A DNA stretch of 64,000 nucleotides from Pseudomonadota bacterium (lineage in GTDB: Bacteria; Pseudomonadota; Alphaproteobacteria; Rickettsiales; SXRF01), in contig JBBTBX010000009.1 in the NCBI GenBank assembly GCA_038043465.1, positions 101,383-165,382 on the forward strand. Reading direction: 5' to 3'. The notes under the pieces are model-generated. The model did not search any database and was not told where the DNA came from. It saw nothing but the letters and a program-made list of their open reading frames with translations. The position numbers and the translations under genes were made by a program. Shown one piece after another: positions 1-64,000 of the stretch. Each line of letters begins with the position of its first letter. Within the stretch, counting starts at the first letter, position 1.

Positions 1-51
1 GAAGGCAGCTAAACTATTTCTTAAGTATTCAAGACTTATAATAACGTCCAT

Positions 52-858
52 ATGCAATATTATTATATAAACAAAAACGATCAGAAAGATGGGCCACACG
101 ATCTGGTAACGATGATGCGACGCATACGTTCTGGAGTAATAGTTCCAGACACTATGATATATCAGGAAGCTGGGATGGAAGCCGTCCCCGCTTTTAGTAT
201 CAGCGAGTTATCGCCGTTTTTTAATAATCCTGTTGAAGATGTCCGCAATGAGCTGGAAGCATCTGCTAATATATCACTTCTCAAAACTTTTAAAAAAGGC
301 TGGCGTTTTACTTTGGAGCATCAGGGAATGTCGGTTTTTGCCGGTGCGATACTGCTTGCATCATGGATGTTCGGCAAGCTGGCAGATGGCATATTGCATA
401 ATACGGCTTCAAGCATTATGGCAAGCTGGATTATGTTCATTTTTTTACAGAGTTGTTTTTTTGCCGTTGCCATCCGCCTTTATCGCGGCCAGAAAACTGA
501 TTTAGGTTTTCTTGAACACACACTTGCGCCGGTGATTGGAAAAATATCTTTTGCCGCTGTTCTCTTTTCCTTCGCAATAATAGGTGCGCTGCCAGTTTTT
601 ATATTTCCCGGTGTTATCGCCATGCTTACCATAGTTTATATTCCGATGTTCATATTGGATTATAACTACAGCGTAAAACATACTATCACTTCCATATATA
701 CTTTACTCGGAAGGATGAAAAAAACATCTTTTATGAATTTATGCCTCATCACTTTATTCTATATGATAGCTATCGCATTTATAATTCCGATACCGATTGC
801 CATGCCAATTATGGCTGGTTGCCTTTGCTCCATCTATGAAGAACTATCAACCGCATAA
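52..858 (+). CDS. Membrane protein with N-terminal GYF_2/DUF4339-like domain
   Basis: N-terminal YYY...QKDGPH pattern typical of GYF_2 domains, followed by several hydrophobic helices. Confidence 0.65.
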   Translation: MQYYYINKNDQKDGPHDLVTMMRRIRSGVIVPDTMIYQEAGMEAVPAFSISELSPFFNNPVEDVRNELEASANISLLKTFKKGWRFTLEHQGMSVFAGAILLASWMFGKLADGILHNTASSIMASWIMFIFLQSCFFAVAIRLYRGQKTDLGFLEHTLAPVIGKISFAAVLFSFAIIGALPVFIFPGVIAMLTIVYIPMFILDYNYSVKHTITSIYTLLGRMKKTSFMNLCLITLFYMIAIAFIIPIPIAMPIMAGCLCSIYEELSTA

Positions 859-1088
859 ATATGCTGCAAAGCAGCACTCACCCTTGATTACAGCGTATAT
901 TTAACTAATTCAAACGCATAAACAGCTTCTTTGCGTATTTTTTGCTAATTTTTATTGTGCATCGCAGCAAAAATATCTTTGAAAAACAATAGATTATCCT
1001 TTTAATCCACAGAGATTTGTGTTAATATAAATTTAGGGTTAGAAGAGATTTTAATCCAGCAACACATGGGAGGAGGTTAAATAAGCAT

Positions 1089-1283
1089 ATGTTCAACAAG
1101 ATCACTTTGTTGCTCGTCATATTCGGTGCCATTAACATTGGGCTGGTGACGGTGCTACATGTTGACCTGATCGGCGTATTGTTTGGCACTTTCAGCCACA
1201 TCATTAGCGTACTGGTCGGCTTATCTGGTCTGTATATGTTACTTACTACATATACGACACTGTTGAAAAAGCCAGTTCACTAA
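1089..1283 (+). CDS. DUF378-like small membrane protein
   Basis: LVIFGAINIGL...DLIGVLFG...LVGLSGLY pattern; GGAGG upstream. Confidence 0.75.
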   Translation: MFNKITLLLVIFGAINIGLVTVLHVDLIGVLFGTFSHIISVLVGLSGLYMLLTTYTTLLKKPVH

Positions 1284-1314
1284 ATTCATAGTGAATTATA
1301 ATTTTTAACTAACT

Positions 1315-1342
1315 CCCCGCTTTGGAAACAAGGCGGGGTTTT
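1315..1342. terminator. Intrinsic terminator hairpin
   Basis: CCCCGC...GCGGGG stem followed by TTTT between convergent ORFs. Confidence 0.65.
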
Positions 1343-1343
1343 G

Positions 1344-1577
1344 TTATGCAAAACAACCTAAACCATATTTTGCTTCAAACTCATCAAAATCCGGAGAGCT
1401 ATTATTTCCTGCAAGATGGCAGGCATCCTCACATTGCTGAGCTATCAAACGATCACGCGCTACGAATTCAACGATGTTTTCAATGCTATCGCTATTTTCG
1501 GCATTTGCAGAAGCTGCAATCACAGGAATATTTACAGCCAGCGGCTGTTCTTGTTTTTTCCGGACAGAATTACGCAT
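1344..1577 (-). CDS. Hypothetical protein
   Basis: 77-aa ORF with AGGAGG upstream, ending at the terminator; no family recognised. Confidence 0.5.
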   Translation of the reverse strand: MRNSVRKKQEQPLAVNIPVIAASANAENSDSIENIVEFVARDRLIAQQCEDACHLAGNNSSPDFDEFEAKYGLGCFA

Positions 1578-1697
1578 AACACCTCCTACATGTCTGGTTG
1601 GTTATTACCGAGCGCAGTATAGCACCAAGATTGTAAAAAATCTATAAAGAATAATGTGCGAATTCGGGAATTATATATTGCAGTGCAATACTATAAC

Positions 1698-1815
1698 TAT
1701 AGTAATTCTAAATAAGAACTGTACAGTTCTTATTTGAAGATACGCTGCCTGCGGCGCGGAAAATCGGACTTTCGGTCTCGATTTTCATAATTATTATGTA
1801 TACATAATAACTATA
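1698..1815 (+). repeat. Composite TA-flanked miniature element, copy 1
   Basis: TATA + perfect 26-nt palindrome (1710-1735) + conserved core TACGC...AAAATCGGACTTTCGGTCTCGATTTT (1741-1785) + perfect 20-nt palindrome (1791-1810) + TATA; core recurs at 21537 and, inverted, at ~23590-23634. Confidence 0.85.
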
Positions 1816-1917
1816 CTCAAAGCAGTTCAAGAATTGGCTAGACAACCGAGACGAAGTGTAGAAAAACTACACGAGTCGAAGGTTAACAACGCCAATTCTT
1901 GAAATGAGAAGAGTATA
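1812..1917. repeat. Palindromic MITE-like element resembling Rickettsia RPE-2-type repeats
   Basis: Terminal inverted repeats TATACTC...TTCAAGAATTGGC / GCCAATTCTTGAA...GAGTATA with internal hairpin GTGTAG-AAAAA-CTACAC; RPE family name is from recall. Confidence 0.7.
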
Positions 1918-2241
1918 TTACAATCCAAGCTGTATATTTATAGCAAGCTCTACTGCTTCCATATCCGATTCATTCAACTGACCAATTTTTTCTTTAAGAC
2001 GCTGCTTGCTTACTGTCGCAATCTGGTCAGCACAAGCTTTGCTGGATTTACCTTTTACAGTAACTAATGCCTCACATGGATAAATTTTGCTGATATTACT
2101 GGTAAATGGGATAACCTGAATTCGGTTGAGAGCATTATTGGAAGCATTATTACTTACTATAACTGCGGGACGGGTTTTACCTATTTCTCCGCCGAGTGAT
2201 GGATCAAACGAAACCCACCAGACTTCACCGCGTTTCATCAA
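1918..2241 (-). CDS. MazF/PemK family toxin
   Basis: KRGEVWWV.FDP..G.EIGKTRPAVIVS motif; ADQIATVSKQRL. Confidence 0.92.
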   Translation of the reverse strand: MMKRGEVWWVSFDPSLGGEIGKTRPAVIVSNNASNNALNRIQVIPFTSNISKIYPCEALVTVKGKSSKACADQIATVSKQRLKEKIGQLNESDMEAVELAINIQLGL

Positions 2242-2452
2242 TATCCTGCGTCAGGTTTTCCACCCACTCGCTAGCTTCAGCTTCGCGCGCTGAATCATTC
2301 GCCATATCACGATAGCTGGCAGCAAGTTCTTTGTTCAGTACATAAGGACGCGCTAAACGCTCCAGGAACTGGCTTATATTCCCCCGCCCTATGACAGCAT
2401 GTAAGCCCTCATAAACTTTAGAATCCACGGTTATTGTTAGTTTTTTCTGCAT
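2225..2452 (-). CDS. Antitoxin of the adjacent MazF/PemK toxin (RHH-like)
   Basis: MQKKLTITVD N-terminal strand, acidic C-terminus, overlaps the toxin start. Confidence 0.8.
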   Translation of the reverse strand: MQKKLTITVDSKVYEGLHAVIGRGNISQFLERLARPYVLNKELAASYRDMANDSAREAEASEWVENLTQDIDETR

Positions 2453-2524
2453 ATACGTATATTATACGTATTAAATACGTATGTCAAGCATAAGGTTGCA
2501 TTTCCGTATTAATTGTATTACAAT
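2453..2524. promoter_or_regulatory. Divergent sigma70 promoters and operators of two TA operons
   Basis: Minus strand TTGACA(2487-2482)-17-TAATAT with three ATACGTAT palindromes at an 11-bp period; plus strand TTGCAT(2496)-17-TACAAT(2519) overlapping ATTGTATTACAAT. Confidence 0.7.
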
Positions 2525-2555
2525 GTACTAAATGTAACACATAAGGAATTTATAT

Positions 2556-2771
2556 ATGACATCGGTGCGCCTGCCGGAAAATATTGATATACAGCTCGAA
2601 CATCTTTGCGCGCTTACCAAGCGCAGCAAAAGTTTTTATATTAAGGAAGCTCTCACCAACTATCTGGAAGATATTGCTGACCAGTATATTGCTATTGACC
2701 GCATCTCACGCCCTAAACGCAAATTGCTCACCACAAAAGAAGTGCTCAAAGAGCTTGAAAAGCGGAAATGA
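2556..2771 (+). CDS. RelB-like RHH antitoxin
   Basis: MTSVRLP...RSKSFYIKEAL...YLEDIAD; ATGA overlap with the RelE toxin. Confidence 0.85.
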   Translation: MTSVRLPENIDIQLEHLCALTKRSKSFYIKEALTNYLEDIADQYIAIDRISRPKRKLLTTKEVLKELEKRK

Positions 2772-3028
2772 TATACACGGTAAAATGGGATGAGGACGCA
2801 CTTGAAGATTTATCTTCACTAGGAAAAACCGAAGCAATACGCATCGTTAAAAAAATTGAATCGCACCTAGTTAAAGATCCGCTAAATCTTGGCAAGCCGC
2901 TTACTGGCAACCTCTCTGGCTTATATCGCTACCGAATTGGTGATTACCGTATAATCTATCAAATTTTTAAAAATGAACTCATTGTTGTGGTGGTACGAGT
3001 TGGACATCGGAGGGATGTTTATGGTTGA
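2768..3028 (+). CDS. RelE/ParE family toxin
   Basis: GKPLTGNLSGLYRYRIGDYRIIY...VGHRRDVY. Confidence 0.92.
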   Translation: MIYTVKWDEDALEDLSSLGKTEAIRIVKKIESHLVKDPLNLGKPLTGNLSGLYRYRIGDYRIIYQIFKNELIVVVVRVGHRRDVYG

Positions 3029-3240
3029 ATAAATAATCTTACTTGCCACTAATTCAAAAATATGCTACTAATAGTACTAGACTATACAGAAAGCCAATAC
3101 TAATGGTGTTTTGGTTTTATAGACCGCGAATTTGTTGAGAGTAGCCTACGGTTTGAACGATACAGGGTAAGTAACCTAGTAATAGTATAATTTTTTGTCA
3201 GGGCATATCTCTATTAATTTTTTTATTATGGAGTATAACT

Positions 3241-3573
3241 ATGTCTACGCTGACAGAAACTAAAACTATTATATGGACTGGTCAATCTGGTAAAGAATAT
3301 CAATATTGGATTTACCCTATTAATACTTCTTTTAACGCAAAATCTGGTAATTACTGTTTTTCTAAAGAGACATCTTCTGGCTATTGGACTCCACTCTATT
3401 TTGGTGAGTCAGAAGATTTAAGCGGTCGCTTTGACAATCATCACAAGATAGATATGGCTATACGTCGGGGAGCTACACATATACATGCTCATGTTAATAA
3501 TGGCAGTAAAATAGCTAGAATAAATGAAGAAACAGACCTGATAAGGAAATGGAATCCTCCATGTAATGGATAA
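3241..3573 (+). CDS. Small GIY-YIG-fold putative nuclease
   Basis: GNY...LYFGES.DL..RF..H...EE.DLI....PPCN has the spacing of GIY-YIG motifs; GGAG RBS. Confidence 0.6.
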   Translation: MSTLTETKTIIWTGQSGKEYQYWIYPINTSFNAKSGNYCFSKETSSGYWTPLYFGESEDLSGRFDNHHKIDMAIRRGATHIHAHVNNGSKIARINEETDLIRKWNPPCNG

Positions 3574-3576
3574 GAT

Positions 3577-3613
3577 AAAAAAAAGCCCCAGTATTTCTAC
3601 TGGGGCTTTTTTT
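3577..3613. terminator. Bidirectional intrinsic terminator
   Basis: A-run GCCCCAGTA...TACTGGGGC T-run between convergent genes. Confidence 0.85.
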
Positions 3614-3638
3614 AGTAATGTGTGCAAATATTTTGCTA

Positions 3639-3860
3639 TTATGTCGCTGCACGCAGTATAGGGTTTAACCCATCAACTATAAAATTGCTAAGATCGGATT
3701 GTTTGCTGGCATGCTGGATGTCAAGACCGACTAGCCTACCCTGTGAGTCAATATCGGCTACTATGTCATCGGTAACAATTACAGTATCCGAGCCAGGACC
3801 ATCTATAAAGTCTATGTATAAAGAATCGGTTTCTTTATCGTAATTAAATTTCATTTTCAA
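3639..3860 (-). CDS. DUF2283 family putative antitoxin
   Basis: YDKETDSLYI...DIDSQGRLVGLDIQHAS pattern. Confidence 0.85.
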   Translation of the reverse strand: MKMKFNYDKETDSLYIDFIDGPGSDTVIVTDDIVADIDSQGRLVGLDIQHASKQSDLSNFIVDGLNPILRAAT

Positions 3861-4099
3861 TGTTCCTTTGGCTTAAATCCACGATCAAAAAATATGTTAT
3901 GCACAGTCTCGCCGTCCTCCAAAGTAATTACGCGAACGAACTTCCGTACTTCAGTTATGTATTTATAATAACGTATTCTGCCATCAGATTGAAGCATTTT
4001 ATAATCTGGTGACAAAATAGCCTCTAAGCACCACTCACGCTTCATGTAAGGTCTTTTCTTAGCCATTACATCTTCTTCAAAATAACGAGTGGTTTTCAT
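3857..4099 (-). CDS. Putative toxin (DUF4258/RelE-like) paired with DUF2283
   Basis: KTTRYF...QSDGRIRY...VRVITLEDGETVHNIFFDR; coupled to the DUF2283 gene. Confidence 0.7.
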   Translation of the reverse strand: MKTTRYFEEDVMAKKRPYMKREWCLEAILSPDYKMLQSDGRIRYYKYITEVRKFVRVITLEDGETVHNIFFDRGFKPKEH

Positions 4100-4138
4100 A
4101 AAAATCAAAATAACACAATATCTTGCCCTATCAATAAC

Positions 4139-4173
4139 AAAAAAGGCTCTGGAAATAATCCAGAGCCTTTTTT
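4139..4173 (-). terminator. Terminator of the 16S rRNA transcript
   Basis: A-run GGCTCTGGA...TCCAGAGCC T-run about 150 nt downstream of the 16S 3' end. Confidence 0.8.
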
Positions 4174-4322
4174 CATAATTTGTGTGTTCCGCCTTCGTCC
4201 AGAGGACTACGGCGTGATTCGAGCATTTAGGCGCAGATGGCGAGGCATCATGTATAATGATTCGTTTAATCAGTCAGTCACCTGAATAATTCAGGGAAAG
4301 CCGAAATAAACAAAATCCTTAG

Positions 4323-5808
<1,486 letters not shown>

Positions 5809-6190
5809 TTGATTTCTGGCAATCGTTCACATGAATTTTATGAACGCTTGCGCAATTTGCCTATATTTCTATAGGACTTTATTTTCGGAAACACGCACAA
5901 TATCATCTAATTTGCTACGCCTTGGATTTACGCAAACTAGTTTATTGTGCCCACTAACCACCGAAGTGATTAGTGATAGTACGCATATGACATTGTGCTG
6001 TTAATTTCAACAACAAACATTCAATAAAGAAGCCGACCTATGGTCGGACACCTCCGAAAAGATGCTTTGCTGTGACACAACGCCACCTGCGCTTAAATGC
6101 TCTTCACACTATCAAACTACAGATTAGAAGCCTTGTTTGAGGCACTAATCAAGCAACCTCCGAATCGAAGCCACTCAAGAAAGGATGGTC

Positions 6191-6219
6191 TTTATGACGA
6201 ATCATAATGGAAGAGTCAA
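6191..6219 (-). promoter_or_regulatory. Probable rrs promoter
   Basis: TTGACT-17 nt-CATAAA on the minus strand with an AT-rich UP-like region upstream. Confidence 0.6.
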
Positions 6220-6419
6220 GCATGAAAATCATTTTTTTTGCAATTTTTTTATATTAGTTGTTTTTTCTAGGATTTACGCCTATCTTGAGAGGTAGGATCT
6301 AGGGAGTTGGGACTAGATTTAAGAGTAAGAGCATAGAAAGTTTTTGACATGCTTCCCATATTTTTATACTAGCCCCTATAGCCTAGCATCAAGAACCCGA
6401 TATAATTGAAAATGCACAA

Positions 6420-7244
6420 ATGAAACTAGATTTTATAAAAATGAACGGTTCTGGCAACGATTTTATCATTTTTGATGCCAGAAAACAGGATATAAGCCTG
6501 TCTGGAGAGCAAATCCGGCAGATCTCAGCGCGTAACAACTCAGCAACCAAAGGCTGCGACCAGCTCCTTATATTGCGCAAGTCTGATATAGCTAATGTTT
6601 TTATGCAGATTTACAACGCCGATGGCAGCGAGGTTGATGCCTGTGGCAATGCCACGCGCTGTGTCGTGGATATTCTGTATAAAGAATCGGGAAAGCTGCC
6701 CGTAGTTATTAAGACCAATACGGCGATTTTGCTGGGGGTAAAACAGCAGGATGATTATATTCTGGTGGATATGGGTGTACCAAAATTCCGCTGGGGGGAT
6801 ATACCACTTGCAATGCCGATAAGGGAAGCAATACCTAAAATTGAAGAATTAAGCGGTTTAAAAAACCCAACCTTTGTGAGCATGGGCAATCCACATATTG
6901 TGTATTTTACAGATGAGATACCAAGTGATGCCATAGTCACGGAAATTGGTTCGCGCATTGAAAATTTTGCAGAAGTCTTTCCAAAGAGGATAAATGTCAG
7001 CTTTGCAAAAAACACTCCGGAGATTATAGAAGCAAAAATCTGGGAGCGCGGAGCAGGACTCACCAAAGCCTGTGGCACGGGAGCATGCGCTATTTTAGCA
7101 GCAGCATATAAGCAATTTGAAAGAACTGAAGCTCAGGTGAAATTCATGAATTCAGGTGAGGCTGTTCATGTAAAACTGGAAAACAAACATATATTTCTGG
7201 GCGGTCGCATAGAAACAGAGCTTACTGGTATAGTGGAGATATGA
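6420..7244 (+). CDS. dapF: Diaminopimelate epimerase
   Basis: KMNGSGNDF, NADGSEVDACGNATRC, SMGNPH, ERGAGLTKACGTGAC. Confidence 0.96.
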   Translation: MKLDFIKMNGSGNDFIIFDARKQDISLSGEQIRQISARNNSATKGCDQLLILRKSDIANVFMQIYNADGSEVDACGNATRCVVDILYKESGKLPVVIKTNTAILLGVKQQDDYILVDMGVPKFRWGDIPLAMPIREAIPKIEELSGLKNPTFVSMGNPHIVYFTDEIPSDAIVTEIGSRIENFAEVFPKRINVSFAKNTPEIIEAKIWERGAGLTKACGTGACAILAAAYKQFERTEAQVKFMNSGEAVHVKLENKHIFLGGRIETELTGIVEI

Positions 7245-8608
7245 GTAATCTAGCGTCCGTCATCCCCGTCTTGCGCGGGGATCTAGAGCAACAAACTCAA
7301 GTATCGGAACTTGGCACTAGCCCCCCGCATGAAGCGGGGGTGGCAGAAGCTATAAAAATTATCAATTTCGGTTGCCGACTGAATATTTATGAGGGTGAGA
7401 TAATCAAACAGAATGCCGCCGAAGCTGGGCTGGAAAATGCCATTATATTTAACAGTTGCGCGGTGACGGCGGAAGCTGAACGACAGGTTCGCCAATCTAT
7501 CCGCAAGGCACGCAAGGAAAATCCTGAAGCAAAAATAATCGTGACTGGTTGTGGCGCGCAGATAAACCCGAAAGCATATGCCGACATGCCAGAAGTGGAC
7601 AAAGTGATTGGCAATGAGGAGAAGCTGAAAAGCCAATCATATTCATTACTGACAACCGACAACTGGCAACTGACTACTGAAAAAATCCTCGTCAATGACA
7701 TCATGTCGGTGAAGGAAACAGCGTCACATCTGGTGGCTTCATTCGATGGGAAAGCGCGGGCATTTGTGCAGGTGCAAAATGGTTGCGACCATCGCTGCAC
7801 TTTCTGCATCATACCATTCGGGCGAGGCAATAGTCGCAGCGTGCCGATGGGCGAAATCGTAACGCAGGTGCAAGGTCTTGTGGAGACTGGTTATAATGAA
7901 GTGGTGCTGACTGGCGTTGACATAAGCGATTACGGCAAAGATTTGCCTAGTGCGCCAACGCTTGGCAATATGTGTCGCCGTTTGCTTAATCTTGTGCCGG
8001 ACTTAAAACGTCTGCGTATTTCTTCAATTGATGCGGTGGAGGTGGATGATGATCTGCTGGATTTATTTGCGAATGAACCACGCCTGATGCCACATATCCA
8101 TATCAGCTTGCAGGCGGGTGACGATATGGTTTTAAAACGCATGAAACGCAGGCATAACCGACAGGATATAGTTGATTTCTGTGCGAAGCTGCGCGAGCTT
8201 CGCCCCGATGTTGTTTTTGGTGCGGATATTATCGCAGGATTTCCCACTGAAACTGATGAAATGTTTGAAAACACCCTGAATCTGGTAAAAGAAACTGGGC
8301 TTATATATCTGCATGTCTTCCCCTACTCTGCCCGTGCTGGCACGCCCGCTGCCAAGATGCCGCAAGTAGTAAAAGCCATCCGCAAGGAACGGGCTGCAAG
8401 GCTGCGCGAAGCCGGAGAAGTAAACTTACAAAAATATCTTGAGTCGCAAATTGGCGTTACCACTGAAATTCTGGTAGAAAAAGGTAAAATAGGCAAAACT
8501 CCACACTTCGCACCGGTGGAATTGGATAGGGAATGTGAAGCGGGTAGTGTAATAAATTGTGTTATAACAGGAAGTTATACTTGTAAATTACATGCTAAAA
8601 TTTTATAA
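7241..8608 (+). CDS. mtaB: tRNA methylthiotransferase MtaB (radical SAM)
   Basis: FGCRLN, NSCAVT, CDHRCTFC; dapF-mtaB-ftsY synteny. Confidence 0.93.
   Translation: MSNLASVIPVLRGDLEQQTQVSELGTSPPHEAGVAEAIKIINFGCRLNIYEGEIIKQNAAEAGLENAIIFNSCAVTAEAERQVRQSIRKARKENPEAKIIVTGCGAQINPKAYADMPEVDKVIGNEEKLKSQSYSLLTTDNWQLTTEKILVNDIMSVKETASHLVASFDGKARAFVQVQNGCDHRCTFCIIPFGRGNSRSVPMGEIVTQVQGLVETGYNEVVLTGVDISDYGKDLPSAPTLGNMCRRLLNLVPDLKRLRISSIDAVEVDDDLLDLFANEPRLMPHIHISLQAGDDMVLKRMKRRHNRQDIVDFCAKLRELRPDVVFGADIIAGFPTETDEMFENTLNLVKETGLIYLHVFPYSARAGTPAAKMPQVVKAIRKERAARLREAGEVNLQKYLESQIGVTTEILVEKGKIGKTPHFAPVELDRECEAGSVINCVITGSYTCKLHAKIL
7258..7345. repeat. CGTC-tagged REP doublet in frame in the mtaB N-terminus
   Basis: CGTCATCCCCG..CGGGGATCTAG ... 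CTAGCCCCCCGC..GCGGGGGTGGCA; same design as the intergenic element at 10265-10350. Confidence 0.8.
7649..7680 (+). repeat. Heptamer tandem repeat inside mtaB
   Basis: CTGACAA CCGACAA CTGGCAA CTGACTA CTGA, encoding LTTDNWQLTTE. Confidence 0.75.
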
Positions 8609-8617
8609 AACTGCCTA

Positions 8618-8646
8618 TTGCTCTGTAATGCCTAGTGTTATATAAT
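8618..8646 (+). promoter_or_regulatory. sigma70 promoter of the TA module
   Basis: TTGCTC-17 nt-TATAAT. Confidence 0.65.
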
Positions 8647-8666
8647 GTCAATGAGAGGAATGAATT

Positions 8667-9056
8667 TTGAGGGTTTTTCAAACAAAATCGTTTGCTCGCT
8701 TTGCTATAAAATCAGGAATTGACGACCACGCTTTGTGCAAAGCAGTAATGAATGCAGAAAACGGCTTGATTGATGCGGATTTAGGCGGAGGAGTAATAAA
8801 GCAACGTGTTGCAAGAAAAGGTGAAGGGAAATCCGGTGGTTTTCGTACCATCATTTTATTCAAAATAAAAGACAAGGCGTTCTTCGTTTATGGTTTTGCT
8901 AAAAATGAGAAATCCAATATAGAAAATAATGACCTGTTAGATTTCAGAAGGCTCGCAGCAGATATGCTAGGTTATGCTGAATTAGAGATAGCCAAAGCTG
9001 TAAAAAACAAGTTACTAATTGAGGTAGAATATGAAAACAAAACAATATCGCAATAA
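8667..9056 (+). CDS. RelE/ParE superfamily toxin (HigB-like, toxin-first)
   Basis: DADLGGGVIKQRVARKGEGKSGGFRTI...FVYGFAKNEKSNI. Confidence 0.9.
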   Translation: MRVFQTKSFARFAIKSGIDDHALCKAVMNAENGLIDADLGGGVIKQRVARKGEGKSGGFRTIILFKIKDKAFFVYGFAKNEKSNIENNDLLDFRRLAADMLGYAELEIAKAVKNKLLIEVEYENKTISQ

Positions 9057-9351
9057 AATCGCAGCCACTATCCATGAAACGGCAGAAGGGCTATATGCGT
9101 CTGGTTTGATGGACAAAAAAACAATGCAAGAATTTGATGGAAGCTGCCTAACACCAACTAAAAATCTTACCGCAGAAGAAATACGCAACATAAGGGAAAA
9201 AGAAAATGTCAGCCAGAGCGTGTTTGCCAACTATCTGAATGTTACAAAGGGACTTGTTAGCCAATGGGAACGAGGAGAAAAACATCCCTCTGGAACTTCT
9301 CTAAAACTGTTGTCTTTGGTTGCAAAAAAAGGGCTTGATGCTATTGCATAA
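9031..9351 (+). CDS. XRE-family HTH antitoxin (HigA-like)
   Basis: IRNIREKENVSQSVFANYLNVTKGLVSQWERGEKHPSG. Confidence 0.9.
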   Translation: MKTKQYRNKIAATIHETAEGLYASGLMDKKTMQEFDGSCLTPTKNLTAEEIRNIREKENVSQSVFANYLNVTKGLVSQWERGEKHPSGTSLKLLSLVAKKGLDAIA

Positions 9352-9354
9352 AAT

Positions 9355-10263
9355 ATGTCTTTCCTATCCAAACTAAAATCAGGTTTATCCAAAACCTCTG
9401 GCAAACTTTCCAGTGGTATTGTTGGTATTTTTACCAAGCGCAAGCTGGATAATGACTCGCTGGAAGAGCTGGAAGAGTTGCTAATAGAGGCGGATTTAGG
9501 CGCGCCACTGGCACATGAATTAACAACAGAATTCGCCAAGCAGCGTTTTGATAAAAACATTGAAGCTGGTGAAGTGCGCGAATTTCTAGCTGGTAAAATA
9601 GCTGATATATTGAAGCCCTACTCCATCCCACTGACCACTGACCACCGACCACTGACCACTATCATCATGGTGGGAGTAAATGGCAACGGCAAAACCACAA
9701 CTATCGGCAAACTCGCCAGTAAGTTTAAGAACGAAGGTAAAAAAGTGATGATCGCGGCGGCGGACACATTCCGCGCAGCAGCAGTTGAGCAGATGCAGGT
9801 CTGGGGTGAGCGTTCAAATATTCCAGTAGTCACCGGCGCGTTTCAAGCCGATCCAGCAAGCGTTGCTTTCCAAGCACTCGAAAGGGCAAGAGCGGAAAAT
9901 GTTGACGTGCTATTTATCGACACAGCCGGACGTTTGCAGAATAAATCAAACCTCATGGCGGAATTGCAAAAAATTATAAAAGTGCTGAAAAAAATTGATG
10001 AATCCGCACCCCACCATGTCCTCCAAGTTCTGGATGCCACCACTGGGCAGAATGCGCTGTCACAGGTGAGCACTTTTAAAGAGATGGTAAATGTTACCGG
10101 GCTGATTATCACTAAGCTTGACGGCACTGCCAAAGGTGGGATCGTAGTCGCCCTCGCCCGCGAATCCAAACTTCCAATTCACGCAATCGGCATTGGTGAA
10201 GCGATTGATGATTTAGATGCTTTCAACCCAGAAGATTTTGCCAGAAATCTGGTGGATTTGTAG
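9355..10263 (+). CDS. ftsY: SRP receptor FtsY
   Basis: GVNGNGKTTT, DTFRAAA, DTAGR, TKLDGTAKGG. Confidence 0.97.
   Translation: MSFLSKLKSGLSKTSGKLSSGIVGIFTKRKLDNDSLEELEELLIEADLGAPLAHELTTEFAKQRFDKNIEAGEVREFLAGKIADILKPYSIPLTTDHRPLTTIIMVGVNGNGKTTTIGKLASKFKNEGKKVMIAAADTFRAAAVEQMQVWGERSNIPVVTGAFQADPASVAFQALERARAENVDVLFIDTAGRLQNKSNLMAELQKIIKVLKKIDESAPHHVLQVLDATTGQNALSQVSTFKEMVNVTGLIITKLDGTAKGGIVVALARESKLPIHAIGIGEAIDDLDAFNPEDFARNLVDL
9631..9660 (+). repeat. Heptamer tandem repeat inside ftsY
   Basis: CTGACCA CTGACCA CCGACCA CTGACCA CT, encoding LTTDHRPLTT. Confidence 0.85.
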
Positions 10264-10264
10264 C

Positions 10265-10350
10265 TGTCATCCCGCACTTGATGCGGGATCTAGGGATAAA
10301 ACCAATGACAGAATTGTTGCCATAGATCCCCGATTAAATCGGGGATGACA
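10265..10350. repeat. TGTC-tagged REP doublet (RPE-4/WPE-like)
   Basis: TGTCATCCCGCACTTGATGCGGGATCTAG ... TAGATCCCCGATTAAATCGGGGATGACA. Confidence 0.85.
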
Positions 10351-10389
10351 AGATTCCTTGGACAGGCTGGAGATAACACAAACAATTTA

Positions 10390-11355
10390 TTACTTAATGT
10401 CAAGATAACCACTGCGAAACGGCGAACACGCCAGATAATGCAGGCGTTTGTTCTCGCGGCGGAAGCGGGCAATTCCTTCTAAAATAATGCCGCTGGTGAA
10501 AACTACTCCGCTAAGTAAAATCAACCCGACAACGGCAAAAGCTGTGGGCATACGCGGCACGGTGCTGGTTTCGATGAAAGTTTCGATTAGCGGTATGCCG
10601 AGAATTACCGCGAATAAAAGCATCACCACCGCAATCCACGTAAACATCCGGAAAGGACGGGTTTCACTGAATAACACAACCATGCGCCAGGCGATGCGGA
10701 AGCCATCGCGGAATGTTCGAAGTTTGCTCACCGAACCTTCCGGACGATCACCATAATGGAATGGAATTTCAACAAATGGCAAACGCAAATCTAGCGCATG
10801 TACGCTAAGCTCCATTTCAATTTCAAAACCACGACTTACAGCCGGAAAAGTTTTTACAAATCTTCTGTTAAAAACACGGTAGCCAGAAAAAACATCCTTC
10901 ATCCCACGACGGAAAAGCACTTCGACCAGACGGTTGAACATGCGATTGCCGAAATTATGATAACGCCTTGTTTCATTTTCACCTTGGATACGTGCGCCAA
11001 TAACCATATCCAGCCTCTGTTCCAGCAGTGCATTTATAAAACTATCTGCCGGCTCCGGCGGATGCGCGTTATCGCCATCAGCAAGGATATAAATATCGGC
11101 ATCGATGTCAGCAAACATCTGGCGCACCACATTGCCCTTACCCTGCCTTGATTCACGGCGGACAATCGCCCCTGATTGAGCCGCTAAAGCAGCGGTATTA
11201 TCGGTAGAATTATTGTCATAAACATAGATTCTGGCGGTAGGAAAGCGGACACGAAAAGAGGTCACCACTCCGGCAATAGTCATTTCCTCGTTATAGCAAG
11301 GAAGCAAGATGGCAATAGAAAGATTTTCCGGTATCACATTCTTCTCACAATTCAA
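10390..11355 (-). CDS. Family 2 glycosyltransferase (DPM-synthase-like)
   Basis: LPCYNEE, YDNNSTD, QGKGNVV, ADGD, SGYRVF, two C-terminal TM helices; exact start uncertain. Confidence 0.9.
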   Translation of the reverse strand: MNCEKNVIPENLSIAILLPCYNEEMTIAGVVTSFRVRFPTARIYVYDNNSTDNTAALAAQSGAIVRRESRQGKGNVVRQMFADIDADIYILADGDNAHPPEPADSFINALLEQRLDMVIGARIQGENETRRYHNFGNRMFNRLVEVLFRRGMKDVFSGYRVFNRRFVKTFPAVSRGFEIEMELSVHALDLRLPFVEIPFHYGDRPEGSVSKLRTFRDGFRIAWRMVVLFSETRPFRMFTWIAVVMLLFAVILGIPLIETFIETSTVPRMPTAFAVVGLILLSGVVFTSGIILEGIARFRRENKRLHYLACSPFRSGYLDIK

Positions 11356-11456
11356 TTTCAGATTAGTAAAGTAATATAAACTTGCTAATAATTGGTTAAT
11401 TCATTGAATTATATGAAATTAATTAGACATATCCGCAGGTTGGTTATTTCTATTGA

Positions 11457-11472
11457 TTAACCTTATAGTAAC
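11457..11472 (+). promoter_or_regulatory. CtrA-box-like site upstream of the flagellin gene
   Basis: TTAA-N7-GTAAC, one mismatch to TTAA-N7-TTAAC; AT-rich context allows chance matches. Confidence 0.4.
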
Positions 11473-11564
11473 TAATACAATATATACTATAGTATTATTA
11501 TGAATGGTCGCAGGATGTTTTAGTGACCATGGCGAGTGTATGTCGCTAACGTCAGGAGGATGAA

Positions 11565-12401
11565 ATGAATATAAGCTCATTATCAGGTTTGACTGGTCTT
11601 TCGCAACAGCAAAACCTTCAGAAATCCAGCTCTAAGCTTAGCGCGGTTATCGCTGCTCTTGCCAGTGGCAACAAGCTTACATCTGCCAGCACTGATATAT
11701 CTTCGCTTTCAGTTGCCGGTCAATTACAGGCAGCAGTGAGCGGCCTTAAACAAGCATCAGGAAATCTGGCACAGGCGAGCAGTCTGGCACAAGTCGCAGA
11801 TGGTGGTCTTTCACAAATAAATGAAATAGCGCAGCAGCTGCAGAATCTGGCGCAGCAGGCGCGTTCTCCAATTTTAAATGATGATAACCGTAGAGCTCTT
11901 GGTGAGCAATTTAAGCAACTAACGGCACAAATTGATAGTATCGCAGCGAACACCAGCTTTGGCGGAAAAAAACTTTTAAATGGCGATTTGAATGGTAATA
12001 GCGCGGTATCACTTGATAGCTTGCTTTCTTCCGAAGGCAGTGAATCAGGCAGCCTTTCCATAGAAAATTTTTCCAGTGCCAGCCTGTTTGGTGGCAGCAC
12101 GCTAAATCTTTCCAGCGCGGATGATGCTGCTAATGCTTTTGCTGTGATTGGTGATGCACTGAATAAAGTCACCAGTGGACGAGCTGATGCCGGCTCATTC
12201 TTGCAATCAGTTGATTATGCCGCGGCAAGCATTGACTCAGCGATCGCCAATCAGGAAGCGGCGCGTTCAACCCTTCAGGATACGGATTTTGCTGAAGCTT
12301 CATCGCAGCAATCACAGGCAACCCTGCAACAGAATATTGCCCTTGCCCTCGCCGCACAAGGCAACCGCCTTACCCCTGCATTATTGCAGCTTGTTGGGTA
12401 G
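11565..12401 (+). CDS. Flagellin-family protein (short, divergent)
   Basis: LASGNKLTSASTD, AQVADGGL, IAANTSFGGKKLLNG, ARSTLQDTDFAE; AGGAGG RBS. Confidence 0.85.
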   Translation: MNISSLSGLTGLSQQQNLQKSSSKLSAVIAALASGNKLTSASTDISSLSVAGQLQAAVSGLKQASGNLAQASSLAQVADGGLSQINEIAQQLQNLAQQARSPILNDDNRRALGEQFKQLTAQIDSIAANTSFGGKKLLNGDLNGNSAVSLDSLLSSEGSESGSLSIENFSSASLFGGSTLNLSSADDAANAFAVIGDALNKVTSGRADAGSFLQSVDYAAASIDSAIANQEAARSTLQDTDFAEASSQQSQATLQQNIALALAAQGNRLTPALLQLVG

Positions 12402-12403
12402 AC

Positions 12404-12480
12404 TAGTGAATGGTTATTAGTGGCCGGTGGATGGTGAGAATGACACTAACCACGATTCACTAACCACCAATCACCAACTT
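12404..12480. repeat. Inverted degenerate heptamer arrays
   Basis: Five TRGT-type units, then CTAACCA-type units, right after the flagellin stop. Confidence 0.6.
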
Positions 12481-12555
12481 TCCAAGGAATAGCTTTTGGC
12501 AATCGTCTTACGTTGTGGTAAGTATCAAATAACCACCACAAATAGGAGATGATTT

Positions 12556-14085
12556 ATGAAAAAGCAGCTTTCCCTTCTTTTGCTTAGCAGTGCGCTTGGC
12601 TTTTCAATGCCGGCATTTGCTGATGAAACCGCAATAACTATTTACAGCAAAGCGCAACCAGGAGCAATCAACCCCAACCTGTATCGTCCGGTAAATGGTC
12701 AGGCTGGATATAGCGGTATGAACGTGCCGGGCTATGGGATTGTGCGCCAGATTCGTGATATTGAACTGCCGGGCAAAAGCAACATTATCAAATATAGCGA
12801 TGTGGCAGCGTATATCGACCCAACCACGGTTCAGTTTAAATCACTCACCGACCCGAAAGGTACAAAAGTTGGCGAGCAGAATTACCAGTTTGATTTAGTC
12901 AGCCAGCAGAAACTTCTGGAAAAATATATCGACAAAAAAATTACTGTGGAAAAAATTGTCGGTGATAAGGTTGAAAGCATTCAGGGTACGTTACTAAGCA
13001 CGCAAGGCGGACTGACTGTCAAAACTGATGATGGTGCGGTGAAAGCTATAAATGGTTATTCCAACATTACCTTTCCAAGTCTAAGCGATGGGCTTATCAC
13101 CAAACCCACTCTGGTGTGGAATATTTTTACCGGAACTATCGGTAAGCATAAAAGCGAAGTGAGCTATCAGACGCAAGGAATGACCTGGTGGGCGGATTAC
13201 AACCTGATTTATAATGAAGGCAAAGACGCTAATAACGGCACAGTGGATTTCGGTTCGTGGGTTTCCATAATCAACCAGACTGGCGCAAGTTTTAATGATG
13301 CTAAATTGAAATTGATGGCTGGTGATGTGCAGCAGGTTGCCCAACCGCAAGCATATGCCGGACGAGCCATGGCAATGGAAATGAAAGCAATGGATTCTGT
13401 TGCTGCCGCTCCAGCATTTTCTGAAAAAGAATTTTTTGAATATCATCTATATACTCTGGATACACCGGTAACACTTCCGGATAATTCCACCAAGCAATTG
13501 GAGCTGATTCCAGCCGTTAGCAATGTGCCGGTTGAGAAGCTGATGGTGTTTAATGGTCAGCAAGCGCAATATTGGAATTATGGCGGGATATATATTGATC
13601 AGGGTTATGGTGTGGAAACCGGCAACCGCAAGGTTGATGTATTTCTGAAGCTACTTAACAAAAAAGAAAATGGGCTTGGCGTTCCCCTGCCCTCCGGTAG
13701 AATCCGCGTCAACCAGCGTGATGCAGCCGATGGCAGCCTGGAATTTATTGGTGAAAACATTATTGACCACACAGCGCGCAATGAAGAAATAATGATAAAG
13801 CTCGGCAGTGCTTTTGATGTGGTTGGAGAGCGCAAACAACTTAATTATGTGCTGAACACTAGCAATAAATTTGCTGATGAGGAAATTGAAATAAAAATCC
13901 GCAACCAGAAAAAACAAGCAGTGAAAGTAAAGATTGTAGAAAGCATGTATCGCGCGACGGGCTGGAAAATTTTAGGCAGCAGCGATGAATATGCCAAAGA
14001 CAATTCACATCAGGTTAGTTTTATAGTTGATGTTGCGCCGGAAAAGGAAAAAATCGTTACTTATAAGGTGCGTTATAGCTGGTAG
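12556..14085 (+). CDS. Secreted DUF4139-domain protein
   Basis: Signal peptide; EQNYQFDL, W.ADY, EYHLY, GLGVPLPSGRIRV, GE..IDHT, AFDV. Confidence 0.85.
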   Translation: MKKQLSLLLLSSALGFSMPAFADETAITIYSKAQPGAINPNLYRPVNGQAGYSGMNVPGYGIVRQIRDIELPGKSNIIKYSDVAAYIDPTTVQFKSLTDPKGTKVGEQNYQFDLVSQQKLLEKYIDKKITVEKIVGDKVESIQGTLLSTQGGLTVKTDDGAVKAINGYSNITFPSLSDGLITKPTLVWNIFTGTIGKHKSEVSYQTQGMTWWADYNLIYNEGKDANNGTVDFGSWVSIINQTGASFNDAKLKLMAGDVQQVAQPQAYAGRAMAMEMKAMDSVAAAPAFSEKEFFEYHLYTLDTPVTLPDNSTKQLELIPAVSNVPVEKLMVFNGQQAQYWNYGGIYIDQGYGVETGNRKVDVFLKLLNKKENGLGVPLPSGRIRVNQRDAADGSLEFIGENIIDHTARNEEIMIKLGSAFDVVGERKQLNYVLNTSNKFADEEIEIKIRNQKKQAVKVKIVESMYRATGWKILGSSDEYAKDNSHQVSFIVDVAPEKEKIVTYKVRYSW

Positions 14086-14093
14086 TTATACAA

Positions 14094-14181
14094 ATCCTGC
14101 GGGTGGCAAAAGCCACAGCGCAGGATCTGTTTATAGCCACACGAGATCCTGTGCTGAATGCTCTGCATTCCCACAGGATGG
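14094..14181. repeat. Branched REP-like palindrome doublet
   Basis: ATCCTGCG..GTGGC-AAAA-GCCAC..CGCAGGATCT ... AGATCCTGTG..GAATGC..GCATTC.CACAGGATG between convergent genes. Confidence 0.65.
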
Positions 14182-14186
14182 TAGCT

Positions 14187-15455
14187 CTAATTAACCGAAA
14201 ATATACTCAGTAGAGGCTCGTCTGCCACTTCAACGGTTACATCGGAATAGAAGCCGTTGAAATTGGTACGCATGGTTGCGCCGTAAGCACCGAGTTGACC
14301 AATCTCGATCCAGTCGCCTTCTTTAATATCAGCCGGCAAATGGAACGGACCTTTCATAATATCCATGCTATCGCAGGTAGGGCCGAAGAACCCAAACTCC
14401 ATTAGCTCATCCGACATCTTCCCGGCAGGGCGGATAGCCTGCACCGGATAGGAAAAATTCGGGATTCCGGCATCAAACAGGCTACCATAAGTACCATCGT
14501 TGATGTAGAGCATGTTGCCCTTACGCAGTTCAACACGCACCACCACCGCACCACCTTCGGCAACCAGAGCGCGACCCGGTTCGCAGACAACTTCGCACTG
14601 CGAAAGCATCGGCTGCTTAGCAAGCGCGGCTTTTATTGTATCCATATAATTCATCAGCGGTGGCGGAGTCATGCCCGGATAAATTGACGGGAAACCACCA
14701 CCAATATCCAGCACATCAAGACGCACATCAATCTGGGTGATAAGATCCACTACTGTCTGCATAGCCGCTTCATAAGCATCCGGGTTCATGCACTGCGAAC
14801 CGACATGGAAGCACAGCCCAAGCTTACTGGCTGCCTTGCTGGTCGCCATAATCAGAGATGCTGCTTGTTCGAGTGGCACACCAAACTTTCCTGCCATACT
14901 GTAAGCAGCTTTATCGCTCGCCATAGACAGGCGAACATAAAGGTTCAAATCGTCAGCATAATTGGTGACTTCCAGAATTTTCTGCAGTTCTTCATGTGAA
15001 TCCAGAGAGAAATCACGAACTCCATAATTAAAATAAGCAGCAAAAATCGCCTCACGGTTTTTCACCGGATGCATGAAATACATTTTTGCATTAGGCAGGG
15101 TATCAGCCACAACCTTAACTTCCGCAAGTGACGCCACGTCAAAACGGGTTATTCCGGCGCGGGCGATAATACGCAGCACCTGCGGATCAGGATTGGTTTT
15201 CACCGCAAACATAACCTCACCCGGGAAATTCTCCACAAACCACTTGCTCATTGCCGTAATCACCGCCGGACGCAGGCAATGCACAGGCGCGGTCGGACGC
15301 ATGCTGCTTACCATATCGGACACAGAGGCATAAGCACCCTTCATATTGGAAGGGAGTTGCTGCGTTTTGAGCTTTTTAAGGGGAATGACGTTGGAACGTC
15401 TAGCCAATTTTAAATTGGGGGTGCGAGCCGGAGGCTCACTGGTGGTTTTGTTCAT
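14187..15455 (-). CDS. Type III PLP-dependent ornithine/lysine decarboxylase
   Basis: FAVKTNP, FDVAS, GKFG, FHVGSQ, DIGGGF, EPGR, GPTCDSMD, GAY. Confidence 0.92.
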   Translation of the reverse strand: MNKTTSEPPARTPNLKLARRSNVIPLKKLKTQQLPSNMKGAYASVSDMVSSMRPTAPVHCLRPAVITAMSKWFVENFPGEVMFAVKTNPDPQVLRIIARAGITRFDVASLAEVKVVADTLPNAKMYFMHPVKNREAIFAAYFNYGVRDFSLDSHEELQKILEVTNYADDLNLYVRLSMASDKAAYSMAGKFGVPLEQAASLIMATSKAASKLGLCFHVGSQCMNPDAYEAAMQTVVDLITQIDVRLDVLDIGGGFPSIYPGMTPPPLMNYMDTIKAALAKQPMLSQCEVVCEPGRALVAEGGAVVVRVELRKGNMLYINDGTYGSLFDAGIPNFSYPVQAIRPAGKMSDELMEFGFFGPTCDSMDIMKGPFHLPADIKEGDWIEIGQLGAYGATMRTNFNGFYSDVTVEVADEPLLSIFSVN

Positions 15456-15776
15456 CTAACTTAATACCATATATCTAAAGGTTAAAGTAGTTATGGCTCA
15501 CCGAGCATAATCCCGATAAACCGCCTGCTAGTGCGTTGTTTTTTAACAGAATTTATCACAAAAGGCCTATTTGTTGTTAACGAAACGACTTCTATATATA
15601 GAAATCAAAAATATAATAAAGCAAAAACTGCAAATATATAAGAGTTTTTTTCAAGAATTTTATTAAATCTACGTAATCTGACAAAAACCCTAAATTATTG
15701 AATGACAAGCCCTGAAAAACAGGATACTCCTTTCTAGCAAAATCGAATTAACCATATAAAATAAGGTTTTGCCTAG

Positions 15777-17261
<1,485 letters not shown>

Positions 17262-17265
17262 TAAC

Positions 17266-17377
17266 TTGTCATGCCAGCGTAGGCTGGCATCCAGAAAAAT
17301 AAATCTGGATACCAGACAGCTCAGTTTTTAAAGGACATTTGCAAGCAAATGTGAAAAACTGGCTTCTGGTATGACAA
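17266..17377. repeat. TGTC-tagged REP doublet with expanded arm (family B, copy 1)
   Basis: TTGTCATGCCAGCGTAGGCTGGCATCCAG ... CTGGATACCAG[~50 nt]CTGGTATGACAA; right arm nearly identical to the reverse complement of 22388-22460. Confidence 0.85.
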
Positions 17378-17408
17378 TCTCATTGAATAAGATACAAAGG
17401 CAAGACAA

Positions 17409-18074
17409 GTGAACCGCATATATTTCTTTATCGCCATAGCTATTTTAATTGCCTTTCTTATCGCGCAGTTTCCATATGCTGTTGCAAAAAATGATGATAA
17501 GATGCAACTGGTTTATTCAACTTTGATATTATCCATAGTTGCTCTTGGCGCAAGAAGCCTGCCTTTAAACCAAACCCTAAAATATGTAGCTGCATGGATT
17601 GTTGTATTTTTTATTATAGTGCTTGGCTATAGCTATAAAGATACTATTTTGAACACGCGGATAATGGCGGAATTACTGCCTAACCGCGCGCGGATTAATG
17701 CGGAAGGAAATATTGTTATCCGCGCCAGCCAGAATAAACATTTTCATATTGAAGCGAAAGTAAATGGCGTGCCGGTTAATTTTATGATTGATACTGGCGC
17801 GAGCGATGTGGTGCTTAGTAAAAGCGATGCTGAGCGTGCCGGCATAAATACTGAAGAACTTGCTTATACCCGCACCTATTATACCGCCAATGGCGTAACC
17901 GGTGGCGCGATTATAAAGTTGAAACGCCTGCAGATTGGTGAGTTTATCCTCGATGATTTCCCAGTAAGCGTTAATAAAGGCAAAATGGATGGCTCGCTAC
18001 TCGGAATGAGCGCGCTTAGAGAACTAGGCGGATTCAGGATTGATGGTGACGAGATGGTGATAGGTAAGGATTAA
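17409..18074 (+). CDS. Clan AA aspartic protease (TIGR02281-like)
   Basis: N-terminal TM helices; FMIDTGAS; TANG; SLLGMS. Confidence 0.92.
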   Translation: MNRIYFFIAIAILIAFLIAQFPYAVAKNDDKMQLVYSTLILSIVALGARSLPLNQTLKYVAAWIVVFFIIVLGYSYKDTILNTRIMAELLPNRARINAEGNIVIRASQNKHFHIEAKVNGVPVNFMIDTGASDVVLSKSDAERAGINTEELAYTRTYYTANGVTGGAIIKLKRLQIGEFILDDFPVSVNKGKMDGSLLGMSALRELGGFRIDGDEMVIGKD

Positions 18075-18409
18075 TACATCACCGATGCTCCTCTTTTTCT
18101 TATTACCTCAGGACAATCTCTACACATCGCTTTTACTAGTTCTGGATTAATAATTTCATAAACCGGTTTACTTCCTGGGCTATTAATTGAGGATGACCAT
18201 ACCACACCAAAACCTGCCATCCCTGCAACTTTTTCATAAGCAACTCTAAAAACACAATCATCTCTTTCAAAAACAAGTGCGCCTTGCCGTTTACCATCTC
18301 CACCATTAAGCCCTTTGGTACCGTCAAATTTTACGCCATCATTAGTCAGTAAAATTAAAACTTGCCTAGCTTCTTCTCTTGATAAATTTTCCATGTTAAA
18401 TCTCCACAA
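18071..18409 (-). CDS. Hypothetical protein
   Basis: Open frame with plausible composition; no family recognised; start uncertain. Confidence 0.5.
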   Translation of the reverse strand: MWRFNMENLSREEARQVLILLTNDGVKFDGTKGLNGGDGKRQGALVFERDDCVFRVAYEKVAGMAGFGVVWSSSINSPGSKPVYEIINPELVKAMCRDCPEVIRKRGASVMY

Positions 18410-18582
18410 TTTTAAACTTTATAATATTTTATAAGGCATTATAGCCTTTAACTCTGAGAATAAGTTAGCAGTTTACCAGAGAAAATAGTATTAAGATTTT
18501 GTGACAAGTGTTTGAATATAAGAAAATATATGCTATCTATTTGTAAATAAATGATTTTTAATCAACCATACTATACACCAAT

Positions 18583-19905
18583 ATGACCCCAGGCGCACGC
18601 ATCCAAGCTTCCATCGAACTGCTCGACCAGATATTTACCGCATGGCAATCGGAGAAAAGATTTCCTGCCGATAAAATGCTGGAGCAATATTTCAAGGGGC
18701 ATCGCTATATTGGTTCTAAGGATCGCGGCGCGGTGGCAGAACTCATATATTGGGTGCTGCGCCATAAATCCACTATCCAGTGGTGGCTGGAAAAATATTC
18801 GCAAGCCTCAGATGGCAGGGCATTTATTATGGCAGCGCTGATACTACGCCATGATTTCAATCCGCAGACGATGGAAAGTTTGAGCAAGGACAGCAAATAT
18901 TCGCCAGATAAACTAAGTGACGCTGAGCAAAAATTTATCCATACATTAGTACGGATGGATCTAACCAACCCGGATATGCCCGACCATATCCGCCTGAATT
19001 ATCCTGAGTGGATGGATGAAAACCTGCGTGCTAGTTTTGGTGACAAACTTGCAGAAGCAATGAACGCTATGAATGAACAGGCACCGACCGATTTGCGCGT
19101 AAATACGCTGAAAACCCACCGCGAAAAATTGATTGGGCAATTGCAAGCGGAAGGGTTTGATTGCTCCCCTACCCCATTCTCTCCAATCGGCATACGCCTT
19201 ACTCGGCGCGCTCCGATTTTTACTTCCAAGTTTTTCAAGGAAGGGCATTTTGAAGTGCAGGATGAAGGCTCGCAGGCTGTAGCATTACTGGTTGATGCAA
19301 AACCAAATCACCGCGTGATTGATTTCTGCGCCGGAGCTGGTGGCAAGACTCTCGCCATAGCTGCAAGCATGGAAAATAAAGGGCGGATTCTGGCGTGGGA
19401 CACATCAAAGAAACGCCTCGACCAGATAAATATCCGATTGAGACGTGCTGGCGTACATAATGTGCAGACACATGTTCTGGAATCAGAGCATGATGCTTTT
19501 ATCAAACGTCATAAAGCAACTGCTGACCGCGTCCTGATTGACGTACCATGCAGCGGAAGTGGAACATGGCGACGCAATCCAGATCTCAAATGGAGATTCA
19601 ACAAAAAGGATTTGGAAGAAGTTTGTAAAGTACAGCAAGATATTTTGCAAAGCGCGGCACGATTAGTAAAGCCCGGTGGCAGGCTGATTTATGCAACTTG
19701 TTCAGTGTTTAAGGAAGAGAATGAAAATCAGATTGAGATTTTCTTAAAATCCAGTAACCATTTTAAGGTTGTCTGTGAACAAAAAATATGGAATAAAAGT
19801 CATCCCGCTGACTGTGATAATAATACATCACATTTTCGGGTAGCTCCACACGAAGATGGAGTTGATGGTTTTTTTGCTGCGGTACTAGAACGTCTACCCG
19901 CATAA
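18583..19905 (+). CDS. RsmB/NOP family RNA m5C methyltransferase
   Basis: MTPGARIQA, EVQDEGSQ, DFCAGAGGKT, DVPCSGSG, YATCS, DGFF. Confidence 0.93.
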   Translation: MTPGARIQASIELLDQIFTAWQSEKRFPADKMLEQYFKGHRYIGSKDRGAVAELIYWVLRHKSTIQWWLEKYSQASDGRAFIMAALILRHDFNPQTMESLSKDSKYSPDKLSDAEQKFIHTLVRMDLTNPDMPDHIRLNYPEWMDENLRASFGDKLAEAMNAMNEQAPTDLRVNTLKTHREKLIGQLQAEGFDCSPTPFSPIGIRLTRRAPIFTSKFFKEGHFEVQDEGSQAVALLVDAKPNHRVIDFCAGAGGKTLAIAASMENKGRILAWDTSKKRLDQINIRLRRAGVHNVQTHVLESEHDAFIKRHKATADRVLIDVPCSGSGTWRRNPDLKWRFNKKDLEEVCKVQQDILQSAARLVKPGGRLIYATCSVFKEENENQIEIFLKSSNHFKVVCEQKIWNKSHPADCDNNTSHFRVAPHEDGVDGFFAAVLERLPA

Positions 19906-19934
19906 AAAAATTAAGAAATTAAATATAATCGGGA

Positions 19935-21032
19935 GTGACTATGCTAAATTACCAAATTCAGCAAGTGGGCTTGCTTTCTTATTATCCTGCTGCTGGAAAA
20001 TATATCAAACAGCTTTTCCATCCACGCAGGATTATTATTGCTTCACAGAAGAAAGTGGTGAAATTCACCATCAATATTCCTGCCCAGATTTTTCTATTAT
20101 TGCTCATTGCCAGTTTCATCTTGTGGTCATCATATACGGTTGGGCGTTTAATCGCGGCGAATATCGCGCTGGAAGAAAAAGCCCGAGACCTGCATTTAAC
20201 CAGTCAGTTAGTTACCCAACAAAAACTTGGAGAGATGCTTGTTTCCACTCTGCCGGTTTTGCCCTCCGCAAAGGATAATAAAATTACACTACCTAATCCC
20301 GATCCAAGAAAAGTTGTAATGCTGGAGAAGAAGATTTCTGAGCTGAAAGATTTTAACGAGGAAGTTGCCAAACGCATAAGTACAAAAACAGACGGGCATA
20401 TTGACAATCTGGAGAATATCGTCCGGCAAACCGGATTAAATCCAACATCGATCAAACAAGAATTAAACAAGAATAAAAAACATAGAGATGCGGAAGGTGG
20501 GCCTTACATCCCAAGCTCACTAATAGAAGTTTCTGATAATACACAGAAGATGTTTGACCTGCTTGATGAATTGCAAGATCTGCGACAGATTGTTGCCAGC
20601 CTCCCCTTGTCGCTGCCAATAAAAAATGCACAGGCACATAGCGGTTTCGGGCATCGTTATGACCCATTTAACGGCAATGCGGCGTTCCATTCCGGTCTTG
20701 ATCTTGCCGCTCCCAGCAATTCCGAGATTTACAGCACATCTGACGGAGTTGTGGAAGCAGCTGAGCGTGACCCTGCATATGGAAATATGATCGATATTAA
20801 TCATGGTTTCGGTATAGTAACCAGATATGGGCATTTGAAGAGAATAAATGTTAAAAAAGGTGATAAAGTCAAACGTGGTGACATTATCGGTGTGCAAGGC
20901 AGCACTGGACGTAGCACCGGCGAGCATCTGCATTACGAGGTGCGCTATAATGGTCAGGCCGTTAATCCACAAAAGTTTTTGCAGGCCGGAAAGCTGCTGG
21001 AAGTTAGCAATAGCTCCATACTGGAAGATTAA
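19935..21032 (+). CDS. M23 family peptidoglycan peptidase
   Basis: TM helix and coiled coil; HSGLD, YGHL, GSTGRSTGEHLHYEVR. Confidence 0.92.
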   Translation: MTMLNYQIQQVGLLSYYPAAGKYIKQLFHPRRIIIASQKKVVKFTINIPAQIFLLLLIASFILWSSYTVGRLIAANIALEEKARDLHLTSQLVTQQKLGEMLVSTLPVLPSAKDNKITLPNPDPRKVVMLEKKISELKDFNEEVAKRISTKTDGHIDNLENIVRQTGLNPTSIKQELNKNKKHRDAEGGPYIPSSLIEVSDNTQKMFDLLDELQDLRQIVASLPLSLPIKNAQAHSGFGHRYDPFNGNAAFHSGLDLAAPSNSEIYSTSDGVVEAAERDPAYGNMIDINHGFGIVTRYGHLKRINVKKGDKVKRGDIIGVQGSTGRSTGEHLHYEVRYNGQAVNPQKFLQAGKLLEVSNSSILED

Positions 21033-21059
21033 TCCTTACTCCGTGTACGACACAAGCGA

Positions 21060-21410
21060 TTAGGATTTCTTACGACCACGCTTCTTTTTTGGGCATAAAT
21101 AGCTGGAGACGATGTAATATTTAAGAGCGCGGATTGACTCCTCCGATGCGCCGGAAGTAAAATAGCGCAGCACGATATAACGCTCGGAATCAAGTATTTC
21201 CTGGAAGAATCTGCGCTCCCTGCGCGATGACAGCAGCTTGCCTGTCGCCATATTCTCTTCAAGAAGATAGCGTTTCATTTTACGCACTAAAGACAGGTCA
21301 TAAAAAGGGGTGTCTAAGGCAAGCAGATCGTCATTATCATTTGACGCTACTGGAAGGAACACAAAATTGTGACACCGCCCTATATGTTGCATGCGAACAG
21401 TATAAATCAA
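21060..21410 (-). CDS. Hypothetical protein
   Basis: 116-aa ORF with basic C-terminus; no family recognised. Confidence 0.5.
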   Translation of the reverse strand: MIYTVRMQHIGRCHNFVFLPVASNDNDDLLALDTPFYDLSLVRKMKRYLLEENMATGKLLSSRRERRFFQEILDSERYIVLRYFTSGASEESIRALKYYIVSSYLCPKKKRGRKKS

Positions 21411-21475
21411 CTATATATAGAGTCAATTCGTTTTTTTAACTATTATGAAGAGGTATGAACGTAGACCTTGTAATT

Positions 21476-21702
21476 TGTCATTGCGAGGAAATTTATAATT
21501 GTTACAGAAAATAATGATACATCATTATTTTCTGGTTACGCCCGCTACGCGGCGAAAAATCGGACTTTCGGTCTCGATTTTCATACTCCATTATGTATTA
21601 AAAAATACAGAATGGAGTATATTTCCAAAGCAATCCAGTAGTCTGCATATATTGAAAATACTGGATTGCCACGCATTTCTTATAAAAATGCTCACAATGA
21701 CG
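21476..21702. repeat. RPE-7-like REP doublet interrupted by the composite element
   Basis: TGTCATTGCGAGGAAATT ... TTTCCAAAGCAATCCAG ... CTGGATTGCCACGCATTT..AAATGCTCACAATGACG. Confidence 0.8.
21494..21621 (+). repeat. Composite TA-flanked miniature element, copy 2
   Basis: TATA + hairpin CAGAAAATAATGA-TACA-TCATTATTTTCTG + core (21537-21581) + hairpin ATACTCCATT...AATGGAGTAT + A. Confidence 0.85.
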
Positions 21703-21712
21703 GAAGGCTAGG

Positions 21713-21973
21713 TTACATATCTTTTAAATATTCAGCTAGGAATTCTTCGGCAGATTCGTCCGGTTCTTTGCCAAATCCGGTATATACAACTTCACCATAA
21801 TCAGAGACATCTTTACATGCTGTTCTCGTCATAAAATCGCTTTTCATTTTATGATATTGTTTTTCGTTACAGCGTATATAGGCGTAAAAATCTTCACCGG
21901 CGCGTGATACGGCACGGTATAACACTACGCTACTTTGGGCTTTCTGACGAATAACTGAAGCAAATTTGCCCAT
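21713..21973 (-). CDS. Hypothetical protein
   Basis: 86 aa, GGTGAG RBS-like site, DYGEVVYTGFGKEP motif; function unknown. Confidence 0.65.
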   Translation of the reverse strand: MGKFASVIRQKAQSSVVLYRAVSRAGEDFYAYIRCNEKQYHKMKSDFMTRTACKDVSDYGEVVYTGFGKEPDESAEEFLAEYLKDM

Positions 21974-22008
21974 AACTCACCTATGAAAAATCATGAGGTT
22001 TGCTATAA

Positions 22009-22224
22009 TCATCTAGTTTTCTGAGCTGTTGTATTCTGTTTTGCAAAAGCCTCTTTCATTCTCCATTCCTGATCCGGAGAATAATTTAATCCCTTATTTT
22101 CTGTCTGCTGACGAATCTTCTGAATTTTATCAACAATACCTGCTCGCTCTTCATCTTTTAAAGAATCATAAGTTGGCGTTTGGCTAGCTGATGTTTTTTT
22201 AGTTGTTGTTTCATTTTCTGACAT
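22009..22224 (-). CDS. Hypothetical protein
   Basis: 71 aa with GGAGG RBS; function unknown. Confidence 0.6.
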   Translation of the reverse strand: MSENETTTKKTSASQTPTYDSLKDEERAGIVDKIQKIRQQTENKGLNYSPDQEWRMKEAFAKQNTTAQKTR

Positions 22225-22387
22225 AAATCCTCCATCTCTTATCTATGATATTTTGTTTATTTAATTACATTTGCCTATAAATACTGCTAAACAATCTAAC
22301 AAATTTTCCAGCTTTATCACATTAAGCTTTTGTTACAATTTTATTATCATTGAAAATCAGCAATATAATCTTAACTCTGGGAATAAC

Positions 22388-22543
22388 TTGTCATACCAGA
22401 AGCCAGTTTTTTACATTTGCTTGCAAATGTCCTTATAAAACTGAGCTGTCTGGTATCCAGACTTTACTACGCTGGATGCACACATAGCTGATTTTGTAAC
22501 GATTTTTACAAAATCTAACAAAATCCAGCTTCTGGCACGACAA
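22388..22543. repeat. TGTC-tagged REP doublet with both arms expanded (family B, copy 2)
   Basis: TTGTCATACCAG[..]CTGGTATCCAG ... CTGGATGC[..]CTGGCACGACAA. Confidence 0.85.
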
Positions 22544-22547
22544 ATTA

Positions 22548-23180
22548 TCACTTCCGCCCAATCTGCCGGTCGATCATGTCCTTAAGCGATGAATCTTCAG
22601 GCAGCGATTTATAGAGCTCCTTCATCTCCGCCATAGCGTTTTCAGTGTCGCCCGACTGCATTTTATGCATCGCCAGAAAATAGCGCGCTTTCTCATTAGC
22701 GGGTTGCAATATAAGCAGCATATCCAGACTTTTCTTTGCGTCCTGCGTTACCGTTCCACCGGCAGCCAGAATCATGGCGCTGGCATATGCCATAATTAGC
22801 TCCGGATTGCCGCGCGAAAGTAAAATTCCCTGCTTATAAGCATTGGCAGCAGCGTCAAACTGATTTGATTCCATAAAATTATCGGCAAGTTCCAGCCATG
22901 CCTTAATATCTTTTGGGTCTTTTTTTACAGCGTCGGAATTTACTATTATTTTTTCTTTCAACGCCGATATCTCTTCTTCACGCTCGGCAAGTAACGGCAA
23001 AATTTCCGGTGTCCCAAACTGCTTATATAAAAACAAGCCCCCGCCAGCAATAAACATGGTTATCACTAACGAAAATAATGTCCGGTTTTTTCTGGAAATT
23101 TTTTTATCACGAACCACCGGAAACAACAAAATTCCAAGCAGCAGCACCAGTATTGCAGAAAATATTATATATATATTCAT
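22548..23180 (-). CDS. Cytochrome c biogenesis TPR protein (CcmI/CycH-like)
   Basis: Two TM helices plus TPR repeats; last gene of the ccm operon. Confidence 0.8.
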   Translation of the reverse strand: MNIYIIFSAILVLLLGILLFPVVRDKKISRKNRTLFSLVITMFIAGGGLFLYKQFGTPEILPLLAEREEEISALKEKIIVNSDAVKKDPKDIKAWLELADNFMESNQFDAAANAYKQGILLSRGNPELIMAYASAMILAAGGTVTQDAKKSLDMLLILQPANEKARYFLAMHKMQSGDTENAMAEMKELYKSLPEDSSLKDMIDRQIGRK

Positions 23181-23710
23181 AGTCTTTTTTTAGGTTTTGC
23201 ACCATGGAAATAAAAAAAGGCGGCACCTCCCCCGATCAACAATACAACCCATGGTCCGAGCCACAATAACACAGTGCTGGTTTTAAATGGTGGATTCATG
23301 AGAATAACGTCACCATAACGCTGTGCCAACTCTGATTTTATTTTCTCTTCACTCATGCCAGAAGTAATCTGTTGCCTTATGTTACGCCGTATATCGCCCG
23401 CGACTTCCGCATTGGAATCAGAAATAGCTTGTCCCTGACACACCATGCAGCGTATTTCTTTAAATAATTCCTGCGCCCTACGTTCTTGCCCAGAATCAGG
23501 CAGCGGAACATCGGCAGCAAAGGCAAATAAAGGAAAAATCCAAAGAAATACTATAGCCATTCCAACTGAAAAGTTGGGATGGGTATATAAAAATCGAGAC
23601 CGAAAGTCCGATTTTTCGCCGCGTAGCGGGCGTACGCACTTCAAGAATTCCCAATTCTTGAAGTGCAAAAGATATATTAATAAATTAAGCTTATTCAGCG
23701 CGTTTATCAT
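23177..23710 (-). CDS. ccmH: Cytochrome c biogenesis protein CcmH (with 41-codon insertion)
   Basis: IRCMVCQGQAISDSNA, RYGD...PP, LLWLGP. Confidence 0.92.
   Translation of the reverse strand: MINALNKLNLLIYLLHFKNWEFLKCVRPLRGEKSDFRSRFLYTHPNFSVGMAIVFLWIFPLFAFAADVPLPDSGQERRAQELFKEIRCMVCQGQAISDSNAEVAGDIRRNIRQQITSGMSEEKIKSELAQRYGDVILMNPPFKTSTVLLWLGPWVVLLIGGGAAFFYFHGAKPKKRL
23552..23676 (-). repeat. Composite TA-flanked miniature element, copy 3 (in frame in ccmH)
   Basis: Minus strand: TATA + hairpin GCACTTCAAGAATT-GGG-AATTCTTGAAGTGC + core + TATACCCATCCCAACT-TTTC-AGTTGGAATGGCTATA. Confidence 0.88.
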
Positions 23711-24239
23711 TTAATATACTAATTAATGGTATAAATAATTTCGTCATTGTTTCTTCGGTTATAGGTGCTTTATAATGCAACGCTATAGCTCCATTCTTAT
23801 CAAGTACAAAAGTTTCAGGCACTCCCGTAATAGCCATAGGAACGGTTGTTATTCCAGCTTCATCAACCCCAATCTGCTGAAAAGGGTTTCCGCGCTGCTG
23901 AAGATATTTGATCGTATCCGCAGGCTTATCCTTCCATGCTATGCCATAAATATTAACCTTGTGAGCAAGCTTCATGAGCACTTCATGCTCAGTAGCGCAT
24001 GGTTCACACCATGAAGCAAAAATATTAACAACAAGAACGCGACCACCGCCGAATAATTGCGGCGTGAACATCTCATTTTTTCCGAGCGAAGGTAATTCGT
24101 AAGCGGAAAATTTCTTACCCTGATTAACGGTAACAATCGCCTTATCACGGTCATCACCGCTGAAAAGCCCAAGAGCTATGGCAACACTGAGCACAAACAG
24201 AATCAAAAGCGGCAACATACGTAAAATATTGCTATTCAT
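23691..24239 (-). CDS. ccmG: Thiol:disulfide interchange protein CcmG/DsbE
   Basis: NIFASWCEPC, GIAWKD, GNPF, GVPETF. Confidence 0.92.
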   Translation of the reverse strand: MNSNILRMLPLLILFVLSVAIALGLFSGDDRDKAIVTVNQGKKFSAYELPSLGKNEMFTPQLFGGGRVLVVNIFASWCEPCATEHEVLMKLAHKVNIYGIAWKDKPADTIKYLQQRGNPFQQIGVDEAGITTVPMAITGVPETFVLDKNGAIALHYKAPITEETMTKLFIPLISILNDKRAE

Positions 24240-24247
24240 AGGTCAAC

Positions 24248-24862
24248 CTATCCCGGTTCCTTATTTTGAAAATATATGCGGATCTCATCCATCTGTAAAT
24301 TGAGCTTAACCAGCTTCTCGTTATCATGCGCAAGTGTCTTTGCCCGGCGGTGGTAAATTGCGGTTGCATCATCCAATGTGGCGGTACTGCCCAGACCAAA
24401 GCTTTTCAAGCATTCAGCGATATCCAGCCCTTCGGTTGGCGCATCATTAATATCATATCCAGCTTCAATCTCAAAGCCAGCCATCAGCATTGAAAGCCAG
24501 CCTATGCCCCAACGCTGCATATTAAGCCACTGGCGCACTGCCAGATGCATCGCATAAATATTATGCTCCATTTTTTGCCAGCGGTCACAGGTAATTATAT
24601 AACCTTTGTCACGATATTTCAGATGCAGGCAAGCTCCTGTGCGGCTGCCAATTTTCTTGCGCAAGCGTTCCACCTGTGGTTGCTCGACATCAAGATATAA
24701 AACCGCATGATTAATGCCGGTGGCTTCAATTTCCTCTTTAAGAAAATTAATGGCATCGGTTAAACTCATATCAGCAGAAAAGCCATTATCGCTGCGCTGC
24801 TGCATCTTCGCGGTAACAGGAATTGATTCCGGCCAGCTTAAAGGTGATTTAAAATATAACAT
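24248..24862 (-). CDS. Hypothetical protein with degenerate C-terminal J-domain-like region
   Basis: PLSWP...CDRW...N...R; C-terminal FGL...AT.....YHRRAK......KLN without the HPD motif. Confidence 0.6.
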   Translation of the reverse strand: MLYFKSPLSWPESIPVTAKMQQRSDNGFSADMSLTDAINFLKEEIEATGINHAVLYLDVEQPQVERLRKKIGSRTGACLHLKYRDKGYIITCDRWQKMEHNIYAMHLAVRQWLNMQRWGIGWLSMLMAGFEIEAGYDINDAPTEGLDIAECLKSFGLGSTATLDDATAIYHRRAKTLAHDNEKLVKLNLQMDEIRIYFQNKEPG

Positions 24863-26746
24863 TCAGACTTCCCATTTCTGTTTTTTATTACTCAGGCACG
24901 CAGTTATACCACCTAATGCCATTAATACAAATCCTAACCAGATTAAATTTATCATTGGCTGGAAATACAGGCGCAAAGTTGTTTTTCCGCCATTAGCCAT
25001 CTCACCTGTAACGCTATATAAATCACCGGTGATACTGTAATAAATATCCACTTCACTGGTAGTAGTGCCACCAACCGGATAATTCCTGTATTCAGGAAAA
25101 AGCCTTGCCAGTGGTTTATTATCTTTGCCTGAAACCAGAATTTCAGCGCGTTTTGCCGTATAATTATCACCTGCTACATCCGAGCTGTTTTCATATAGAA
25201 GGTTATAGCCCGCGAATGTAGCGGAATCACCATTTTTTACAAGCAGATGTGCTTCTTCTTTCCATAGACCAGAGGCAGTTATGCCGACAACTATGAAAGC
25301 TGCGCCGAGATGCCCTAAAAATACACTGTATCTGCCATGTTTTCCATGTGCATTAAAAAGCCATTGCACGCTGGCAGCAGCAAGCCAGGCAGCAAGGGAG
25401 AAACCGCAAATAGCCGAAATAATTTTACTCTCGGCAAATGCTAAAACTAGAAAGGCAGCGACAAGTGTTGCGATTATGGCAGGAGTTGCTGCAATTATGG
25501 CTTTGCGCAGTGAAGCTTTTTTCCACGGCATAAATGGAACAAGTCCAGCAAAGATAAGTGGAATAGCCATGAGCGGAATGAAACTCACTTCAAAATATGG
25601 CGCACCAACTGTAATTTTATCGTTGCTCACCAGCTCGGCAAACATTGGATATAATGTTCCAAGCAGCACTGTAACGCAGGCAGAAAGTATGAATAGATTG
25701 TTGATAACAATCATCCCTTCCCGCGAGACCGGCAGCATACGCTCTTTGCTTGCAAGCAGACCAGCACGCAAACCGTATAGAAACAAAGCACTTCCCACAG
25801 TTATAATAATATAACCCAAGATAAAAATTCCGCGTTCGGGATCACTTGCAAAACTATGCACCGAAGTAATCGCACCGGAGCGCACCAGAAAAGTTCCAAG
25901 AAGACTGAGAGCAAAAGTGATAATGGATAGTAAAATCACCCACTGCGCCAGCATATTACGTTTTTTAAGCACTATGTTGGAGTGGAGCAGTGCCGTTCCG
26001 GAAAGCCACGGAAGCAGAGAAGCATTCTCCACCGGATCCCAGAACCACCAACCACCCCATCCCAGTTCGCGATATGCCCACCAGCTGCCCAAACCAATAC
26101 CAAGAGTAAGCGCACTCCATGATGCCATAATCCACGGATGAACAATATTCGCCCAGACCTTATCCGCGACACCATGAATAAGAGCGGCAACGGCGAGAGA
26201 GAAAACTATGGAAAACCCGACATAGCCGAGATAAAGCAAGGGTGGATGCAGCACCAGCCCGATATCCTGAAGCAATGGATTTAGTGCCTGCCCATCTGTG
26301 GTAGGCGGAAAAACCCGGTCAAAAGGATTGGAAGTGTAGAGAATAAAAATCAGGAAACCGGCGCAGAGAATGGACTGGATAGCAGTAGCGTAAAGTTTTA
26401 TCTTATCTCTGCTACTTGCAAGCAAGGCACCAAATAACGCCAGAACAAAAACCCAGAGAAGCATCGAGCCTTCATGATTTCCCCATGTACCTGCGAATTT
26501 ATATATAGTGGGAAGCGAAAGGTTTGAATGTTCCACCACATTTTTTACAGTAAAGTCAGAATTCAGGCGCAACGTAGCAAGTGTAGCAAGAGCTAGAGTC
26601 ACAAAAAACGACTGCAGCCACGCACATAAGGGAACGATGGTCGCGAGCATCTTGCGAAGCGGAGCAACAGGCAGCAGATAAACACTCTGCAGCAAAGCGA
26701 CAAGGAATGCCAGAACAAGAAAAAACACTCCTAACTCAGCTGTCAT
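24863..26746 (-). CDS. ccmF: Heme lyase CcmF
   Basis: WGNHEGS, LNPLLQ, HPPLLY, WGGWWFWDPVEN, SVHSF. Confidence 0.97.
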   Translation of the reverse strand: MTAELGVFFLVLAFLVALLQSVYLLPVAPLRKMLATIVPLCAWLQSFFVTLALATLATLRLNSDFTVKNVVEHSNLSLPTIYKFAGTWGNHEGSMLLWVFVLALFGALLASSRDKIKLYATAIQSILCAGFLIFILYTSNPFDRVFPPTTDGQALNPLLQDIGLVLHPPLLYLGYVGFSIVFSLAVAALIHGVADKVWANIVHPWIMASWSALTLGIGLGSWWAYRELGWGGWWFWDPVENASLLPWLSGTALLHSNIVLKKRNMLAQWVILLSIITFALSLLGTFLVRSGAITSVHSFASDPERGIFILGYIIITVGSALFLYGLRAGLLASKERMLPVSREGMIVINNLFILSACVTVLLGTLYPMFAELVSNDKITVGAPYFEVSFIPLMAIPLIFAGLVPFMPWKKASLRKAIIAATPAIIATLVAAFLVLAFAESKIISAICGFSLAAWLAAASVQWLFNAHGKHGRYSVFLGHLGAAFIVVGITASGLWKEEAHLLVKNGDSATFAGYNLLYENSSDVAGDNYTAKRAEILVSGKDNKPLARLFPEYRNYPVGGTTTSEVDIYYSITGDLYSVTGEMANGGKTTLRLYFQPMINLIWLGFVLMALGGITACLSNKKQKWEV

Positions 26747-27195
26747 TGCGCATCACCGCCTTGCCACTTGCCAGAACGCTTCAAAGCATCCACAACTTCT
26801 CTTGGCAGGTATTTCTCATCATGCTTAGCCAGAATCCGCTGCGCTATAAATTTTCCATCCGCACTTAATATCCCTTCAGCGATACAGCCCTGCCCTTCAC
26901 GGAATAAGTTTGGCACAATACCCTTATAAGCAACTTCTATATCGGCATTGCCATCAGTAATGATAAAATCCACATTGTCATCGTTACTTTTTATACTACC
27001 AGCTTTCACCAAACCACCAATACGCAATGTTTTCTCTTCCGACGGCTTATTCTCAGCCACATATTTCTGTAAATCCGACGGGCTGTAAAAAAAAATCAGA
27101 TTACTGCGGAACGCGCTCATGGTAAGCACAGTACCCACACATAAAAACACCATGCTGATAATAACGAACAATAGACGTTGATGCTTTGGTTTCAT
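26743..27195 (-). CDS. ccmE: Heme chaperone CcmE
   Basis: RIGGLV, PNLFREGQG, LAKHDEKYLP. Confidence 0.96.
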   Translation of the reverse strand: MKPKHQRLLFVIISMVFLCVGTVLTMSAFRSNLIFFYSPSDLQKYVAENKPSEEKTLRIGGLVKAGSIKSNDDNVDFIITDGNADIEVAYKGIVPNLFREGQGCIAEGILSADGKFIAQRILAKHDEKYLPREVVDALKRSGKWQGGDAQ

Positions 27196-27371
27196 TGGGG
27201 AAATTGTTCCTGATGTTCCTGCAGAATTTTCAATTTCCTTTGTGCATTTCTAAGCGAACGCAAGGTGACAAACAGAATTGCCACTATAATAATGGTCGCA
27301 CTCGCAAATGACGTCCATACATATAAACCATAACTTCCCATGCTTAAAGCTTCTGCTATATTTTCCATCAT
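27192..27371 (-). CDS. ccmD: Heme exporter protein CcmD (not in ORF track)
   Basis: Manual translation MMENIAEALSMGSYGLYVWTSFASATIIIVAILFVTLRSLRNAQRKLKILQEHQEQFPQ; ATGA overlap with ccmE. Confidence 0.85.
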   Translation of the reverse strand: MMENIAEALSMGSYGLYVWTSFASATIIIVAILFVTLRSLRNAQRKLKILQEHQEQFPQ

Positions 27372-27487
27372 GCCAATAATTTATAAATTCATTTGAAAAA
27401 CTAATGAAAAAAAGTTTTGAATAATATCGCTATGTCTATTATGTATACGCATTATTTTAATTATCGGAAACTATAATTTTTACCAAC

Positions 27488-28750
27488 ATGAAAATTCTTA
27501 TTCTTGGTTCAGGATTGCTAGGCGTTACCACTGCTTATGAACTTTCAAAACGTGGATTTGAAGTGACGGTTATCGACAGACAGGGTTTGCCAGCAGCAGA
27601 AACCAGCTTTGCCAATGGCGGGCAACTAAGTTATAGTCACGCCGAACCCTGGGCAAGCCCATCCCTTCTTCCTAAATTACCAAAATGGCTGATACACCCT
27701 GACTCACCGTTGGTATTCCGCCCGCGCGCCGATAAAGAGATGATTAAATGGGGTCTTGCATTCCTGCGCAACTGCACCAATTTCCGCGCAACCACTAATA
27801 CCGTAAACCTGCTTCGCCTTGGGCTTTACAGCAGGAAATGCATGCATGCTATAATGAATAGTGAGAAACTGGATTTTGATTATTCCAACAAAGGTATATT
27901 GCATATATACGGCACACAAGCAGAGTTAGAGCATGGAAAAAGGCAGGTGGAGTTCCAGGCAAAATTCGGTGGCGATGAAAAAATCCTTTCACGTGATCAG
28001 GTGCTGGCACTAGAACCGGCTCTTGCTCATAGCTCACAAACTATTTTCGGAGGCATCCACGCACATCATGATGAAAGTGGGGACGCGAATTCTTTCTGCG
28101 CTCAACTGGCTAAAATCGCCACAGAAAAATATGGCGTGAAATTTGAATATGGGGTTTCCATTAATGATATAAAAACTGAAGGCAAACAGATTGTCGGAAT
28201 TTCTACCGACAAAGGCGAGATGAAAGCCGATGGTTATGTTATGGCACTTGGTTCATACAGCTCGGTTTATTTAAAAAAAATCGGCATCCGCGTCCCGATT
28301 TATCCGATGAAAGGCTATAGTATCACTATTATGGCTAATGAATTCTGTCCGAACTTAAGCCTTACCGATGGAACTCACAAAATTGTTTACAGCCTCCTTG
28401 GAAACAGGCTGAGAGTTGCGGGAACTGCAGAATTCGCTGGCTATGACCATAGCATAAATGAAGAACGCATTACCCCTATCGTAAGAGCCGCGAAAGCTCT
28501 CCTGCCCAAAGCCGACTGGACTCAGGAAATCAGCAAATGGGCTTGTCTGCGCCCATCTACACCTGATGGCCCGCCAATAATTGGTGGCACACCATATCGC
28601 AACCTGTTCCTTAATACCGGACATGGAACTCTTGGATGGACACAGGCAGCAGGCAGCTCTACGCTCCTTGCCGATATAATGGAAAATAAGAATCCAGCTA
28701 TTTTATTACATGGTCTAACTCTGGGGAGGTACAAGAGATGGCTAACATGA
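27488..28750 (+). CDS. dadA: D-amino acid dehydrogenase
   Basis: GSGLLG, ETSFANGGQLS, YPMKGYS, LRPSTPDG, NTGHGTLGWT. Confidence 0.93.
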   Translation: MKILILGSGLLGVTTAYELSKRGFEVTVIDRQGLPAAETSFANGGQLSYSHAEPWASPSLLPKLPKWLIHPDSPLVFRPRADKEMIKWGLAFLRNCTNFRATTNTVNLLRLGLYSRKCMHAIMNSEKLDFDYSNKGILHIYGTQAELEHGKRQVEFQAKFGGDEKILSRDQVLALEPALAHSSQTIFGGIHAHHDESGDANSFCAQLAKIATEKYGVKFEYGVSINDIKTEGKQIVGISTDKGEMKADGYVMALGSYSSVYLKKIGIRVPIYPMKGYSITIMANEFCPNLSLTDGTHKIVYSLLGNRLRVAGTAEFAGYDHSINEERITPIVRAAKALLPKADWTQEISKWACLRPSTPDGPPIIGGTPYRNLFLNTGHGTLGWTQAAGSSTLLADIMENKNPAILLHGLTLGRYKRWLT

Positions 28751-29382
28751 GAGATTTATGGTATGACTGGTTGGGATTTAACACATTTTTGTTTAAAAAA
28801 ATAAATTCATTAAGCGACCTTCCAGCATATGGGCCTTTAATGAAAGGCATAACCTTATTTGGCGAAAAAAATCTGCTGCCATACATGCTTGGAGCAATTT
28901 GCATTTTTGCATTTTCCTCGATAGTGGTGCGTATTGTCCTTAATAAAGGAGGCGCAAGGAATTATTTATTCACCTGGATTACTATAACACTGATGATCAG
29001 CTCCGGTTTATTCATAAGTAATAGTATAGTAGATTATATAACAAGCACGGCTTCCTACCCTCGCCCCTATGTATTAATTCCTGCGAATGAAATAAATTTG
29101 CTGGAGATATTGCCTGTGGCAGAAGCCTATCGTAGTTTTCCCAGCGTGCATGTGATTATAATCACCATTTTAGCGTTCTCTTTATGGTCTACGCTTAACG
29201 AAACTTTCCGCTGGATCGCTGTGCTGCTTGTGTTTTCCGTGGCATGGTCAAGAATAGCCCTTGGTGTTAATTTCCCTATGGATGTTATCTCCGGTTTTGC
29301 AATTACTTTGACACAGATGATTTTAATTCGCTACGTGCTATATGGTATTGTACGGACAATCAGGATGGCTTTAAAGATATAA
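28738..29382 (+). CDS. PAP2 family membrane phosphatase
   Basis: PRPY, SFPSVH, SRIALGVNFPMDV; the last catalytic His position reads Asn. Confidence 0.85.
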   Translation: MANMRDLWYDWLGFNTFLFKKINSLSDLPAYGPLMKGITLFGEKNLLPYMLGAICIFAFSSIVVRIVLNKGGARNYLFTWITITLMISSGLFISNSIVDYITSTASYPRPYVLIPANEINLLEILPVAEAYRSFPSVHVIIITILAFSLWSTLNETFRWIAVLLVFSVAWSRIALGVNFPMDVISGFAITLTQMILIRYVLYGIVRTIRMALKI

Positions 29383-30287
29383 TGGAAAACGAACCGCGCA
29401 CTCATTTCCTTGATGTTCCGCTGGCTGGTGCAAGTGTGACACATAGAATGGCTGTATATGAATGGGGAAATGTGGTCGGTAATTCCGGCACTGTTTTTTG
29501 CGTGCATGGGCTGACCCGTAATGGTCGTGATTTTGATGTTCTGGCAAGTGCTTTGTCGGAAAATTACCGTGTGCTATCGGTTGATATGGCTGGACGTGGC
29601 AAAAGCCAGTGGCATAGCGACCCTGTGCATTATAATTATGGCAGTTATGTCTCCGATATAGCTTATCTTGCAGTTCAGCTTCAGATTTCCGGCATTCATT
29701 GGATCGGCACGTCAATGGGCGGGATACTCGGCATGATGATGGCAAATAATTTTCCCGGACTTATTAAAACTCTTATCCTTAACGATGTTGGCTGCCTGAT
29801 TCCTGCTGCCGGATTAAACAGGATAAGCAAATATGTCGGTTCATCTCCTGATTTTGAAAACCGCGTTATGGCAGAAGATGAATTGCGCGCCCGTTGCGCG
29901 CCTTATGGAATTAAAAGTGAAAAACACTGGCAGAGTTTATTTGCTCATTCCATTCAAGAAACTGCTGATGGTAAATTTCGTCTTGCCTATGATCCGGCTA
30001 TTGGAAAAAGCTTAAATGCCAATCCTGACGTTCCTATGCAAGATGTAAATCTATGGCCATTATGGGAAGCAATAAAAACCATTCCTACGCTACTCATACG
30101 TGGAGTTGATTCCGACCTGCTCACACATGCAACTGCAATAGAAATGGAAAAAACTCATCCTGATTTTTCTTTGCTTGAGATTGACGGAGTCGGTCACGCA
30201 CCAGCACTAATGGATGAGGTACAGATAAATGCTATTAGAGTATGGATAAAGAAAGAAGACGAGAACTCCAGAAGACGAAAAGCCTAA
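29382..30287 (+). CDS. Alpha/beta hydrolase
   Basis: CVHGLTRNGRDF, GTSMGG, GHAP. Confidence 0.92.
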   Translation: MENEPRTHFLDVPLAGASVTHRMAVYEWGNVVGNSGTVFCVHGLTRNGRDFDVLASALSENYRVLSVDMAGRGKSQWHSDPVHYNYGSYVSDIAYLAVQLQISGIHWIGTSMGGILGMMMANNFPGLIKTLILNDVGCLIPAAGLNRISKYVGSSPDFENRVMAEDELRARCAPYGIKSEKHWQSLFAHSIQETADGKFRLAYDPAIGKSLNANPDVPMQDVNLWPLWEAIKTIPTLLIRGVDSDLLTHATAIEMEKTHPDFSLLEIDGVGHAPALMDEVQINAIRVWIKKEDENSRRRKA

Positions 30288-30330
30288 AACTGTTTCTCGA
30301 CTTCTCGTTTTCTCGACTTCTATATTTCTG
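30254..30330. repeat. Inverted octamer arrays between convergent genes
   Basis: AGAAGACG-type units followed by TTCTCGAC-type units. Confidence 0.6.
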
Positions 30331-30331
30331 C

Positions 30332-30535
30332 TTAATCGTTACGATCGTAATTTTTACGAGCTAGTTTACGCGCCCTTCTTTGAGCCTCTGCTGACTCACG
30401 AACGCGAGCCTCAGAAGGTTTCTCATAATGGCGGCGCATTTTCATTTCACGGAAAAGCCCTTCGCGCTGCATCTTTTTCTTAAGCGCACGCAGAGCCTGG
30501 TCAACGTTATTGTCACGTACTACAACTTCTACCAA
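30332..30535 (-). CDS. rpsU: 30S ribosomal protein S21
   Basis: [21 protein letters not shown]...YEKPS. Confidence 0.97.
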
Positions 30536-30665
30536 ATTAACATACCCCCTTCCGAGGAATAATCTAAATTATTTCGAGCAAGACTATTAATCTAACAAAT
30601 GCCAATTGGTTTGTCAAACATGGATAAATCATATAAATTATTAGAATAACAACATATAATATGCC

Positions 30666-31475
30666 GTGAAAGGTGCTATTTTGCTAGATAATATTTATAT
30701 TCCATATTTTGACTTTGCCAATCTCCTGGCTGATGCCAGCGGAGAAATATTGCGCGCCGGCTTTAAAACCAGCTATAAAATTGAGGAAAAAGCCGACCAA
30801 AGCCCGGTAACCCAGCTAGACACTAAGGTTGAGCAATGTATTCGCGCGCTTATCGAGGAAAAATTCCCCGAACATGGGATAGTCGGCGAGGAATTAGGTA
30901 ATATCCGCGAAGAATCGCCATATCAATGGGTGATCGACCCAATTGACGGCACAAAAGCTTTTATTGCCGGCAAGACCACGTTTACCACGCTTATCGCCCT
31001 CCTCCACCATGAAAAACCGGTAATCGGCATAATCGACCAGCCTATTTTACGCGAACGCTGGTCAGGTGTCACTGGTGAGCAAAGCTTATATAATAAAGTG
31101 CCCCTGCCACATTTAAACAACCAGAAATCATTGCAAACAGCCAGTATTTCTACCACCTCCACTGATTATTTTACAGAAGAACAAGCGGCTAAATTCGCAA
31201 AATTATGTGAAAAAGCAGAAAATTGCATTCTAGGCGGCGATGCTTATGCTTATGGATTACTAGCCAGCGGCAACCTTGACATAGTAGTTGATGCCGGCAT
31301 GAAACCTTATGATTTCCTAACCCTCTCCCCGGTTATTGAAGGAGTTAGCGGAATCATCACCGATTGGGCGGGAAAACCGCTGACCTTGCGTTCAGATGGC
31401 AGTGTAATAGCCTGCGCAAACAATGGCTTACATGGGGAAGCTTTAGGATTACTAAGCAATTTCACTAAATTGTAA
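30666..31475 (+). CDS. Inositol monophosphatase family, probably histidinol-phosphatase HisN
   Basis: GEE, WVIDPIDGTKAF, GGDAYAY, TDWAG; start uncertain. Confidence 0.85.
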   Translation: MKGAILLDNIYIPYFDFANLLADASGEILRAGFKTSYKIEEKADQSPVTQLDTKVEQCIRALIEEKFPEHGIVGEELGNIREESPYQWVIDPIDGTKAFIAGKTTFTTLIALLHHEKPVIGIIDQPILRERWSGVTGEQSLYNKVPLPHLNNQKSLQTASISTTSTDYFTEEQAAKFAKLCEKAENCILGGDAYAYGLLASGNLDIVVDAGMKPYDFLTLSPVIEGVSGIITDWAGKPLTLRSDGSVIACANNGLHGEALGLLSNFTKL

Positions 31476-31536
31476 TAAACAAATCAGGTGTTTGCATATA
31501 TAATTATTCCAATTAACGTTAATCTAAGATTTAAAC

Positions 31537-33273
31537 ATGTCCGAAACAACGCCAGATATCACTAGAATAAGAGCATATGAAACACATATAGACTCTATAC
31601 AGAAATCAATAGAAGAAGATGCAAGCAAACAAACAGCGGCGAAAATTGAGTTTCTCACAGATTATATAGACATCAGTAAAAAAGCAGCAGCAGGACAACA
31701 AATCAGCGCTGATGATTTTAATTCTGCCGCCGAGCGGTATAATATAAAAACTAGTGATTTACTGACCAGATATAAAAATTATATATCGTCGACCACCGGT
31801 ATATCGGATGAAGAGAAGAAACAACTTCAGGATGCAGCTAAAAAAATAAAAAATGCAACTCTTGAAAAAGCAGATAACCAGATTACGGGATGGAAAAAGA
31901 ATAATCCTGAAGTAGAGAATATCGCTGCTAATTTGGATAATACATTTATTAGCCAGCATCTTTCCAAGGCACCTTCCATAAATCTTACACTTCCGGAAGG
32001 TATAGATACACCAGAAAAATTAATTTCTGCTTTGCTGAAAAATAATCCAGGTATTGCCATTGGCGACCTTCATATACGCGATGCAGCAATGAATTTCCTA
32101 ACCAATAATATGAGAAATTTCAAAAAATCCGGCGTTGACACAATTTATTTGGAAGTGTCTCAAAGCGATTTTTTATTGTACAGCAAATTATCTATAGATG
32201 AGTTGAAAGCTAAATTAGAGGAAATAACCCCACAAGTAAGCAAAAAAATTTCAGAGCTTTGGTCAAAGGAATATGGTGCGGGAAGGTCTGATGATTTGCC
32301 ATCGGCACAAATAAAATTATTTCTAGCGGCAAAAGAAAATGGCGTAGATATTGTTAATATTGATGAAAGAAGACCTGAAGCCTTTTATCCAGTAAGGGTT
32401 GCCGTAACTAATTTTGCATGGACAGAGGCAATAAAAAAAGATCGTGAACAAAATCATAGGACCGGTAAATACGCAGCATTTGGCGGATTAGATCATTTTA
32501 CTGGAAGCGGATTAAATCATTATGAGGGAACCATATTGTCTTCAATTAAGACACGCGGATTTGTTGATGATGCTTTAGGACTTCCGGTAATTGCTTTTGA
32601 TAAAAGAGAAGCAGGCAAAGGTGAATTTGCCCTAAGGGGAACCAGCGCGAACGGGGCAGATTTTTACCTGCCTGCTGGGCATTGTTATATTGATAGCCAT
32701 AAATTACATAAAGCTATGGATGCATTTGATGCAATACCTAAAGCATCTTTTCCTTTCAATATAATAAATGGTGCCAAAGCTATTGTTTCTGGAGTTGGTT
32801 TATATAGAGAGTTTCGGGATTCCTCCGAATGCACTCAACAACCTATCCATGATGCATACTTAAAACAATTGGAAACAGCTACACAGATAGCTGTAGATGC
32901 TGAAACTGCGCGAATTAATGCGTACGCAGAGTTAAACAAGAAACATGCCGCCGGAAATCTAGTCAGTGCTGACGACATAACCAGTGCGGAAAATATTTAC
33001 CGTAAGACAGCTTATCCTTTTGAATATATAAAACGGCAAATAGAAAAAGATACATCTAATTTAAGCAATGATTTAAAGAATATATTTAAGGCGTTTGATA
33101 AGAGCAGGCTTGACGCTATTAAAGCGTGGAAAGAGGAAAATTCTGTAATAAATCGTGAGGCAATTGATGGCATGGAATTAAAATATAGTGATGCCGATAA
33201 AACAACTATGAAACAGCCAACGCAGATTAGTGCGCCTTATCCTGCACAACCGCAACCGCAGCTAAACAAATAA
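31537..33273 (+). CDS. Hypothetical protein with central EreA/ChaN/PMT-C2-like domain
   Basis: GIAIGDLH...TIYLE...IVNID...R...N...GGLDH motif order; AT-rich; assignment by recall. Confidence 0.55.
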   Translation: MSETTPDITRIRAYETHIDSIQKSIEEDASKQTAAKIEFLTDYIDISKKAAAGQQISADDFNSAAERYNIKTSDLLTRYKNYISSTTGISDEEKKQLQDAAKKIKNATLEKADNQITGWKKNNPEVENIAANLDNTFISQHLSKAPSINLTLPEGIDTPEKLISALLKNNPGIAIGDLHIRDAAMNFLTNNMRNFKKSGVDTIYLEVSQSDFLLYSKLSIDELKAKLEEITPQVSKKISELWSKEYGAGRSDDLPSAQIKLFLAAKENGVDIVNIDERRPEAFYPVRVAVTNFAWTEAIKKDREQNHRTGKYAAFGGLDHFTGSGLNHYEGTILSSIKTRGFVDDALGLPVIAFDKREAGKGEFALRGTSANGADFYLPAGHCYIDSHKLHKAMDAFDAIPKASFPFNIINGAKAIVSGVGLYREFRDSSECTQQPIHDAYLKQLETATQIAVDAETARINAYAELNKKHAAGNLVSADDITSAENIYRKTAYPFEYIKRQIEKDTSNLSNDLKNIFKAFDKSRLDAIKAWKEENSVINREAIDGMELKYSDADKTTMKQPTQISAPYPAQPQPQLNK

Positions 33274-33786
33274 TAATTTTATCAGCAGCCAGTTATTATA
33301 CTTCCTGCCATATTTTTTGCAGTGGTTGGTGATTATTGCGGTGGCTTTATTCCAGACAATAATACCAGACCCCGCAACAAGTGCGGGGTGACAAGCCAGA
33401 TACTGCTTAACTATACCCTGTATCACCTCCTCAGAATTATTTGGTAAATTAGGGAAAGACTCGCGGTAAGCGGTTATTATGGGAAGCAGGGATTGTGGCT
33501 TAATATCCGTGCTGGCAAGTAGTTGTAGTAATGGATGGTTGCTCACTGCCACTGAGCTTCCCAAAGCTTCAATATTTTCCTGCCACCAAGCATAGCGTAT
33601 ATGCCCCATCATCTCTTCTTTTACCATATGGTGAACATGTTCCAGCTCAATATCCAGCGCGTAGATGGTGAGTACTGGCTCACGGATCGGTTCAGGCAGA
33701 AACATCGCGGCAAGAAACCAGTCGCGCCGCTGGATTTTTACCAAATTTATATAATCTACGCTGTTTTCTGTAGTTGTAATAATCAT
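33262..33786 (-). CDS. Short squalene/phytoene synthase-like protein
   Basis: RDWFLAAMFLP...YALDIEL...EEMMGHIRYAWW...HPLL; only the N-terminal part of the family appears present. Confidence 0.75.
   Translation of the reverse strand: MIITTTENSVDYINLVKIQRRDWFLAAMFLPEPIREPVLTIYALDIELEHVHHMVKEEMMGHIRYAWWQENIEALGSSVAVSNHPLLQLLASTDIKPQSLLPIITAYRESFPNLPNNSEEVIQGIVKQYLACHPALVAGSGIIVWNKATAIITNHCKKYGRKYNNWLLIKLLFV
33365..33393 (-). repeat. Single TGTC-tagged REP in frame in a CDS
   Basis: Minus strand TGTCACCCCGCACTTGTTGCGGGGTCTGG encoding CHPALVAGS; close to the left arm at 10265. Confidence 0.8.
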
Positions 33787-33852
33787 TTAGATACCATATA
33801 TGAAGGACAGGATTTTTATAGAGCATTAAATAACAATATAAAAGAGGGCAAC

Positions 33853-34446
33853 ATGACTTTCACACTCCCAGAACTGCCTTACGCGCCAACCGCGCTTGAG
33901 CCACATCTTTCCGCCAATACTTTTTCTTTCCATTATAACAAACATCATCAGGCTTATGTCACCAATCTCAATAATCTGGTGAAAGATACTCCCCTAGCCT
34001 CTGCCAGCCTGGAAGATGTGATTAAGGAATCGGCAAAAGATGCAAGCAAGGCAGGAATTTTTAATAATGCCGCGCAGGTTTGGAATCATACATTTTATTG
34101 GAATTCGATGAAGCCAAATGGTGGTGGTTTGCCAAGCGGTGAACTTGCTAAAAAAATTGATAAGGATTTCGGAAGTTTTGATGCTTTCAAAGAAGCTTTC
34201 AAACAGGCTGGTGTTACTCAATTCGGCAGTGGCTGGGCTTGGTTGGTGCTGGATGGTGACACTCTTAAAGTAACCAAAACCGCCAATGCAGATCTACCTA
34301 TGGTACATGGTCAGAAAGCACTGCTAACCTGTGACGTTTGGGAACATGCTTATTACATTGATTATCAGAACCGCCGCCCGGATTATATCGGCGTGTTTCT
34401 TGATAAATTAGTCAATTGGGATTTTGCTGCTAGCAATCTTGGTTAG
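33853..34446 (+). CDS. sodB: Fe superoxide dismutase
   Basis: MTFTLPELPY, KHHQAYV, AQVWNHTFYW, DVWEHAYY; start moved to the ATG after GAGGG. Confidence 0.96.
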   Translation: MTFTLPELPYAPTALEPHLSANTFSFHYNKHHQAYVTNLNNLVKDTPLASASLEDVIKESAKDASKAGIFNNAAQVWNHTFYWNSMKPNGGGLPSGELAKKIDKDFGSFDAFKEAFKQAGVTQFGSGWAWLVLDGDTLKVTKTANADLPMVHGQKALLTCDVWEHAYYIDYQNRRPDYIGVFLDKLVNWDFAASNLG

Positions 34447-34450
34447 ATAA

Positions 34451-34514
34451 GGCTAGAGGGAAGAGGCATGAGGGATGATGAAAATTCCCCTCTTCCCGCT
34501 TCCCCCATTCCTCT
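34451..34514. repeat. Inverted degenerate heptamer arrays between sodB and secD
   Basis: GGCTAGA GGGAAGA GGCATGA GGGATGA followed by CTTCCC-type units. Confidence 0.55.
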
Positions 34515-36108
34515 AAATCGGTAGCCTATCACGCCTCTTAGATTTAAGCCAGGTAACTACCATCAGGCGGGTTACCAGAACTGCGGTATATAGTGAGCAT
34601 AAAATACCTATAGCCAAGGCAACGGCAAAACCTTTTACTGTTCCCGTTCCGAAATAGTAAAGCAGCAATGATGCGGCAAGCACGGTTATATGTCCGTCAA
34701 AAATAGTGCCGAATGCCATTTTAAAACCATCGGAAACCGCCACATGAGGCAATTTCCCGTTACGAATCTCCTCACGCATACGCTCATAAATAAGCACGTT
34801 GGCATCGACCGCCATACCAACTGTAAGAACGATACCAGCGATGCCGGGAAGAGTAAGGGTTGCATTAAACATCGCAAGCAGGGAAATTGTCATAAACGCG
34901 TTTACTATCATTGCGATATTGGCAAACATGCCGAACAATCCGTAAAATAGAACCATGAAAATTACCACGAGACTAATAGCAATAATCGAAGCCAGTGTAC
35001 CGGCTTTAATTGAATCGGCACCGAGGCTCGGACCAACCGAGCGTTCTTCAATAACCTTAAGCGGAGCCGGCAAAGCACCAGCGCGAAGCAATAATGATAA
35101 ATCATTGGCTGATGCCGCAGTAAAATTACCGCTTATTACACCACTACCACCGATAATAGCCGAACGAATTACAGGAGCTGTAATAACTTTATTATCAAGC
35201 ACGATGGCAAATGGCTTGCCTATATTTTCTGAAGTTATATCGGCAAATTTGCGTGCGCCGGCATGATTAAAGCGGAATTCCACTACCGCTTCACCATTCT
35301 GGTCAAAAGTCGTACGCGCATCAACCAGCATATCCCCAGACAACATTACTCTTGATTTAATAGCGAACTTAACCGACGCACCATCGCTGCGCTTATCATC
35401 ACCAAGTAAAATCCTTGTGCCAGCCGGTACGGTACCGCTTTCAATATCCTGAAAGCCTACGGTTTCATCAACCATATGAAATGTCATTTTCGCAGTGCGT
35501 CCAAGCAACGCCTTCAAATGCTCAGGATTAGCCAAACCAGGGACCTGCAGAACTATCCTTGTATCGCCCTGACGCTGGATTATTGGTTCTTTCGTGCCGG
35601 TTTCGTTTACACGGCGGTTGATAATCTCCAGAGATTGTTCAAGAACCCTTAGTCTCTCGCCTTTCAGAAATTTATCATTGAATTTTACATTATAAGTTGC
35701 CGGTGATTTTTCCTCTATCTCAATATCAGGATTCATAGTTGTCAGGATTTTTTTTACATCTATCGCTGCATTTGCCGAATCTTCACGTAAGACAAAGGTT
35801 ACACTTGCTGCCCCATCTTCCTTGTTTACGGCAAGACCACGATAGCCAATTTTTTCTGCACGAAATTTTGCACGAATATCATCAGACAAATTGTTCAGCT
35901 GTTCACGCAGATAAGAATCAAAATCCACTTCCAGCAATAAGTGGGAACCGCCTTGTAAATCAAGCCCTAGACTAACTGCCTGCTTCGGCATCCATGCAGG
36001 CAATTCATCACGCACTGATTCTTTCAAAAAACTGGGGATAGCAAAAACCACAAAAAACAGACATGAGCCTATTATCGCAAAAATTTTCCACTTGGGGAAA
36101 TCTAACAT
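34513..36108 (-). CDS. secD: Protein translocase subunit SecD
   Basis: LGLDLQGG, FAIVLD, LRAGALPAP, GMAVDANVLIYER. Confidence 0.97.
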   Translation of the reverse strand: MLDFPKWKIFAIIGSCLFFVVFAIPSFLKESVRDELPAWMPKQAVSLGLDLQGGSHLLLEVDFDSYLREQLNNLSDDIRAKFRAEKIGYRGLAVNKEDGAASVTFVLREDSANAAIDVKKILTTMNPDIEIEEKSPATYNVKFNDKFLKGERLRVLEQSLEIINRRVNETGTKEPIIQRQGDTRIVLQVPGLANPEHLKALLGRTAKMTFHMVDETVGFQDIESGTVPAGTRILLGDDKRSDGASVKFAIKSRVMLSGDMLVDARTTFDQNGEAVVEFRFNHAGARKFADITSENIGKPFAIVLDNKVITAPVIRSAIIGGSGVISGNFTAASANDLSLLLRAGALPAPLKVIEERSVGPSLGADSIKAGTLASIIAISLVVIFMVLFYGLFGMFANIAMIVNAFMTISLLAMFNATLTLPGIAGIVLTVGMAVDANVLIYERMREEIRNGKLPHVAVSDGFKMAFGTIFDGHITVLAASLLLYYFGTGTVKGFAVALAIGILCSLYTAVLVTRLMVVTWLKSKRRDRLPI

Positions 36109-36202
36109 TCACTGCTCCACATTCGACCAGACCACGTTACCTACTACAGACTGCTCGCTAATAATGACTAGACCCCATATACGTTACTTAGCGGGATGGT
36201 TA

Positions 36203-36607
36203 TCAATTATCATTGGCACTTTCACTACCGGCAGATTTATCATCTGTTATTTCAGAAATAGAAGATTTAGCAACGCGAACGCGAACCCCCTGCGCTATTT
36301 CCACCACAACTATATCATCACCTTCGAGCTTGGTGATAACACCTATAATGCCACCGCTGGTAATTACTTTAACACCCTTCTTCAGGGATTTCATCATAGC
36401 ATGATGCTCTCTAAGGCGTCTTTGCTGCGGTCTAATCAACATGAAATAAAGGATAAAGAACAATACTCCGAGTATGAGGAAATTATCCATCATCATTTTT
36501 TCAGCGGATAACTCATATGGCACGGTTTCCGCGCCAGCCACAGCACCAGCAGCAGGAGAAGGCGTAACCTCATCAGCAGCAAAAGCATCAGCCAGGATAA
36601 AGCTCAT
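36203..36607 (-). CDS. yajC: Preprotein translocase subunit YajC
   Basis: YFMLIRPQ, LKKG.KVITSGGIIG. Confidence 0.95.
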   Translation of the reverse strand: MSFILADAFAADEVTPSPAAGAVAGAETVPYELSAEKMMMDNFLILGVLFFILYFMLIRPQQRRLREHHAMMKSLKKGVKVITSGGIIGVITKLEGDDIVVVEIAQGVRVRVAKSSISEITDDKSAGSESANDN

Positions 36608-36613
36608 AATGGA

Positions 36614-36781
36614 CTATTTAATTTTTGCTTCGTTAAAAACCACATGCTTACGCACCACAGGATCATATTTGCGGAAAGCAAGCTTCTCTGTTTTTGTCTT
36701 TGGGTTTTTCTTAGCAACGTAATAAAAACCGGTATCAGCAGAGCTGACAAGTTTTATAAGTACAATATTCTTTTTAGCCAT
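36614..36781 (-). CDS. rpmG: 50S ribosomal protein L33 (not in ORF track)
   Basis: Manual translation [55 protein letters not shown]. Confidence 0.96.
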
Positions 36782-37014
36782 AACCAGATTCCTATAAATC
36801 CCTGTAAAGCAAGTGCCATGCTCAGATAGGCTGCACTCACCTCAAACGGGTAATTTCCACATATAATTAAGTGCGGTAGAATATACACAGAACTCTGGCT
36901 GTCAAGACTAATTTTTTAAGTAAAAACTTTTGACTTTTCCTATGTTTTCCTATTAATGATGCCATTTGTGATGGTAAATAATCTGCCATTTTAACGGAAT
37001 ATCTGAGTATATAT

Positions 37015-37920
37015 ATGAAACATAAGAAGATTAAGAAGGTAGTTTTCCCTGTAGGCGGTCTTGGCACACGCTTTCTGCCAGCCACTAAATCCATGCCTAA
37101 GGAAATGTTGCCGGTAGTGGATAAGCCATTGATTCACTACGCATTTGAAGAGGCAAAAGAAGCAGGGATAGAGGAATTTATCTTTGTAACCGGTCGTAAT
37201 AAAGGGGCTATAGCCGACCATTTTGACCATTCTTATGAACTTCAGGATATTCTAAGCGTTAAAAATAAGAAACGTGAGCTTGAGCTTACCAGTAAATGGC
37301 TGCCGGAAGCAGGAAATGTGGTGTTTACCCGCCAGCGTGAACCGCTGGGACTTGGGCATGCGGTATGGTGCGCCCGCCACCTGATAGGTGACGATCCGTT
37401 TGCGGTTATTCTTGCTGACGATCTGGTATTGTCTAAAAAACCATGCCTGAAGCAGATGATCGAGCAATATAATGATTGCGGCGGCAATGTTCTGGGGGTT
37501 ATGGATATTCCGCGCGAAGATACTGCAAGCTACGGTATAGTTGATATTGACCCGAGTTTTGCCAAAGCCGATGCAAAACTGGTAAAAGCCAAAGGGCTTG
37601 TGGAGAAACCCGCTCCTGCCGACGCTCCGTCAACCCTTTCCATCATCGGTAGATATATATTGCAACCAGAAGTGATTAATGTTTTATCACATCAGAAAGC
37701 TGGTGCGGGCGGAGAAATCCAACTTACCGATGCCATTGCCAGCCTTATCGGCAAGGGTGATGTTTTTGGTTACCGTTATGAAGGTGTACGTTATGATTGT
37801 GGCGGGCTGGTTGGGTTTGTTGCCGCTAATGTTGCTTTTGCACTGGAACGCGAAGGAATAAAAGATAAAGTGATAAAAGAAATTGATGGTGTGTTCAAAC
37901 GTGCTGGCATACATTCCTAA
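37015..37920 (+). CDS. galU: UTP-glucose-1-phosphate uridylyltransferase
   Basis: GLGTRFLPATK, PKEMLP, LGLGHA, VEKP, GEIQLTD. Confidence 0.96.
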   Translation: MKHKKIKKVVFPVGGLGTRFLPATKSMPKEMLPVVDKPLIHYAFEEAKEAGIEEFIFVTGRNKGAIADHFDHSYELQDILSVKNKKRELELTSKWLPEAGNVVFTRQREPLGLGHAVWCARHLIGDDPFAVILADDLVLSKKPCLKQMIEQYNDCGGNVLGVMDIPREDTASYGIVDIDPSFAKADAKLVKAKGLVEKPAPADAPSTLSIIGRYILQPEVINVLSHQKAGAGGEIQLTDAIASLIGKGDVFGYRYEGVRYDCGGLVGFVAANVAFALEREGIKDKVIKEIDGVFKRAGIHS

Positions 37921-37941
37921 AAAATAAAGCGGAGAGTAAAT

Positions 37942-39309
37942 ATGCAGATTACTATGATAGGGACAGGCTATGTTGGTCTGGTTTCCGGTGTATGTTTTTC
38001 TGAATTTGGTTTTCAAGTTACCTGCGTTGATAAGGATGCGGACAAGATTGCTAAATTACAGCAACACATCATGCCGATTTATGAACCTGGTCTGGAGCAG
38101 ATGGTAGAAGCCAACCGCAAGGCTGGTCGCCTGTCCTTCACCACAGATCTAGCTCAGGCAGTTGCACAGGCTGATATTGTGTTCATAGCGGTGGGAACAC
38201 CGGCAAATGAAACTGATGGCATGCCGGACATGACTGCACTTAACATAGTTACCAAAGAAGTGGCAAAAGCTCTTAAAGGCTATACGCTGGTGGTGAATAA
38301 ATCGACAGTTCCTATCGGAACTAATCGTGGCATTGCTAAAATTATCAAAGAAACTAATCCGAGCGCGGATTTTGATGTAGCATCCAATCCTGAGTTCTTA
38401 CGTGAAGGAACGGCAATCAAGGATTTTATGGCTCCTGACCGGATTGTTGCAGGTATAGATTCCAAGCGCGCGCGCGAACATCTGAACAAGCTTTATGAAC
38501 CAATCTGTTTGAATGGAGCTGAAATTCTTTTCACCACGTTTGAAAGTGCAGAGATGATTAAATACACGGCAAACAGCATGCTTGCTATTCGTATTGCCTT
38601 CATTAATGAAATTGCCGATTTATGCGAAAAAACCGGAGCTAATATCCGTGATGTCGTACGTGGAGTTGGTCTTGATAACCGTATTGGCGATAAATTCCTG
38701 CAGGCTGGCCCGGGATATGGTGGCTCGTGTTTTCCTAAAGATACTCTTGCCCTTAGGCAAATGGCAAAGAATGCTGGCGTGCCAAGCCAGCTGGTTGAAG
38801 CAACCATTAAGAGTAATGATTCCCGTAAACTGCGTATGGCAGAAAAAATTATTGCTGCTGCCGGTGGCAATATAAAAGGCAAGACTATCGCAATACTTGG
38901 GCTTACCTTCAAGCCAGGAACTGATGACATGCGCGAGAGTGCCAGCCTTTATATCATACCTGAATTAATTGCAGGAGGTGCTGAAATCCGCGCTTATGAC
39001 CCGCAAGGAATGAAAGAAGCAGAACATTATTTCAAAGAACATGTAAAGTGGTGTGATGATGCTTATAACGCAATGCAAGAAGCAGATATGCTGGTTATAC
39101 TCACTGAATGGAACGAATTCCGCAGCCTGGATTTAGACAAAGTAAAATCCACACTGCGTAATCCACTGGTGGTAGACCTACGAAATATCTATAAACGTCA
39201 GGACATGAAAGCCCACGGTTTCCACTATGTTTCAATTGGCAGGCAGACAGTAAAACCCTGTGAAACTGATGTCCTTGATCTCAATATTGAAGATGAGATT
39301 GCGGCATAG
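37942..39309 (+). CDS. ugd: UDP-glucose 6-dehydrogenase
   Basis: GTGYVG, SNPEFLREG, GYGGSCFPKD. Confidence 0.95.
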   Translation: MQITMIGTGYVGLVSGVCFSEFGFQVTCVDKDADKIAKLQQHIMPIYEPGLEQMVEANRKAGRLSFTTDLAQAVAQADIVFIAVGTPANETDGMPDMTALNIVTKEVAKALKGYTLVVNKSTVPIGTNRGIAKIIKETNPSADFDVASNPEFLREGTAIKDFMAPDRIVAGIDSKRAREHLNKLYEPICLNGAEILFTTFESAEMIKYTANSMLAIRIAFINEIADLCEKTGANIRDVVRGVGLDNRIGDKFLQAGPGYGGSCFPKDTLALRQMAKNAGVPSQLVEATIKSNDSRKLRMAEKIIAAAGGNIKGKTIAILGLTFKPGTDDMRESASLYIIPELIAGGAEIRAYDPQGMKEAEHYFKEHVKWCDDAYNAMQEADMLVILTEWNEFRSLDLDKVKSTLRNPLVVDLRNIYKRQDMKAHGFHYVSIGRQTVKPCETDVLDLNIEDEIAA

Positions 39310-39327
39310 ATATAATTCCGGCAAATG

Positions 39328-39777
39328 TTAGCGACCGCGATAGGAAGCCACTTCTTGCGGTGGAATCCAGATTCCTTTTGGTGCTTCTGATGTTTGATAA
39401 AAAATATCAATGGGAATGCCGCCACGCGGATACCAGTAACCACCAATGCGAAGCCAAGCAGGTTTTGCCTCTTTAATCAGACGCAGAGCAATAGCTATTG
39501 TGCAATCTTCATGAAATGCTCCGTGATTGCGAAAAGAACCAATAAATAATTTCAGAGATTTACTTTCTATAATCCAATCTTTGGGTACATAATCAATCAC
39601 CAGATGCGCAAAATCCGGCTGACCGGTTATCGGGCAAATAGAGGTAAATTCTGGACAGGTGAAGCGTACCGAGTATCCAACATTTTTATGCGGATTTGCT
39701 ACCTTCTCTAAAATCGCCTTCTCAGGAGAAGATGGCAATAAAGACTTGCTACCAAGCTGGGTTAGTTTTTTAGCCAT
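39328..39777 (-). CDS. queF: preQ0 reductase QueF (type I)
   Basis: [29 protein letters not shown]. Confidence 0.96.
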
Positions 39778-39790
39778 CAAAACTCCGAAC

Positions 39791-40609
39791 TCATGATTTC
39801 AACTTATAAGCCCCACGGAAATTATCCATAGCCACAAAAAGTCCCTTAGGATCAATAAGTGTCTCAGTAGCGCCAATTATTAATATACCATCCTTGGTTA
39901 AAGTACGCGACATTTTATCAGTAACTTGCGCTTTGGTCTGCTCATCAAAATAGATGAGTACATTGCGACAGAAAACAATGTCAAACTTTCCCAAAGAAGA
40001 ATAATCCGTAAGTAAGTTCTGCAATTTGAACTGAACAGAAGAACGAATTACATCTTTAATCTTCCACGAAGTATCCGGCAGAGAAGTAAAATACTTCATC
40101 AATATCTGAATAGGAAGCCCTCTCTGAGCCTCAAATTGAGAATAAACACCTTCTTTTGCCTTATCTACAACTTTCTTAGCAAGGTCTGTAGCAACTATTT
40201 CAAAATCCCAACCAGCAAACTTCGCTGCATCTTCCTTAAGGCACATGGAGATAGTATATGGCTCTTGACCAGTGGAACAAGCCGCACTCCAGATACGTAT
40301 CCTTTTCATGACAAACTGACGCGCCATAAGCATCGGCAATGCTATATTACGGAGTGATTCATAAGGTTTTATATCACGATAAAAAGATGATTCGTTGGTA
40401 GTCATTGCTTCTGTTATTTCAGTAAGCAATGACTCATTAGGATTGGTACGCAGCATATTACAAAGTTGCCCTATATCCTGCAAATTCTGACCGCGCGCAA
40501 TTGGTAACAAACGACTTTCTATAAGATAAGCTTTATCATCAGTAAGTGCAAGTCCCGAACGCTGCTTCAAAATACCAGATAAATATTGAAAATCGCTCGC
40601 TTGCATCAT
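39791..40609 (-). CDS. cheR: Chemotaxis methyltransferase CheR
   Basis: [31 protein letters not shown]; start moved to the ATGA overlap with cheB. Confidence 0.95.
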
Positions 40610-41691
40610 CTGCCCTCTATTTGCTGAATCAGATAACGACCTATCTCTGTTAACGGCAGCACTGCCCGACATAATTTATTCTCCACAACTGCTTTGGGCA
40701 TGCCATACACAGTACAACTACTTTCATCCTGTGCAATTACGCTACCACCATTTTCAACTACAACTTTAGAACCCAGCATTCCATCCTGCCCCATACCCGT
40801 AAGCACCACAACAACCAAATGTCTACCATATACTTTACTTAAAGACCTGAGCATGGGATCAGCAGCAGGTCTACAAAAATTTTCCTGCGGTTCTTTGTTT
40901 ATAGAAATAACCGCCTGCCCGCCAGAATTTTTTTCTACGACCATATGAAAATCACCAGGCGCAATATATACATTTCCAGCTGCTGCAGTCTCTCCACCCT
41001 TAACTTCAATACAGTTACGAGATGATGATTTTGCCAGATGCTCTGCCAGAATTGTGGTAAATGTTGGTGGCATGTGCTGAGTAATAAAAACAGGTATATT
41101 CTGCAAACGACCTTTAAGCGATTCAAATAAAGACATAAGAGCCTGTGGCCCACCAGTGGAAGATGCAATAGCAAGAGCCTTTACTCCGGTAACATGCAGA
41201 GGAATATTAGAGGTCGAAACCAACTGAACAACAGACGGTTCTTTTACAGCTATAGCAGGAACAAAAGTACTTGCTGACGGGGCATTGTTACGCTTACTGC
41301 CAAGCCCCTTAACTTTCCCTATAAGTTCACGATAAAAAACGTCAACCTCATGACCATCTTTGGACGATGGCTTGGCAAGGTAATCGGTAGCTCCAAGCTG
41401 TAATGCTTTCATACTAAGGCTAGCATTGCTTCTGGTAAGAGCAGAAGCCATGATAACCTTGCTGGATGGAGATGCTTTAAGGATATCAGGCAAAGCTGCC
41501 AGCCCATCCATAAGAGGCATTTCTATATCAAGTACAACAACGTCGGGATGCAGACTACCAGCCATATTAATGGCCATACTGCCATTGGATGCCGTACCAA
41601 CGATCTCTATGGCAGGATCAACAGAGAGGGCTTTAGACATCAAACCACGTATAACCGCAGAATCATCAACTAGTAAAACTTTAACTGGCAC
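40606..41691 (-). CDS. cheB: Chemotaxis methylesterase CheB
   Basis: REC domain plus SSTGGP, QHMP, LTGMGQDG, YGMP. Confidence 0.96.
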   Translation of the reverse strand: MPVKVLLVDDSAVIRGLMSKALSVDPAIEIVGTASNGSMAINMAGSLHPDVVVLDIEMPLMDGLAALPDILKASPSSKVIMASALTRSNASLSMKALQLGATDYLAKPSSKDGHEVDVFYRELIGKVKGLGSKRNNAPSASTFVPAIAVKEPSVVQLVSTSNIPLHVTGVKALAIASSTGGPQALMSLFESLKGRLQNIPVFITQHMPPTFTTILAEHLAKSSSRNCIEVKGGETAAAGNVYIAPGDFHMVVEKNSGGQAVISINKEPQENFCRPAADPMLRSLSKVYGRHLVVVVLTGMGQDGMLGSKVVVENGGSVIAQDESSCTVYGMPKAVVENKLCRAVLPLTEIGRYLIQQIEGR

Positions 41692-41721
41692 GAAACCCTT
41701 CCTTCTGCAAACGCAGTTAAC

Positions 41722-42099
41722 TTAAAAAGCCATGCCTATCTGCTCTAATTTACCCTTAACAATTTCACCATCAAATGGCTTCATTATATATTCATTAGCC
41801 CCAGATTCCAAAGCTTGCATTATATTCCCCATCTCACTCTCCGTAGTACAGAATATAACCTTTGGAAAATCGCCGCTCGGCATAGCTCGCAAAGCCTTGA
41901 CAAATTCCAGCCCATTCATTACCGGCATATGCCAATCAAGCAATATCATATCAGGCATATTTGCCTTATTCTCAACACAGTATTCCACTGCTTTCTGCCC
42001 GTCCTCAGCCTCAGAGACTGTAAATCCGAGTTCTTCCATAATACGGCGCTCTAACTTACGAACAACTTTGGAATCGTCAACAATAAGACATGATGGCAT
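41722..42099 (-). CDS. cheY: Response regulator CheY
   Basis: Single REC domain, IVDDS, LLDWHMP, KPF; operon position. Confidence 0.9.
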   Translation of the reverse strand: MPSCLIVDDSKVVRKLERRIMEELGFTVSEAEDGQKAVEYCVENKANMPDMILLDWHMPVMNGLEFVKALRAMPSGDFPKVIFCTTESEMGNIMQALESGANEYIMKPFDGEIVKGKLEQIGMAF

Positions 42100-42163
42100 A
42101 GCACAGACCCTTATTTGTTATTTTTAATCTTCTTAACACGACGCACAATGAATAAGATAATCC

Positions 42164-42667
42164 CTATATTGTAAGCAGGGACTGCACATCAACAATAACC
42201 AGCAACTCTCCTGAGAGTTTATATATACCAGTTGTAACTTCCTTCCATTCTCCCCCAAGATTAGCAGGAGATTTTTCGATAGAGTGATAAGGAACCGTCA
42301 TAACCTCTCCCACACTATCAACCATCAGACTGAATAATTCCCCCCTGTACTCAACCACCACAAACATACTTTTTGAGTCTTCAGGTCTTTCGGGCAGGCG
42401 CAAACGGCGACGGAGATTGATTACGGTTACAATACGTCCACGCAAATTAAGTGACCCAGATACTTCCGGAGCAGAAAGAGGAATATGAGTTATTTTCTGC
42501 TGCCGCAAAACATCGCGTACATTTTTTACCGGAATTCCAATAAGCTGATCTTCCACACGCATTGTAACATACATATGGTTTTCTGTATCCAGCATGCCGT
42601 ACAACGCTCCTGCATTTGCAGCAGCAACACTGGGATCAATAGATATAACGTTTGCAGATGCAGTCAT
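42164..42667 (-). CDS. cheW: CheW adaptor
   Basis: GSLNLRGRIVTVI, LMVDSVGEV. Confidence 0.95.
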   Translation of the reverse strand: MTASANVISIDPSVAAANAGALYGMLDTENHMYVTMRVEDQLIGIPVKNVRDVLRQQKITHIPLSAPEVSGSLNLRGRIVTVINLRRRLRLPERPEDSKSMFVVVEYRGELFSLMVDSVGEVMTVPYHSIEKSPANLGGEWKEVTTGIYKLSGELLVIVDVQSLLTI

Positions 42668-45405
42668 TACGCAGCCTCCTTATGTGCAACAATAAAATGT
42701 GCTACTGCATCAAGAAGACCTGGACGATCGGTTTTCACGATACAGTCGCTCATTCCTACATCCTTACTACGAGAAATAACATCTTTACTAAGTGATGCAG
42801 TATAACCAACGATTGGGGTTCCATTAACCTGCGCGCTTTTACGGCAAGCAGTTACAAATTCAAAACCGTCCATGACCGGCATTTCTATATCAGTAACGAT
42901 AAGATCAAACGTCATCTTGTCTTCAGTCAGCATATGCAGAGCTTCCTGACCGTTTTCAGCTGATGTAACCTTATAGCCAACCGCCGATAACATAGGCACT
43001 GTTAAATTACGGAAGAAAGGACTATCTTCAACCAGCAGGATTGTCTTATTCTGCGCCTTCTGTTTACCTGACGCTCCAAGGTCAGCCACCATATCTTCCA
43101 CCAGATCTGAAAGTAGATACCCAATATCAACCACATCTGTGGTTTTACCGGAAATTACCATGCTGCCAAGGTAACCATTCTGTTTTGCTTCTTTCGAGGT
43201 AAGCTTTATGTCAAACGGAGCTTTAACGATATCGATAATTTCATCGACAACCAGGCCTATAACTTTTTTGTCATAACCAAAAACTATAACATCAACGGTT
43301 CCACTGTTTGGCATTTTAAATTCATCATCAAGAGTGATAAGTCGCATTAAATCACCGCGATACTGCACTACCGGTTTATCTCCGGCAACCTCAATATCTT
43401 TGACATTAATTTCTTCCAGGCGTGAGATAAGCTCAAGCGGAACAGCTTTCGGAGCTCCCTTACCCAGAGTGAATGACAGGAAGCCTATCATATCCTGCTT
43501 GCTCTCGCCCATTGCCAGAGCAGCATTGGCATCCTCACGCTCACTAATTTCAGCATTGCTTATCGTACGGGCAATGCCATTAGGATCAAGAATCATAATT
43601 ACGCTTCCATCACCTAAAATAGTATTTCCGGAGTAAATCGATAGTGACTTCAAAAGATCGGAAACAGGCTTAACCACAATTTCCTCTGTGTCAAAAACTC
43701 TGTCAACAAGTATACCAAAATCGTAGCTACCTACCCTGCAGACAACTATATATACTTCCCTCTGAAGCAGCTCATTATGATTACAAGGGAAACCAAGAGT
43801 CTCTGACATTATGGCAAGAGGCAGAAGCTTATCGCGCAGACGCATGACCAGTGAGTCATTAATCATTTCAAGCTGCACTCCTGCGCCAGGAGCTGCCCTA
43901 ACCAGCTCCACCACATTTATCTGAGGAATAGCAAATTTCTGACTGTTGCTTTCAACTATAAGCACTGAAACTATCGCCAGAGTAAGAGGTATTTTTACAG
44001 CAACCTTTGAACCTTTTCCCCATGTCGAATCAAGATCTATAGTACCACCAATTTTCTGGATATTGGTTTTTACAACATCCATACCAACTCCACGTCCGGA
44101 AACGCTGGTAACTTTTTCGGCAGTTGAAAATCCAGCTGCAAAAATAAACTGGGCAATTTGTTTTTCGCTCATATTATCAAGCGCTGCTTCTGTTGCAATA
44201 CCATTAGCCAATGCCTTCTGTTTTACACGCTCGATATTAATGCCACGACCATCATCAATAATCTCAATTATTATATGCCCGCCTTCATGATAGGCAGAAA
44301 GAGTAACCGTACCTACTTCCTGCTTGCCGGCAGCACGACGCTCCGCCGGAGTTTCCAGACCATGATCGCATGAATTGCGAACCATGTGGGTAAGCGGATC
44401 TTTGATAACCTCCAGTAGCTGCCTGTCTAATTCGGTTTCCGCTCCATGCATTTTTAATTCAATTTTTTTACCAAGATCAAGAGATAGGTCTCTAATCAAA
44501 CGCGGAAATTTAGACCAGCCATTGCCTATAGGTTGCATGCGGGTTTTCATTACGCCTTCCTGCAGCTCTGATGTAATATGGCTTAATTGCTGCAATGGTG
44601 TAATTAACTCTTTATCATCTTTCGTACGCACAATCTGCATCAGCTGGTTACGGGTAAGCACCAGCTCGCTGACCATCTGCATGAGGTTTTCCAAAACATC
44701 AATATTAACGCGGATGCTTTGGGCAGTTTCATTATGCCCTTCTTTCTCTTTTTCTTCAGTTTTAGCAACCACAGGCTTTACCGGAGGAGCTTTGGAAGCA
44801 ATATCAATTGGTGCTGCAGGAGCGACAGAAACAACTTCAATCTTAGGAGCTGCTTTCTCATCCTTAGTAACCGCCTCATCATCACCTTTAAAATGAGGAA
44901 ATTCAGCTATAGCTATACGTTCAATAGCTTCCGTTATTTCTTTATCATCTGCACTTGCTGACGAAGAAGATGCGTTTATTATCGCAACTACTTCTTTTAA
45001 TTCAGGGGATGCGCCTTCACCTACCCTACCGGTTTCCGCAAACTGGTTCAGACGCTCAATCAGCTGAGCGTCATCACCACCCTGCTCTTCACCGTTCTGA
45101 CTTAAATAGTCAATAAGACCTTTGATATTATCAAGCGATTCCAAAACAAGGGTAATGGCTTCAGGAGTTGCCTCAAGCTGCTTTTCACGAATTTTCCCCA
45201 GAACATTCTCAGAAGCATGCGCCACACGCTCCAAACGAGGCAAACCAAGAAACCCGCAGGTTCCTTTAATCGTATGCATGATACGAAAAATATTACCTAG
45301 AATACCTTCATCCTGAGGGTTTTGCTCAAGCTTAACCAACTCAAGATCCAAAGTGGCTAGACCTTCACTGGTTTCAGTAATAAACTCTACTATTAGATCA
45401 TCCAT
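42667..45405 (-). CDS. cheA: Hybrid chemotaxis kinase CheA with two CheW-like domains and C-terminal REC
   Basis: HTIKG, HMVRNSCDHG, SGRGVGMDVV, PLTLAI, C-terminal VEDS..TDIEMP. Confidence 0.96.
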   Translation of the reverse strand: MDDLIVEFITETSEGLATLDLELVKLEQNPQDEGILGNIFRIMHTIKGTCGFLGLPRLERVAHASENVLGKIREKQLEATPEAITLVLESLDNIKGLIDYLSQNGEEQGGDDAQLIERLNQFAETGRVGEGASPELKEVVAIINASSSSASADDKEITEAIERIAIAEFPHFKGDDEAVTKDEKAAPKIEVVSVAPAAPIDIASKAPPVKPVVAKTEEKEKEGHNETAQSIRVNIDVLENLMQMVSELVLTRNQLMQIVRTKDDKELITPLQQLSHITSELQEGVMKTRMQPIGNGWSKFPRLIRDLSLDLGKKIELKMHGAETELDRQLLEVIKDPLTHMVRNSCDHGLETPAERRAAGKQEVGTVTLSAYHEGGHIIIEIIDDGRGINIERVKQKALANGIATEAALDNMSEKQIAQFIFAAGFSTAEKVTSVSGRGVGMDVVKTNIQKIGGTIDLDSTWGKGSKVAVKIPLTLAIVSVLIVESNSQKFAIPQINVVELVRAAPGAGVQLEMINDSLVMRLRDKLLPLAIMSETLGFPCNHNELLQREVYIVVCRVGSYDFGILVDRVFDTEEIVVKPVSDLLKSLSIYSGNTILGDGSVIMILDPNGIARTISNAEISEREDANAALAMGESKQDMIGFLSFTLGKGAPKAVPLELISRLEEINVKDIEVAGDKPVVQYRGDLMRLITLDDEFKMPNSGTVDVIVFGYDKKVIGLVVDEIIDIVKAPFDIKLTSKEAKQNGYLGSMVISGKTTDVVDIGYLLSDLVEDMVADLGASGKQKAQNKTILLVEDSPFFRNLTVPMLSAVGYKVTSAENGQEALHMLTEDKMTFDLIVTDIEMPVMDGFEFVTACRKSAQVNGTPIVGYTASLSKDVISRSKDVGMSDCIVKTDRPGLLDAVAHFIVAHKEAA

Positions 45406-45443
45406 ATTAATATCCTACCTGTTATAATTTATGATGTACCGCA

Positions 45444-46094
45444 CTACTCTCCAGAAGACTGAACCACTCGTAAAACTAATTCGTCAGCACCAACTTTCCA
45501 CTCAACCGCCGCTTTTAAATCGTCAGCATAATGACGCGTCAGATGCAACTGTACATTTTTTGTATTCACCACACAATCAGAAGATGAAACAGAAAAAACT
45601 TTTTCTGCCTCACTATCCCATTTCAGATTTGCACCTGTCGCCAATACTGTAATTACCTTACGCAATGAATCATCTTTATCCAATCTAACTGATATTTTTC
45701 CACCACGAATTAAAGCAGAAGATGCTATGACAAGGAGATTATACGTAAGACGCAACATTTTAAGGCTGATGGAAATTCCAGCAGCATCTGTGTGTGTCTC
45801 CGGCCAATCAAGCTCGATTTTAGTTCCAACAAAAAAATCTGAAGCTATTTTCTGTTTTTCGGAAAGGTTGGCCTCGCCATGCTCCTTCACATTACCGTAA
45901 GCTATACGATAAAACTGCAAACGGCTCACTGCAGAAAAAGCACTGCTCACTATTAAATCGACAGCTTGACTCTGAAGATCAAAACCTTCTTCACTTAAAA
46001 ATTCCGCGCCGTTATTTACCGCTCCTATTGGCCCCGTAAGGTCATGACATAATCGCGTACATAGAAGTTCAGCAAAATACATTTTCTCGTTCAT
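45444..46094 (-). CDS. chpT: Histidine phosphotransferase ChpT
   Basis: LLCTRLCHDL.GP.GA.NNG.E, RLQFYRIAYG, RGG. Confidence 0.9.
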   Translation of the reverse strand: MNEKMYFAELLCTRLCHDLTGPIGAVNNGAEFLSEEGFDLQSQAVDLIVSSAFSAVSRLQFYRIAYGNVKEHGEANLSEKQKIASDFFVGTKIELDWPETHTDAAGISISLKMLRLTYNLLVIASSALIRGGKISVRLDKDDSLRKVITVLATGANLKWDSEAEKVFSVSSSDCVVNTKNVQLHLTRHYADDLKAAVEWKVGADELVLRVVQSSGE

Positions 46095-46376
46095 GAACAA
46101 ATTTCTTCCTCTATATCTTGTATAGTAAAATATTTTTCCTCATAACTATTGCCTATAAAGATAAATTTTTAGTAAACGGAATGGCTTTGACTGAAATTTA
46201 AATAAAATTTTATATATTTATTTTATGTAGTATTGCTCCAGTAAATTCATACTCTCGCAATCCACACTTATATCAATAACATAATGATTATTATAAATTT
46301 ATCGCTTTAAGCATTGACTTACAAAGAAAAAACCAATAGATTTCACAAACAATCAACCGCACTATAATGAAGAGCT

Positions 46377-47081
46377 GTGCCTGAAAAACAAACATCCGGA
46401 AGAAATACATCTGACCAGTCCAATACTATTGGCATCAGATTAAAAGCAGAAATAGCAAAAACCGGGATAAGTGCTGCGGAGATTGCTCGCCGTTCCGGTG
46501 TTCTCACGTCTTTTATATACGATATCTTAAGCGGAAAATCTACCAATCCATCTATACTAAAACTTGCTATGGTCGCTGATTGCCTTGGTGTAAGCCTGAC
46601 TTATCTGATAGGTAGTGAATTAGAAAATAACCCGGCTATTACCAGAAACAGGAATGAAGAAAAATATATTTCAATCCCTCATATAAAGTTGAATAGTTCA
46701 AAAAATATTAAGAAGGGCTTTGTATCTTTTAAAGGAGAAGACGAACCATACCTTTTTAATGCCGGATGGATACGCGACAATTTTAATGTTGATGCAGCTT
46801 CCCTACGAATATTCACAATAATCGGTGACAGCATGGAACCCACAATCTGTAATAATGATATTGTGCTTATTGATACTAAGCAGACAATTCCTTCGCCTTC
46901 AGGTATATTTATAATATTTGATGGGCTCGGGCTTACAGCCAAAAGACTTGAATATGTTTTTGAAAATGATTCCCGGAATATTCGTATTATTTCTGACAAC
47001 AAGTGCTATTCGACATATGATAGCTCATTATCAGACATAATTGCAGTCGGTAGAGTTATATGGTTTTCACGCACAATATGA
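46377..47081 (+). CDS. CI/LexA-like repressor (XRE HTH plus S24 peptidase)
   Basis: N-terminal HTH; GDSMEP, AKRL, ISDN, GRV. Confidence 0.9.
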   Translation: MPEKQTSGRNTSDQSNTIGIRLKAEIAKTGISAAEIARRSGVLTSFIYDILSGKSTNPSILKLAMVADCLGVSLTYLIGSELENNPAITRNRNEEKYISIPHIKLNSSKNIKKGFVSFKGEDEPYLFNAGWIRDNFNVDAASLRIFTIIGDSMEPTICNNDIVLIDTKQTIPSPSGIFIIFDGLGLTAKRLEYVFENDSRNIRIISDNKCYSTYDSSLSDIIAVGRVIWFSRTI

Positions 47082-47722
47082 CCCTGCTTTTTATGTCTGC
47101 CTAGTTCGCCAACCTTCCGATATAAGGTCGAGCGACCAATGCCAAGACTGCGTGCTGCTTTGCTCATTGATCCACCACAAGCATTTAAAGCATAACGAAT
47201 AGCATCTTCTTCAAGATGACGCAGTTTCTTAACCGTACCGTCTCCTGCCAGCAAAGTTTGAGATACATCCATAGTTGACGCAATCTGTGCGCCCCCATCA
47301 AATTCCAGTTGCTTTTCCAGCCGTTCAATCATTTTATACAAATTACGGGTACGCAGGGCACTTGCAATTGAAAGCCCCAGGCGTTCGATTGTAAGCGGCT
47401 TGGTAAGAAAATCATTAGCTCCGGCATTTATGGTCTCCACAGCCTTTTCCGTGTCCCCATATTCAACCATAATTATAATAGGGAAATCAGGTTTGCAGTG
47501 CTTAATTATATTAACCACATGAATAGCATCGATCTGTAATACACTCATATCAAGCAGCATTATACTGGGAACACAATTAACCGGCAGTACGGCATTAATT
47601 GCCTTTTGACCACTTGTAACTATCATGGTATTATATTTCAACCTGTTATTGATTGCGGTTTCCAGAACCCTCGCCTGAGCCTCGTCACCATCTACAATTA
47701 ATATAGTATCTGAATCTGACAT
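47006..47722 (-). CDS. Response regulator REC plus Fis-type HTH, no AAA+ domain
   Basis: REC (LLD, GANDFLTKP) joined by a short linker to LEEDAIRYAL...SKAARSLGIGRSTLYRK. Confidence 0.85.
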   Translation of the reverse strand: MSDSDTILIVDGDEAQARVLETAINNRLKYNTMIVTSGQKAINAVLPVNCVPSIMLLDMSVLQIDAIHVVNIIKHCKPDFPIIIMVEYGDTEKAVETINAGANDFLTKPLTIERLGLSIASALRTRNLYKMIERLEKQLEFDGGAQIASTMDVSQTLLAGDGTVKKLRHLEEDAIRYALNACGGSMSKAARSLGIGRSTLYRKVGELGRHKKQGHIVRENHITLPTAIMSDNELSYVE

Positions 47723-47882
47723 GTCTTCTTGCCTCCGCTAAACAACTCGATAGGTTTAGGTTGTATATTTTTTTTATTTAACAATCAATAGTTTTAACGA
47801 GGCAAAGATGATTAGATTTTTTTAATGTATTTCATATTAAATAATGTTAATGATAGAACAGCAACTAAATTGAGAATATATA

Positions 47883-49400
47883 ATGTTAAAATTTCGCTTC
47901 ATATTATTGCTATCTGTCGCCCTCATGTCCTCCGGTTATCGCTGGAGGTGTTATGCTTTTTGTGATGAACAAACGGCAATTCAAAATGACTATACGGAAC
48001 AGCGCGATGACTGCCGTGGTTTTGCTCAGGACAATATAGATGCGGAGATGGCAAAAGCTCCCAATCCCAATAGTGTAAAAGCAAGAAAAATTAAGCTTAT
48101 CGCCCTGTTCAGCGATTGCATGGCGCAATATGGCTGGGATGTACCTAAAGTAAATGATAAAGGTGGCAAGCTTGCTGATAGTGGCGAAGTTCCTCTTTAC
48201 ACATCAACTGTATCGAAACTGGCGGCTTCAGAAAAAAATCCAGATGCTGAAGTCCCTAACACCCCTGCTCCTGTTGAAGGAGAAATAACCGAGCAAGACC
48301 TGCCTGCCCGGAAAACGCCAGTTGGGAATATTCCAAAACAACAGGAAATTAAACAACAGGAAAATCTTAAACAGGAAAATTCTAAGAACACCAATAACAC
48401 CAATACTGTAGTGCAGAAATCAGCGAAAAGCAAAGCGCAAAGCGGAAAATCACAATCAGCTACACAAACTGATAATATACAGAATCAGCCTGCTACAACT
48501 AAAAGCAAAAAATCTGTAAAAACCAGTAAGGAACAGAACGATCAGAAACCAGCCGACAACCAAGTAAAATCATCATCGCAGAAAACAACTTCCACCACCA
48601 GCTCTACTACTACCAACAAGGTTATAGAAAAACCTGCCAGTGAACAACAGAGCACGCAGCCGATACCTATACCGCCACCACCACCCGCAAATTCCACAAG
48701 TTACAGGAAAGTTACAAACAACAATAATTCTCTTTCTCAGCCCACAGATAATAAAGCGGGTAATAACAGCCATCCGCCAATACAGAAATTGTCTCCTGAA
48801 GCTGGGCGGTATGAACCTCCTGCGACTATTTCTACCACCTCTGAACCGATAAAAAATTCTCCAAATCCGACTTACACCAGAGAGACAAATAGCGTAAACA
48901 ACATGCCGGCAAACTCTTCTGTATATACCGACCAGACTACATCTGACGATATGCGGCAACCAACTTTATCCGCAAACAGAGCTCAAATTGTAAGCAGCAG
49001 CAATAGCGAATCAACCAATCAGATAATCAAAGAAAAAGAGAGCATAGAACGAATAACAAGTTCTCAGCAAAGCGACAATGTGTCAAATGCTACTACTGTT
49101 ACTACTGCTACCGCCCCACCAGCCGCAGCTGGCGTTTTATTGCCAGGGATTGATGAATCAGCGATCCCATCGCAACCGCGAGTGACAAAAAACAATTCAG
49201 CAACGCAAAAGACTTCAGAATGTGAATATGCCAGACGTTCGGCAGGTGTATCAGAAGCCGCCGCTAAAAAGGCAAAGGAATGTGATATAGAATGTGCAAA
49301 GCAGCGAAAAGTACTGCCAAAAACTGTTACTCCACCAGCCTGCCCTATAAAGGATCCAGCCGTGAATTTGCTCGATACGCAGCTCGGAAACAAACCATAA
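47883..49400 (+). CDS. Secreted protein with Cys-containing termini and a long low-complexity linker
   Basis: Signal peptide; 4 Cys near each end; S/T/N/Q/P/K-rich middle. Confidence 0.7.
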   Translation: MLKFRFILLLSVALMSSGYRWRCYAFCDEQTAIQNDYTEQRDDCRGFAQDNIDAEMAKAPNPNSVKARKIKLIALFSDCMAQYGWDVPKVNDKGGKLADSGEVPLYTSTVSKLAASEKNPDAEVPNTPAPVEGEITEQDLPARKTPVGNIPKQQEIKQQENLKQENSKNTNNTNTVVQKSAKSKAQSGKSQSATQTDNIQNQPATTKSKKSVKTSKEQNDQKPADNQVKSSSQKTTSTTSSTTTNKVIEKPASEQQSTQPIPIPPPPPANSTSYRKVTNNNNSLSQPTDNKAGNNSHPPIQKLSPEAGRYEPPATISTTSEPIKNSPNPTYTRETNSVNNMPANSSVYTDQTTSDDMRQPTLSANRAQIVSSSNSESTNQIIKEKESIERITSSQQSDNVSNATTVTTATAPPAAAGVLLPGIDESAIPSQPRVTKNNSATQKTSECEYARRSAGVSEAAAKKAKECDIECAKQRKVLPKTVTPPACPIKDPAVNLLDTQLGNKP

Positions 49401-49485
49401 AGCTCAAAATCAGCTAAAATCCATAGGATAGTAGTGAAATTACCTCTAGTTTCTGCTATAATGTAACTATAATGAGATATTTAAT

Positions 49486-50298
49486 ATGCTTTATTGGACA
49501 GTAGCAGTAGTTACACTATATTCCGGAATTGTAGCATTCATGGCTATATTCCAGAGAAAACTCCTCTATTTTCCGGATAAAAAAATAGGACATCCGGAAA
49601 TTTATGGGATTTCCGGGTTCAGTGAATTTTTTATCAAAACAGAAGATAATATAACCATTCAGGCGTGGCATAAGCCAGCAAAGGATAACAATCCGACAAT
49701 ATTATATTTCCATGGCAATGCTTCGCATATGGGTAACCGCGCCGGCATTTATTCCGCATTTGCAGGAAGAGGTTTTGGTGTACTTTCCATCAGTTATCGT
49801 GGATATGGAAAGAGCGAAGGAAGCCCAGATGAAAAGGGATTATACGCTGACGCGCAGGCGGCTATTTTATTTCTTACTAAAGAAAATGAAATATCATTGG
49901 ATAATATTATATTATATGGCGAATCTCTGGGAACTGGTGTTGCCGTGCAGATGGCACAGGAACACAATGTTAAAGCGGTTATACTTCAGGCTCCCTACAC
50001 TTCTGTTTCCGGCAGGGCAGCTGAGATTTACTTCTTTATGCCGGTTAAGCTGGTGATGCTCGACCATTTTGATTCCTTAAGCAAAATAGCAAACATAAAA
50101 TCTCCATTGCTTATTTTACACGGAGAGCTAGACACAACCATTCCTATCCGGCACGGCAAAACTTTACTGAAAGCGGCAAAAACCCAGAAAGAAGCGGTAT
50201 TCTTTCATGACGTTGGACATAATAATTTTGACAGTGCGACAATAGCAGAAAATGTAATGGATTTTATAATCCGGATGGATAACAGAGCAAACCAGTAG
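49486..50298 (+). CDS. Alpha/beta hydrolase (Bem46/ABHD13-like)
   Basis: FQRKLLYFP, FHGNA, YRGYG.S.G.P.E.G, GESLG, GHNN. Confidence 0.92.
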   Translation: MLYWTVAVVTLYSGIVAFMAIFQRKLLYFPDKKIGHPEIYGISGFSEFFIKTEDNITIQAWHKPAKDNNPTILYFHGNASHMGNRAGIYSAFAGRGFGVLSISYRGYGKSEGSPDEKGLYADAQAAILFLTKENEISLDNIILYGESLGTGVAVQMAQEHNVKAVILQAPYTSVSGRAAEIYFFMPVKLVMLDHFDSLSKIANIKSPLLILHGELDTTIPIRHGKTLLKAAKTQKEAVFFHDVGHNNFDSATIAENVMDFIIRMDNRANQ

Positions 50299-50368
50299 AT
50301 GCTGCAAGGAAAAAATTAAGGCAGCACCGCTGGGCAGTGCCACCCTACAAATAATCAATAGTTTATAA

Positions 50369-50542
50369 TTAGCGGTTAGCTGAAGTAAGAGTACTTGAAA
50401 CCTTACTGAATGAGTTAGTTACGCTGTTACCAACGCGACCCATAGCCAGAATAGCTACGATAGAAACTAGAGCTGCAATAAGAGCATACTCAATCGCAGT
50501 AGCACCATCTTCTGATTTTAAGAAACGAATCATTGTCTGCAT
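50369..50542 (-). CDS. Flp family (Tad) pilin, copy 1 (not in ORF track)
   Basis: MQTMIRFLKSEDGATAIEYALIAALVSIVAILAMGRVGNSVTNSFSKVSSTLTSANR; G/ATAIEY Flp motif. Confidence 0.95.
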   Translation of the reverse strand: MQTMIRFLKSEDGATAIEYALIAALVSIVAILAMGRVGNSVTNSFSKVSSTLTSANR

Positions 50543-50615
50543 AATATTCCCTTAAACTTGATTGTTGATAGGACAACTGAATATATCAGCTACTAACTAT
50601 TATTAGCAAACATTC

Positions 50616-50631
50616 GTTAACGACAAGTAAA
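50616..50631 (-). promoter_or_regulatory. CtrA-box-like site upstream of pilin copy 1
   Basis: TTTA-N7-TTAAC; half-sites conserved at the same position upstream of copy 2. Confidence 0.5.
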
Positions 50632-50681
50632 TATTACGAATTATAGTAAAAATATATTAATATGCTATATTACTTGCGACT

Positions 50682-50702
50682 CCCTCTCCCGGAGGGAGAG
50701 GG
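50682..50702. repeat. Short GC-rich REP-like hairpin
   Basis: CCCTCTCCC-GGA-GGGAGAGGG in an AT-rich spacer. Confidence 0.55.
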
Positions 50703-50778
50703 AATTCGAGAATGACGCTAATTAAACATTAACTGCTATACAATTTTTGTATCTCTGGATTCTGTGCCTCTATAACAG

Positions 50779-50809
50779 AAAAACGGCACCACAAGAATGA
50801 TGCCGTTTT
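50779..50809 (-). terminator. Terminator of pilin copy 2
   Basis: AAAAACGGCACCA...TGATGCCGTTTT. Confidence 0.75.
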
Positions 50810-50832
50810 ACAAAACCAGATAATACCGAGAA

Positions 50833-51006
50833 TTAGCGGTTAGCTGAAGTAAGAGTACTTGCAACTTTACTGAATGAGTTAGTCACGCTGTTACCAACGG
50901 CACCCATTGCCAAAATAGCTACGATAGAAACTAGAGCTGCAATAAGAGCGTACTCAATCGCGGTTGCGCCATCTTCTGATTTAAAAAGACGAATCATTGT
51001 CTGCAT
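50833..51006 (-). CDS. Flp family (Tad) pilin, copy 2 (not in ORF track)
   Basis: MQTMIRLFKSEDGATAIEYALIAALVSIVAILAMGAVGNSVTNSFSKVASTLTSANR. Confidence 0.95.
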   Translation of the reverse strand: MQTMIRLFKSEDGATAIEYALIAALVSIVAILAMGAVGNSVTNSFSKVASTLTSANR

Positions 51007-51088
51007 AATCTTTCCTTAAACTTTGATTGTTGATAGAATAATAGAATAACTGAATATATCAGCTACCAGATATTATTAGCAAATACTC

Positions 51089-51104
51089 GTTAATGTCAAG
51101 TAAA
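51089..51104 (-). promoter_or_regulatory. CtrA-box-like site overlapping a TTGACA -35 upstream of pilin copy 2
   Basis: TTTA-CTTGACA-TTAAC on the minus strand. Confidence 0.5.
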
Positions 51105-51248
51105 TGTCATGCATTACAGCAAAAAACATTAATTCTTATGGTATTATCTTAAGTAATTTATTAAATTATTATTAATAAACATCAAGAAAATAAGGAAAAT
51201 TATACTTCAAATACCCTGCATCTCTTGATTCTACATTTTTATAACAGC

Positions 51249-51278
51249 AAAACGGCACCATAAAAATGATGCCGTTTT
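51249..51278 (-). terminator. Terminator of pilin copy 3
   Basis: AAAACGGCACCAT...ATGATGCCGTTTT. Confidence 0.75.
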
Positions 51279-51293
51279 ACAAAAATCAAATAA

Positions 51294-51467
51294 CTAGCGG
51301 TTAGCTGAAGTAAGAGTACTTGCAACTTTACTGAATGAGTTAGTTACGCTGTTACCAACGCTACCCATAGCCACGATAGCTACGATAGAGACCAGAGCCG
51401 CAATAAGAGCATACTCAATCGCAGTAGCACCATCTTCTGATTTGAATAGACGAATAATTGTCTGCAT
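51294..51467 (-). CDS. Flp family (Tad) pilin, copy 3 (not in ORF track)
   Basis: MQTIIRLFKSEDGATAIEYALIAALVSIVAIVAMGSVGNSVTNSFSKVASTLTSANR; GGGAG RBS. Confidence 0.95.
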   Translation of the reverse strand: MQTIIRLFKSEDGATAIEYALIAALVSIVAIVAMGSVGNSVTNSFSKVASTLTSANR

Positions 51468-51634
51468 AAACTTCTCCCTAAGAGTGTTAAATAAAGAAAC
51501 CGGCTGATTGCTTCAGCTATTAACCATTATTATAAATAATCTGCCATTGGTCAAGCAATAATGCAAAAAAAATATCTACAATTTTATATATATTTTAGGC
51601 ATTTACAAGAAAACTCTTTACCATAAATTGATTT

Positions 51635-54013
51635 GTGGTAACTATGTTACCTAATATTCAAAAAGTTGCAATCAATACGAAAACCATGGCTCTACACCAA
51701 ATGGCTACGCGTTATAATGAAGAAACTGAACGTCACCCGCTGAAAGTGCTCGCCGGAGCATTATTATTCTCATTTTCTCTATTTTTACTGCTTTGTCTGG
51801 TAACTTATAACCAGTCTGACCCCTCATTAAATCAAGCAACTGCCAATACCGCAAACAATATAGGTGGGTATGCAGGGGCATTGGTTGCCGACCTTATGCT
51901 GCAATTTCTTGGTCTTGCCAGCATATTTGCAGCTATTGTCCCGCTTGCATGGAGCGCGAAGCTGCTTAAAGGTGAGAATATCACGTTTTTACAGGTTCGC
52001 CTGAGCCTACTTATTATCACGCTGGTTCTTGCAGCCAGCCTGCTCACGGAGATAGATCCGCCAATCTGGTGGTCGATCAAGGGCGGGCTTGGTGGCTCAA
52101 TAGGAATGACGCTGCATAATTCTATGCATGTAATGTTCAAGAGCACTTTATTTACTGTAATGGTATTTTCCATCACCATAATCACAGCATCTCTTGCTTT
52201 TGGCATGAAACTCGATGAATGGAAGGAATTGGCACAAATTTCTAAAAAAGCATTTTTTGTAGCAGCGGGAGTGATATTATCACTTATACAGCGCAAGGAA
52301 CGTGATGATTCTTATGAGTACGAAGAAGCAGAAGAAAAACTATCCTTACGCGAACGTTTTACTGGCTGGATAAGCAATCTTCGTTCTAATGAGTACGAAG
52401 AAGAGGAAGAAGATGAAGAACCTGTGCGTCGCGCACCACGGGTAAATAAAAAATCACAAGCAAAAGATACCGAAAAAGCTGCGCGCGCCAAACCAAAAGT
52501 GCAGACCACTCTTGCCTTACCACAAGGAGATTACGAGCTTCCCGACATCAATCTGTTAAGCCCACCGCCTAAAGGCAAAAAAACAACATTATCAGAAAAT
52601 GCGCTGACCCAGAATGCCAAGCTTCTGGAATCAGTATTGCAGGATTTTGGTGTAAATGGAAATATCGTGGAGATTCGCCCTGGCCCTGTGGTTACGCTTT
52701 ATGAACTGGAACCGGCAGCAGGAACAAAATCTTCAAGGGTTATTGGACTTGCTGATGATATTGCCCGTTCGATGAGCGCGATTTCCACACGTATTGCGGT
52801 TATTCCCGGACGCAATGCCATTGGTATAGAAATGCCGAATGCTTACCGCGAAACTGTTTATTTTCGAGAAATGCTGGAAACCAATGATTTTTCATCCGCC
52901 GATGCGAAGTTACCGCTCGCGCTTGGTAAAAATATCGGTGGCGAACCGATTATCGTTGATCTTGCGCGCATGCCGCATTTACTGGTGGCAGGAACCACCG
53001 GCTCCGGTAAATCCGTTGCCATCAACACCATGATTATGTCACTGCTTTACCGCCTCACGCCGGAAGAATGTAAATTCATTATGATTGACCCGAAGATGCT
53101 GGAGCTTTCAGTTTATGACGGCATCCCTCACCTTCTATCACCAGTAGTAACCGAGCCGGGAAAGGCTGTGGTTGCCCTTAAATGGACGGTGAAAGAAATG
53201 GAAAACCGCTACCGCCTGATGAACAATCATGCAGTGCGTAATATCGAGGGTTACAATAAGAAAATCCGCGAAGCAAAAGCCAAGGGCAACCAGCTATCGC
53301 GCAAGGTTCAGACCGGATTTAATCCTGACACTGGTGAACCTATTATCGAAGAAATGCCACTGGATATGAACGAATTGCCGTTTATCGTGGTAGTAGTCGA
53401 CGAAATGGCGGATCTGATGATTGTTGCGGGGAAAGAAATTGAAGGATCTATCCAGCGTCTGGCACAAATGGCACGTGCTGCGGGAATTCATATTATCATG
53501 GCAACGCAAAGACCAAGCGTTGACGTTATCACCGGTGTTATCAAAGCCAACTTCCCTACCCGTATCAGCTTCCAGGTTACCTCGCGCATTGACAGCCGGA
53601 CTATCCTTGGTGAACAGGGCGCGGAACAACTGCTTGGGCAGGGTGATATGCTGTATATGGCAGGTGGTGGGCGCATTACCCGTGTGCATGGTCCATTCGT
53701 GAGCGACAAGGAAGTTGAACAAGTGGTTGGTCATCTGAAACTGCAAGGCGAACCTAGCTATATCGAAGATGTCACCCGCGATGAGGAAGAAGAAGGAGCA
53801 TTTGGTGAAGAAGGCGAAAAAGATGAAATGTATGATCAGGCAGTTGCTATCATCGCCCGTGATCGCAAAGCATCAACCAGCTATATCCAGCGTTGCCTGA
53901 AAATCGGTTATAACCGCGCCGCGTCAATCATTGAGCAGATGGAACGTGAAGGCATTGTCGGTCCCGCCAACCATGTCGGCAAACGCGAAGTTTTAGTTAG
54001 GGAAGATGGTTAA
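51635..54013 (+). CDS. ftsK: DNA translocase FtsK
   Basis: 4TM N-domain, MPHLLVAGTTGSGKS, ATQRPSVDV, IGYNRAA gamma domain; true start probably a later ATG. Confidence 0.97.
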   Translation: MVTMLPNIQKVAINTKTMALHQMATRYNEETERHPLKVLAGALLFSFSLFLLLCLVTYNQSDPSLNQATANTANNIGGYAGALVADLMLQFLGLASIFAAIVPLAWSAKLLKGENITFLQVRLSLLIITLVLAASLLTEIDPPIWWSIKGGLGGSIGMTLHNSMHVMFKSTLFTVMVFSITIITASLAFGMKLDEWKELAQISKKAFFVAAGVILSLIQRKERDDSYEYEEAEEKLSLRERFTGWISNLRSNEYEEEEEDEEPVRRAPRVNKKSQAKDTEKAARAKPKVQTTLALPQGDYELPDINLLSPPPKGKKTTLSENALTQNAKLLESVLQDFGVNGNIVEIRPGPVVTLYELEPAAGTKSSRVIGLADDIARSMSAISTRIAVIPGRNAIGIEMPNAYRETVYFREMLETNDFSSADAKLPLALGKNIGGEPIIVDLARMPHLLVAGTTGSGKSVAINTMIMSLLYRLTPEECKFIMIDPKMLELSVYDGIPHLLSPVVTEPGKAVVALKWTVKEMENRYRLMNNHAVRNIEGYNKKIREAKAKGNQLSRKVQTGFNPDTGEPIIEEMPLDMNELPFIVVVVDEMADLMIVAGKEIEGSIQRLAQMARAAGIHIIMATQRPSVDVITGVIKANFPTRISFQVTSRIDSRTILGEQGAEQLLGQGDMLYMAGGGRITRVHGPFVSDKEVEQVVGHLKLQGEPSYIEDVTRDEEEEGAFGEEGEKDEMYDQAVAIIARDRKASTSYIQRCLKIGYNRAASIIEQMEREGIVGPANHVGKREVLVREDG

Positions 54014-54017
54014 AGAA

Positions 54018-54046
54018 TTGACTTCTTCGATGAATGTATATACAAT
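54018..54046 (+). promoter_or_regulatory. sigma70 promoter of the TA module
   Basis: TTGACT-17 nt-TACAAT, 9 nt before the ATG. Confidence 0.7.
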
Positions 54047-54055
54047 GTAATTACT

Positions 54056-54328
54056 ATGGAAACAGATATTATAAAAATTGGTAATTCAAAAGGAATCCGC
54101 ATTCCCAAAGCGATACTTGAGCAATGCGGCTTTAATGGGGTAGTAAACATGCAGGTTGATGGTGATAAATTGGTATTGTCCAAGGCAAAAAAGAAAGTGC
54201 GTGAAGGTTGGGCAGAAGCAGCCAGAATTTGCCACGAAGCGGGTGATGACAAATTAATTTTTCCAGAAGGAAGTATAATAAATGAATTTGACAAAACCGA
54301 GTGGACATGGCCAGAACAAGACCATTAA
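54056..54328 (+). CDS. AbrB/MazE family antitoxin
   Basis: IIKIGNSKGIRIPKAIL...REGW...EWTW. Confidence 0.92.
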   Translation: METDIIKIGNSKGIRIPKAILEQCGFNGVVNMQVDGDKLVLSKAKKKVREGWAEAARICHEAGDDKLIFPEGSIINEFDKTEWTWPEQDH

Positions 54329-54651
54329 GAGAAATAAAAAGGTTTGAAGTTTATTGGACTATGCTCGACCCAACAGTTGGGCATGAAATTCAAAAAACTC
54401 GCCCTTGCGTTGTTATATCTCCTGATAGCCTGAATTCTTTTTTGCATACTGTTATAATTTCTCCATTCACCTCAACAACCAGAAAATACCTATTTCGTGC
54501 AGATTCCAACCTTAAAAACATAAAAGGGCAAATAGCATTAGACCAGATGCGAACAGTAGACAAATCACGTTTGGGTGATTTAATTGGTGTTATTAAAGGA
54601 AAAGCAGCAACAGAAATATTAGATAAACTTTCAGAAATGTTTGCAGAGTAA
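54301..54651 (+). CDS. MazF/PemK family toxin
   Basis: LDPTVGHEIQKTRPCVVISP, LDQMRTVDKSRL. Confidence 0.92.
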   Translation: MDMARTRPLREIKRFEVYWTMLDPTVGHEIQKTRPCVVISPDSLNSFLHTVIISPFTSTTRKYLFRADSNLKNIKGQIALDQMRTVDKSRLGDLIGVIKGKAATEILDKLSEMFAE

Positions 54652-54653
54652 TT

Positions 54654-55337
54654 ATGTTAAAAAAAATAATCACCATCGCCCTGATAACGCTTATGCCAGC
54701 CGTAAGCTTTGCTGCTGATGTAAATATTGCAGATGAAAAACAAAAACCGGCAGTGACTTTCCTCGCCAATGCTGAAATGGCAAAATATAAAGCAACCATT
54801 GCGCGGGTGGAGAATTATTTAAGTGGGCTTACCAGTATAATTTCAGAATTTACGCAGGTTGCTCCCGATGGAGCACTGACCAGTGGGAAATTTTTTCTGG
54901 AACGCCCAGGAAGAATGCGCTGGCAATATAATCCCCCTACTCCGGTGCTGATGGTGGCAAATGGCTCGGAGATGATTTATTATGATTACGAGCTGGAACA
55001 ACTCACCCATATTCCGCTCGATTCAACCCTGATCGGTTTCCTTGCCCAGAATAAAATAAGTTTTTCCAATTCCGTTGGCATAATTTCTTTTGAGGAAAAA
55101 ACCGGCAGCATCCGCATAGGAATCGCCCAGCGGGAAAAACCAACTGACGGGCAGCTGGTTCTGGAATTTTCCGATAAACCGCTGCTTATCCGCAATATGG
55201 TGGTGACTGATACTAGCGGGCAGGTTACCACAGTTTCCCTCAATAATGCCAATTTCGGGGCAAAAATTGATGAAAAGCTATTTGAATTCCGTGACCCACG
55301 CAAACCAAGAAACCCTGCTGAAAAGGCTAAGCAATAA
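54654..55337 (+). CDS. lolA: Outer membrane lipoprotein carrier LolA
   Basis: Signal peptide; FTQ...G...RPGRMRWQY.PP; ftsK-lolA synteny. Confidence 0.9.
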   Translation: MLKKIITIALITLMPAVSFAADVNIADEKQKPAVTFLANAEMAKYKATIARVENYLSGLTSIISEFTQVAPDGALTSGKFFLERPGRMRWQYNPPTPVLMVANGSEMIYYDYELEQLTHIPLDSTLIGFLAQNKISFSNSVGIISFEEKTGSIRIGIAQREKPTDGQLVLEFSDKPLLIRNMVVTDTSGQVTTVSLNNANFGAKIDEKLFEFRDPRKPRNPAEKAKQ

Positions 55338-55524
55338 GGCAGTTGGTGGTTGGTTGATGATGAATGGCACTTAGCACTCGATGCACAAACTATATATTTC
55401 AATAGGTTAATGCGGTTGCGATGCGGTTATAACGGCTATAACAGCATTGTCACAAAATTTTCACACTACAAAAACTAAAGCTGTGCTAGATTGATGCTAG
55501 AGAAATTTAATTTTTAGGGTTTTT

Positions 55525-56424
55525 ATGGCTGCCAACATAGGAAATTACGATCAAAACATCAGGAACGGGATATATGATGCTCTGAATGGTAAAGCCAGCC
55601 CATTTGCTAAAGCCGCTTTTGAAGAACAGAAGACCGCCATTGATGAACTGGTGGCTCAAGAAGAAGCACGGCGTAACGACCCTAAATACACTCCAATGAC
55701 AACAGCTCAAATAAAAAATGCTGCAAATGAAAGAGCAGCTGCAAGAGCTGAAGAAAAGATAAGCCATGACCTGCACACCGCCAAAGTTGCCGGCGATGAT
55801 ACAACTAGTATGACGGGATTTATGCTTGGCATGGCGTTTGGTGAAGGCGGTGGCAGTATATTAGACATGGCTATGAAAGTGTATAAAGGTGAATCACCAT
55901 TTTGGAAAACAGTAAAAGAAACATTTACTGGTGAAAAGATAGAATTAGCCAACTTTACAGACCGGTGGAAAGCTAATGTTGAGGATAAAGTCCTAACTGA
56001 TTACGCAAAAGATAATAAAGTATCAAAAAATGAATTGGTGGCAGCATTAAGTCGGACAGATGGTACTGAAGTTAAACTGGTTAAGATACAAGAACTTGAC
56101 CCAGCGCAGGAAGTCGCCCAGAAAGAGAAAATGTTCACTACTAAAGTCGAAGAAGTAAAGGCAAATGCTCGCCTTCGTGCTCAACTTCAATATGAAGAAG
56201 AAAAAGCCGCAAGAGAAGAAAAAGAACGGCTTAAAAATCTTGAAGCAAAAGGACAAAGCAGTATCGTTACAGAGAACGGCAAAGGCAGTGAAGTTGAATC
56301 AGAAAAAAAGGGCGAGAATACTGGCAAACCAAATTTTTCAGGTGGAGAACACATAGAACAAACATCTTTTAACCCTCCAGCTTCCTTGCCAAGAGCTAAA
56401 ACTGTCACCACTCAACAAATTTAA
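55525..56424 (+). CDS. Hypothetical charged/coiled-coil protein
   Basis: 299-aa ORF, E/K/A-rich, P/T/Q-rich tail; no family recognised. Confidence 0.7.
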   Translation: MAANIGNYDQNIRNGIYDALNGKASPFAKAAFEEQKTAIDELVAQEEARRNDPKYTPMTTAQIKNAANERAAARAEEKISHDLHTAKVAGDDTTSMTGFMLGMAFGEGGGSILDMAMKVYKGESPFWKTVKETFTGEKIELANFTDRWKANVEDKVLTDYAKDNKVSKNELVAALSRTDGTEVKLVKIQELDPAQEVAQKEKMFTTKVEEVKANARLRAQLQYEEEKAAREEKERLKNLEAKGQSSIVTENGKGSEVESEKKGENTGKPNFSGGEHIEQTSFNPPASLPRAKTVTTQQI

Positions 56425-56521
56425 TTAGCATACCGCCTATAGCTAAATAACCCCAATTCCTGCATAAACTATTTGCGTTTTGTGCTGGCTTGTGGTTTTT
56501 CCACTATCATGTCAATCTTTT

Positions 56522-56613
56522 CTGGATACCAGACTGCTCAGTTTTCAATGGACATTTGCAAATGTGCCAACGAAGTGCGACAAAAAGCCAAAAACCGGCT
56601 TCTGGTATGACAA
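56522..56613. repeat. Single expanded REP arm (family B, copy 3)
   Basis: CTGGATACCAGACTGCTCAGTTTT..GGACATTTGCAAATGT..AAAAACCGGCTTCTGGTATGACAA. Confidence 0.8.
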
Positions 56614-56746
56614 GTTCTTAAACAATCTTCTTAAATGCTTTGCATTTATCAAGACACCGTTATAAAAACAGCGTGACAATCGGAAAAATCACTGCTTACG
56701 TAATGCCGTAAATAACATTAACTACAACCACAAAAAGAGAAAAATC

Positions 56747-58141
56747 ATGCAGGTAAAAGAATTAGAATCAAAAGGTCTTAAAAAAAGTTTTCAAATCATC
56801 GTTGGTGCAGATGCCATCAAAGCCAAAAAAGAAAATGAGCTGAAAGCCGTAGGCAAGAACGCCAAGATAGCCGGTTTCCGCCCTGGGCAAGTGCCGCTTA
56901 AAATCCTTGAACAGCGTTATGGCAAGTCTGTGCAGGCCGACGTAATCAAACAGGTTATCAATGGTTCGATTAATGACTTGGTTGTGCAAAACAAATTCCG
57001 CCCTACCCTCACCCCGCAAGTAAGCGTTGAGGATTATAATGAAGGTGGCGAATTATCTTTCAAAGTGGCGATAGAGCTGTTCCCTGAACTTCCGGAATTA
57101 TCTTTCGATGGATTGGAAATTGAGCGTAAAACTTTTGAAATAAGCCAGAGCGATATTGAAGAAGCACTGGCAAAAATTGCTGAGCGCAGCCCACAATTTG
57201 TCGACCTGCCAAAAAGCGCGAAAGCAGAAAACGGAAACATTATTAAAATTGATTTCAAAGGCACGCTGGACGGTGTAGCATTTGACGGTGGAGCTGCTGA
57301 AGATTTTGATCTGGAGCTGGGCAGCAAACAATTTATTGATACTTTTGAAGACCAGCTGATTGGCGCGAAAGCTGGCGATAAACGCACAGTTAAAGTGACT
57401 TTCCCTGCTAAATATCCAAGCGCGCAACTGGCAGGAAAAGCGGCGGAATTTGAAGTCACCGTAAAATCCGTGCAGGAAGCGAAAGCTCCGGAAATAAACG
57501 AAGAGTTCGCAACTGCCCGTGGCTTTGCGGATCTGAACGCCCTGCACGAAGCGGTACGCACCCAGCTTACCCGCGAATATGACCAGATAGTTCGTAACCA
57601 GATGAAGAAACAATTATTCGACATACTCGAAGAAAAACACACGTTTGAACTGCCGGAAAATATGGTGGAAATGGAATTCAAAACCATCTGGGAACGCTTG
57701 CAACAATCAATGGATGGTGATGAAGCTCTGGAAGGAAAAGAAGAAAGTGAACTTGAAGAAGAATATAAAAAAGTTGCACGCCGTCGCGTAAAGCTTGGAA
57801 TTTTGTTGGCAGAAGTTGGAACTCGCAACAAGATCCAGATCAACCGTGAGGAACTGTCACGTGCGGTGATGGCGCAAGCTCAGCAATATCCAGGGCAGGA
57901 AAGGCAGATTTTTGAATTCTACCAAAAGAATCCTAACCGCCTTGAAGACCTGCGCGGTCCTATTTTAGAAGAAAAAGCTGTCGATTTTATCTTGAGCAAA
58001 GTGAAATTCAGTGATGTAAAAACACCACTTGCTGAACTTGTTGATGTCGGAGATGATGAGGAAAGTGAAGAAAAACCTAAGAAATCAGCGAAATCGACAA
58101 ATTCTTCTAAAACAAAATCAAAAAAGAAGGCTTCCGAGTAA
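56747..58141 (+). CDS. tig: Trigger factor
   Basis: GFRPGQVP, IDFKG..DG..FDGG, LGS..FI..FE.QL. Confidence 0.97.
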   Translation: MQVKELESKGLKKSFQIIVGADAIKAKKENELKAVGKNAKIAGFRPGQVPLKILEQRYGKSVQADVIKQVINGSINDLVVQNKFRPTLTPQVSVEDYNEGGELSFKVAIELFPELPELSFDGLEIERKTFEISQSDIEEALAKIAERSPQFVDLPKSAKAENGNIIKIDFKGTLDGVAFDGGAAEDFDLELGSKQFIDTFEDQLIGAKAGDKRTVKVTFPAKYPSAQLAGKAAEFEVTVKSVQEAKAPEINEEFATARGFADLNALHEAVRTQLTREYDQIVRNQMKKQLFDILEEKHTFELPENMVEMEFKTIWERLQQSMDGDEALEGKEESELEEEYKKVARRRVKLGILLAEVGTRNKIQINREELSRAVMAQAQQYPGQERQIFEFYQKNPNRLEDLRGPILEEKAVDFILSKVKFSDVKTPLAELVDVGDDEESEEKPKKSAKSTNSSKTKSKKKASE

Positions 58142-58210
58142 TAGTTTGTTAATCTTTAACAGCTAATGCTGAAGGTAATACACTTCTTCATTAATTATTA
58201 GGATAGAACT

Positions 58211-58849
58211 ATGGCTGATATACAGGAAACCTATGCAAATATACTCGTTCCGATGGTTATCGAACAGACCAGTCGTGGCGAGCGTTCTTTTGATATTTAT
58301 TCACGACTTCTGAAAGAGCGCATTATCTTTCTTGTTGGTCCGGTGAATGACAACATGGCATCGCTCATCTGCGCGCAGCTTCTGTTTCTGGAATCAGAAA
58401 ATCCTGACAAAGAGATTTTTATGTATATTAACTCACCAGGCGGTGTGGTTACCTCTGGTCTTTCTATATATGACACAATGCAATATATCCGTCCTAAGGT
58501 TTCCACCTTATGCTTCGGACAAGCTGCATCAATGGGTTCATTACTGCTTACCGCTGGCGAACCTGGTCAACGCTATACATTGCCTAATTCGCGCATCATG
58601 ATTCACCAGCCTTCCGGTGGTTTTTCTGGGCAGGCAACCGATATTGAAATTCACGCTAAAGAAATTCTTTCACTCAAGGCACGCCTCAACCAGATTTATG
58701 TAAAACATACCAGTCAAAAATTATCGCATATAGAAAAGAATATGGAGCGCGATAACTTTATGACCTCAGAAATGGCTAAAGATTTCGGATTAATTGATCA
58801 CATCATTGAAAAACGTGGTGCAGAAGATATATTAGATAAGAAAAAATAA
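58211..58849 (+). CDS. clpP: Clp protease proteolytic subunit
   Basis: [29 protein letters not shown]. Confidence 0.98.
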
Positions 58850-58850
58850 T

Positions 58851-58920
58851 TGAGTAGAGAGTATTGAGTGCTGAGTGCTGAGTATAAAAACTCAAAACTC
58901 AGCACTCTAAACTCTAAACT
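58851..58920. repeat. Inverted heptamer arrays between clpP and clpX
   Basis: TGAGTAG AGAGTAT TGAGTGC TGAGTGC TGAGTAT / ACTCAAA ACTCAGC ACTCTAA ACTCTAA. Confidence 0.8.
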
Positions 58921-58932
58921 AGGAGAGAAAAC

Positions 58933-60198
58933 GTGACAAAAACTGGTGGCAGAGAATCGAAGAATACGCGTTATTGTTCATTTTGCGGAAAGAGCGAGCA
59001 TGAAGTCCGCAAGCTTATTGCTGGTCCTACAGTATTTATCTGCGATGAATGCGTTGTTCTGTGCATGGATATTATCCGTGCAGCTGATAAGGGCGTTCTC
59101 TCCAAAGAAGGTGAGGAAATCGCCAAACCAGCAGATATTTGTAAAGTCCTTGATGATTACGTAATTGGTCAATATCAGGCTAAGAAAGTTCTCTCAGTCG
59201 CTGTACATAACCATTATAAGCGCGTATCGCTTCTGGAAAAGAATGCCGATGTTGAACTGGCGAAATCAAATATATTAGTTATTGGACCAACTGGTTCTGG
59301 TAAAACATTGCTAGCACAGACTCTCGCCCGCATTCTCGATGTTCCCTTTACCATGGCTGATGCCACGACACTCACCGAAGCCGGTTATGTTGGTGAGGAT
59401 GTGGAGAATATTATTTTACGCCTGTTGCAGGCAGCCGATTATAATGTTGAACGTGCGCAGCGTGGCATCGTCTATATTGACGAAGTTGATAAAATTTCCC
59501 GCAAGTCGGATAACCCTTCAATCACCCGCGACGTATCTGGCGAAGGCGTGCAACAGGCACTGCTGAAACTAATGGAAGGCACGGTTGCTTCTGTCCCTCC
59601 GCAAGGCGGGCGCAAACATCCGCAGCAGGAATTTTTGCAGGTTGATACTTCTAATATTCTGTTTATCTGTGGTGGTGCGTTTTCCGGATTGGAAAAAATT
59701 ATTGCTGCACGCGGAAAAGGCACGGCGATTGGCTTTGGTGCGGATGTTCGCAGTAAAGAAAATCAGCGTATCGGCGAATTATTTGCACAAGTTGAGCCTG
59801 AAGATTTATTGAAATTCGGTCTGATTCCAGAGTTCGTTGGTCGCCTGCCAGTTATCGCTACGCTCACCGATCTGGACGAAGCAGCCCTTATTTCGATTCT
59901 TACCAAGCCGAAAAATGCTCTTATCAAACAATACCAGAAATTATTTGAGATGGAAGGTGTGCGCCTACGTTTTTCTGATGATGCGCTGAAAGCAATCGCA
60001 GAAAAAGCCATAAAACGGAAGACCGGAGCACGTGGTTTACGGGCTATTCTGGAAGGTTATTTGCTTGACCTCATGTATGATATTCCAAGTCAGCAAGGTG
60101 TTGAGGAGGTTATAATAAATGCCGATGTGATTGAAAATAATGCAGCACCGGTTACTGTTAAATCCGACCAAAAAGCTATCATCAAAAAGACCCACTAA
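58933..60198 (+). CDS. clpX: Clp protease ATPase ClpX
   Basis: CSFCGK zinc finger, [22 protein letters not shown]. Confidence 0.98.
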
Positions 60199-60444
60199 AT
60201 AGTAAATTTTTATAAAGCGTGATGTCTGAAGTTTTTTAAAAACTGCTAACTATTCGTCAATATATTTTTTTTGGGCATCTCTGAATCCACCATATTCCCT
60301 GCATTTTTTCTTACGATTTTACAAAATTGCTGTTTACATTTATTTTTTTCCGTGCTTGATTCAGATGAGCTTGTGTTCAAGCTGGTGTGATGAACGGTTC
60401 ACCTCACCTTTACAAGTGTTCGTAGCAACTAGGGAGTAAAAAAC

Positions 60445-60741
60445 ATGAACAAAAATGAATTAATTGCAGAAGTAGCAGATAAGTCTGATCTTACAAAAGC
60501 AAAAGCATCTGAAGCTATCGATGCATTTATCGCAGTAGTTTCAAAAGCACTTTCAAAGGGCGATGAAATTCGCCTCGTTGGTTTTGGTACATTCGCCGTT
60601 GTACACCGTAAAGCGACTGAAGGTCGTAATCCGCGCACTGGTGCTGTTATCAAAATTGCAGCTTCAAACAAGCCTAAATTCAAACCAGGCAAAGCTTTGA
60701 CTGAGGCTGTTAATAAGTCTTCAAAGAAAAAAGCGGCTTAA
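60445..60741 (+). CDS. hup: DNA-binding protein HU
   Basis: MNKNELI, GFGTF, GRNPRTG. Confidence 0.96.
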   Translation: MNKNELIAEVADKSDLTKAKASEAIDAFIAVVSKALSKGDEIRLVGFGTFAVVHRKATEGRNPRTGAVIKIAASNKPKFKPGKALTEAVNKSSKKKAA

Positions 60742-60760
60742 TTAGCTGTTTTATCTTAAG

Positions 60761-60803
60761 AAAACAGGCGTTTGAGATTTATTCTTAAACGCCTGTTTTT
60801 TTT
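60761..60803 (+). terminator. Intrinsic terminator after hup
   Basis: AAAACAGGCGTTTGAG...CTTAAACGCCTG followed by T8. Confidence 0.85.
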
Positions 60804-60895
60804 GCACTCACCTGTTGCAATCAAGGAAAAAAACAGGTAGTAAACAATTCCTGTTTTTTTAAAGCGTTTTGCTTTATTTCTGCAATATGCTTTAA

Positions 60896-60971
60896 GGGCG
60901 ATTAGCTCAGTTGGTAGAGCATCTCGTTTACACCGAGAGGGTCGGGAGTTCGAGTCTCTCATCGCCCACCA
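60896..60971 (+). tRNA. tRNA-Val(TAC)
   Basis: GGGCGAT/ATCGCCC acceptor stem, anticodon loop TT-TAC-AC, GTTCGA T-loop, encoded CCA. Confidence 0.97.
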
Positions 60972-61108
60972 CCCTGCGCCTTCGGCTTCGGGTGGCTTAC
61001 GCCTTCGTAAGACGCGTGAAGGCGATAGAAACGGGAGTGTCGTCCGAAGCTCCGCTTGGAGCGTAGGATGACTGGTTGCGATAGAGTAAATATAAATCCC
61101 TTTTATAA

Positions 61109-61185
61109 GGGGGTGTAGCTCAGTTGGTTAGAGCGTCGGCCTGTCACGCCGAAGGTCGCGGGTTCGAGTCCCGTCACTCCCGCCA
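61109..61185 (+). tRNA. tRNA-Asp(GTC)
   Basis: GGGGGTG/CACTCCC acceptor stem, anticodon loop CT-GTC-AC, GTTCGA T-loop, encoded CCA. Confidence 0.97.
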
Positions 61186-62676
61186 TTTGGGACAGTCGTT
61201 GTTATTTAGGAAACTGTCGAATGGTTTTTTTAAGGTATAACAAAGGTTTCCATCCTTTAATTGCATGTTCGCAAATAGGAAATTGAGAAGCTCTCTTTTT
61301 TGCGGAATAGTCGAACTGCTCCATATTTTTGGGGCTTCGTGAGCTAAATTCAGTAGCATTTCTATACGCTTAGTGAATTCATCGTCGGCTTTGTCATAAG
61401 TTAGCACCAATTGACTTAATTCATACTGCCTGTCTTTGAGGCGACATTTTTTGGCTTCAAAATCTTCTTTGCTAATTTCACCATCCAAGCGTAAATCCAT
61501 CAAGCGGTCTAGCTTGCCCTGTATTTCGGTGTGTTCTTTTTTCAATTGTCCAACTTCAACGCTGTGATGCTCTTTTTTTAGTTGGTTGGTTTCTTTGATA
61601 TAGGCGATTGTGTCGTCTAAAAACTCTTTGTTGCGAATTCCGATGTGACGAAGCACATCTTCCACTTGTTCAATAATTTTTTCTTCACGTAACCACATTT
61701 GCTTTTCGGGGTTTTCAGATTTCCAACAGCGTAAATATGTCCATTCCGAGGTTGTGCCGTTTTCATGTTTTCTGATTTTTGTATCAGCAGTCACCACCCG
61801 CCCCTTAACCGCACAAGTTAAAAGCCCACGGAAGATATATTCCTTTTCTGCATATTTGAATGGTTTTTTGTGATGCCCCAAGCGAACCTCCTGACATTTC
61901 TGAAACAGCCACTGCGGTATCAGCGTTTCATGGCGATGTACAAACATTTCGCCTTTAATTTCCATTTCTCCGTAATAAAATTGGTGCTGCACCAAGCGGT
62001 GCATTACAGATTTTTGCAAATACATTCCTTTTTTGCTACGCAAGCCCCACTCTTTGGCTTTGCTGGTCATTTCTGAAAGCGTATATGCCCCAGTGGCGTA
62101 TTCTTCAAAAATCCGAACAATAATCGGCGCACGCACATCATCAGCAATAATTATGCTTTTACCAAAATCATCACGAGCATTGACATAGCCAATCGGTGCG
62201 GGACCAGCCCATTCACCAATACGGCGTTTATGCTCCATGCTGCGGCGAATGTTCTCGCTCATGGAATCGGTGTATGATTGTGCGAGCAAAACCCGCATAC
62301 TCCACATGGTGCGGTCGCTGGAGCGTGAATCCTTGTGAATGATAGCGTTTTCACTGTAAAAATGCAGCTCAATAGAGCCTCGTTGAATTAAATCATCCAG
62401 CAATGGAAATTCACGAAAACTACGCTGCAAACGGTCAACTTTATCGGCGATAATTGCGATTGGCTCTTTGTAGCGTTTAGCAAAGGCCAGCATTTCCATA
62501 AAATGTTTGCGGTCGCCACGGGTGGAAGATTCCACAATCTCAAATACCCGCAAAACTTGCAGTTCCTTACGCTGGCAATATTCTTGCAAACGGTGTTTTT
62601 GGGCATCTATTGAATGCCCATCTTCTTGTTCTTTTGAGGAAACCCTCGCTAAAATAACCGCCTTTTTTGCCTCCAT
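61174..62676 (-). CDS. Large serine recombinase (integrase)
   Basis: ARVSS..Q catalytic motif, DRLQR, GEWAGPAPIGY, recombinase domain, coiled coil. Confidence 0.93.
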   Translation of the reverse strand: MEAKKAVILARVSSKEQEDGHSIDAQKHRLQEYCQRKELQVLRVFEIVESSTRGDRKHFMEMLAFAKRYKEPIAIIADKVDRLQRSFREFPLLDDLIQRGSIELHFYSENAIIHKDSRSSDRTMWSMRVLLAQSYTDSMSENIRRSMEHKRRIGEWAGPAPIGYVNARDDFGKSIIIADDVRAPIIVRIFEEYATGAYTLSEMTSKAKEWGLRSKKGMYLQKSVMHRLVQHQFYYGEMEIKGEMFVHRHETLIPQWLFQKCQEVRLGHHKKPFKYAEKEYIFRGLLTCAVKGRVVTADTKIRKHENGTTSEWTYLRCWKSENPEKQMWLREEKIIEQVEDVLRHIGIRNKEFLDDTIAYIKETNQLKKEHHSVEVGQLKKEHTEIQGKLDRLMDLRLDGEISKEDFEAKKCRLKDRQYELSQLVLTYDKADDEFTKRIEMLLNLAHEAPKIWSSSTIPQKRELLNFLFANMQLKDGNLCYTLKKPFDSFLNNNDCPKWRE

Positions 62677-62746
62677 CTCAATTCCTTTCAGGTGATGCCT
62701 TAGGATAACCTATTGCATCGTGCAATCAAGGCTCAAGCACCTGTAT

Positions 62747-62998
62747 TTACTCTGTTTTTTCTATTTCCTGTAATTTGGAGCAAAAGCCCAGCCAGTTGCG
62801 GGCAGCTTCAATCGCTTCCTGTTCAGAAAGCTGGTTACCATTCATTTCCTGAATATGGTGAACGATGCGACCGAACAATTCGTTCAGACGATTACTGGAG
62901 CTATTGGTGTGAGGTAAGGAGGATTTCACATTGCCCCCACACAAGAAAAACACAAAGAAAATTGGGGGGGAAATTGGGGGAAAAAGCGAAATCGGCAA
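62747..62998 (-). CDS. Small hypothetical protein upstream of the recombinase
   Basis: The C-terminal part LSEQEAIEAARNWLGFCSKLQEI looks coding; real start uncertain. Confidence 0.4.
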   Translation of the reverse strand: MPISLFPPISPPIFFVFFLCGGNVKSSLPHTNSSSNRLNELFGRIVHHIQEMNGNQLSEQEAIEAARNWLGFCSKLQEIEKTE

Positions 62999-63085
62999 AG
63001 AGTTATTTCACAAATCTCTCGCGATGATATGTAACCAAATAGCAGATATTGTTCGCAATGTTTAGTGTTTTTTTCAAAAATCTTT

Positions 63086-63526
63086 TCAAAAAACATTTCG
63101 CCCTCCATTTCGCGGGGTGTTTCTGGGGGTGTTTCGTTTGTTTTCTAGGCGAGTGGCGATTTTGAGTAAAGCGGTGTGCCAGAGTTGCCACGCCTTAGTT
63201 CTGCCGCAACCAATGCGTTCGCAGATTTTTCGCCATGGCACATTTTCGGCACGCAGCCACACGATGCGGCGTTCGTCCTCGTCATCCAGCAGAAAAATCC
63301 ATTGGATGGTTTCTTCCATGCGGGTGATTTTTTCAGTGGATGGTGGGCCAAGGCGAGTTGGTAAAACTTCCGCAGCTAGTATTTCATTGGGTGTGCGGAT
63401 AATTTGCGGCCATGCGTTAAAATATCCGCGTACGCTCACCCGTGGCAGGCGACGCAAGGTGCGGACGGCTTCTTGAAAACGCCCTGAAATTTCTGCGATT
63501 TTGGCTTTGTCTGTGCTGTTTTCCAT
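63086..63526 (-). CDS. DUF6362-like phage-associated protein with C-terminal HTH
   Basis: RF.EAV.TLRRLP...GYFNAWP...I.RMEE...W...R.IVWLRA...W; family by recall. Confidence 0.7.
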   Translation of the reverse strand: MENSTDKAKIAEISGRFQEAVRTLRRLPRVSVRGYFNAWPQIIRTPNEILAAEVLPTRLGPPSTEKITRMEETIQWIFLLDDEDERRIVWLRAENVPWRKICERIGCGRTKAWQLWHTALLKIATRLENKRNTPRNTPRNGGRNVF

Positions 63527-63529
63527 AGT

Positions 63530-64000
63530 TTAGCCCTCCGTGATTAGTTCTATGCGGGTGATTTGCGGATTGGATTCGGCGAACCAGTAAGTTAGGTCGG
63601 CGAGGTAGTGCTGGGTGAGCCAATCTTTGATAAATTTGCTGGGGCAGCACAGGCTAACCACCGAGCCATCGCCGTATTTCAGCACTCTGGTGATAGCAAC
63701 CCGAGCCAGCCAGCTGCGGCAAGTTGGTTTGCCATATTTTCGGGTGAATTCTGTCAGCACCTTATCCCAAATGGGCTGTAATTCAGGAACGGCACAGGGC
63801 GTTGGTTTGGTTGGATAGTTACCACCTGAAAAACCGCCCTCTAAAATTTTGGCAATATGCTCGGAAGATTCCACCGCCCATGAAAGGTCAATAGTCCAGC
63901 CTTTGCCTGCTAACCTGCCGAGGCAAAATTCTGATGCCCCGATGATTTCGCAGTAATGCTGCCATGCCCGCATATCCTGCTGGAAATCATCCTTCCAGCG
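63530..64000 (-). CDS. C-terminal part of a replication-type protein with DnaA N-terminal-like domain (5' end outside window)
   Basis: W..V......YG.....SWL...PSKFIKDWLTQHY resembles DnaA_N; the frame appears open to the window edge. Confidence 0.6.
   Translation of the reverse strand, partial: RWKDDFQQDMRAWQHYCEIIGASEFCLGRLAGKGWTIDLSWAVESSEHIAKILEGGFSGGNYPTKPTPCAVPELQPIWDKVLTEFTRKYGKPTCRSWLARVAITRVLKYGDGSVVSLCCPSKFIKDWLTQHYLADLTYWFAESNPQITRIELITEG

Follow-up and report, generated by a model that had tools for sequence, protein, structure and literature searches.

The three repeats described here lie in a 64,000-nucleotide stretch of contig (the window) and are probably, at roughly 0.8, members of a non-autonomous MITE superfamily related to small insertion sequences of the IS630 family with TA|TAG ends. 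They represent a gene-less MITE family with TA as its insertion site, present in uncultured alphaproteobacteria of groundwater, and as selfish DNA it is of a familiar kind. The unusual point is that conservation is higher in the twin-hairpin middle of the element than in its hairpinned ends, and such a best-conserved centre is not predicted by the plain MITE model. The features are as follows.

1698–1815, forward strand: copy 1, subfamily C, 118 nt (covariance model R1, 99 bits, E 1.2e-15); H1 1706–1738, H2 1743–1758, H3/core 1760–1785, H4 1791–1810; TA at 1698–1699 and 1814–1815.
1812–1917, no strand assigned: MITE2, a separate 106-nt MITE of the classical long-hairpin type.
21427–21717, no strand assigned: the CGTC-tagged, REP-like palindromic repeat that hosts copy 2.
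21494–21621, forward strand: copy 2, subfamily B, 128 nt (covariance model, 136 bits); H1 21505–21534, H2 21539–21554, H3/core 21556–21581, H4 21583–21620; TA at 21494–21495 and 21620–21621.
23177–23710, reverse strand: ccmH open reading frame, 177 aa, which reads through copy 3 (Pfam CcmH match, residues 52–173).
23552–23676, reverse strand: copy 3, subfamily A, 125 nt (covariance model, 112.6 bits); H1 23636–23666, H2 23617–23632, H3/core 23590–23615, H4 23557–23582.

An exact 26-nt core, AAAATCGGACTTTCGGTCTCGATTTT, is present three times in the window (1760–1785 and 21556–21581 on the forward strand, 23590–23615 on the reverse strand), with no occurrence expected from 100 shuffles. Copies 2 and 3 have 45 identical nucleotides in common, spanning the GC hairpin and the core, and the GC hairpin of copy 1 is a compensated variant of theirs. 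The left TATA lies 43, 43 and 42 nt from the GC hairpin in the three copies, and each right module is a palindrome with a TATA end. The shared core, the fixed spacing and the self-complementary right modules had all been claimed in the original prediction, and all three are confirmed. Each copy can form four consecutive local hairpins on either strand (z −7.6 to −12.7), and none of 200 shuffles was as stable. In this arrangement the outer hairpins H1 and H4 each consist of a terminal repeat and a neighbouring stretch complementary to it. Of the two inner hairpins, both of them bulged, H2 is rich in GC and has a loop of three bases, and H3 has the form A4-stem-T4. The repeat boundaries coincide with breaks in the metagenome contigs of four other runs, at 21494, 21621/2, 23552 and 23677–9. 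Copy 1 is also held by the close relative G004; the whole host repeat at 21427–21717 is missing from G004 and from one metagenomic strain, 16 other bases standing in its place, and CGTC-type REPs are abundant in the window's own genome (G000).

Genome-wide, G000 carries 40 core copies at up to 4 mismatches and 62 copies by covariance model. Subfamily A has 13 members and subfamily B 12 full-length and one shortened, two of the subfamily B copies being 100% identical (copy 2 has such a twin at G000 C14:42372–42499). The elements are non-coding, multi-copy and 113–147 nt long, and the covariance-model family extends to 24 of the 44 genomes of the bacterial family and 12 of its 19 genera. The predicted genome-wide spacing of 42–43 nt held in part: across genomes TATA lies 40–43 nt upstream of the GC hairpin in 53 of 92 distinct short-core copies, the other 39 being truncated, mutated, mis-anchored or of a class with a 33–34-nt left module. 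Pattern matching in G000 gave 54 matches, 2 of them chance matches; of the remaining 52, 47 are intergenic. By neighbouring-gene layout these 47 comprise 15 divergent, 24 tandem and 8 convergent contexts, which shows no preference. A core-like hairpin also stands alone in an unrelated contig labelled Saccharibacteria.

If there were no unit at all, the composites would be independent small palindromes brought together by serial insertion at TA hot spots. TAs in hairpin loops do receive nested insertions, and there are a few shortened or solo pieces (e.g. C7:57312–57341, C6:152314–152348 and C1:28318–28383). However, BLAST with the three copies returns full-length or centre-sharing matches, with one solo H4 for subfamily A and none for B, and the covariance-model matches listed for G000 all cover model positions 1–127. 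Module order, spacing and bulges are moreover constant across 12 genera, so that serial insertion is extremely improbable.

Duplication of TA upon insertion fits at all five interpretable filled/empty or nested sites, one of them the ccmH junction of copy 3, as had been proposed together with an assignment to IS630/Tc1-mariner-type MITEs. The G004 copy L041 fits against the empty site at G000 C11:33219, and L033 fits against G000 C2:150017 with an additional 11-nt indel; the comparisons at L023 and L014 are too diverged to read and lie outside the five. Among nested sites, an E-type copy with TA on one flank and TG on the other has entered the loop of a C-type H4, and a B-type copy sits in the TA of a collapsed C-type copy, flanked by TA on both sides. 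Among 15 G004 copies with both flanks on a single G000 contig, G000 shares 8 and cleanly lacks 2, which indicates recent mobility.

On the basis of sequence resemblance, the superfamily appears to be linked with one clade of insertion sequences in the IS630 family, ~0.9 kb long and ending in TA|TAG. An insertion sequence in G007 with HTH_Tnp_IS630 and DDE_3 open reading frames has the ends TA|TAGTTAACTAACC and ...GATAGCTA|TA, and its first 14 nt, TATAGTTAACTAAC, match the subfamily E left end at every position (14/14). Exact copies of TATAGTTAACTAAC number 7 in G000, 3 in G004, 6 in G007 and 2 in G055. In 54 of 81 related IS630 loci, TATA...TATA inverted ends are found 879–1106 bp apart, nearly all starting TATAG. 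MITE 16-mers, allowing up to 2 mismatches, gave 46 matches to IS630 loci vs 15 for reversed controls. In the suggested matching of end modules to IS630 terminal repeats, agreement is seen at the subfamily E left end and in the shared TATAG; past that TATAG the resemblance of MITE termini to IS630 ends is modest, at a mean best 9.99 of 15 positions vs 8.48 for shuffled termini, and only 10 of 98 termini outscore all 50 of their own shuffles. A cognate insertion sequence was found for one end of subfamily E only, in another species. DDE_3 is present in 6 of the 44 family genomes, 5 of which also have the MITE, and the MITE is found in 19 of the 38 genomes lacking DDE_3. Neither G000 nor G004 gave a DDE_3 (IS630) match, both being draft MAGs in which a multi-copy insertion sequence may be unassembled, although their insertions differ. 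A tblastn search with the G007 transposase returned nothing below E = 1, and no mariner transposase was found in the G000 draft.

A further candidate for the mobilising enzyme is an HUH/Y1 nuclease acting on a single-stranded hairpin element, as in IS200/IS605-derived PATEs or REP/RAYT, with the TATA ends as cleavage sites. In keeping with this, the outer hairpins preserve structure rather than sequence, and on the complementary strand the H2 loop is G-N-A closed by C-G, a very stable type of DNA mini-hairpin. The empty sites are also AT-rich, and a TATA target is not strictly separable from a TA duplication. Against it, Y1_Tnp (PF01797) had no match in G000 where controls were positive in 6 genomes, and the termini match IS630-family ends, with TA on each side at the nested and empty-site comparisons. 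In addition, the hairpins recognised by a single Y1 enzyme are alike at the two ends, whereas the left and right hairpins are unlike within an element in most subfamilies. Movement by HUH/Y1 is consequently judged highly improbable.

The hairpins themselves are under constraint. H2 and H3 are kept in sequence over 12 genera, with pairing held by compensatory changes, and among 93 distinct copies 84 have an H1 of 8 bp or more and 92 an H4 of that length. The check for covarying hairpins gave a clear answer: over 85 distinct sequences, 40 of 44 pairs, drawn from all four hairpins, changed on both sides. Paired cells amounted to 89.6% vs 35–47% with slid partners, a level reached by none of 500 shuffles, in an alignment whose fitting to the covariance model favours pairing; in an alignment that was not model-fitted, restricted to the H2 and H3 helices, pairing was 95.3% vs 30–50%. 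Information per position was 1.43 bits in H2 and 1.46 in H3 vs 0.49 in H1 and 0.40 in H4, and 1.27 in the last six bases. The original prediction of a reversed pattern, with constant centre and variable ends, therefore stands as regards the centre, which is the best conserved part, but not as regards the extreme ends, where TATAG...CTATA is conserved in the MITE as well as in related insertion sequences. The TATA...TATA termini are invariant in A1, and it is the inner terminal repeats that vary between subfamilies.

Such covariation in four helices would also be expected of a structured non-coding RNA or an RNA-level cis element (terminator, processing site or sRNA) repeated by chance, the more so as the A4-stem-T4 form of H3 resembles a bidirectional intrinsic terminator and the solitary Saccharibacteria hairpin would fit the same explanation. 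However, Rfam at the gathering threshold found only 16S rRNA and two tRNAs in the whole window, a search of 21400–23800 at E up to 10 gave only sub-threshold chance matches, and a simple terminator scan did not flag the elements. No orientation or position bias is seen, the elements in tandem contexts being 11 in the same and 13 in the opposite orientation to the genes. Wobble pairs are not favoured either, the non-Watson-Crick cells on the element strand comprising 70 G.T vs 107 A.C; this Watson-Crick-symmetric constraint suggests action on DNA or on both strands rather than on an RNA of one polarity. Together with TA duplication and presence/absence polymorphism, which reflect mobility as DNA, these data do not uphold the structured-RNA alternative, and it is very unlikely.

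The three copies had also been described as having unrelated left modules, which proved incorrect for copies 1 and 2. The left modules of subfamilies B, C and D and of the main G007 type can be aligned free of gaps and have terminal bases in common; B, C and D are diverged homologues, and their ends show compensatory changes. The C-type ends have the usual form of terminal inverted repeats, 27 nt long (22/27 matching). Subfamily A is a different case. The two ends of MITE2 are homologous to the two subfamily A ends (21/26 and 20/30 positions, by eye), and all 32 exact occurrences of TTCAAGAATTGG in the genome lie within subfamily A elements or MITE2, so the proposed resemblance of the copy 3 left end to the MITE at 1812–1917 was correct. 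The best match of the A right end is a different IS630 end (12/15). MITE2, which has the TATA at 1812–1815 in common with copy 1, gives 14 full or near-full matches and a short partial one in G000 and has matches in all nine genomes of the genus.

Mosaicism is real, in that central segments move between subfamilies. Three centre versions (short, with a 20–21-nt block, and with a long linker) can each be found next to several types of end, one B copy has a C/D-type H3, and G001, G002 and G003 have the MITE2 centre between ends other than its own. These observations, with the common centre of subfamily A, its MITE2-like ends and the two different IS630 ends matched by the E left and A right ends, can be read as a MITE chassis that switches ends, its twin-hairpin centre having been repeatedly recombined with ends acquired from different IS630 lineages or MITE families. 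Several points tell against that reading, which we consider doubtful. The gap-free left modules of B, C, D and the main G007 type are as expected under descent, in subfamilies A and B of the genome the left end and the right end go together, and an A-like copy in G005 has compensatory changes in all four hairpins, making the A combination old and evolving by divergence. The exchanges demonstrated are, moreover, of the centre and not of the ends. Of the earlier proposal that a core recruits ends from other MITE families, the sharing of both MITE2 ends by subfamily A and the movement of centres survive, but free interchange of unrelated ends does not.

Copy 3 lies in frame within ccmH, close to the 5′ end of the gene. 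Its 125 nt less 2 leave 123 nt, or 41 codons, and HSP geometry shows the orthologous ccmH junctions of G001 and G007 to be shorter by exactly 123 nt, in agreement with the claim that removal of the unit with one TA left behind restores the frame. The gap opposite the insert is visible in the alignment of five congeners (G001, G002, G006, G007 and G008), and the Pfam CcmH match begins at residue 52, right after the insert. An ATG within the right end of copy 3 would yield a normal signal peptide for the ccmH product. The orthologous copy is of the short form in G000 and has a 21-nt extra block in G004, which is also a point in favour of end-switching by a chassis.

Several known elements resemble the family in part. 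RUP, as presented by Delihas (2008; PMC2229807), is a high-copy, recently mobile, non-coding element of ~107 bp that inserts at TA and has termini resembling IS630-family insertion sequences. The present family is like RUP/IS630-Spn1 in its TA duplication and in one subfamily end identical to an IS630-family end. It differs in its host, an uncultured alphaproteobacterial lineage in whose own draft genome no cognate insertion sequence was found, in having four local hairpins in place of one long stem-loop, and in a centre conserved across genera while inner terminal repeats vary. The same source describes the Correia/NEMIS elements of Neisseria as having TA duplication, 5′-TA-3′ termini, forms differing by an internal segment, copies within genes and an unknown transposase. 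The likeness, as judged from these properties, extends here to length forms that differ by an internal 20–21-nt block; unlike the ~24 bp conserved, mutually pairing terminal repeats of Correia, which also has an IHF site, the inner terminal repeats here have diverged and each pairs locally. The palindromic RPE of Rickettsia are also alphaproteobacterial, 105–146 bp and in frame in protein genes, are modelled as long stem-loops, and have their target duplication listed as unknown in that account (PMC2229807). Compared by general properties only, copy 3 is RPE-like in lying in frame in ccmH with 3 of its 6 frames open (copy 1 has stops in all six), but only 4 of the 52 real G000 copies lie inside open reading frames of at least 100 aa. 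REP/BIME, the CGTC type of which hosts copy 2, are likewise mosaics of small palindromic units (Di Nocera 2013; PMC3733652); REPs are 20–40 bp units with GTAG/CGTC tags and no TA duplication, whereas the present elements have no such tags and carry IS630-type ends.

Under the preferred reading, that of a non-autonomous IS630-related MITE superfamily, a transposase supplied in trans (none was found in this draft assembly) would recognise the terminal inverted repeats, and the element would insert at and duplicate TA, often one that lies in a loop of some other hairpin repeat. Subfamilies come about as copies diverge while the hairpins are kept; central segments were exchanged by gene conversion at one orthologous copy and may have been so at others, and subfamily A joins the common centre to ends that a different MITE family also has. 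Our best guess for the centre, offered at somewhat less than even odds, is an architectural DNA module (cruciform/hinge or host-factor site) that helps an element of ~120 bp to join its ends. More tentatively, H2 and H3, bulges and loops included, could be a functional module under element-level selection (a DNA hinge, cruciform or host-factor site) that very short IS630-type elements need for transposition, and a portable chassis onto which recombination has placed terminal repeats from several different IS630 lineages and from a second MITE family. If that were true, one non-autonomous lineage could parasitise successive transposases.

The repeats considered here lie in the window beside several other features.

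Repeat copies and neighbouring features (window coordinates)
1698-1815, + strand: copy 1 (subfamily C), repeat with exact core
1812-1917: MITE2, a separate 106-nt MITE adjoining copy 1, with 15 matches in the source genome and present in 9/9 genomes of the genus
1918-2241, - strand: ORF for a PemK/MazF-like toxin (Pfam E 1e-27)
2225-2452, - strand: small ORF upstream of the toxin, no Pfam match
4323-5809, - strand: 16S rRNA gene, solitary
21427-21717: host repeat of copy 2, missing in the close relative G004 and in one metagenomic strain, with 16 different bases in its place in both
21494-21621, + strand: copy 2 (subfamily B), repeat with exact core
23552-23676, - strand: copy 3 (subfamily A), repeat with exact core

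The 26-nt core, AAAATCGGACTTTCGGTCTCGATTTT, is identical in copies 1, 2 and 3, with a chance expectation of none, and copies 2 and 3 have 45 identical bases in common, including the GC-rich hairpin ahead of the core. The distance from the left TATA to this hairpin is 43, 43 and 42 nt in the three copies, and whichever strand is folded, every copy gives four consecutive local hairpins, H1, H2, H3 (the core) and H4 (z -7.6 to -12.7). In four public metagenome runs, contig breaks fall at 21494, 21621/2, 23552 and 23677-9. The core identity, spacing, folding and contig breaks at the repeat boundaries together show that the original prediction, of a shared core placed 42-43 nt from a TATA among hairpins, described the three repeats accurately. 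The element family thus inflates and fragments MAG assemblies, since contigs of the four runs end exactly at its boundaries.

In the source genome (2.1 Mb in 23 contigs, 43% G+C) the core was matched 40 times at ≤4 mismatches, and a covariance model of the whole element gave 62 matches. Subfamily A, the type of copy 3, has 13 copies there; subfamily B, the type of copy 2, has 12 full-length copies and one truncated copy, two of these being 100% identical. The heterogeneous C/D group to which copy 1 belongs accounts for 18/40 core matches. A further subfamily, E, with a shorter left module and an H3 variant, has about 10 copies. Single modules on their own were hardly ever seen. The exact core pattern occurs in 10/44 genomes of the bacterial family, and the covariance model finds the element family in 24/44 genomes, 12/19 genera and 9/9 genomes of the genus. 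Among 185,579 species genomes the exact pattern was confined to uncultured MAGs labelled Rickettsiales or Alphaproteobacteria, with one exception, a Saccharibacteria-labelled contig carrying a core-like hairpin only.

Such a build could be that of a structured RNA unit, which had been put forward as an alternative. No match to the elements was found in Rfam, and a terminator scan did not flag them. Fifty-four pattern matches were located in the source genome, two of them due to chance; 47/52 real matches fall between genes (divergent in 15 cases, tandem in 24 and convergent in 8), 4/52 lie inside ORFs of ≥100 aa and 1/52 lies at a contig edge. Orientation in the tandem contexts is balanced (11 same versus 13 opposite), and on the element strand mismatched cells comprise 70 G.T versus 107 A.C. 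The lack of an Rfam match, the context and orientation counts and the deficit of G.T relative to A.C speak against the RNA alternative; they are consistent with a strand-symmetric constraint on the DNA and with a selfish element rather than with a host regulator or RNA gene.

Mobility is evident from orthologous sites. Duplication of TA, part of the original prediction, agrees with 5/5 interpretable sites. The ccmG-ccmH junction, where copy 3 resides, is exactly 123 nt shorter in the congeners G001 and G007 and is gapped too in the congeners G002, G006 and G008; single-TA sites are present in the source genome where two G004 copies are absent. An E-type copy is nested at the loop TA of a C-type H4, with flanks TA/TG, and a collapsed C-type element has a B-type copy inserted at its TA. 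Two further comparisons of G004 with the source genome (loci L023 and L014) are ambiguous at the empty site, and at L023 a remnant of the element may persist in the source genome. Both flanks could be placed in the source genome for 15 G004 copies, eight of which are shared, so the element family has moved since these two genomes, roughly 94-98% identical, split. Sequencing runs listed for this DNA come from 8 studies and are DNA runs throughout. No precise empty allele was found for copy 2 or copy 3 in the covered stretches of reads and contigs from four DNA runs; at the copy 2 site, G004 lacks the whole host repeat.

The insertion into ccmH was confirmed to be in frame, as the shorter junction in G001 and G007 and an ORF open through the element both indicate. 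Within 23552-23710 (- strand) this ORF is stop-free through the MITE in both the source genome and G004, despite the 21-nt extra block of the latter, and an ATG within the right end of copy 3 would begin a normal signal peptide. The number of open frames out of six is three for copy 3 (A), one for copy 2 (B) and none for copy 1 (C). Members of the element family can occupy genes in frame, ccmH being an example.

A search for a cognate transposase gave no DDE_3 match in the source genome or in G004 and no Y1 match in the source genome, although all genomes are MAGs and such absence is weak evidence; mariner PF01359 also had no match in the source genome, but its control matched nowhere either, making that result uninformative. 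In the congener G007 there is a TA-bounded IS whose ORFs match HTH_Tnp_IS630 and DDE_3, and its first 14 bases, TATAGTTAACTAAC, are identical to those at the left end of subfamily E. Of 81 loci encoding relatives of the transposase of this IS, 54 have inverted TATA...TATA ends at a spacing of 879-1106 bp. Nearly all these IS630 ends begin TATAG and then vary, and the MITE termini follow the same pattern. Past TATAG the match between MITE and IS ends is modest (9.99 versus 8.48 of 15 positions), with 10/98 MITE termini beating their own shuffles. DDE_3 occurs in 6/44 family genomes, 5/6 of which also have the MITE; the MITE is present in 19/38 family genomes without DDE_3. The TA-bounded IS630 with its E-identical left end and the common TATAG termini favour the IS630-type reading of the original prediction, and we conclude that the element is probably an IS630-clade MITE superfamily. 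A cognate IS was not found for subfamilies A, B, C and D, a metagenome scan returning only partial end matches.

Other candidate drivers were set aside. For a second IS630 type in G007 and for elements in genomes G005, G042 and G049, any similarity of the ends to the MITE is loose at best. An IS5-family element of the source genome (contig C3:38-774; DDE_Tnp_1, two overlapping ORFs, at a contig end) has an end starting GG, unlike the MITE termini; it is the only transposase-family match in that assembly among four families searched. At G007:C39:1-253 a MITE copy adjoins a truncated IS630-family element (IS positions 747-950), which looks like an insertion into the putative driver, similar to the insertion into a driver IS reported for RUP. 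Separately, G005 contains a multi-copy short repeat (loci L086, L090 and L093; 15 weak DDE_3 matches among 16) in which the final ∼23 codons of an IS630-family transposase gene are present together with its right end; an origin as a MITE from the 3' part of an IS seems likely.

The ends had been described as unrelated, interchangeable modules. This view was not upheld: over the left module, types B, C and D and the main G007 types can be aligned gap-free and have terminal bases in common, identifying the B, C and D ends as diverged homologues, and C-type ends are ordinary inverted repeats (22/27 positions matching). The predicted resemblance between an end of copy 3 and MITE2 extends to homology of both A ends with both MITE2 ends, and 32/32 exact copies of the shared 12-mer fall in subfamily A or MITE2; at least one subfamily thus has ends in common with another MITE. 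The combination of A centre and ends is old, because an A-like copy in G005 has compensatory changes in 4/4 hairpins.

True mosaicism lies in the centre. A 20-21-nt block between H2 and H3 (ACCCGAAGGGCGGCGAAGCC in the source genome) is combined with several end types, as is a long-linker form of the centre, and the H3 variant typical of C/D is present in one B copy. The orthologous ccmH copy has the short form in the source genome and the block form in G004, with the same unusual left terminus in both. Gene conversion between dispersed copies would be the simplest cause of such exchange. Clustering of end types at 70% identity was too coarse for linkage, and no claim was drawn from it. MITE2 offers a second case of a conserved centre with differing ends, its central ∼48 nt being retained (up to 94% identity) between different terminal repeats in G001, G002 and G003 (loci L120, L121 and L124).

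Several neighbouring features were recorded. The MITE2 boundary coincides exactly with the stop codon of the PemK/MazF-like toxin, for which the small upstream ORF may encode the antitoxin. No 23S or 5S match was found within the 64-kb window, so the rRNA genes are unlinked here. REP-like palindromic repeats with CGTC tags (CGTCATTGCGAG...CTCGCAATGACG) are abundant in the source genome, at many sites; the host repeat of copy 2 is one of them, and a second host-repeat copy (contig C4:40564-40705) carries a D-type element without H4 at the same TA.

The closest described systems are RUP/IS630-Spn1 and the Correia elements (PMC2229807); the present element differs from these in being built of four hairpins, in its selected centre, in inner ends that diverge and in the mosaicism of the centre. 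Full-text literature searches gave general MITE papers and no description of the element family. We rate the family as a probable variant of the already described MITE type of selfish DNA, with no prior account found.

Conservation is greatest in the twin-hairpin centre formed by H2 and H3. In a MAFFT alignment of 20 diverse copies these hairpins pair in 95.3% of cells, versus 30-50% with slid partners, and both-side changes occur in 5/16 pairs. Among 102 matches (85 distinct, 12 genera), aligned by fitting to the covariance model, unlike the MAFFT set, 89.6% of cells pair versus 35-47% when slid, and both-side changes occur in 40/44 pairs, a value reached by 0/500 shuffles. Hairpins of ≥8 bp are formed by H1 in 84/93 distinct copies and by H4 in 92/93. 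Information per position is 1.43 bits in H2, 1.46 in H3, 0.49 in H1, 0.40 in H4, 0.85 in the first 11 bases and 1.27 in the last six, so that the centre and outermost bases are conserved and the outer hairpins variable. Bulges in H2 and H3 are retained across subfamilies, which suggests selection acting on a shape over simple homogenisation of the palindrome arms.

In all copies (e.g. 21539-21554) H2 has a loop of three bases, read on the complementary strand as G-N-A (GTA or GAA) and closed by a C-G pair, a DNA mini-hairpin type of unusual stability. Two more mini-hairpins, these with GAA loops on the element strand itself, lie in the extra 20-21-nt block.

A MITE is normally identified by conserved, transposase-read ends, to which its persistence is also commonly attributed. 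In the present element it is an internal twin hairpin that is best conserved and clearly covaries, being preserved in at least 12 genera of an uncultured family of alphaproteobacteria, and its inner terminal repeats have diverged. Should transposition or survival of the element depend on the centre, very short IS630-type elements would have an architectural requirement not recognised so far, and non-autonomous elements would have a route by which to switch the transposase they exploit.
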